Virus record (IMG/VR): IMGVR_UViG_3300011417_000024
Location: 1-26,762 of that record
Reading direction: 5' to 3' (one strand)
Origin: a virus
Lineage: Duplodnaviria > Caudoviricetes
Length of the DNA: 26,762 nucleotides
Part shown: piece by piece, positions 1 through 26,762 of the stretch
Position numbering within the stretch: position 1 is the first letter of the stretch
Layout of the letters: each line of letters begins with the position of its first letter
The notes under the pieces: generated by a model
What the model was told of the DNA's origin: nothing
What the model saw: the letters and a program-made list of their open reading frames with translations, nothing else
Database searches by the model: none
Made by a program: the position numbers and the translations under genes

Positions 1-261
1 AGAATTTATAAGTACCCAATCCCATTTCATATAAATGGAATAATAAGGCTTCCCAAGAACTGGGCAGCTATGAGCTATCAGCTTCAGGGTGATGTCCCTA
101 CTTTGTGGGCTAGTGTAGATCCTGAAGAAGATGTGTTAGGTTATGAATTTTGTTGGCTGGCTACAGGGGATAAGATCCCTAATAATTTTAGTTACCAGCA
201 TACTTTCCAGGAAGGCGCTTATGTCTGGCATTTGTACATCAACACAGGATTTTACATATGA
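1..261 (+). CDS. Conserved small phage protein (DUF7352-like), 5' end truncated by the window
   Basis: Frame is open from base 1 (RIYKYPIP...LPKNW...YQLQGDVPTLWASVDP...ATGDKIP...TFQ...VWHLY). The IYKY / LWAxVD / xTG / TFQ / VWHLY pattern resembles a widespread phage family. The family name is from memory. Confidence 0.65.
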   Translation, partial: RIYKYPIPFHINGIIRLPKNWAAMSYQLQGDVPTLWASVDPEEDVLGYEFCWLATGDKIPNNFSYQHTFQEGAYVWHLYINTGFYI

Positions 262-515
262 CAGCACCAGATATAACAATTTTTAACGAGTTGATTACCA
301 GTTATACTGGTGAACTTGTTTATGAAAAAGTCTATGCAGGTATAATCAAACCTTATCCTGTTAAGATCTATGCTGGAGTTTATATGTTTAAGAACAGCAT
401 GGATCACTGGGCTTGCAGACATGTACGTTACTGGATCCCTGGTCCCTACCAGAAAAAATACAAGAAGCTGCAGGAGCTGCTGGATACTATACCACAAATG
501 ACAATTGAAAAATAA
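258..515 (+). CDS. Hypothetical protein
   Basis: 85 aa ORF with an ATGA overlap on the upstream stop. Confidence 0.65.
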   Translation: MTAPDITIFNELITSYTGELVYEKVYAGIIKPYPVKIYAGVYMFKNSMDHWACRHVRYWIPGPYQKKYKKLQELLDTIPQMTIEK

Positions 516-519
516 CCAG

Positions 520-813
520 ATGGTATACGTAGATGATTTTTATAAAACTGGTGTGAAATATGGCCGCATGAAAATGTGCCACATGATTGCTGATACTAGA
601 GAAGAACTATTAGCCATGGCCAGAAGAATTCAAGTAGATGACAAATGGATTCAGTACGCTAACACTCCTCGAGAACATTTTGATATCTGCTTAAGCAAAA
701 GAAAATTAGCTATCCAACATGGCGCTATAGAAATCAACATGCGGGAACTTGCTCAGAAAGTTCAAGAACGAGGTGTATGTTTTCCAGTAAAAAATCCAAC
801 TAACCCCTTATAA
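520..813 (+). CDS. DUF4031 family protein
   Basis: MVYVDD...MCHMIADTREELLAMARRI...WIQ...HFDI...KRKLAIQHGA matches the DUF4031 pattern. ATG at 520 is preferred over TTG at 505. Confidence 0.85.
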   Translation: MVYVDDFYKTGVKYGRMKMCHMIADTREELLAMARRIQVDDKWIQYANTPREHFDICLSKRKLAIQHGAIEINMRELAQKVQERGVCFPVKNPTNPL

Positions 814-822
814 CCCCACCTT

Positions 823-1020
823 ATGAAAGCAGAACCTATTCTTCCCTGGAAGCAAAGCCCAGAATATCAACGCATCTATGAAGTCTTACTTAAACGCAAA
901 GTGAAAAAAGGAAAGGTAGGCCCACCTTCTGATCACGAAATTGATACCTACACTGCAGAGTTGGCCAGGAAAAATGCTAAGAGAATAAAAGACAATCCTC
1001 CAAAACAGAAAAGGCCATAA
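823..1020 (+). CDS. Hypothetical small basic protein
   Basis: 65 aa, Lys/Arg rich, in operon context. Confidence 0.65.
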   Translation: MKAEPILPWKQSPEYQRIYEVLLKRKVKKGKVGPPSDHEIDTYTAELARKNAKRIKDNPPKQKRP

Positions 1021-1171
1021 GGCACCTGCACCTGCTTAGTTCATCAGGTAATAAAAATTAAGAAGTAAAATTTTGAAGTTTGTTTGTTGTGACCAGGACA
1101 TAGTTAGTCCCTTGAAGACAGATCTTAAATTTCTTTAAGACCACTTTGCTTAACTTGTATATCTCAAAGTG

Positions 1172-1384
1172 TTAAACTAGAGCCTTCCTACATTTACCAG
1201 ACGCAGATCTCTGAAGATCTTCACTAAATAGCGCTGTAGGCCAATGAGATATTAAGTTGTCAGCTTTACCTATCACCGGTGACAATTCAGAAACATAGTT
1301 TCTTATAAACCGGAGCTGCTCCAGAACCTTTCTAAAGGGTCTTTCCAGAGGAGTACTTGGTAAGTATAGGATTTGTTGATTCAT
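1172..1384 (-). CDS. Possible hypothetical protein (only plausible minus-strand gene)
   Basis: 70 aa ORF in otherwise empty space. Its leader CAACAATCTTTATCCTAATAATG shares CTTTATCCTA with the leader of the 26441 gene. Confidence 0.4.
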   Translation of the reverse strand: MNQQILYLPSTPLERPFRKVLEQLRFIRNYVSELSPVIGKADNLISHWPTALFSEDLQRSASGKCRKALV

Positions 1385-1454
1385 TATTAGGATAAAGATT
1401 GTTGAAAAAATTTATCAAAAGCAAGCTAATTGTATTGCTTCCGGTAAAAAAGTG

Positions 1455-1462
1455 TAGATTTA
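1455..1462 (+). promoter_or_regulatory. Candidate Bacteroidota-type -7 element (TAGATTTA)
   Basis: One mismatch to TAnnTTTG, with TTG at 1435-1437 and a terminator about 60 nt downstream. Confidence 0.35.
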
Positions 1463-1495
1463 GCTTGTATTAAGTCTTTTCATTAATTCCATACT

Positions 1496-1524
1496 AGCTT
1501 CCTTAATCCAGGGAAGCTTTTTTT
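1496..1524 (+). terminator. Intrinsic terminator
   Basis: Stem AGCTTCC/GGAAGCT followed by a T tract. Confidence 0.8.
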
Positions 1525-1530
1525 ATTTTA

Positions 1531-1538
1531 TACCTTTA
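1531..1538 (+). promoter_or_regulatory. Candidate -7 element (TACCTTTA)
   Basis: One mismatch to TAnnTTTG; same context as TAGCTTTA at 24533-24540. Confidence 0.35.
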
Positions 1539-1628
1539 GCTTTACAAGAAGACAGAGTTACTTCCCAGATCTTAGGTGAAGATCTCCAAGTTTCATGCTG
1601 TTTTATTTTTCAATAAACAACAACACTA

Positions 1629-1660
1629 AGCCCTGGTAGGTAGAATCACTGGGGCTTTTT
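1629..1660 (+). terminator. Intrinsic terminator
   Basis: Stem AGCCCTGGT/ACTGGGGCT (two G-U pairs) followed by a T tract. Confidence 0.75.
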
Positions 1661-1663
1661 CTA

Positions 1664-1836
1664 TATCTATAGCTAAAAATTTTTCAGAAAATTTTTTTGG
1701 GTATCTCTCTAAAAAATTTTGTATACCTCCTAAGGGGGGAACCATACCCCCCCAGAAAAAAAATGGGTACCCCCTAAGAAGATAACCACCTCAATAATAG
1801 CCCCCGCTTTGCTTTGGTGTGTAGGGAGGTACCCTA
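1664..1836. other. Non-coding A/T-tract and G/C-run palindromic region (possible origin, terminus or promoter region)
   Basis: AAAAATTTTT tracts, G6 (1734-1739) able to pair with C7 (1747-1753), GGGTACCC (1765-1772) and TAGGG-aggta-CCCTA (1822-1836). Confidence 0.4.
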
Positions 1837-1863
1837 TGCATATAACTAAAACTTTATATTTTT

Positions 1864-2169
1864 ATGGAAAATTTAATGTCAAGTCCTGTAATTGTGGACA
1901 TTAACAAGGTTGAGACAAAGGATGGCAAAGAGTTGTTTCAGTTACTCATTGAGCAAGAAGCATTTATAGCTAAAGCTGATGGGTCAGTAAGGGCTGGAAC
2001 ACTGAAGTGCAGAGTCCTCACAGACTGGAATTTTGCTAAGTGTAACTCTGTGAAAGGCAAGGCTTTACCAGGCTATGCTATAGCAAGAGTTGAATGTGAT
2101 CCTTATGAATTCACTGTAGATGGAGAGGTGAAGCTCTTCAACCACACCTGGGTTCTCCAGAAGGCATAG
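1864..2169 (+). CDS. Hypothetical protein, first gene after the control region
   Basis: 101 aa ORF with an A/T-rich leader and TAG stop. Confidence 0.75.
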   Translation: MENLMSSPVIVDINKVETKDGKELFQLLIEQEAFIAKADGSVRAGTLKCRVLTDWNFAKCNSVKGKALPGYAIARVECDPYEFTVDGEVKLFNHTWVLQKA

Positions 2170-2175
2170 TAGTAT

Positions 2176-2211
2176 GTACAAAGTAGCAGCCCTGACAAGC
2201 TGCTACTGTAC
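2176..2211 (+). other. Stable hairpin after the 1864 gene
   Basis: AGTAGCAGC (2182-2190) / GCTGCTACT (2199-2207) plus GTAC/GTAC; only a weak U tail. Confidence 0.7.
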
Positions 2212-2427
2212 TCTTCCCAGGAAGTAATTACATCTCCAGTGTTGAGCCATCTCCCCGGAAGCAGATTCAGGCAAGATACATTTTGAGAAGTAATTACTAC
2301 TGGTTACTACATTATCCTCTCAAGATTATAGATTATAACTCTTTTACTTTCGTACTTACGAATTACTCCCTGTGATTCTAACTTCTCACCTTGAGATGTT
2401 GCTTTTCACACACACATTTTAATTACA

Positions 2428-2510
2428 TAACCCTGTGCTATTACAGATAGCGAAGATCCTAAGTAGTATTAAGCTTAGATGATAAGGCTCGTAACCTTAC
2501 AGGGTTACTA
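2428..2510 (+). ncRNA. Degenerate cloverleaf (tRNA-like) RNA
   Basis: Closing stem TAACCCTG/CAGGGTTA, arms GCTAT/ATAGC and CTAAG/CTTAG, and TAAGG-CTCGTAA-CCTTA stacked directly on the closing stem. Confidence 0.5.
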
Positions 2511-2512
2511 TT

Positions 2513-2606
2513 TAGTAGCAGCTTACCCACCTGGACCAAGGAATATGGGTCATCAGACTATAACCTGAGTGCGCACCAGGTTATTCCAAGTCGAGTGCTG
2601 CTACTA
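2513..2606 (+). ncRNA. Three-way-junction structured RNA candidate
   Basis: Perfect 10 bp closing stem TAGTAGCAGC/GCTGCTACTA with inner stems ACCCA/TGGGT and GACT-ATAACCTG/CAGGTTAT-AGTC. Confidence 0.5.
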
Positions 2607-2783
2607 TCTAATCTTTACTAACAACTGCATGGATTGCAGTCTAAGTAGCTATTATCCACCAGCCTCGCGGAGAGGTCAAACAACAGTGTAAGTGGTGCTA
2701 GCTGGTACAGCAGGCTTTATAAACCTGCAAGTCAGCTGTAATAACTATGATTTTATTTTACTTAATCAATTACAACAACTACA

Positions 2784-2915
2784 ATGAAAACTTACATTCC
2801 AGCAAAACATGCTGCATTCTGGCAAGCTAAGGCTACACAGCGCATGGTATTATTTACTATGCTTCAGGCTTTAGACTTGAAACTCAGACACATTGATCCT
2901 ACCAATTACATTTAA
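2784..2915 (+). CDS. Small hypothetical protein (43 aa, not in ORF track)
   Basis: MKTYIPAKHAAFWQAKATQRMVLFTMLQALDLKLRHIDPTNYI, preceded by the conserved leader CAACAACTACAATG. Confidence 0.65.
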   Translation: MKTYIPAKHAAFWQAKATQRMVLFTMLQALDLKLRHIDPTNYI

Positions 2916-2938
2916 ACAACAACTAAACAACTACAATT

Positions 2939-3151
2939 ATGTGCAAATTTGATGTTTACACCCCGGTAGCCAACACTACCTATTGTGAGTTCTTCACCAG
3001 TGTCTATGCAGATAGCCAGGAAGAAGCTGAAGAACTGGCTGACAAAGCATTAGCTGAGTATGAAGCTCAAATGCTAAAAATGGCACCAGATACTGATTAT
3101 AGCAATGCTACAGCTGCATTGTGTCCTCCAGATCCTTATTTTGGATATTAA
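2939..3151 (+). CDS. Small acidic hypothetical protein
   Basis: 70 aa with VYADSQEEAEELA motif; leader AACAACTACAATTATG. Confidence 0.75.
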   Translation: MCKFDVYTPVANTTYCEFFTSVYADSQEEAEELADKALAEYEAQMLKMAPDTDYSNATAALCPPDPYFGY

Positions 3152-3153
3152 TC

Positions 3154-3351
3154 ATGAAAAGCTGGAAGTTACAAGGTGTTCAATTACACCACATCACTGT
3201 AGAGAGGTTAAAATATAAATATGCGTTGTACAAAACGCATATTTATAACTCTCATCCATTGATTGTGAACAACTGTTGCCCTGTGCAATATGCCTGCAGC
3301 ATTACATTTACTGCTGTGTACCCTGATGATTATACTTTATGCTTAAACTAA
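3154..3351 (+). CDS. Hypothetical protein
   Basis: ATG at 3154 just after the upstream stop; fills the gap to the next gene. Confidence 0.5.
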   Translation: MKSWKLQGVQLHHITVERLKYKYALYKTHIYNSHPLIVNNCCPVQYACSITFTAVYPDDYTLCLN

Positions 3352-3355
3352 CATT

Positions 3356-3652
3356 ATGCTACCTAAAATCTATGCTGTGTGTCGGCATTATCAGGATAGT
3401 GACTCTGATGGCTATTACCAGTGGGTTGGCAATCAGATCCTGTCTTATCATAAGACCCATGTTGGGGCTTTGAAAGAACAGAACATACACCTCGAGAAGG
3501 AAATTGCTGTTTCTGATACCAGCTCAGCCAGCGAGCACATCAAAGAACTTACCCGGAATAACCAGGTTGGGATCTTTGATGGTGTGGGAAGTAATGGTAA
3601 ACATTCTATTCAGCCATTGTATCACATTGTTACATTAGATCTTAAACCTTAA
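3356..3652 (+). CDS. Hypothetical protein
   Basis: 98 aa ORF in a tightly packed operon. Confidence 0.75.
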   Translation: MLPKIYAVCRHYQDSDSDGYYQWVGNQILSYHKTHVGALKEQNIHLEKEIAVSDTSSASEHIKELTRNNQVGIFDGVGSNGKHSIQPLYHIVTLDLKP

Positions 3653-3658
3653 TTTATT

Positions 3659-3994
3659 ATGCCAGAATCAATTATCATTTATGATGTACGTGAAAACTGT
3701 GCGCATACTGATGACCAGGGAGGAGAGTTTTATGTGGAAAGCATTTCCCAGCGTTTATTTCAAACCATGGCTTCAGCGCAGTTATATCTGCAAGAGTTAT
3801 TAAATCTTAGGATCTCAGCCAGATTAGCCAGCGCAGAACGCTATCCTCATATGCATGGCAATACTCCGCAGGCTATGGCAGATCTGGCTGCTAACAAGCT
3901 GCATTTTGATCCTGAGTATCATTTTTCTCAGTATCCTGGAGCTTTTAAGAATATGCCTATCTTCTTCATCCAGGAACAGAAAGTGCTTTATTAA
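3659..3994 (+). CDS. Hypothetical protein
   Basis: 111 aa ORF with weak similarity in layout to the 3356 ORF. Confidence 0.75.
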   Translation: MPESIIIYDVRENCAHTDDQGGEFYVESISQRLFQTMASAQLYLQELLNLRISARLASAERYPHMHGNTPQAMADLAANKLHFDPEYHFSQYPGAFKNMPIFFIQEQKVLY

Positions 3995-4051
3995 GCATTT
4001 TCTGGCTTTTCTGGGCATAACTTTTTTCATCAATCTTTAACCAAAAAACTT

Positions 4052-4255
4052 ATGAGCACCAAGCTATTAGCTTATGTAGTGATCAGCGCATTTACCACAG
4101 CCATATTCTTTGGAGCCTTGGTATTTGTGAGCACTGTGATGAGTATTACTGTGCCTTATTGGATCATTACCCTATTTCTGCTTATTGCCGGCAATTGCCT
4201 GGTAAGCTTCATCATTTTCTTCATTCACAGCTTCAAAAACAGCGGTGAAGATTAA
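4052..4255 (+). CDS. Small membrane protein (2 TM)
   Basis: Two long hydrophobic stretches. Confidence 0.75.
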   Translation: MSTKLLAYVVISAFTTAIFFGALVFVSTVMSITVPYWIITLFLLIAGNCLVSFIIFFIHSFKNSGED

Positions 4256-4305
4256 CTATCTACTTGAAATTCTATTAAATTTATTTACTAACTAACAACA
4301 AAATC

Positions 4306-4560
4306 ATGAAAAAGAGTATCGCATCCTTACTTCTACTCACTCTTGTAGTAGTGTTCACACTTACTGCAATGGGTGGTTTTATCCTGGCTATGATTGAAAA
4401 AGAGCCAAAGCTACTGGTGTTTGCGCTGGCCATTGCCGCGGGAGCTGTAGCTATGTTTGTGGTTCACGAAGTAAAAGCCGTGAATGCAGAACAGCGCAAA
4501 GTGGAAGAATTCATGGCTCATTCCAGAGCTAATGATCCTTACACAGTCAAAATAGATTAA
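4306..4560 (+). CDS. Small membrane protein (2 TM)
   Basis: MKK plus two hydrophobic segments and a polar tail. Confidence 0.8.
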   Translation: MKKSIASLLLLTLVVVFTLTAMGGFILAMIEKEPKLLVFALAIAAGAVAMFVVHEVKAVNAEQRKVEEFMAHSRANDPYTVKID

Positions 4561-4569
4561 TAACACTGG

Positions 4570-4652
4570 AGCCCACCTGGTAGTACCGTGAATGCAATGT
4601 TTAAGCTATGTCCACATATGCTGTGAGCTTGCTTCCGGTACTTTAGGTGGCT
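4570..4652 (+). other. Long imperfect hairpin immediately upstream of tRNA-Phe
   Basis: CCACCTGG/TTAGGTGG, AGTACCG/CGGTACT, GCAA/TTGC and TATG/CATA nested pairings. Confidence 0.65.
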
Positions 4653-4655
4653 TTT

Positions 4656-4727
4656 GGAACTATAGCTCAGTTGGTAGAGCAAAGGACTGAAAATCCTTGC
4701 GCACAGGTTCAATTCCTGTTAGTTCCA
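4656..4727 (+). tRNA. tRNA-Phe (GAA)
   Basis: Acceptor GGAACTA/TAGTTCC, D arm GCTC/GAGC, anticodon arm AAGGA-CTGAAAA-TCCTT, T arm ACAGG-TTCAATT-CCTGT; CCA not encoded. Confidence 0.95.
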
Positions 4728-4748
4728 CTTAATTAAACAACTACAATC

Positions 4749-4940
4749 ATGACTAATACACAGAAACAAATGATCCTTCAGGCCTGGGCTTGGTGTGATG
4801 CAGAAGATAAATCAACAGAGTTTATGCTTGCTTATCTCAGTGATATTTCTGGTGTTGATTACGAAGAAGTAACAGATTATATCTGTTCTGAAGAAGCAGA
4901 AAAAGACCGTGAAACTTATTATAAAACTTTAAATAATTAA
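4749..4940 (+). CDS. Small acidic hypothetical protein
   Basis: 63 aa; leader AACAACTACAATCATG. Confidence 0.8.
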   Translation: MTNTQKQMILQAWAWCDAEDKSTEFMLAYLSDISGVDYEEVTDYICSEEAEKDRETYYKTLNN

Positions 4941-4962
4941 AAACATTTCAACAACTACAATT

Positions 4963-5325
4963 ATGTTTAATTCACCAAGATTCAAGCGTCAGCTTCTTGA
5001 AGTAACAGAGCGCACTATAGTAGTGTGTGACAATCCTGATTGCAATTACGAAGTGCCTGCAGAAGCCAGTGAAAGAACATTAGCAGAGAAAATCAAAGAC
5101 TTAAGTTTTTATTTAAACAAGCCTTGTTTAATCTGTGGTGATAATCTGCTTACTGAAAAAGATTTTAAAACTTACATTACTGTGCAAAAGTTTGTAGCCT
5201 GGCTGAATAAATATTTCAGCTGGATCACCTGGTTTTATTCTGACAAAAGCTGGGCTAAAAGAAATACAATCTGTGTACATACACATGAAGGCATTACTAT
5301 AGAAGATGCACCTGTTAAACATTAA
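4963..5325 (+). CDS. Hypothetical Zn-binding protein
   Basis: CDNPDC...CLIC Cys pairs; leader CAACAACTACAATTATG. Confidence 0.75.
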   Translation: MFNSPRFKRQLLEVTERTIVVCDNPDCNYEVPAEASERTLAEKIKDLSFYLNKPCLICGDNLLTEKDFKTYITVQKFVAWLNKYFSWITWFYSDKSWAKRNTICVHTHEGITIEDAPVKH

Positions 5326-5342
5326 TCCTAAACTCTAATTTT

Positions 5343-5723
5343 ATGGATCCATTTGAAGAGGAAGCCAATAAGTGGCAATCCAGACTTAGGTTATTAAAAC
5401 AAGAAGACCTGAAGAAAAAGCTTAATGCTGCAGCTCTTGAGAAAGCCAGGATTACAGCAGCTATTACTCACAAAGAAGATGATTTGTTAACAGGTAAAAT
5501 AGTTAAGACTAGTGATTTACTAAAAGATTCAGGTCAGGCTAAACTTATTAACAAACAAGCTATGCTGCGTGCACAATATCCTGATAATCCACAATGTGGT
5601 TGTGGTTGTGTGATGTTAGAAAGAACTAACAAAACTACAGGTCAGAAATTCTGGGGATGTAGCAATTATCCTCAATGCAATGAAACTTTACAAATACCTG
5701 GTCAACGGCGTAACAGATACTAG
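5343..5723 (+). CDS. Protein with C-terminal topoisomerase-type C4 zinc ribbon (zf-C4_Topoisom)
   Basis: CGCGCVMLERTNKTTGQKFWGCSNYPQC signature. Confidence 0.85.
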   Translation: MDPFEEEANKWQSRLRLLKQEDLKKKLNAAALEKARITAAITHKEDDLLTGKIVKTSDLLKDSGQAKLINKQAMLRAQYPDNPQCGCGCVMLERTNKTTGQKFWGCSNYPQCNETLQIPGQRRNRY

Positions 5724-5730
5724 CAAAATT

Positions 5731-6351
5731 ATGACACAAGAACAATTAGATAAACGTAAAGCTGAGTTCACACCTGATGACTTTTACATAGTACATCAGC
5801 AAGAGCTGCAGGCAGTAAGTGGTGATTTGCGTAAGTTATTACAGAAAGCTTCTAATAATGAAGCGGTAACTATCATACACAATCAGATTGATATGTTGCA
5901 GCAGCGTGTAAATTACAAAGATGCTTTGCAATGCAGTAAACAAAGCTGTAGCTTTTGCTGCCATAGTGAAATTTACATTGGCCAACCTGAAGCAGATTTT
6001 ATCAAGCAACATGGTAATTATGTTATTGATGCAGCCCGGCAAGCTAAACAACGAGCTACTGATGATTACAGCAAGCTAAGCTTTGCGGATAAAGCCTGTA
6101 TCATGCTTAAAGATGGCAAGTGCCAGGTATATGAGCATAGGCCCAGCTTGTGTCGCAATCATGGTATAGCATTAGGTGAAGATCCATTGAAATGCTTTGA
6201 GCAATCACGAGACTTAGGCCAGCCTAATAAGCCTACTGTAAAGATTCAGCAGCCCAGAATGATAGCGTTGGAAGCTATGGCTACTTACATCACTACCAAA
6301 AATGCCAAGGACATCAATGATGTGAAGAACATTGCGGAGTATAACTGGTAA
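5731..6351 (+). CDS. YkgJ family cysteine-cluster (CxxCxxCC) protein
   Basis: CSKQSCSFCC...ACIMLKDGKCQVYEHRPSLCR. ATG 5731 avoids overlap with the upstream gene. Confidence 0.85.
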   Translation: MTQEQLDKRKAEFTPDDFYIVHQQELQAVSGDLRKLLQKASNNEAVTIIHNQIDMLQQRVNYKDALQCSKQSCSFCCHSEIYIGQPEADFIKQHGNYVIDAARQAKQRATDDYSKLSFADKACIMLKDGKCQVYEHRPSLCRNHGIALGEDPLKCFEQSRDLGQPNKPTVKIQQPRMIALEAMATYITTKNAKDINDVKNIAEYNW

Positions 6352-6373
6352 TTAAAATTTAAAACTTACAACA

Positions 6374-7462
6374 ATGATTCCTACTATTTATGTCTCAAAG
6401 CAGTTGCATTACCAGGATGGCCACTCTGATAAAGTTTACAATGTAACTATTGAAGAAGTTCAGCCAGCTTTATATGTAGTGAATTTTGCTTATGGCAGAC
6501 GCGGATCTACACTTCAAACTGGTACTAAAACCAGTAAGCCTACAGGTATTCTTGAAGCTGAAAAAATTGCCCGCAAGCTGATCACTGAAAAATTAAACAA
6601 AGGTTATGTTGATGTGAGTGCTGGTCAAGGGCAAGTTAACATTGTTACTGTGCCTAAAGCTAAAGCTAAGGCTGCTGTTTTCCCCATGTTACTTATTCCT
6701 ATTGATGAAGACGAAGTAGAACAGTATTTGGAAGATGATAACTGGATCATGCAAGAGAAAATTGATGGTGAGCGCAGAATGATTGAAACTGCTTATGGTA
6801 TGAGCAGGGGCTTAAACCGTAAAGGCCAGGAAGTAGCTTTACCTGCAACTATTGAACAAGCCATCAATAAAATCAGTCTTAAGAAATTAGGTATGATCTT
6901 CGATGGTGAGCAGATTGGTGATGACTATCATGTTTTTGATTTACTAGGTGAATCTACCAGCAATGCGCTGGCTTTTAAGAAACGCCATGAGGTGTTGCTA
7001 GAGTTAATAAACAAATACAACACAAGCCCTCACATTCATTTAGTAAAAGCTGCTCAGGGATTTGCTGCTAAATCAAAGCTTTATGAAAAGCTTAAAGCTG
7101 ACAACAAAGAAGGCGTAGTATTCAAACACCAAGCTGGATTGTATACACCAGGAAGAACACAAGATGCAGTGAAATACAAGTTTTACGAGACTGCCAGCTT
7201 TGTAGTATCTGCTCTCAATGCACAGCGCTCAGTTCAGATTGCTGTTATGGCTGGTGATGCTTGTCTTCCGGTAGGCAATGTAACCATACCCGTGAATCAT
7301 GCAATACCTAAAATAGGTGCAGTAGTTGAAGTCAGATATTTATATGCTTATGCAGAAGGCTCGGTGTATCAACCAGTTTATCTTGGGGAGCGTAGTGACA
7401 TCAGCCCCAGTGATTGTTCCATGTCACAGCTCAAGTATAAACCAAACATTTCTTTAATTTAA
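6374..7462 (+). CDS. WGR-domain ATP-dependent DNA ligase
   Basis: N-terminal SDKVY...VNFAYGRRG...EKLNKGY (WGR domain). Nucleotidyltransferase motifs EKIDGER, FDGE, FDLL, EGVVFK, VKYK. C-terminal OB fold VEVRYLY...YQPVYLGERSD. Confidence 0.9.
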   Translation: MIPTIYVSKQLHYQDGHSDKVYNVTIEEVQPALYVVNFAYGRRGSTLQTGTKTSKPTGILEAEKIARKLITEKLNKGYVDVSAGQGQVNIVTVPKAKAKAAVFPMLLIPIDEDEVEQYLEDDNWIMQEKIDGERRMIETAYGMSRGLNRKGQEVALPATIEQAINKISLKKLGMIFDGEQIGDDYHVFDLLGESTSNALAFKKRHEVLLELINKYNTSPHIHLVKAAQGFAAKSKLYEKLKADNKEGVVFKHQAGLYTPGRTQDAVKYKFYETASFVVSALNAQRSVQIAVMAGDACLPVGNVTIPVNHAIPKIGAVVEVRYLYAYAEGSVYQPVYLGERSDISPSDCSMSQLKYKPNISLI

Positions 7463-7488
7463 TTTCTAAACTCAAAACAACAACTACA

Positions 7489-7653
7489 ATGAAAGGTATT
7501 GTTCAATTAATTGTTTTTATTATCTGTGGTGCAGTAGGAATCTATTTCCTTGCCATGAATTTCAAAATTATCATGGCCATCATAGGTGTTGTCCTGTTTA
7601 TTGGTGCTGTAGTCAGCTTTATGGGAGATAATCCCGACAAAAAATCACGTTAA
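7489..7653 (+). CDS. Small membrane protein (54 aa, not in ORF track)
   Basis: MKGIVQLIVFIICGAVGIYFLAMNFKIIMAIIGVVLFIGAVVSFMGDNPDKKSR; leader CAACAACTACAATG; TAATG coupling to the next gene. Confidence 0.75.
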   Translation: MKGIVQLIVFIICGAVGIYFLAMNFKIIMAIIGVVLFIGAVVSFMGDNPDKKSR

Positions 7654-7910
7654 TGATAACACCAAGAAAGATTATAGGCTACGCAAAAGAAGTCGTAGCC
7701 TATACACCAAAAATCAGATTATATGTTTGGTTTTTACTTTTGCTTCTTGTTGTTACGCCTACAGCAGTAGCACTTAGCTATGAAGTTGGAGATTCTGTGC
7801 GGATTCCTGGCTTTTGTGTAATGCTGCTATTACTTATCGGTGCCGTACTTGATTTATTCAGGGATTTTCCAGATACTTTTAAAGAAAACTTTAACCGCAA
7901 AAAAGATTAA
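7653..7910 (+). CDS. Small membrane protein (2 TM)
   Basis: Two hydrophobic segments. Confidence 0.75.
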   Translation: MITPRKIIGYAKEVVAYTPKIRLYVWFLLLLLVVTPTAVALSYEVGDSVRIPGFCVMLLLLIGAVLDLFRDFPDTFKENFNRKKD

Positions 7911-7919
7911 ACAACTACT

Positions 7920-8183
7920 ATGGGACAGTACATTAACAGAACCAGTACAGGTGTGCCATTGCCTGCTAAAGGTAAAGCTCAGCTCTTAATTGAAGATGGT
8001 GCCAGGATCACACACCCTGAATTCCAACCTAATTTGATTTGTGTGGTAGAAAATCCAGTATTAGGATTTGATGCAGCTTTGTATTGTGAAACAGAAGCTG
8101 ATTTTATCAGAACTACACATAAAGCTGATACGCGAAAGAAAATCTATTTAGTTCACCCTAACCTGCAACCTTTGCAAATGTAA
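7920..8183 (+). CDS. Hypothetical protein
   Basis: 87 aa; leader AACAACTACTATG. Confidence 0.8.
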   Translation: MGQYINRTSTGVPLPAKGKAQLLIEDGARITHPEFQPNLICVVENPVLGFDAALYCETEADFIRTTHKADTRKKIYLVHPNLQPLQM

Positions 8184-8184
8184 A

Positions 8185-8781
8185 ATGAGACAACTTTTTA
8201 AAATATTTCTGGTAATAATAGTTACTACCGGGAGCAGTTACAGCCAGGATGCAAATGGGGATCCTGTGCAGCCTCATCATGTTTACGGTAAAGGTATACA
8301 ACAGCCTTATGGGCAAGGTCCTTTAGCTGCTTGTACAGTACAGTGGGAACCTATGGATACTACGTTTACCCTTACCATTTTTACTGATCCTGATTTATTA
8401 GAAATAACCAGTATAAAGTATTTTGGAGGGCATACGCGTGCAGCAGAAACTATTAAGGTTGATGCTAAAGCAGATATCAGAATTGCTACTACGTATACAC
8501 ATGCCATATACCTTAAAACAATATTTGGTGTTACCAGTATACTTTTTATACGTGATCCTGCTACAGGTAAAGGCGTAGTATTAGGAAATGGCAGGGTGTT
8601 TTTTCTATTAGACACTGCTACATCTTTTGTACACACAGATCCTGCAACAACAGGTATAGATATGGATGCATATCGTCATATTAAATGGCAATGGCATCCT
8701 ATTTATGATCTATGGGTGAGCCGGCAGCAAAAAGCCAAGACTGCTTTTATTGATATCAAAAAAGAAAACCTGGTATACTAA
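8185..8781 (+). CDS. Hypothetical protein with probable signal peptide
   Basis: MRQLFKIFLVIIVTTGSSYS-Q resembles a Bacteroidota signal peptide with Gln at +1. Confidence 0.7.
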   Translation: MRQLFKIFLVIIVTTGSSYSQDANGDPVQPHHVYGKGIQQPYGQGPLAACTVQWEPMDTTFTLTIFTDPDLLEITSIKYFGGHTRAAETIKVDAKADIRIATTYTHAIYLKTIFGVTSILFIRDPATGKGVVLGNGRVFFLLDTATSFVHTDPATTGIDMDAYRHIKWQWHPIYDLWVSRQQKAKTAFIDIKKENLVY

Positions 8782-9041
8782 TGAAAGCAAAAGAAGAAAA
8801 AGAGTTTAAAACTTTTAATCATGGCAAGGATATTATCAGACTTACTTCAATGCCAGGTAAAAAGATAGTAGAAGGTATGCCCACAGAACTGCATTTTAAA
8901 GAAGATGGGGCTTTGAACAACACACCTAGTTTTGCCATAATCATTCAAGATGTTAATGGTAATAAAGTTGTGGGGCAGATCAGTTTGCAAATGCTGAATG
9001 AAGGCTTAAATGAATTGGGGTATAAAATTATTCCGGTATAA
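8781..9041 (+). CDS. Hypothetical protein
   Basis: 86 aa with TAATG coupling. Confidence 0.75.
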   Translation: MKAKEEKEFKTFNHGKDIIRLTSMPGKKIVEGMPTELHFKEDGALNNTPSFAIIIQDVNGNKVVGQISLQMLNEGLNELGYKIIPV

Positions 9042-9043
9042 GT

Positions 9044-9310
9044 ATGAAAGATTTTATGCACACCATAGAAGGTATATCCGTTACCAAGTATCATATAGGC
9101 ACTGTATTTGTCCACAATGATCCTGCTACAGGTAAGACCAGGTTGTGCAAGCTTACTGGTTTACATGAACTGTTAAGTAATGCTGTTTTGGTTGAGTATT
9201 ATAATCCTACAGCTGGAAAAGGCATGTGGCATCAACCAACAGCAGTAAAATGCAGTGAATTACATTGGTATAGAAAACCCAATTTTACAGCAGCAGATCT
9301 ACTTAAATGA
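9044..9310 (+). CDS. Hypothetical protein
   Basis: 88 aa in operon context. Confidence 0.7.
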   Translation: MKDFMHTIEGISVTKYHIGTVFVHNDPATGKTRLCKLTGLHELLSNAVLVEYYNPTAGKGMWHQPTAVKCSELHWYRKPNFTAADLLK

Positions 9311-9774
9311 AAGCACAAAAAACACTGTCTCGCCTCAGGTTGCAGGAAAAACTGGATCGCATTAAGATAGCTAAAGCTAATCTTATGCCTCATCCTATAT
9401 ATCCTGGATTAGAACATGCAAAATTGTCCAAAGCACAGTTTAAACTGGTGCACATTGTCAACAACTTTTATTTCAGAATGTATGCTACTAATGCCAAAGT
9501 AGAAGTATGTAAGGGTGTGATACATCCTACTCGATTTAGTGTAATTACACAATTGGTTTGGTTTTGTAAAGACAGGCCTGAAGCGTATAAGAAAATTCAG
9601 GAACAACTTGATATGTTGTTAAAGCAAGGTTATACTTGGGAAAAAAATTTGATCACGCCTGAAGAAATACATGATACAGAACAGTTTCAAGTTATGCTTA
9701 ACAACAGACAAACTGTTAATTTTGAGCAAAGCGATGAAAAGTACAAAAGTTTTGAAAAACAATTAAAATATTAA
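9307..9774 (+). CDS. Hypothetical protein
   Basis: 155 aa with ATGA coupling. Confidence 0.75.
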   Translation: MKAQKTLSRLRLQEKLDRIKIAKANLMPHPIYPGLEHAKLSKAQFKLVHIVNNFYFRMYATNAKVEVCKGVIHPTRFSVITQLVWFCKDRPEAYKKIQEQLDMLLKQGYTWEKNLITPEEIHDTEQFQVMLNNRQTVNFEQSDEKYKSFEKQLKY

Positions 9775-9822
9775 GTATTGCTGCAAGGTTTTTGAGAGGT
9801 CTTTAGCCTTGCGCAATGTTTA
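9772..9822 (+). other. Long hairpin upstream of the tRNA-like cluster
   Basis: TAAGTATTGC/GCAATGTTTA and GCAAGGTT/AGCCTTGC; no U tract. Confidence 0.65.
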
Positions 9823-9896
9823 GTACCTGAATGCAATAAGCATAATAGCCAAAGCCTTATTCCATCTCCTGTCCAGTGGTTCAAGCTGGGCTACCA

Positions 9897-10006
9897 GCCC
9901 CTGTGGTGAAATTGGCAAACACAGGTAAAATAGCGGAATGCATGCGCATCTCTTCTACATTTATCCGTCTGAAAATGACATACAGGTTCGACTCCTGTTG
10001 GGGGCT
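9897..10006 (+). ncRNA. tRNA-Leu-like RNA with a 32-nt anticodon loop (25 extra nt)
   Basis: Acceptor GCCCCTG/TGGGGGC, Leu-type D arm GTG-AAATTGGCAAA-CAC, stem GGTAA/TTATC, variable arm GTC/GAC, T arm ACAGG-TTCGACT-CCTGT. Confidence 0.75.
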
Positions 10007-10018
10007 CAAGTTTTATTT

Positions 10019-10128
10019 AGAGGGGTGAAGACAGATGTACAGTAAGGTGGTATTTCCGTAGTTGTTGGTGCTACAAACCTGTGCATTTTTGGGTTTTCTA
10101 CGTGGAGGTTCGAATCCTCCTCCCTCTG
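10019..10128 (+). ncRNA. tRNA-like RNA (acceptor stem plus T arm) carrying one long hairpin in place of the D and anticodon arms
   Basis: AGAGGGG/TCCCTCT, GGAGG-TTCGAAT-CCTCC, inner GAAGAC/GTTTTC, AGATGTACAG/CTGTGCATTT, GTGGTATT/GGTGCTAC, loop TCCGTAGTTGTT. Confidence 0.75.
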
Positions 10129-10156
10129 CTATTTTTCACTGTATAATCTAACTAAC

Positions 10157-10429
10157 ATGCTTAAATCAATCCGAAAATTTATTGTTAAAGCCTGGCATTG
10201 GCTATTATGTCACATAATAGGCTATCATGAACTTGTTACCCCGTTTCTTGAAAGGGGTAGTATAGATCCTGAAGTTATAGCTCTTGTTACTAATCCCAAT
10301 CTTACTGCAGAAGAATTTCTTGAAATTGCTGTAAGAGATAGTAAGGTATATTGCAAGCATTGCAGAAGATACTTTACTCCTGGTAGAGGGTATTCAAAGC
10401 TTACTCATCCTAGAGAACTTAAAGATTAA
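10157..10429 (+). CDS. Hypothetical protein with C/H metal-binding motif
   Basis: LLCHIIGYH...YCKHC. Confidence 0.75.
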   Translation: MLKSIRKFIVKAWHWLLCHIIGYHELVTPFLERGSIDPEVIALVTNPNLTAEEFLEIAVRDSKVYCKHCRRYFTPGRGYSKLTHPRELKD

Positions 10430-10432
10430 CTT

Positions 10433-10726
10433 ATGGGTATAGCTAGACTTAAAGCTTTAACTGAAAGCGAAAAAGATGAGCTTGTGCTCATGGTATTACA
10501 GCAACTCACGTATCAGGCCAAAGAAACTTTCATGAAAAACGAAGTGATAAATCTAGGCATGATCATAAAGCTTATTGAGCTTAGTATAGCAACATTAGCT
10601 GAAGCTCCTGGTGAACAAACCAGCATTAAGCTTGAAATTGATAGCTTGAAGCTAGATGTAAAAATTAAAGCCAGATCAGGTACAGATCAAATTGAACTCG
10701 ACATGTTAAATAATCAACAACTATAA
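10433..10726 (+). CDS. Hypothetical protein
   Basis: 97 aa ORF. Confidence 0.75.
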   Translation: MGIARLKALTESEKDELVLMVLQQLTYQAKETFMKNEVINLGMIIKLIELSIATLAEAPGEQTSIKLEIDSLKLDVKIKARSGTDQIELDMLNNQQL

Positions 10727-10737
10727 AACTTACAGCT

Positions 10738-11490
10738 ATGAAACAACATAAAGTAATGTCCATTGATTTTAAGCACAGCAATCCAGGTGTAGTTTTTGCA
10801 TCTGAAGAGGAATTTAAACAAGATTGCATAGCCAGCTTACAAGATCTTCTTAAGCGCAGAATAGAATTTATGGGAGATGTGGAGATTACAGAAGAAAATC
10901 TGCCTCCATTGCCAATGTTTGTTAATGTTTATTTTGAAAATGGTAGTTATGCTGCTACGTTGCTCCATCCTGAAAGCGATACAGACAAGCAGTATTTACT
11001 TACTGGTGTGAAGAAGATGCTGGCTAAGTACAATGCAGCCAAGAAAATCAAAAGTGTATTACTTATGATGGAAGCCTGGGTAGGAGAAATAGATACAAAA
11101 GCAAGAAAGAAAGAGGATCCTTTTACCAAAGAAATGTCAGAGGAACAGATGCAACGCAGAATAAGCCGTGAATGGAAAGAGAACAAGATCAAAAAAGTTA
11201 CCCGGATAGTTTGTGAATATCAAACTCCGGTGATGATTGATAATAAACGGCACACACAAGTATCTACTTCAGTGTATAAATTATTCGAACATAAGATTTT
11301 AATACCTGATGAAGAACTTACCAAAAAGATGAGTTATAACACAAACTCTAAAGATCATAACCGAAAGCCCTGGTTTAGTATGTTCACTGAATTTGCAGCA
11401 GATGATGCTGTTGCTGATAAAGATGTATTAAATTTTAATGTTTTTACAGCAGTAACATTTCTCAAAAAGCTGAACAAGCTGATGCAATAA
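10738..11490 (+). CDS. Hypothetical protein
   Basis: 250 aa ORF with an EAW motif. Confidence 0.8.
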   Translation: MKQHKVMSIDFKHSNPGVVFASEEEFKQDCIASLQDLLKRRIEFMGDVEITEENLPPLPMFVNVYFENGSYAATLLHPESDTDKQYLLTGVKKMLAKYNAAKKIKSVLLMMEAWVGEIDTKARKKEDPFTKEMSEEQMQRRISREWKENKIKKVTRIVCEYQTPVMIDNKRHTQVSTSVYKLFEHKILIPDEELTKKMSYNTNSKDHNRKPWFSMFTEFAADDAVADKDVLNFNVFTAVTFLKKLNKLMQ

Positions 11491-11509
11491 TAATCTTAAA
11501 CTTACAACT

Positions 11510-13708
11510 ATGCTTAGAAGAGTTCTTATTACCAGAAATACAGCTTATCTGGGCATGGTTGATGAGTTTAACTTATTAAACAGGCCTAATGAAAGTTTTC
11601 ACGTTGTTACTACTGATGAGCAGATCAACAAGATCAAGCAATTTATTAAAGACCTCGAGCCTGTAATAGGCTTAGACATTGAAACTCCCTGTACAGATCC
11701 TTATTGTGGTGAGATACTGCTTACTACACTCAGCACTCCTGAGATGGTAGTCACTTTTGATCATTTTACCATTACGCCGGAAGAAATGCTGCAAGGCCTG
11801 GATCTTGAGCATAAGCTTATTATAGCACACAATGCCAAGTTTGAAGTCAGCTGGTTTTTAAAACACAAACAGGAATTTCCTAATGTGCACTGCACTATGC
11901 TCGCAGAGCAAAAGCTTTATCAAGGCTGTGAAGATCTGCGGCATAATATCATAGAAGTGTTAACCCGAAGAGGTTTTGCTATTCCTGAAGACATGAACAA
12001 AGATGTCAGGGAGGATTTTGTACAGCCTTGGTATAAGCAACATACTTTGGTGCACGTACTGTATAACCAATCTGATACGTTGTTATTGCATCAGCTCAAG
12101 TTGTTGCAAGACACATTGATAGAAGATCTGGGTTTAACATTTCATATAAAACAAATTCATTTTCCCTTAATTAAAGTCTTGGCTAAAGCTGAGCTTGAGG
12201 GCGTAGTTATTAACGAGCCCGAGCTTATAAGATTAGCCCGGGAAGCTGCAGCTAAAATGCAGGTGTTAGAACAGGACATGAATGCTTGGTTAAACTTGCA
12301 ATATCCTACTGTGGATCTGATTAGTTTAAACAAGCCCCTGGTTACAGATCTGGCCAAAGTCAGGACCCGCTTAATCCGGACTGAAGGCAGAGCTATTAAA
12401 ACAGAAGGCTTGATTCTCCGGTATGAAACCCAGAGTAAACAGCATCTGAAAGCTTATCAGGTAGCTGTAAAAAGTAACAGTGCAGCTGCTACAGCCTATC
12501 AGGCTGCTGTAGTGCTGTTAAAAGAGCTGGAAAAGCAAGTAAGCATCTCCTGGAGTAGCTCTGCACAGGTGCTGGTCTTATTAAATACCCTGGGCTGCCA
12601 TCCATTGCCTCAGGCAAAGGATAGGAAGACAGGTAAGTTCAAGCCCAGCTTAGGAAAAGCTGCCCGGGAACGCTGGCTATTGAAGCGTAAGGACCATGTT
12701 TTATACCCCTTAATGGTCCAGTATGATCAGTACATGAAGCTTAGTAAGCATGTGAACAGTTTTGGAGAGAGTTTCCTGACCAAGTACAAACACCCAATTA
12801 CCGGTAGATATCACACCAGCTATAAGCAGGGGCGGGTAGCTACTGGCAGGCTTGCTTCAGGAGATGCCAAAGGACATCCTGCTAAGTTTAATTCCCAGCA
12901 AATTATAGGTATTGCAGCTGTAAGAGCCTGCTTTGGCACTACTCCCGGTGATAATATCGCTACAGTAGATTTATCTGGTGCTGAGTTGATTACCATGTGT
13001 AGTTTAGCTAATGACTTGAACTTGCTTAAGCTTTCTACCGGGGATATGCATAGTTATTTTGCTAACCTGGGCTGGAAAGCTATTTATAAGCATAGAAAGC
13101 AGCCATGGACCTCTGCAGATGAGATCAGCAAGAAGCAACATCCTGAGAAGCGCAAGGAATACAAGCCTATGTTATTTGGTACTGTGTATGGTTTGAAACC
13201 AGCTAAAGCTGGGGAGACATTAAACATTCCCGAGCATGAAGGTGGCATTGCTCTGAATACAATCATTGCAGAAATACCGGATACTATCAAAATGGTAAAA
13301 GAAGCTGTGAGATTTAGTTTGCAAAACGGATATGTTATACATAATAACAGAACCAGATCCCGGAGATGGTTTCCTCAGGTGTTTAAAGCCCGTGATGAAA
13401 AACGTGAGCTTACTTTTTTAGAGCGCATGGAAGTAGAAGGTGGTGCACGCAACACCAGAATCCAGGGGACTCAAGCTGATATGTTATGTGAAAGCATGGT
13501 ATTTCTTCAACGTTACATAGACCTGTATAAAATTCCTGCAGTGTTATTAATGCAAGTTCATGATGAGCTGGTAGTAAAATACAAGAAAGATCTTACCTGG
13601 TTTCCTGCAAGAGTATCCGAGATCATGACCAGAACTGCTAACAAATACCTGAGGCCTGGTATTGTAATGAAAGCAGACATGAAGTTTGGGCCGTATTGGG
13701 ATAAATAA
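11510..13708 (+). CDS. polA: Family A DNA polymerase with 3'-5' exonuclease
   Basis: Exonuclease motifs DIET, HNAKFE and YNQSD; TGRLAS; motif A DLSGAEL; motif B RKEYKPMLFGTVYG (Phe at the E. coli 762-equivalent position); NTRIQGTQAD; motif C VHDEL. Confidence 0.97.
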   Translation: MLRRVLITRNTAYLGMVDEFNLLNRPNESFHVVTTDEQINKIKQFIKDLEPVIGLDIETPCTDPYCGEILLTTLSTPEMVVTFDHFTITPEEMLQGLDLEHKLIIAHNAKFEVSWFLKHKQEFPNVHCTMLAEQKLYQGCEDLRHNIIEVLTRRGFAIPEDMNKDVREDFVQPWYKQHTLVHVLYNQSDTLLLHQLKLLQDTLIEDLGLTFHIKQIHFPLIKVLAKAELEGVVINEPELIRLAREAAAKMQVLEQDMNAWLNLQYPTVDLISLNKPLVTDLAKVRTRLIRTEGRAIKTEGLILRYETQSKQHLKAYQVAVKSNSAAATAYQAAVVLLKELEKQVSISWSSSAQVLVLLNTLGCHPLPQAKDRKTGKFKPSLGKAARERWLLKRKDHVLYPLMVQYDQYMKLSKHVNSFGESFLTKYKHPITGRYHTSYKQGRVATGRLASGDAKGHPAKFNSQQIIGIAAVRACFGTTPGDNIATVDLSGAELITMCSLANDLNLLKLSTGDMHSYFANLGWKAIYKHRKQPWTSADEISKKQHPEKRKEYKPMLFGTVYGLKPAKAGETLNIPEHEGGIALNTIIAEIPDTIKMVKEAVRFSLQNGYVIHNNRTRSRRWFPQVFKARDEKRELTFLERMEVEGGARNTRIQGTQADMLCESMVFLQRYIDLYKIPAVLLMQVHDELVVKYKKDLTWFPARVSEIMTRTANKYLRPGIVMKADMKFGPYWDK

Positions 13709-13730
13709 AAATTAAAACAACTAGCTAACA

Positions 13731-14498
13731 ATGTCAACAACAAATCAACCTATTGCAGTTAAAGATAAAATCTATGCTGTTCTTGAAAACGCTAATGGCG
13801 CCACTCAGTTTATCAGAGCACATGCCTCTATGGCAATGCATGTTGAAAACTGGGCGTTGCAGTTAATGCCTGTCAGGCTCGAGCTTGCTGCATTTTTGCA
13901 AGGCCGGGGAAGAGATATTAATAATTTCAATGATGTGGTGCAATATGGCAGTTTATTTCTAACTGCTTCTGAAGATTTTCTTCGGGGTGAGCATATCAAA
14001 CAAGATGTATCATTAACAGAAGCAGAGAAAAAAGAGCTTCGGGAAGAGCTTCAAGATGCATTTAGTGACGATAAAATGAAAGATCAGCTGATGACTAAAG
14101 CTGCAGCTATTGGCTGGGTGTTATATGATATTTTAACCCCGCATATTGATCAAGTCAAAGTAGAAGCTATCATCCAAAAAAAGCTTGCTGGTATCCGGCT
14201 TAATCTCGTGAGCAAGTTTGCTTCAGATCAAATCCAGGAAGTTACTATACAATTAAAAAAAGGCCTGGCAATTTCAGAGAACCTGGAAGAAAATGGCTTA
14301 ACTGTTAATACAGATGAAACAGTAAGTTGCAGTACTGCTGAAGTAAAACAGTTCTGGGATAAGCTACAGGATCCTACAAATGAATTTCATGAACACAAAG
14401 ATGTAGACAGCAATGAAGCCATGGATGAAGAATTAAAAAATCTTAACACCAGCATTGCTAAAATGGTTTTAGAATGTCATAACATAGTCAAAATGTAA
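13731..14498 (+). CDS. Hypothetical acidic protein
   Basis: 255 aa ORF between polA and the helicase. Confidence 0.8.
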   Translation: MSTTNQPIAVKDKIYAVLENANGATQFIRAHASMAMHVENWALQLMPVRLELAAFLQGRGRDINNFNDVVQYGSLFLTASEDFLRGEHIKQDVSLTEAEKKELREELQDAFSDDKMKDQLMTKAAAIGWVLYDILTPHIDQVKVEAIIQKKLAGIRLNLVSKFASDQIQEVTIQLKKGLAISENLEENGLTVNTDETVSCSTAEVKQFWDKLQDPTNEFHEHKDVDSNEAMDEELKNLNTSIAKMVLECHNIVKM

Positions 14499-14502
14499 AA
14501 TT

Positions 14503-15627
14503 ATGCAGGATCCCAGAGAAATGTTATTCAAGCGTTCTAAGAAGTTATTTCAGGAACAGCAACGTGTGTTGTGCCAGATTGCTACTGGTGTAGGTAAAAC
14601 CAAGATAGCTATAGAATTAGCAGATGTTAACCAGGAGCCCTGGCAGATCTTAGTCCCTAAAGTTCCTTTGATTAAAACCTGGGAAGATGAAATGATGAAA
14701 TGGGGTGCTGAAGAATTACTAAACAAAGTAAACATCATCTGCTATGCTTCAGCGCATAAGTTAATCCCGGGTAATAACAACGTGATCCTGGATGAAGCAC
14801 ACAGGGTAACAGACAGAACCTTGCCGTTTATCAAAGCTTTTGTAGGCAATGGTAAACTTATAGGTTTATCTGCTACTGTGCCCAAGGCTAAAAAGCTATT
14901 GCTCGAGCAGCTAGGTATTACTGTAGCTAATACAGTGAAGTATAATCTGGATACTGCAGTTAATGATGATATCATTGCTGATTATGAAATCAAGATCATA
15001 CAGTTCCCGCTGGACAATGTTACCAAAAATGTACAAGCTGGCAGACAAGGTGCTTACTTCTTTACTACTGAATACCAAGGTTATGCTTACAAAGATGACC
15101 AGGTAAGGCAGGCTATAAGAACTGGCAACCCTAAATTCATAAAGTTTAAAAACATAGACCGTATGCGGTTTATTTATAATCTGCCCAGCAAGCTTATGTT
15201 AGCGGAGAAAATCCTGGAAGCTATACCGGAAGACAAGAAAGTCATCATCTTCTGTGGAAGTATTGATCATGCCAATGCAGTTTGCCAGCACAGGTATCAT
15301 AGTAAGACCAGCACTAAAGATTATGATGATTTTTGTGCAGGTAACATTAACAGACTAAGTGTTGTGAATAGCGTATCAGAAGGAGTTAATATACCTAATC
15401 TGGATTATGCTGTGCTCATGCAGATTCAGTCTGATAGCTTACACCTGGTGCAAAAGCTTGGCAGGTTATTGCGTAAATCTGATGATCCTGATAAAGTAGG
15501 TAAAGCTATCATGCTGGAATGTATTGGCACGCAAGATTCTAAATGGATCCACAATGCTATTGGCCCATTAGATAAATCTAAAATAGATTATATCTCTTCA
15601 CAACAATTTTTAAACAAAGGATTATGA
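14503..15627 (+). CDS. Superfamily 2 DEAH-box helicase (ResIII/UvsW-like)
   Basis: ATGVGKT, DEAH, SAT, EGVNIP and QKLGRLLR motifs. Confidence 0.93.
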   Translation: MQDPREMLFKRSKKLFQEQQRVLCQIATGVGKTKIAIELADVNQEPWQILVPKVPLIKTWEDEMMKWGAEELLNKVNIICYASAHKLIPGNNNVILDEAHRVTDRTLPFIKAFVGNGKLIGLSATVPKAKKLLLEQLGITVANTVKYNLDTAVNDDIIADYEIKIIQFPLDNVTKNVQAGRQGAYFFTTEYQGYAYKDDQVRQAIRTGNPKFIKFKNIDRMRFIYNLPSKLMLAEKILEAIPEDKKVIIFCGSIDHANAVCQHRYHSKTSTKDYDDFCAGNINRLSVVNSVSEGVNIPNLDYAVLMQIQSDSLHLVQKLGRLLRKSDDPDKVGKAIMLECIGTQDSKWIHNAIGPLDKSKIDYISSQQFLNKGL

Positions 15628-15827
15628 AAGCAGCAGTAGACATTTTAAAGAAATTAATGCAAGAAGCATTTGAAGCTGGCTATGCAAATAGAAATGATGA
15701 AACTTCTGCTGGAAACCCATTTCATAAAACTCCTGATTTTCCTGAATGGTTTGAAGGAGATAAAAAGAAATGGATAAATGCATTAATTGAAATGAAAGCT
15801 TTACTTCTTAATTCTAAGAAATTATGA
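15624..15827 (+). CDS. Hypothetical protein
   Basis: 67 aa with AFEAGY motif and ATGA coupling. Confidence 0.7.
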   Translation: MKAAVDILKKLMQEAFEAGYANRNDETSAGNPFHKTPDFPEWFEGDKKKWINALIEMKALLLNSKKL

Positions 15828-16402
15828 ACATGCCCTATACACCGCAGGCTGAAAAGAGATTAAAACATCTTTTCAACCTGCTTGGGTTGAGAATCATCCC
15901 CTGTTATTTTCACAAGAAAAATCCAGAGCTGTATGAACAATGGCAATATAATGCCTGCAACCAGACAGCTTTAATTACTGCTTATGTACTAACAAAATTG
16001 CTGGTACATCGTGGCCTTCATGATTCAAATCCCTGGGGAAGTACCAAGTTTGATATTAACATCTATGAAGGCATTTTCACAGAAGATTATGCAGGGCAGT
16101 ATAATCATGCTTTTCTGTATGCAAAAGAACAAACCGGAGCTACTCCTATGTGCTTTTTCATTGATGTAGGCAGAGTATCAAACCCAACTGTATTCAAGAT
16201 GGGTCCTTGCCTTAGCCCTTTTCCGGTAGCATACAGTGATGCCTATCAGAATCACACTATTCAGCAACTTGATTTAACAGCCATGCTTTATAATCAAGCT
16301 GAATATTACACTTCAAAAAAAGGTCTTGAAATCTGTATAGATATTGATGTTATTTTACGAAAATTAGGCTTTGATTTAACCAATTTTGATTGGAAAGCTT
16401 AG
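15824..16402 (+). CDS. Hypothetical protein, possible transglutaminase/papain-like Cys-His-Asp fold
   Basis: NAC45NQTA helix start, NH95AFL strand, FFID114. Confidence 0.55.
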   Translation: MNMPYTPQAEKRLKHLFNLLGLRIIPCYFHKKNPELYEQWQYNACNQTALITAYVLTKLLVHRGLHDSNPWGSTKFDINIYEGIFTEDYAGQYNHAFLYAKEQTGATPMCFFIDVGRVSNPTVFKMGPCLSPFPVAYSDAYQNHTIQQLDLTAMLYNQAEYYTSKKGLEICIDIDVILRKLGFDLTNFDWKA

Positions 16403-16445
16403 TTGCTTTTTTTACCTTCAACACCCTGTTTAACCCATTTTTACT

Positions 16446-16946
16446 ATGCTTACAACTGATAAAAAAGAGTTGGCTGATATTGCTGACCAAATCCGTGCAC
16501 TAGCTCTCCTTTCTGTCCTTGTAGAAGATCCAACTTCGGGTCTGATCCAGCTTAATCCAGAAATGTATATTCATATTGGCAGAGCTACTCCAACAAATCC
16601 AAGCAATAATGCTCAGCGGGCTAAGTCTTTGGTAGGGCCCTATCAAAAGTTATGGCCTGCAAAGATTGCTTCAGGAGGCAGACCTATAAGACAAGGCCCT
16701 GTAGCTTTGATTAAAAAGCTTACTGTATTTCTTAATAAGCATCCTAAAGTTACAGAACAGCAAATCCTGGATGCAACTACCCGCTATATAGCTATGAAAG
16801 CTAAAGAGAATTATAACTATATGGTATGTAGTGATTACTTCATTGAAAAAGGAAGTACCAGTGTACTTGAAAGCTATATCACAAATCCAGAACTTGGTTC
16901 AAAAGCATTAGAATCTGCTAAAGCTATAAACCAGCGCTTTATATGA
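16446..16946 (+). CDS. Phage protein coupled to DnaB (putative helicase loader or replication initiator)
   Basis: WP...GRPIR...ILDATTRYI...YM...YFI pattern and ATGA coupling to dnaB. Function is inferred from position. Confidence 0.5.
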   Translation: MLTTDKKELADIADQIRALALLSVLVEDPTSGLIQLNPEMYIHIGRATPTNPSNNAQRAKSLVGPYQKLWPAKIASGGRPIRQGPVALIKKLTVFLNKHPKVTEQQILDATTRYIAMKAKENYNYMVCSDYFIEKGSTSVLESYITNPELGSKALESAKAINQRFI

Positions 16947-18007
16947 GTGAATTCCTGCAGCATGTTGATGCTGGTAGGCTGGGCATGAATGCTGGCTTGC
17001 ATAACTGTTTTGATAAGTTTAATGATTACTTATACAATACCCAAAAAGCAACTTATTACGCTATTGGTGGCGCACCCAGTTCCGGCAAGTCAGCATTGAT
17101 AGATGATAATTTCATCCTATCTCCTTACATGTATTATGAGAAGTTGGGTGTTAAACCTAAGATCAAATGGTTTTACTACAGCTTCGAGATTTCTAAAACA
17201 GCAAAACGGGCCAAGTGGACAGCTTATAAGTTATTCCTGGATCACGGTCTTAAAGTAGACAGTGCTTATATTTTATCTAAAGGCAAGAACAGGATTAGTG
17301 ATGAAATCTATGCCAGAGTTGTTGCAGTAGATCAATACATGGAGCAGCTTTTTGATCACATTGTTTTTGTTCAAGATGCTGATAATCCTACAGGTATTTA
17401 CAATACCATAATGAAATATGCCGAAGCTAATGGGAAGATTCATACAGTACCATATAAGAATCTTGATGGTAGCACAGGATTAACCAAAACAGGTTATACT
17501 GCTAATGATCCTGGTGAGCATGTTATGATTATAGTTGATCACGTAGAGCTTACCAAAAAAGAACGTGGTTATGATACCAAGCAAAACATAGACAAGCTTA
17601 GTGAGTACATGATCATTGCAAGAAACCTGTTTGGGTATTCACCCATACTGGCTGCTCACTTTAACAAAGGCATGTCAGGAATTGACAGGTTGAAACTTGC
17701 CCACCAGGGTAAGATGGATCTTGCACCAATTCTTGAAGATTTTAAAAATACTGGTAATCTTGGCCAGGACTGTAATGTAGCTCTGGGTGTGTTTAATCCA
17801 GTGAAGCATGATCTGCAAGACTATGCAGGTTATGATCTAAGCAGAATGGTAAACAGTTTCAGAAGCATACACTTGATGAAAAACAGGGAAGGTGCTGAGT
17901 ATATCAACATCGGCATGCATTTCAATGGTCAGATAGGAAAGTTCAGAGAATTACCGGAAGCTAAAGCTTTTGAGATAGGTATGGCAAATTATAACAACTA
18001 TCAATAA
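16943..18007 (+). CDS. dnaB: DnaB-like (SF4) replicative helicase lacking the N-terminal domain
   Basis: GGAPSSGKS Walker A, YSFEIS, IIVDH, LEDFKNTGNLGQD and KNREG motifs. Confidence 0.9.
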   Translation: MSEFLQHVDAGRLGMNAGLHNCFDKFNDYLYNTQKATYYAIGGAPSSGKSALIDDNFILSPYMYYEKLGVKPKIKWFYYSFEISKTAKRAKWTAYKLFLDHGLKVDSAYILSKGKNRISDEIYARVVAVDQYMEQLFDHIVFVQDADNPTGIYNTIMKYAEANGKIHTVPYKNLDGSTGLTKTGYTANDPGEHVMIIVDHVELTKKERGYDTKQNIDKLSEYMIIARNLFGYSPILAAHFNKGMSGIDRLKLAHQGKMDLAPILEDFKNTGNLGQDCNVALGVFNPVKHDLQDYAGYDLSRMVNSFRSIHLMKNREGAEYINIGMHFNGQIGKFRELPEAKAFEIGMANYNNYQ

Positions 18008-18240
18008 TGGGTAACAAATTCAATCATATTTATACTAATACATACATAGAAAATCCAACGTGTAGCATATGTGGATCAAGGATCTCACATGAATGGCTGG
18101 CAGGAGACTATACTATGCTAGTTTGTAGCAAAGAGGAGTGCTTCGATGAATGGAGTTTGAAGCGTCTCGAGGATCAAAGAAAACATAGGCTGCAAAATGC
18201 AGTTAATGAAGTTCTGCAAATCCTCGAGGGAAAAAAATAA
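18007..18240 (+). CDS. Small Zn-finger protein
   Basis: CSIC...CSKEEC. Confidence 0.7.
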   Translation: MGNKFNHIYTNTYIENPTCSICGSRISHEWLAGDYTMLVCSKEECFDEWSLKRLEDQRKHRLQNAVNEVLQILEGKK

Positions 18241-18263
18241 AAATTATACTAAAATTAAAAAAC

Positions 18264-19019
18264 ATGGCGAAAGCAATTCTAGTAATTGGCGACATGGGTA
18301 CAGGTAAAAGTACTTCTCTGAGAAATCTACCTCCTACAGAGACAATTATCATTACACCTAACTCCAAGGATCTTCCCTGGGAGGGTGCTATGAAATATTT
18401 CAATAAGAGAAACGGCAACCTGATATCCTGTCTGAAAATTAAAAAAGCTGTGATGACAGACCCCAATGAAGCTAATGGGGTATTAGAAAATCTTGCTCTT
18501 GCAAACAAAAATCCAGTGATCAAGTATGTTGTTCTTGAAGATTTAACACACTTCATGAATGACAGGATGTTGGATGATAAATTTGTAGCGAGTCAGGATT
18601 GGAGTAAGTGGAACAGGTTTGGTGCTGATATGTTTGCTATTACAACCAAACACATCCAGAGCATGAGAGATGATTTAACTGTGATTATCATTGGCCACAC
18701 TGAGGCTAAAGATAATGGCGTAATGGGATTGCAAACAGCAGGAAAGCTGTTGGATAATACTGTGAAGCTACCCAGTTATTTTACTTATGTATTTCATAGC
18801 AGGGTGTTTAGTCAGAACAATGTGCTGACTTACAAGTTCCAGACTCACAATGACGGTAAATACCTGGCTAAAACACCAATGGGTATGTTCAAAGATGATT
18901 TTGTAGATAATGATATGAAAGACATCATCACTACAATTGATGACTATAGAAATGGCAAAGCTATTACAGCTACTGCTGCTCCTGTAGCAACTCCTGGCGT
19001 GCCCGTCAAGCTGGGTTAA
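18264..19019 (+). CDS. AAA_24 / Sak4-like ATPase (putative single-strand annealing recombinase)
   Basis: GDMGTGKSTS, VVLED, IIGH, TAGKLLD and AKTPMGMF motifs. Confidence 0.85.
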   Translation: MAKAILVIGDMGTGKSTSLRNLPPTETIIITPNSKDLPWEGAMKYFNKRNGNLISCLKIKKAVMTDPNEANGVLENLALANKNPVIKYVVLEDLTHFMNDRMLDDKFVASQDWSKWNRFGADMFAITTKHIQSMRDDLTVIIIGHTEAKDNGVMGLQTAGKLLDNTVKLPSYFTYVFHSRVFSQNNVLTYKFQTHNDGKYLAKTPMGMFKDDFVDNDMKDIITTIDDYRNGKAITATAAPVATPGVPVKLG

Positions 19020-19059
19020 AAAAAACAAAACAAAATAAAAACAACTAATAAAATTTAAC

Positions 19060-19794
19060 ATGAAAAAAATCACATTTGATTTCTTGAAAACAATGGAGAT
19101 TAAGGAAGTTGAGAAAACTCCCCTGACAACTCCTACCAGCAAACTTCCTGCTCCAGGTGCTCACCTGAGATTGTTTCCTGATGGTACTGTGTATCCCAGT
19201 CCTGAACTGGTAGCTCTTCATAATCTTGAGTTCCAACCACAAGGTTCTGCAGCTGCTGAAAATGGATATGATGTGTTTACTTCTATAGAATGGGAACAGT
19301 ATGGTAACAGTTCTTCTTCTGCACAGCCTTTTGTATGCTTGGCATTGGTAAGCAAGCATCAGTCTAGGGTTAGTTTGTTTTCTCAGACAAAGTACAATCC
19401 TGATCAAACCCCAAAATCCAGTGTGCTAACACAAAAAACTACAGCTGGGCTCGAGCTAATCACAGCATTAAGTGCAGTATACCTGGAAAAGCCTGAAGAC
19501 AATTTGTTTGAAGACAAAGCTTACCTGGATCTGGTAATAGGATTAAATTTCCCATTGGCAAAAACATCTACCGGAATTTATCACATCCCAAAAGTATTTG
19601 CTAAAGGTAAAGAAGCCGGCAAGCCTACTTATGTACGCAGAGAAAACATCCAGATCTTTCCTATAATGATCATGGAAGAAACTGCAGCACAAAAACCAAC
19701 TCCTGCAGCACAACCAGTAGCACCAGCTGCTGTTCCTACTCCTGCTGCTACTCCAGTACCTAAAACTGCTGCAGCAGCAATCTTTGGGGTATAA
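19060..19794 (+). CDS. Hypothetical protein with Pro/Ala/Thr-rich C-terminal tail
   Basis: 244 aa ending in a low-complexity PAT tail then IFGV. Confidence 0.8.
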   Translation: MKKITFDFLKTMEIKEVEKTPLTTPTSKLPAPGAHLRLFPDGTVYPSPELVALHNLEFQPQGSAAAENGYDVFTSIEWEQYGNSSSSAQPFVCLALVSKHQSRVSLFSQTKYNPDQTPKSSVLTQKTTAGLELITALSAVYLEKPEDNLFEDKAYLDLVIGLNFPLAKTSTGIYHIPKVFAKGKEAGKPTYVRRENIQIFPIMIMEETAAQKPTPAAQPVAPAAVPTPAATPVPKTAAAAIFGV

Positions 19795-19847
19795 TCACAC
19801 TCACACACAAAAGCTAAAAACAATTAAAAAATTAAAAACTAAAAATT

Positions 19848-20576
19848 ATGATTACTCCTGGTATTTTAACAGATCTGCATATTGTCAAAGCAGAAAAAAA
19901 TGATAAAGGAACTCTGGTAGTTACTGTTCAGCAAGGCGAAGGCGATGCTGAGTCATTGGCATCTATATCCAAAGTAACTTCTCAGTCAGAATCTGAGCAG
20001 CAGTTTTATTTCTGGCCTATAAAAGCAGATGACAGACTTACTACTGCAGAAGCTATTGGCTCTGCTATGTATGAAAGATTCAAAGATTTCAGAAATCAGC
20101 TTGGGCATATTCTGGAACAGTTCATGCCAGTTGACAGCCTGAATTTTGATCCTGTTGCAGGCATGCCACATATTACTACGGTAACAGCTTTGAAAGCTGC
20201 ACTGGGAGATCCTGACACGGGTGAAATTGTTGCTGCAAAGGTGTATGATAATTACATCACGGCTTTTATCAACTATATCACACCTGTATTGCAAGGCCCT
20301 ACACCAGCACTCAGAGGTAAATTTGTACGTGCTTCCAAAGACAAGCATTTCCCGGCATTTCCACGGTTCATCCCATTCCTAGAGCCTGCAAGCATTCCTG
20401 AGAAAAGCAGCCGGCTCTCCTTCACAGCTTATGAGCTGGGATTCAGAACAGGAGATGACAAGAAGGATAAAACTACCTGGACTGGTTTTGATCAGTCTAA
20501 TCCTGTCCCAGGTGGCGATGCTTCTGCTGAAGATGCAGCTGCTGTGGATAAATTGTTCCCAGCAACTAACAGGTAA
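19848..20576 (+). CDS. Hypothetical protein, possible ssDNA-binding protein
   Basis: Lies between the Sak4-like ATPase and primase; beta-rich N-terminus and acidic tail. The SSB role is inference only. Confidence 0.45.
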   Translation: MITPGILTDLHIVKAEKNDKGTLVVTVQQGEGDAESLASISKVTSQSESEQQFYFWPIKADDRLTTAEAIGSAMYERFKDFRNQLGHILEQFMPVDSLNFDPVAGMPHITTVTALKAALGDPDTGEIVAAKVYDNYITAFINYITPVLQGPTPALRGKFVRASKDKHFPAFPRFIPFLEPASIPEKSSRLSFTAYELGFRTGDDKKDKTTWTGFDQSNPVPGGDASAEDAAAVDKLFPATNR

Positions 20577-20584
20577 GCCAAGCC

Positions 20585-21598
20585 ATGTCAGAGCGTATCT
20601 TAAATGGCTTTAAGCCGGAAAAGCAATTGCCTGACAAATTTGCAATCTTAGACCTGGTTGATGACTACACTTTATTTTGTTATTACATCAATGAAGAAGT
20701 GTATATCAACCAGGTTATTTTATCTCCGCTTAGAAATCCTGCCTTAGATCAGCCTGATACTGTACCGAGTTTTGTAATTTATGAATCCCGGTATAACAAG
20801 CTTAAATTTTATGATCATGGCAAAGGTGAAAAAGGCGGAGATATTTTTGATTTTGTGCAAGAGCTATATGGCCTGCCTGATTTTAAAGCAGCTTGTCAAA
20901 AAATATCCAGCGATTTTGGATTAGGATTATATCCCAATGAAAATTGTCATACTTCTCAGCAAGTTTTCTTAACTCCTGGTGACAGAAAGGTAAAACCCAG
21001 GGCTGATATCCAGAACATCATAAGCTTTGATAAGTTCACTCCTCAAGGTAAAGCATACTGGGATCAGTATTATATCACTCCTGAGATCCTAACAGAATAC
21101 TGCGTTACACAAGTCAGAAGCTTAATCACAAACAGAAATGTCTCTACGTTAAGAACTTTAGCTTTTGGGTATAGGATTGGTAATAAATATAAAATTTACC
21201 AGCCTTATGAGCCAGAGTTTAAGTTCATGAATAACTATCCATCTAATTATGTAGAAGGCTTGTTCCAACTAACGCAGAGAAAATCTGATAACAGGCTGCT
21301 AATCATTACAAAATCTACTAAAGATGTAATGGTTTTAAGATTGTTAGGCTATGATGCGATATCACCAAAAGGTGAAAACATTTTAATCCCAGCAGATACT
21401 ATCCAGAAGCTTAAATTGCAATTTAAAAAAATTGTACTGCTTTTTGATAATGATAAAGCTGGAGTTAAAGGCGTGTTGAAGTATGCTGAGCATAACTTCC
21501 AACATATCTGGATCCCTGGGGAAAAAGATGTGTCTGATTTTATTGCTAAGTTTGGCCCGCAAAAAACACATGATTTATTACTAGACCTATTACACTAA
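20585..21598 (+). CDS. DNA primase (TOPRIM, crAss-like type)
   Basis: SPLR...PSF...FYDHG...GDIFDFV degenerate Zn-binding domain; IITKSTKDV; LLFDNDKAG; KDVSDF. Confidence 0.88.
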   Translation: MSERILNGFKPEKQLPDKFAILDLVDDYTLFCYYINEEVYINQVILSPLRNPALDQPDTVPSFVIYESRYNKLKFYDHGKGEKGGDIFDFVQELYGLPDFKAACQKISSDFGLGLYPNENCHTSQQVFLTPGDRKVKPRADIQNIISFDKFTPQGKAYWDQYYITPEILTEYCVTQVRSLITNRNVSTLRTLAFGYRIGNKYKIYQPYEPEFKFMNNYPSNYVEGLFQLTQRKSDNRLLIITKSTKDVMVLRLLGYDAISPKGENILIPADTIQKLKLQFKKIVLLFDNDKAGVKGVLKYAEHNFQHIWIPGEKDVSDFIAKFGPQKTHDLLLDLLH

Positions 21599-21603
21599 CT
21601 AAC

Positions 21604-21936
21604 ATGACAGATCTTGATCAAAATATCAGAAAGCTTTTCAATAAGCATTTCCCCACATTACAAGCAGAAAACACAATGTCGGGAAATGAGATAAAAGTTT
21701 TCATAGAAGAGCTGGGCATTATAGTCCAGAAATTAATGGCTAATTCCAAAAAACAGGAATACAGTGAAGGTGCTTACATTAGCATCCGGGAACTGGAAGA
21801 GATTCTCCGGGTTATGCGAGATCTTAAAGAATGTTATGAAAATAACAAACCACACACCACACAAGATATTCTCAGACTAGATGAACTCAAGCAGCTGGAA
21901 TACAAACTCACAGAAAAAATACTAACTAACAGGTAA
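21604..21936 (+). CDS. Hypothetical protein
   Basis: 110 aa, predicted helical. Confidence 0.75.
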   Translation: MTDLDQNIRKLFNKHFPTLQAENTMSGNEIKVFIEELGIIVQKLMANSKKQEYSEGAYISIRELEEILRVMRDLKECYENNKPHTTQDILRLDELKQLEYKLTEKILTNR

Positions 21937-21948
21937 CTTACAACAACT

Positions 21949-23028
21949 ATGAAAAAAATCGCAATCAAAACCAACTTACTAGGCAGGGGAGAAACTTTTA
22001 AAATTCTGGCTGTAGGCCATGCTACAGGCTATCCAGTACTACTCGTGGGCCCTCCAGGTGTGGGTAAAACCAGAGTGTTGCTGGATTACAGCATGGGCCT
22101 GAACAATGGCAATGCTATAGATGCATTGCAACATACTTTCATTCTGGAAACAGATGAAGGAACCAGACCAGCCGAGATCAAAGGTAGAGTAGACATGGAG
22201 AAGCTGCTTGCTCCTGGTATTGACACCGCTACCGGTAAAAACCTTACGCCAAGATATGAGCTGAACTCTCCTATTACAAAATCAAAAATGATTTTGATCA
22301 ATGAGGTGGATAAAGCCAATCCTGGTTTGAGAAACTCTATGCTTGGTGTCATGAATGAGAAAATGCTGTTCAATGGCCAGGACAAGATTTACTGCCCATG
22401 GGAACTGTTCTGTGCAAGCTGTAATGTTATCCCTAAAGAGGAAGCTAACAATCCTTTCTGGGATAGGTTTGTGATCAAGCATCAAGTTAATAGGTTAACT
22501 AAAACACAACTGTTGCAATACTTCGGCAAGAATTCAAAGGCTCCAGTGGAGATTAATCTCCCTGAAAGCAATGATATTGACACATTTATTGCCAGCGATA
22601 TCAACAGTGATTTGCTGAGAAGCTTTTTGGATGTGACTTATGATATCCTGTCTGACAGAAGCTTGAGTTATATCCCACGCATCATTGCTGCAGTAGCTTT
22701 TGTATTTGATGTAAACGTAAAAAAAGCTGCTATTAAGGCTTGTGAAATCCTGGCTGGTCCAGAGCGTGCCAAAACATTAGGCACCAAACTTGAGCCTGCT
22801 GAGATCAGCAACATCAGGAACAAAATAGAGTATATTAATACACTGCAAAACTATGATCAGATCTTGAATCAAATCGAAGATATCAAGAAAGCTGCCAAAG
22901 CTGCAAGTGTGCTTGATTCTGTCACCAAGGTTGATCTGGAAGACCTGGCTAAAGATTTAAACAAAATCTTGTCCAAGCATCCAGTGTATAATGCTGGTCT
23001 GCCTCAAGATGCAGTATCTGCAAACTAA
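21949..23028 (+). CDS. MoxR/RavA-type AAA+ ATPase
   Basis: GPPGVGKT, LINEVDKA, RNSMLGVMNEK, ASCN and FWDRF motifs. Confidence 0.9.
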   Translation: MKKIAIKTNLLGRGETFKILAVGHATGYPVLLVGPPGVGKTRVLLDYSMGLNNGNAIDALQHTFILETDEGTRPAEIKGRVDMEKLLAPGIDTATGKNLTPRYELNSPITKSKMILINEVDKANPGLRNSMLGVMNEKMLFNGQDKIYCPWELFCASCNVIPKEEANNPFWDRFVIKHQVNRLTKTQLLQYFGKNSKAPVEINLPESNDIDTFIASDINSDLLRSFLDVTYDILSDRSLSYIPRIIAAVAFVFDVNVKKAAIKACEILAGPERAKTLGTKLEPAEISNIRNKIEYINTLQNYDQILNQIEDIKKAAKAASVLDSVTKVDLEDLAKDLNKILSKHPVYNAGLPQDAVSAN

Positions 23029-23053
23029 TTTTTAATTTTTAAATCTACCAACT

Positions 23054-24424
23054 ATGGCAAAGAAGACCGGTAAATGGGATAATTGGAGTTGGGAAGATGC
23101 TTTTCAAGTCTCAGAGAGGGAGCTGGTTAACCCCAAGCTCTCTCGCTGGGATAAAAGCGATCTATATGATCTGCTTGTAGTAAGAGATCTGCGTAAACAT
23201 TGTGCTGATAAAAATATTCAGCCTTATGCTGCAATGTCTGATGTAGATTTCGAAGCTGCAGTTGAAAAAGTATTCCCGAAATATATGTTGTATGATACCT
23301 ATAACATTAATCACACACCTACAGAAAATATCAAGCTTGCCAATACAGATGAAAACAACAAATGGCTTTTTGATTTCTTAATGAACAAAGCCACGGGTTA
23401 TTATTCTAAAACTGTCACTCAGCAAAATCCTTTTAACAGTTATGTGTACAGCTCTGAGATCATGAAGCAGCTGTTTGATATATATCAACAGGAAAATCCT
23501 CAGGGCCCTGGTGATGGTGATGGTGAAGGTAAAGATGGTAAAGGCCAGTCTGGTATGCAGAAAATGCTAAGCAAAATGCAAAGCAATTCAAAAGGCAATC
23601 AGAAGCTGGATAAAGCCATGGACCAGGCTCAGCAAAAAGCAGATGAAAGGATCAAAGACGCTGATGATACTGGCAATGCTACAGGAGATCTTGGATGTGA
23701 TAAATCCATGGGTGATTTTAGCCTGGGAGAGTTATCAGAATTCATGAACTACATGGAAGCACTGGATAACATAGAGCTACCAGAATCTGTAGTAACCAGC
23801 TTTGTGAAGAATACCTTAAAGCTTTCTGAAGCTTATTTTTCCACCAAGTACACAGAATCTCAGGTAGAGTTGCTCGAGGCTGATGTAATAGATGATCTAT
23901 CTAACATAGAATATCTGTTTCCTCAGCTGAGGGCACTAGGTCTGGACAATATTGTAACTCATGAGCGTAAATACCACATGAAGTTTGATCTGTTTGTAGA
24001 TATTTCCGGATCTATGAGCAGTCAGATCTATGATGTTAAAGGTAATGGCAGCATTGCTGGTATAGACCTGGCCAAGATCACTGCCCTAAAGCTTAAAAAC
24101 ATGGGTCATGTAGAGGATGTATATCCTTTTCAGTCCAGGGTAGAAAAAAAGCTTACCAAGAAAAGTGACATCGCGTTGATGAAATGCACCGGAGGTACTG
24201 ATATCAATGAAGTTATTCGTACAGTACAAAAAACAGACAGGCCCAGTGTAGTGATCACAGACATGCAGGATAGTATAAGTATTTACGATCCTAATGTGTT
24301 CTTTGTGGGCATACTTGGAGCCACGTTTGAGAATTTCCGCGGACAAACTATAGGCAAACAATACATTGAAAACCGCCAGTGTATCAAATATGACAATACT
24401 AACAAGTTTGTCCTGGTGCAGTAA
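23054..24424 (+). CDS. von Willebrand factor A (VWA) domain protein, probable MoxR partner
   Basis: MIDAS DISGSM, GGTD and VITD; Gly/Asp-rich linker GPGDGDGEGKDGKG. Confidence 0.88.
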   Translation: MAKKTGKWDNWSWEDAFQVSERELVNPKLSRWDKSDLYDLLVVRDLRKHCADKNIQPYAAMSDVDFEAAVEKVFPKYMLYDTYNINHTPTENIKLANTDENNKWLFDFLMNKATGYYSKTVTQQNPFNSYVYSSEIMKQLFDIYQQENPQGPGDGDGEGKDGKGQSGMQKMLSKMQSNSKGNQKLDKAMDQAQQKADERIKDADDTGNATGDLGCDKSMGDFSLGELSEFMNYMEALDNIELPESVVTSFVKNTLKLSEAYFSTKYTESQVELLEADVIDDLSNIEYLFPQLRALGLDNIVTHERKYHMKFDLFVDISGSMSSQIYDVKGNGSIAGIDLAKITALKLKNMGHVEDVYPFQSRVEKKLTKKSDIALMKCTGGTDINEVIRTVQKTDRPSVVITDMQDSISIYDPNVFFVGILGATFENFRGQTIGKQYIENRQCIKYDNTNKFVLVQ

Positions 24425-24437
24425 TTTGTTACCTTTG
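24407..24437 (+). promoter_or_regulatory. Bacteroidota primary-sigma promoter
   Basis: TTTG (24407-24410), 19-nt spacer, TACCTTTG (24430-24437): an exact match to the TTTG / TAnnTTTG consensus. Confidence 0.75.
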
Positions 24438-24441
24438 CACT

Positions 24442-24517
24442 TCCTACAGTCTTCTAAGCATAGACTTAAGGTTATACAGTATATAAAAAGCCGTTATTTA
24501 TTAACGGCTTTTATTTT
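24442..24517 (+). ncRNA. Candidate trans-acting antisense sRNA against the polA start
   Basis: Bounded by a promoter and a terminator, contains no ORF, and 24450-24463 is the reverse complement of 11508-11521. The 5' end is approximate. Confidence 0.65.
24486..24517 (+). terminator. Intrinsic terminator, possibly bidirectional
   Basis: AAAAGCCGTTA/TAACGGCTTTT flanked by A and T tracts. Confidence 0.85.
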
Positions 24518-24558
24518 ATATTTTTTTCTGTATAGCTTTAGGAAAATGCTTACAACTT

Positions 24559-24912
24559 ATGGGCAGTAAACGTAACCGCACTGCAGGCCATGGCTTCGAG
24601 AGGTGCATTATCAACGAGCTTAAGCTATTAGGCTTCCCGGAAGCAGTTTCAGCAAGATCAGAAAGTAGAAATTTAGATGACAAAGGTGTTGATATCTGTA
24701 ATGTCAAGCCTTATAATATCCAATGTAAAAACACTGTGCTTACACCTAACTATCACGAGCTGATTACTAATATGCCACAGGATCCGGAAGTAGCCAACAT
24801 CGTCATTCATAGAAAAACTAAAAAAGCTAATACCAGGTTTGTAACCCAGGATGATTATGTGCTAATGCGAAAGTCAGACTTCTACAAGATCCTGAAAAAG
24901 CTTCATACTTAA
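24559..24912 (+). CDS. PD-(D/E)xK nuclease, Holliday junction resolvase-like
   Basis: GHGFER...GVD...IQCK motif. Confidence 0.8.
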   Translation: MGSKRNRTAGHGFERCIINELKLLGFPEAVSARSESRNLDDKGVDICNVKPYNIQCKNTVLTPNYHELITNMPQDPEVANIVIHRKTKKANTRFVTQDDYVLMRKSDFYKILKKLHT

Positions 24913-24938
24913 AATTTTTGTTAGTTAGTCAACACTAA

Positions 24939-24967
24939 GGGGAGCTGGAAACGGTTCCCCTTTTTTT
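24939..24967 (+). terminator. Intrinsic terminator
   Basis: GGGGAGCTG-GAAA-CGGTTCCCC followed by T7. Confidence 0.92.
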
Positions 24968-24986
24968 ATAACTTAAAACCTAAACC

Positions 24987-25154
24987 ATGAAAATGAAAGT
25001 ATGGGTAAATGTTTACTACGCATGCTACACAAACAGAACCCGGTTTTACTTCTCGCAATCTTATTCTACCAAAGCCAAAGCCTTGGTAGGACTTGCACAC
25101 AAGAAGCACAGCATGAAAGATTTGTATTATGACACTATTAAGATTTACTTATGA
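24987..25154 (+). CDS. Small hypothetical protein (55 aa, not in ORF track)
   Basis: MKMKVWVNVYYACYTNRTRFYFSQSYSTKAKALVG...; A/C-rich leader and ATGA coupling to the next gene. Confidence 0.65.
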   Translation: MKMKVWVNVYYACYTNRTRFYFSQSYSTKAKALVGLAHKKHSMKDLYYDTIKIYL

Positions 25155-25348
25155 CAGACCTAGAAGATGTTGAATTTCTTCCTCCAGATAAGAAAACTAC
25201 TGCCAATGCTGCTTTAATCAAGAAGGCTTTCTATGCTGGATTTAAATCAGGCGTTGCTTTTGTAAATGAAAGTGAATCTATGAACGATGTTTATTGGCGA
25301 CAAAAAGCATTTAAAGACTTTTGTAAGAACAACAAAATCAAATTATGA
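25151..25348 (+). CDS. Hypothetical protein
   Basis: 65 aa with AFYAGF motif. Confidence 0.7.
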   Translation: MTDLEDVEFLPPDKKTTANAALIKKAFYAGFKSGVAFVNESESMNDVYWRQKAFKDFCKNNKIKL

Positions 25349-25617
25349 AACTAACAGAAGACTTTCTTTTAGAAAATGGATTTGAAAAAGTTCCATATTT
25401 CACAATTACAAATACAATATTCAAAGACTTGGGAAGAAACAGAATCTTATCAATAGGTTGTGTTGGAACTCCTAATGAAATGGTTTGGATTTGTGAGGTT
25501 GATAGAACTGATCCAAAAAAGATTAATGATTTAGTGTGCCTTAGAAACTATGATTATGATGGCTACACAACTCAAAAAGAATTACTAGAGCTTTATTCTA
25601 TTATCATAAAAAAATGA
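25345..25617 (+). CDS. Hypothetical protein
   Basis: 90 aa with LTEDFLLENGF start and ATGA coupling. Confidence 0.75.
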   Translation: MKLTEDFLLENGFEKVPYFTITNTIFKDLGRNRILSIGCVGTPNEMVWICEVDRTDPKKINDLVCLRNYDYDGYTTQKELLELYSIIIKK

Positions 25618-26366
25618 AAACTAACTTACAACGCAAAATCAGCTGGGAGCCAGCTTATGATAAACGTCATGCTGATCCTCAGAAAAACTATGGTGTACAT
25701 GGTTTGACCATGAGATTTTTAGTATCTGGCAAGCTTGGTACTGTACAGTTTTTACTATACACCAACTGGTTATTAGCCAGTACCCGGAAAGATTTTGATC
25801 AATTTGAAAAAGTCAGTAGGTTTTTGCTGGACCCTTTGCCGGCAGATATAGGCTATCATTCCAGGGTGCCTAGATATGAAGGCCAGAACCCAATGTTCAG
25901 AACCAAGATCAAGCGCAAAGCCCCAAAAGAAATTGTATTTGATGACGAAGTAGTAAGTCTGCCGGATTTTGAATTAGACAGAGAGTTCCTGCCAGAGCCT
26001 TGTATTTATCTTAACGGGGATCCTTGTTTTTATGACGGAAGTAGCTTAAATGCTGTAAGGTATTTTGATATCCTAGTAGAGAAAGGCGATGAAGCTTTGT
26101 GGCTTGCACTGGAAGATTATTACTCTAGGGCATTAGGTATTGAAGCAAGCTGGTTAAGCAAGTTTTACATTTTCGCTGACGAGACAGATAAAAACGAGCC
26201 TGTAAATCCAATACAATGGTTTTATATCTACAGGCATCAAAACGGGGCCTGGGAAAAAAGTGAAATGTTTAACAGTATACCCAGTGTTATCTGGTCAAAA
26301 ATAAAAACGCATTGCCAAGTATTTTACAAAAAATTTAATAAGTTTACAAGTAGAAAAACTGTATAA
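25614..26366 (+). CDS. Hypothetical protein
   Basis: 250 aa with DIGYHS and CFYDGSSL motifs. Confidence 0.8.
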   Translation: MKTNLQRKISWEPAYDKRHADPQKNYGVHGLTMRFLVSGKLGTVQFLLYTNWLLASTRKDFDQFEKVSRFLLDPLPADIGYHSRVPRYEGQNPMFRTKIKRKAPKEIVFDDEVVSLPDFELDREFLPEPCIYLNGDPCFYDGSSLNAVRYFDILVEKGDEALWLALEDYYSRALGIEASWLSKFYIFADETDKNEPVNPIQWFYIYRHQNGAWEKSEMFNSIPSVIWSKIKTHCQVFYKKFNKFTSRKTV

Positions 26367-26440
26367 CGCTTATGCTTTGCTTACAACTCAGACCTGGAGT
26401 TTCCTCTCCCGGTATTTTCACAACTAACTTTATCCTACTT

Positions 26441-26725
26441 ATGCTAACTACATCACAACAACGTGAAGTGGACAAGTGGCTTATTAAGAATCAGCCTCAA
26501 GTCCAATACTTGCTTGAGGAAAATGCGCTTAAGCAACTTTTGTATGAAGTTTATGAAGCTGGCATACAGACACAGCTTACTCTGGAACGTAAAAACAATG
26601 AAGAAGAGGAAGAAGATGACGATGCTAATGAAGCTGAAGAAGCTAAAATTCAGGAAGAAGTTAAATCACGTATCCAAGATGATAAGCTTACATGCTATTC
26701 CAGTATACTAATTCAAAATTTATGA
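26441..26725 (+). CDS. Hypothetical acidic protein
   Basis: ATG 26441 has the typical CAACTAAC-rich leader; poly-Glu/Asp tract. Confidence 0.7.
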   Translation: MLTTSQQREVDKWLIKNQPQVQYLLEENALKQLLYEVYEAGIQTQLTLERKNNEEEEEDDDANEAEEAKIQEEVKSRIQDDKLTCYSSILIQNL

Positions 26726-26762
26726 CACCTGTAAACACACATGTTAACAAAGTACTTATTGA
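26722..26762 (+). CDS. Start of the next gene, truncated by the window
   Basis: ATGA overlap; frame open to the end. Confidence 0.5.
   Translation, partial: MTPVNTHVNKVLI

Follow-up and report, generated by a model that had tools for sequence, protein, structure and literature searches.

Phage antisense RNAs aimed at the starts of the phage's own genes are already known, such as C4 (PMC5320573) and sar (PMC12197685), each source being represented here by part of its text. The C4 RNA of P1 and P7 (RF01695) is a phage RNA of ~77 nt whose loops pair at the ribosome-binding regions of its own mRNA (PMC5320573). The sar, OOP, aQ, 24B_1, VpdS and PreS RNAs likewise are phage small RNAs and tune phage or host expression and the developmental choice (PMC12197685). 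GibS belongs to Bacteroides thetaiotaomicron, whose phylum has no obvious Hfq or ProQ according to the available part of its description (PMC7366714). The initial annotation of the phage DNA studied here proposed antisense RNAs against the phage's own translation starts and knew of no phage system built so, which is too strong because the C4 RNA occludes ribosome-binding sites of its own phage genes (PMC5320573).

The window, that is, the whole stretch of 26,762 nucleotides analysed (IMG/VR record IMGVR_UViG_3300011417_000024), is a fragment of an early or replication region, and its polA is just 22–24% identical to crAss-like records. Its leaders look Bacteroidota-like by comparison with a partial source (PMC6847099), with a Shine-Dalgarno-like word in 1 of 49 and A at −3 in 31 of 49. 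No close relative was found among the annotated phages. Between the vWA and resolvase genes of the window lies slot 1 (24444..24520, plus strand), where the fold, the terminator and the target tests predict an antisense RNA of ~75 nt. This putative RNA would probably throttle or time the phage's own replication genes and be retargeted between lineages. One such RNA is likely from its sequence, and there are possibly two or three.

Slot 1 is intergenic and has its own promoter and intrinsic terminator motifs. The promoter at 24407..24437 (plus strand) fits the Bacteroidota primary-sigma consensus, TTTG-N19-TAnnTTTG, as given in the available part of PMC7366714, and is the only full TTTG/TAnnTTTG match with a spacer of 19–21 on both strands of the window. 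This host-type promoter was absent from the initial annotation and is added here. The RNA 5′ end is placed from the −7 box position and the RNA boundaries were set after data inspection. The predicted fold consists of one hairpin and the terminator: the 5′ hairpin (24448–24466) holds an anti-AUG in its 9-nt loop, a second seed (24467–24480) is single-stranded, and the terminator (24486–24512) is followed by a U tract. Opening the seeds costs a computed 2.2 and 1.3 kcal/mol. A single related-strain contig of 200 nt spans slot 1 without change, whereas the contigs from the three other runs stop short of the seed.

By prediction, the accessible seed of slot 1 complements distant starts above chance. 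Positions 24450–24463 are the exact 14-nt complement of 11508–11521 at the start of polA, identified as PolA by Pfam, and this predicted target (11490..11521, plus strand) includes 10 more pairs at 11490–11499. With folding included, slot 1 binds the polA start best among the 49 starts (−18.3 kcal/mol), then that of the 166-aa gene before DnaB (pre-DnaB; 16426..16458, plus strand; −17.8) and that of gene 10157 (10138..10163, plus strand; −16.6), the last by a two-part match of 9 + 7 nt. The adjacent resolvase leader ranks fourth at −15.9 and the next start reaches only −11.5. The pre-DnaB product has weak atlas leads to replication-initiator families and gave no match in Pfam and PHROG searches.

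Against the 49 starts, none of 200 shuffles, 369 coding windows or 470 internal-ATG windows equals 24444–24485. Its three best duplexes in the window are all at starts (0/200 shuffles), and −15 is reached in 1/639 non-start windows. A 14-nt inverted match is not rare by itself, because the window has nine pairs of at least 14 nt, two of them between non-coding sequence and a start window.

Slot 1 was compared in four lineages, every one a genome fragment, with the starts of the relatives (G001, L005 and L014) taken from a simple ORF caller. Contigs that carry relatives are up to 94.7–96.5 kb long. In all three relatives the same vWA-resolvase slot is filled by a different sequence that fits their own starts. 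In 3/4 lineages the slot is preceded by an exact −7 box, which G001 lacks; the background in the fetched loci is 50/1536 stop codons. All four slots have their best score on their own genome (4/4 rows). At −12 kcal/mol or better, a cut-off picked after data inspection, the slots bind 15/123 own starts versus 5/381 sister-phage starts, and 16/1600 distant-phage pairs. The Fisher value for own versus sister starts is overstated because the boundaries and the cut-off are post hoc, the ORF caller is simple and the pairs are not independent.

The best targets across the analysis are the polA, pre-DnaB, 19060 and MoxR starts. The pre-DnaB start is bound best by its own slot in 3/3 lineages, at −17.8, −12.3 and −20.0 versus −3.8 to −11.5 by other slots, where the −20.0 value relies on a purine tract pairing 28–41 nt upstream, at the edge of the analysis window. 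The 19060 homolog start is bound best by its own slot in 3/4 lineages, with −15.3 and −17.1 for the own slot and −6.3 and −4.5 for swapped ones. The L005 slot matches 15 exact nt across this start (2/1000 shuffles, 0/300 foreign start sets); by plain duplex energy the slot stands at 11/100 and its pre-DnaB start ranks 5/16. The L014 slot forms a 16-nt helix with two G-U pairs on its own 19060 homolog (1/1000 shuffles, 0/300 foreign sets). For the G001 slot, the multi-start count is significant (5/500 and 1/500), the best single target is not (14/100, 165/1000) and polA is no target (−4.2).

In these comparisons, the seed of slot 1 and its targets change together among the relatives. The slots themselves align with 50% column identity and are too diverged for base-by-base covariation to be usable. 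More distant lineages show no excess, as 37/484 regions beat all ten controls when ~44 are expected. The polA and vWA scans gave no further close lineage, the vWA scan of species genomes no relative and the MoxR scan one distant match.

A stem-loop motif, CATCTC-stem-TGGKTCAAG, is common to the window and G001; among its 28 viral matches the full 6-bp stem is found only in G001 itself. An origin of the slot from a tRNA-Arg anticodon loop was considered and rejected, as it leaves the start match unexplained and the window copy has no anticodon stem. In L014, a tRNA-Arg anticodon-type hairpin lies directly downstream of the slot.

Slot 1 likely makes a small RNA because a promoter–terminator unit complements the phage's own starts and is rewritten to match them in the relatives. 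The polymerase of the host, presumably a Bacteroidota, would transcribe it from the consensus promoter. Pairing would nucleate at the hairpin loop with the anti-AUG and at the single-stranded linker, and the RNA would pair in trans over several replication-module starts and block ribosome loading, with polA, the pre-DnaB gene and gene 10157 as the expected repression targets. Its most likely role would be to hold down or time DNA replication. The slot stays in place while the address sequence is rewritten between lineages.

If this is true, a phage controls its own replication genes by a small RNA with an address rewritable in place, and such control works in a host group without Shine-Dalgarno start pairing. 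The four natural RNA–target sets would allow swap tests of antisense control without Hfq. The compact promoter-seed-terminator design might also become a knock-down tool in Bacteroidota.

The initial annotation named three seeds, at 10058–10067, 24450–24475 and 24918–24929, and all three matches are present there, with unequal standing. The 24450 seed is solid (0/200), the 10058 seed is moderate and the relatives show no replicate of the 24918 seed. The proposed match to own starts held up at 24444–24520, which behaves as proposed both against shuffles and in its lineage-specific matching; the further idea of one RNA for each leader class found no such support.

The 10058–10067 seed complements CAACAACTAC at 2773, 4949 and 7478. 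It contains the sole minus-strand ACAACTA, of which the plus strand has 14 copies, in 13/49 start windows. The GUAGUUGUUG seed sits at the tip of a tRNA-like scaffold (10019..10128, plus strand; fold z −3.3) with an acceptor stem and a T-arm, where a long stem replaces the D and anticodon arms, and its opening costs 2.6 kcal/mol. Possible targets are the early small genes (2773..7919, plus strand) with ACAACTAC leaders at 2775, 2927, 4737, 4951, 7480 and 7911. By the number of starts matched with 8- and 9-mers, 10045–10075 stands at 11/1000 and 5/1000. The cofolding score of the unit, −8.0, is not counted against it because cofolding cannot model loop-loop contacts. The seed has moderate support and may, at somewhat below even odds, mark a second RNA directed at the most frequent leader motif.

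We give about even chances that this unit and its neighbor (9897..10006, plus strand) are decayed or repurposed tRNAs, such as decoys or processing signals, and that the loop-leader match is by chance. Both have a tRNA-like frame, and the neighbor, whose fold leaves the D- and T-arms intact but extends the anticodon arm, has no target signal against the starts (148/200 shuffles do as well). The duplex energy of 10045–10075 against the 49 starts is also at chance (129/200), and the seed, joint top of 4467 sliding windows with 12 starts matched, is equalled in this count by a coding window, with ~11 elements tested. No clear counterpart of the seed exists in G001, the single relative with the region available, whose other tRNA-like remnants show no clear seed. 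Against such decay, the seed, which lies exposed at the tip, is complementary to the leader 8-mer that occurs most often (11/49 starts), and a diverged strain, seen in one low-depth contig, has 3 changes/192 nt here versus 5–14 per ~90–160 nt in several coding pieces.

ARAGORN with its default settings and Rfam RF00005 called neither of the tRNA-like units, and neither has the canonical cloverleaf fold in which the anticodon loop is 7 nt long. A relaxed ARAGORN run returned 273 calls for 7 sequences, which were dropped as noise. The second-best anti-leader tract of G001 (10571–10586) was rejected as a replicate of the seed, as it overlaps an ORF end and may be a local hairpin. The tRNA-like end of the 10019 unit could be an RNase P substrate.

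Slot 2 (24910..24968, plus strand) has a seed at 24918–24929 and then a strong terminator at 24937–24962. The seed complements 4287–4298 over 12 nt and 21594 and 21921 over 11 nt each. Against the 49 starts, 24910–24936 stands at 10/200 shuffles by the best duplex and 2/200 by the top three, and in three lineages the phage's own starts show no excess (3/110 versus 2/267). Slot 2 is possibly the 3′ UTR of the resolvase gene because it has no exact −7 box.

The initial annotation also read 1463–1524 and 1540–1660 as terminator-bounded units with anti-AUG tracts, and no target beyond chance was found for them in the window. The short unit (1455..1524, plus strand) combines a terminator with a variant −7 box (TAnnTTTA), and the second (1531..1660, plus strand) likewise has a variant box and ends in a hairpin with a U tract; the variant box is a weak signal because it is also present 7 times on the minus strand. 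The pairing of 1463–1495 with the 49 starts is matched by 113/200 shuffles. For 1540–1628, 3/80 shuffles and 11/369 coding windows equal the best energy, the number of starts matched is no higher than chance (495/1000), and with folding taken into account the strongest binding is only −8.3. Neither tract therefore has a supported target in the 27 kb or in 7 further starts of a near-identical contig. A gene-1864 query for relatives of this region gave no match.

Slot 1 could instead act in cis, as the 5′ leader or attenuator of the resolvase operon, with the distant matches a by-product of a shared motif or inputs that open the switch. Its promoter is directed into the resolvase gene, and it pairs with the resolvase leader at 24528..24552 (plus strand; out-of-frame ATG at 24546) by 13 + 7 pairs (−28.5, 0/500 shuffles), giving a read-through hairpin of −37.6 kcal/mol (z −7.4). 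This cis pairing is not seen in G001, L005 and L014 (402, 396 and 455 of 500 shuffles do as well), yet their distant own-start matches remain, and of the 14 nt that match polA the cis partner has no more than the ATGCTTA core. We consider a cis switch quite unlikely, although part of the trans match may stem from a local inverted copy because the resolvase leader shares ATGCTTA with three starts. Chance and composition might also suffice, if the U/G-rich sequence ahead of a terminator simply tends to complement leaders rich in A/C and the units are no more than ordinary promoters and terminators. The nine inverted pairs above fit this, and it suits the units at 1463, 1540, 9897 and perhaps 24918. 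In 19/58 distant lineages, versus 4.3 expected, the site with the most start matches is non-coding; this too fits a composition effect, and a non-coding top site was therefore dropped as an argument. But neither composition-preserving shuffles nor sister starts match slot 1 in 3/4 lineages, which makes chance very unlikely there.

Equally improbable is that the slot 1 RNA is real but mainly serves immunity, exclusion of related phages or control of host mRNA. Its address varies by lineage like the C4 a′ loops in P1 versus P7 (PMC5320573), and a host-type promoter would fire in the quiescent state. However, among the phage starts compared the best matches lie in the same genome, and scans of 27 and 18 proteins turned up no integrase or repressor. 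This role overlaps with replication control because self-directed pairing would serve both. A wider system, with a slot RNA for replication, a tRNA-scaffold loop RNA for early leaders and a 3′-end RNA for a second motif, in which RNAs and not repressors switch gene classes and the addresses arise by inverted copying of starts into fixed cassettes, is unlikely. The replication-directed slot 1 RNA is our preferred account.

This RNA and C4 are alike in the two-part recognition and in specificity that shifts among related phages (PMC5320573). C4 has three stems and is excised by RNase P, whereas slot 1 is a hairpin and terminator with its own promoter, and its fold lacks the three stem-loops. C4 targets the antirepressor operon (icd/antirepressor), whereas the predicted targets of slot 1 are replication genes, several per RNA, none in such an operon; no antirepressor appeared in the two protein sets scanned (27 and 18), the genome being incomplete. 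The C4 covariance model of Rfam found no match in the window (E ≤ 1) or the four relative loci (E ≤ 0.5).

The sar, OOP, aQ, 24B_1, VpdS and PreS RNAs are all from Proteobacteria phages and use one antisense partner or Hfq, and the available part of their review describes no fixed slot retargeted among replication-gene starts for them (PMC12197685). GibS, a trans-encoded sRNA, resembles slot 1 in its extended 5′ seed across start codons (PMC7366714). GibS is host-encoded with a conserved seed and metabolic targets (PMC7366714), whereas the slot 1 RNA would be phage-encoded and self-directed, with its seed replaced between lineages.

The virus record comprises 26,762 bases in full, with nearly all genes on the plus strand. 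It runs from small early genes through a ligase, tRNA-Phe (4656-4728), polA, an SF2 helicase, DnaB, a Sak4-like protein, primase and MoxR to a probable vWA partner, so labelled from gene order and with no family match, and a RusA-like resolvase. For gene 19060 the only lead is SSB-like (atlas score 0.89). To judge from close MoxR relatives, which sit on contigs of up to about 95-96 kb, most of the phage genome is absent from the window. The phage is found in DNA runs from freshwater sediment and groundwater. An SD-like word occurs in 1 of 49 leaders and A stands at -3 in 31 of 49, in agreement with the part of PMC6847099 consulted. These leaders and the promoter type below suggest a Bacteroidota host.

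The three seeds that the initial annotation paired with translation starts, in the elements at 24450, 10058 and 24918, are all found in the sequence. Since the window has nine exact inverted pairs of at least 14 nt, two of them joining non-coding sequence to a start window, the matches needed weighing against chance. Duplexes were tested on 49 start windows against shuffles, 369 coding windows and 470 internal-ATG windows, and the shuffle comparison that had been proposed separated the elements. The tract at 24444-24485 is clearly above chance, being matched by 0/200 shuffles and by none of the coding or internal-ATG windows; its best duplex is with polA (-26.6 kcal/mol), followed by genes 16446 and 10157. 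The tract at 24910-24936 is moderate (10/200 shuffles for the best duplex, 2/200 for the top three), while 10045-10075 is at chance level by duplex energy (129/200). The 8-mers of the latter match 12 starts (11/1000 shuffles), a count joint first among 4467 windows and tied with one coding window.

Start pairing is no better than chance for the terminator-bounded unit at 1463, also named initially, and for the tracts at 9846 and 9928. The unit at 1540, the neighbor of 1463, reaches 3/80 by best energy, with no signal by start counts or with folding included. The second 14-nt match of non-coding sequence to a start window (1056-1069 with 15800-15813) is A/T-rich and was treated as chance. A tract after a hairpin (3995-4030) matches the polA start in a pairing that includes G-U; this outscored ten foreign controls, but the tract's start counts are at chance.

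The strongest tract belongs to slot 1, a unit at about 24444-24520 between the vWA and resolvase genes. Immediately upstream, and overlooked initially, is a Bacteroidota-type promoter, TTTG-N19-21-TAnnTTTG (24407-24437), the sole full match on either strand of the window to a consensus taken from the consulted part of PMC7366714. A terminator follows the tract (24486-24512). Promoter, terminator and complementarity, like the lineage matching below, are computed. The predicted 75-nt RNA folds so that a 9-nt loop presents the anti-AUG, while a second seed stays open ahead of the terminator. With self-folding included, polA (-18.3), the 166-aa pre-DnaB gene 16446 (-17.8), gene 10157 (-16.6) and the adjacent resolvase leader (-15.9 kcal/mol) stand apart from the remaining starts (fifth -11.5, median -4.3).

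Three more close lineages have the slot: G001/L001 (MoxR 81%), L014 (71%) and L004/L005 (60%). Its position between vWA and resolvase and its terminator are kept in all four at only 50% column identity of the aligned slots, and 3/4 lineages have an exact -7 box ahead of it, versus 50/1536 stops. The L005 slot has 15 exact bases across the start of its gene 19060 homolog plus ten further pairs, and the L014 slot forms a 16-nt helix, including two G-U pairs, on its own homolog's leader. Shuffles reached the helix scores in 1/1000 (window), 2/1000 (L005) and 1/1000 (L014), and foreign start sets in 0/300 each. By plain duplex energy L005 stands at 11/100, and its pre-DnaB start ranks 5/16. The G001 slot is not significant by helix score (165/1000 shuffles, 39/300 foreign start sets); it ranks first of 4748 windows as a multi-start site (shuffles 5/500 and 1/500), and its duplex with the MoxR start of its own lineage is long (-15.6).

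The fit is lost when slot RNAs are exchanged between lineages. The pre-DnaB start prefers its own slot in 3/3 lineages and the 19060 homolog binds its own best in 3/4, with no own-slot preference for the primase and gene 19848 starts. Over all starts, called in the relatives by a simple ORF caller, pairs at -12 kcal/mol or better number 15/123 for own slots (adjacent starts excluded), 5/381 for sister and 16/1600 for distant-phage ones, where slot boundaries and cut-off were fixed only with data already in view and the four lineages are not mutually independent. Such lineage-specific matching is what the initial annotation had suggested seeking in relatives. An unbiased scan took in 513 intergenic regions of 66 lineages. 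Each of the slots of the window, L005 and L014 outscored all ten foreign controls there; the G001 slot failed to do so, and distant lineages had no excess (37/484, about 44 expected).

A less likely reading makes slot 1 a leader switch in cis. Its tract pairs also with the leader immediately downstream (read-through fold z -7.4; 0/500 shuffles), but this pairing is absent in the three relatives (402, 396 and 455 of 500 shuffles). Since the leader has ATGCTTA in common with three starts, local inverted copying may have given rise to the tract; only the extra polA-matching bases and the relatives without cis pairing argue for anything beyond such a copy. Compositional chance is a second rival; non-coding sites head the multi-start ranking in 19/58 distant lineages for compositional reasons. 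As a third rival, the RNA might serve immunity or be directed at the host.

We consider that slot 1 probably encodes a trans-acting antisense RNA, made by the host polymerase, that throttles replication. We infer its transcription, pairing in the cell, repression and biological role as follows. The host polymerase would transcribe it where the replication block ends; the RNA would nucleate via loop and linker and mask several replication-gene starts from about -20 to +12, and reduced ribosome loading there would brake replication. A two-part tag, CTGTATA then ATGCTT within 14 nt, occurs at three of six CTGTATA sites (10139, 24528, 26359), both halves being complementary to slot 1; upstream frames may begin with the ATGs at 24546 and 26372.

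Of the multi-RNA circuit first envisaged, what stands is one candidate antisense RNA, well supported and lying in a retargeted slot; its companions are weaker. Slot 2 (24910-24968, plus strand) is not replicated in relatives (3/110 own pairs, all from the window, versus 2/267), L014 has no gap at its position, and we think it unlikely to be a further antisense RNA. Two low-depth contigs from diverged strain material give hints only: one leaves the slot 2 seed unchanged next to a much-altered coding stretch, the other 9907-10098 almost unchanged. Small RNAs are the probable products of the units at 1463 and 1540, both of which follow a TAnnTTTA variant box that also occurs seven times on the minus strand. 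CAACACTAAG, at 1618-1627 and 24929-24938, precedes two window terminators, and ACTAAG, at L001 17954-17959, precedes one in L001.

The 10058 seed caps a long stem in a tRNA-like unit (10019-10128; fold z -3.3) whose tRNA-like acceptor and T-arm carry that stem; a second such unit (9897-10006) adjoins it. ARAGORN at default settings and Rfam call neither unit. That this loop is a further RNA, aimed at leaders of the ACAACTA class, is a tentative reading with the odds somewhat against it. The L169 region of G001 has two tRNA-like remnants (about 3011-3098 and 7480-7540 in our numbering of the record), one with an enlarged D-loop, the other lacking a D-arm and having an enlarged loop that contains CAU, both pairing weakly with starts. 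In L014, a predicted hairpin (6362-6460) 3' of the slot terminator ends as a perfect stem with a CUUCUAA loop, resembling a tRNA-Arg(UCU) anticodon arm. A non-coding motif, ACCTGAATG ... ATCTC, a 6-bp stem and a TGGKTCAAG loop, is common to 9815-9895 (one copy) and L001 3070-3270 (two stem-loops), with no other full-stem homolog among 28 viral matches.

Elsewhere, 2170-2783 (614 nt with no convincing gene) folds much more stably than its shuffles do (z -5.3, 0/20) and has no Rfam match; it may be a leader or a large structured RNA. A long near-perfect hairpin just upstream of tRNA-Phe (4565-4655, z -5.2) gives no start-pairing signal. Ahead of gene 1864, the run of palindromic and homopolymer-rich sequence at 1673-1850 may represent an origin or a terminal-region signal.

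A phage-satellite sRNA cited in PMC10884466 reportedly works across both genomes. In the literature surveyed, at the level of titles and abstracts and with few subscription papers, we found no Bacteroidota phage RNA of the slot 1 design. The phage small RNAs named in the consulted part of a 2025 review are sar, OOP, aQ, 24B_1, VpdS and PreS (PMC12197685). As far as the parts of the sources consulted describe them, the action proposed for slot 1 is like that of the P1/P7 C4 RNA (PMC5320573), although slot 1 falls outside C4 by the tests of membership, and like that of Bacteroides GibS (PMC7366714).

Follow-up and report, generated by a model that had tools for sequence, protein, structure and literature searches.

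Between a VWA-like gene and a gene for a RusA-like Holliday junction resolvase, a 26.8-kb virus record contains a short interval that a first-pass annotation interpreted as the gene of a stand-alone small RNA, complementary to the phage DNA polymerase gene polA at its start codon, 13 kb away. The locus raises the question of whether an RNA is made there and, if so, which genes it would control. We analysed the whole stretch of 26,762 nucleotides, referred to as the window, together with the corresponding regions of related phages. The sRNA gene is probably real and functional, as judged from its sequence features.

Genome setting and the predicted RNA gene

The replication module of the phage lies on the + strand of the window (Table 1). 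The closest matches of its DnaB are from crAss-like and Flavobacterium phages, the best being cr85_1 and FpV4 with 29-30% identity. The model of the protein encoded by the dnaB-coupled gene at 16446 has its best fold matches in cr108_1, in a crAss-like virus, and in phi14:2. Relatives are found on contigs of 84-96 kb, and these complete genomes entered the analysis through their proteins. Judged by its replication-module proteins, the uncultured source phage appears to belong to the crAss-like phages (Crassvirales). No capsid, terminase, portal, or virion RNA polymerase markers were recognised among the 24 window proteins scanned. The VWA-like gene, which we take to deserve this label from a DxSxS-type motif and its MoxR neighbour, forms with the MoxR gene a pair (21949-24424) that has no full-length relative among GenBank phages and may mark this clade of 24 relatives. 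A Shine-Dalgarno motif precedes none of the 55 gene starts of the window, and 31 of the 55 carry an A at position -3, a pattern consistent with a host from the Bacteroidota (PMC7366714).

The predicted sRNA unit is composed of its own promoter, a short transcribed region without a long ORF, and an intrinsic terminator. The promoter, TTTG-N19-TAnnTTTG (24407-24437), is the sole one with both boxes among the 23 -7 boxes of the window. A consensus host promoter and a terminator had been proposed to bound about 75 nt, and both are found (24407-24437 and 24486-24512); the promoter is of the Bacteroidota primary-sigma type, with the consensus taken from PMC7366714, and not of the E. coli type. The predicted fold of the RNA consists of one small hairpin and the terminator. 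The anti-AUG triplet (24459-24461) has an unpaired probability of 0.98-1.0, in agreement with its proposed exposure in the loop of an AGTCT/AGACT hairpin. No Rfam family reaches its gathering score for the predicted sRNA. Contigs from four DNA runs, which cover the region patchily, have no listed letter change in the RNA or in the polA start.

Other elements of the window may also be non-coding. Two tRNA-like elements on the + strand (9896-10006 and 10020-10127) have recognisable acceptor and T arms and long middle inserts; neither was detected by ARAGORN or Rfam. The stretches 1020-1860 and 2170-2930 are devoid of + strand ORFs of at least 50 aa and contain several hairpins, and the first of them includes G/C runs near 1730-1790. 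They are a possible origin or further non-coding RNAs.

Table 1 Features of the window discussed in the text (start alone given where the end is not listed)
Feature	Position	Strand	Remark
-33 box TTTG	24407..24410	+	Inside the 3' end of the VWA-like gene; Bacteroidota primary-sigma type
-7 box TAnnTTTG	24430..24437	+	19 nt downstream of the -33 box
Predicted sRNA, ~75 nt	24442..24517	+	5' end inferred, 24440-24444
5-bp hairpin, 9-nt loop	24448..24466	+	Anti-AUG 24459-24461 in the loop
Seed 1	24450-24463	+	Anti-AUG seed; predicted to pair across the AUG
Seed 2	24466..24480	+	AGGTT core common to L003, L009, and L021; predicted to pair with leaders upstream of the AUG
Intrinsic terminator	24486..24517	+	11-bp stem and U tail; hairpin 24486-24512
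Predicted target: start of dnaB-coupled 166-aa gene	16426..16458	+	Best accessible target in the window; covaries
Predicted target: polA start	11490..11521	+	14-nt perfect match and upstream helix; lineage-specific
Cis hairpin over polA AUG	11496..11571	+	-31.5 kcal/mol, z -7.9, 0/200 shuffles
Predicted target: start of 90-aa gene (10157)	10138..10163	+	Three genes upstream of polA
Predicted target: resolvase leader	24528..24552	+	Trans target, or cis target within a read-through transcript
Predicted target: upstream ATG 26372	26358..26383	+	True start of the gene may be 26441
Seven-codon upstream ORF	24546-24569	+	Overlaps the resolvase start
polA	start 11510	+	Replication module
SF2 helicase gene		+	Replication module
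166-aa gene coupled to dnaB	16446..16946	+	Overlaps the dnaB start; crAss-like protein, no assigned function
dnaB	start 16943	+	
Sak4-like ATPase, primase, and MoxR genes		+	Replication module
SSB-like gene	start 19060	+	Atlas score 0.89, a lead only
VWA-like gene	23054..24424	+	Upstream marker of the sRNA slot; no Pfam match
RusA-like Holliday junction resolvase gene	24559..24912	+	Downstream marker of the sRNA slot

The same gap in related phages

Viral and metagenome scans identified eight lineages with a gap after the VWA-like gene. GTDB scans provided no further relatives, a motif scan of viral contigs returned only lineage L009, and a search of 12 sources and 3 records with a model of the RNA detected no paralogue. 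A unit of promoter-like box, short RNA, and terminator occupies the gap in five of the eight lineages examined: the species of the window, L003, L021, L009, and L004, the last of which also comprises L006, L020, and L022. Lineages with a VWA identity of at least 54% have the unit in five of six cases; the gap lacks it in L019 (59% VWA identity) and in L023 and L015 (32-33%). The -7 box in the slot is perfect in four of the five lineages and one base short in L003, and a + strand box is expected there by chance in about 1% of cases per genome at the density of the window. A -33 box at a spacing of 19-21 nt was found in the window and in none of the other lineages.

The RNAs of the window, L003, L009, and L021 can be aligned, and share a CAT triplet, an AGGTT motif, and the terminator. 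In the terminator stems, 86% of cells are paired and three of 11 pairs are changed on both sides; the terminator folds better on the + strand in all five lineages. The 5' hairpin was not seen in L003, L009, or L021. The L004/L006 RNA is not matched by a model built from the other four, so its homology rests on position, and it is described here as a same-slot counterpart and an unproven homologue. Of the three CAT triplets in the longer L004 RNA (8215-8282), two each pair with their own set of starts, giving this RNA the appearance of a tandem of two seed modules. We rejected a conserved minus-strand mini-gene as the content of the slot, since the peptides of 3-99 aa are unrelated between lineages. 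L009 has a second perfect -7 box (6470-6477) just upstream of the resolvase gene, past the terminator of the RNA, and the window has a comparable box with one mismatch at 24533.

Complementarity to gene starts

The reported 14-nt exact complementarity of 24450-24463 to 11508-11521 at the polA start is confirmed; on neither strand of the window does the RNA have a longer match. The second helix with the polA leader (10 bp, one G-U) and the 9-nt match of the seed to 16444-16452 are also present, and the ungapped register 24450-24474 / 11497-11521 is matched at 21 of 25 positions. Dinucleotide shuffles of the 5' domain reach at least 14 nt in 7 of 20,000 cases on 46 start regions, and in 164 of 20,000 when the whole window is considered. 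In terms of energy, the strongest of 500 shuffles (-30.2; shuffle mean -20.2) surpasses the best real duplex (-28.5). Gene starts were chosen by a custom script with hand corrections, and pairing energies are ViennaRNA duplex and accessibility estimates, not those of IntaRNA.

The 5' domain pairs in two parts, the anti-AUG seed and the AGGTT-containing seed, with several starts. Duplex energies are -27.9 kcal/mol for polA, -27.0 for the resolvase leader, -25.0 for ATG 26372, -22.6 for the dnaB-coupled gene, and -21.5 for the gene at 10157. The about equal pairing with the resolvase leader and with 26358-26383, and the weaker pairing with 10138-10163, had passed unnoticed in the first-pass annotation, as had the folding of the polA start into a cis hairpin. 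A ranking of 1,063 tiles over the + strand of the window puts gene starts, which make up 6.9% of the tiles, in the first three places; eight shuffles have 0-1 of their top ten tiles at starts. Real top-ten counts at starts are three for the window and four for L003, and the enrichment holds for these two; it is not significant for L006 (2/10) or L009 (1/10). Starts opening with the seven letters read by the loop number three of 55 in the window versus one of 131 in six other sets. The seven-codon ORF at 24546 shares its first 12 letters with the dnaB-coupled gene.

Two further stretches on the + strand of the window (1455-1525 and 1531-1660) are each formed by a near-consensus -7 box, a short RNA, and a terminator-like hairpin, and are possible sRNA genes; the box at 1531 has one mismatch, and that at 1455 was read by eye. 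These units (1455-1660) have no comparable match to gene starts (3/40 and 1/20 shuffles).

The polA start ranks first of 55 by hybrid energy, calculated from -30 to +20, and eighth of 53 when accessibility is counted, because its AUG is buried in a cis hairpin. The hairpin is the strongest fold among the 55 window starts; it begins 6 nt after the upstream stop codon, contains several G-U pairs, and holds the AUG in its 5' arm, and the opposite strand folds at -16.1. With the hairpin in place, net binding is -2.6 to -4.6 kcal/mol; two-strand folding gives -2.6 in this case, and -19.4 when the 3' arm is left out. RNA and hairpin would compete for the same strand of polA, and each would repress. 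The hairpin could also make polA translation depend on the upstream gene. L003 is the sole relative with both loci; its RNA does not match the polA start (z +0.6), and the start forms no hairpin. Absence of the complementarity in relatives retaining both loci had been named beforehand as evidence against polA as the target, and this absence is what L003 displays. According to this comparison, polA is not a conserved target of the predicted RNA, and the complementarity to it is lineage-specific. Strong folds also cover the VWA-like start at L006 11949 (-30.1, AUG paired) and the SF2 helicase start at L003 6208 (-26.7). Folding predictions suggest that start-burying hairpins are placed on different genes in different lineages.

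With accessibility counted, the start of the dnaB-coupled gene ranks first of 53 (-14.5 kcal/mol by two-strand folding). This start is available in three lineages that have the RNA: the window, L003, and L006. Their own RNA-start pairs reach -22.6, -18.6, and -33.8 kcal/mol, values attained by 0, 2, and 0 of 500 shuffles, and the anti-AUG falls on the AUG in all three; the six cross pairs are equalled by 95-430 of 500 shuffles. The L006 pair required the upstream limit of the start region to be widened after the fact from -30 to -45 (z -1.2 at -30). The post hoc chance that one of 11 shared genes would rank this high in all three lineages is 0.007, 0.027, or 0.25, depending on the ranking scheme, and in three of the other 16 cells of the shuffle matrix the counts are 3, 9, and 21 of 500. 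The covariation between sRNA and target that had been anticipated for polA is absent there, but is detected at the dnaB-coupled gene, previously given as an aside. The dnaB-coupled gene, not polA, is the candidate for a conserved target, as judged from these pairings.

The product of the dnaB-coupled gene belongs to no Pfam or PHROG family, none being common to its 13 aligned members, and has no solved relative by sequence or Foldseek. Its Atlas neighbours are Phg_2220_C (0.92) and Phage_rep_O (0.90), and replisome-organiser rows appear at E 0.7-1.6. Similarities to DnaD-like proteins (Z 4.4) and G39P (Z 3.8) are weak and occur among unrelated helical bundles. Together with its position, these weak leads indicate that the protein may be a replication initiator or helicase loader.

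A broader own-versus-cross comparison covered 16 orthologous genes, four RNAs, and four genomes. Strong duplexes (z < -2) are formed by nine of 52 own-genome pairs and by six of 208 cross-genome ones (Fisher P 5e-4); among the 24 ways of assigning the RNAs to the genomes, the true one scores best. The bulk distributions are not shifted (Mann-Whitney P 0.35). Strong own-genome matches number 6/55 in the window, 6/47 in L003, and 3/18 in L006, with 0-2 in each of the other sets. On its own genome and also on three foreign ones, the L003 RNA scores better than all 60 shuffles, and the window RNA does so on L027; part of the signal is therefore complementarity of a generic kind to start regions. 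Pairing with distant initiation regions appears to exceed chance and to be kept across relatives, in three lineages including the one with the widened start region, and fails for polA.

Single targets vary between lineages. At the SSB-like start, the matches of L006 (15 nt, perfect) and L009 (a 16-bp helix in the leader) differ in sequence, and the window has none; the MoxR start is matched in L003 and L006 and not in the window. The SSB-like, MoxR, polA, and resolvase-leader targets are likely lineage-specific extras. The gene at 10157 and L003 2090 were rejected as orthologous targets, as they share a position without protein similarity, and were left out of the own-versus-cross counts. L003 also encodes a 40-aa hydrophobic ORF (18187-18309), whose start ranks seventh of 47 among the matches of the L003 RNA. 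A role as a type I antitoxin was rejected, since this ORF is outranked by stronger matches at ordinary genes.

Proposed function and comparison with known RNAs

We favour, with some reservation, a trans-acting, host-transcribed, multi-target sRNA that would block the translation of replication genes, above all of the dnaB-coupled gene. Host RNA polymerase would transcribe the RNA independently of the phage programme, as its promoter suggests. Provided that the RNA is stable and pairs in vivo, seed 1 would bind across the target AUG, and seed 2 would bind the leader at 7-30 nt upstream, the part from which Bacteroidota ribosomes take their initiation signals. With the AUG and the leader covered, initiation of translation would be blocked. 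The dnaB-coupled gene overlaps the dnaB start, so its blocking would probably lower the helicase as well. Binding to the polA mRNA would be limited to the time before its hairpin has formed or to periods when ribosomes keep the hairpin unfolded. Within the earlier proposal of a phage-replication repressor made by host polymerase, a stand-alone sRNA with a host promoter is likely, given the recurrence of slot, box, terminator, and anti-AUG, but polA as the main target is not supported. The part of the proposal in which the sRNA likely represses replication genes gains support from pairing that tracks each RNA's own genome.

Four other explanations deserve consideration. The RNA could be mainly a polA-specific antisense repressor, for which the 14-nt match and 21 of 25 ungapped positions, the first rank by hybrid energy, and the binding of -19.4 kcal/mol while the 3' arm of the hairpin is unmade speak in favour; the lack of a match in L003 and the low net binding once the hairpin has formed (rank 8/53) make this unlikely. 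A slightly lower probability is given to a generic anti-start RNA aimed at mRNAs of the host or of other phages, which would match phage genes through the shared Bacteroidota leader style. The conserved anti-AUG and AGGTT are indeed the counterpart of a frequent leader motif (present at 16 of the 47 L003 starts), some of the RNAs score well on foreign starts, and a host promoter would fit early host takeover. However, this explanation does not account for the own-genome specificity at the dnaB-coupled gene, nor for the excess of strong own matches over the 0-2 of other sets.

We regard it as just as improbable that the unit is an ordinary operon terminator together with a promoter, with matches derived from an inverted gene-start copy or from base composition and without regulatory pairing. 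The minus strand does resemble a gene start and yields the first four residues of polA, AT-rich DNA gives many inverted long-range matches of 70-84%, and the overall own and cross distributions are not shifted. Against this stand the unrelated minus-strand peptides, the recurrence of the + strand -7 box in four of five lineages where about 1% per genome is expected, and the lack of comparable matches in the two other promoter-terminator units; moreover, a dead copy would not follow a changing target across three lineages. The least probable of the four is a mainly cis-acting element, in which the 5' domain on read-through RNA would fold over the terminator onto the resolvase leader and silence the resolvase. 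The region 24440-24560 folds at -37.6 kcal/mol (z -6.9) and the leader site is the best of the 1,063 tiles, but the four other lineages lack pairing of this kind (z -0.4 to +0.7), and the fold retains the terminator hairpin, so that little read-through is expected.

A multi-target sRNA acting in trans on replication genes, the reading preferred here, would have further consequences. Among the roles conceivable for it, namely timing, persistence, or the exclusion of a second phage, the last two would be favoured by its host promoter, which would leave the RNA switched on in the absence of phage transcription. CrAss-like phages persist for long without lysogeny (PMC8375218). We tentatively speculate, while considering it rather doubtful, that a crAss-like clade uses an RNA-only brake on its own DNA replication, acting on the initiator-helicase pair together with a changing group of other replication genes, with the seed retuned in each lineage and with lineage-specific control of persistence or superinfection that dispenses with a repressor protein. 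An sRNA with which the phage restrains its own helicase module would be a concrete control point of 75 nt, with natural compensatory pairs across three lineages and a host promoter, and would extend GibS- and FopS-style repression of start codons without Shine-Dalgarno sites to phage self-regulation. In the literature open to reading, we found no description of such an RNA in crAss-like phages; the terms 'crAss' and 'Bacteroid' have no hits in the text of the review PMC12197685.

The predicted sRNA resembles FopS and GibS of Bacteroides thetaiotaomicron, which repress by pairing with start codons, as demonstrated for FopS with compensatory rescue (PMC7366714, PMC11697453). According to extracts of these papers, it would have in common with FopS a short length, a primary-sigma promoter, and a 5' seed region, with both RNAs the pairing of several mRNAs on or beside their start codons, within a phylum that lacks Shine-Dalgarno sites, and with GibS two seeds on one target. 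RbpB protein binding in this class was defined by CLIP-seq (PMC11697453). Unlike the predicted sRNA, which is phage-borne, variable in its seed between lineages, and would be aimed at the phage's own replication genes, FopS and GibS are encoded on the chromosome, have a conserved sequence, and act against metabolic genes. The FopS model RF04319 gives 19.4 bits against a cut-off of 56 (E 0.79), so the RNA is not a member, and no GibS row is present among the matches listed.

The closest phage RNAs in purpose are C4 and CI, which act in trans on the phage's own genes and hold back lytic growth. They are processed structured RNAs of temperate elements and have antirepressor or transcription-termination sites as targets, whereas the targets predicted here are start codons of replication genes. 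The C4 and CI Rfam families are absent from the 20 matches listed, up to E 10, and the predicted fold, with its single small hairpin and terminator, is not the processed multi-stem structure of these families. C4 of P1/P7 and CI of satellite phage P4 are described as processed RNase P substrates and immunity RNA (PMC5499578).

The antisense RNAs sar of P22, OOP and aQ of lambda, and STnc6030 of BTP1 have one target each (PMC12197685, in part). As with these RNAs, binding of the predicted phage sRNA to phage mRNA would reduce expression, but its pairing is imperfect, multi-target, and reaches up to 14 kb. A cis-encoded antisense RNA of the sar or OOP type was rejected, since the predicted targets, on the same strand as the RNA, are at distances of 2-14 kb or immediately downstream. 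Trans-acting phage sRNAs tied to DNA replication are exemplified by PreS/LPR1 of lambda, which is Hfq-dependent and raises translation of host dnaN (bioRxiv 10.1101/2024.10.31.621285), and VpdS of VP882, which is Hfq-dependent and favours replication (extracts of PMC12197685). The predicted sRNA shares this tie to replication with PreS and VpdS; unlike them, it would be a repressor of phage genes, in a phylum reported to be without obvious Hfq.
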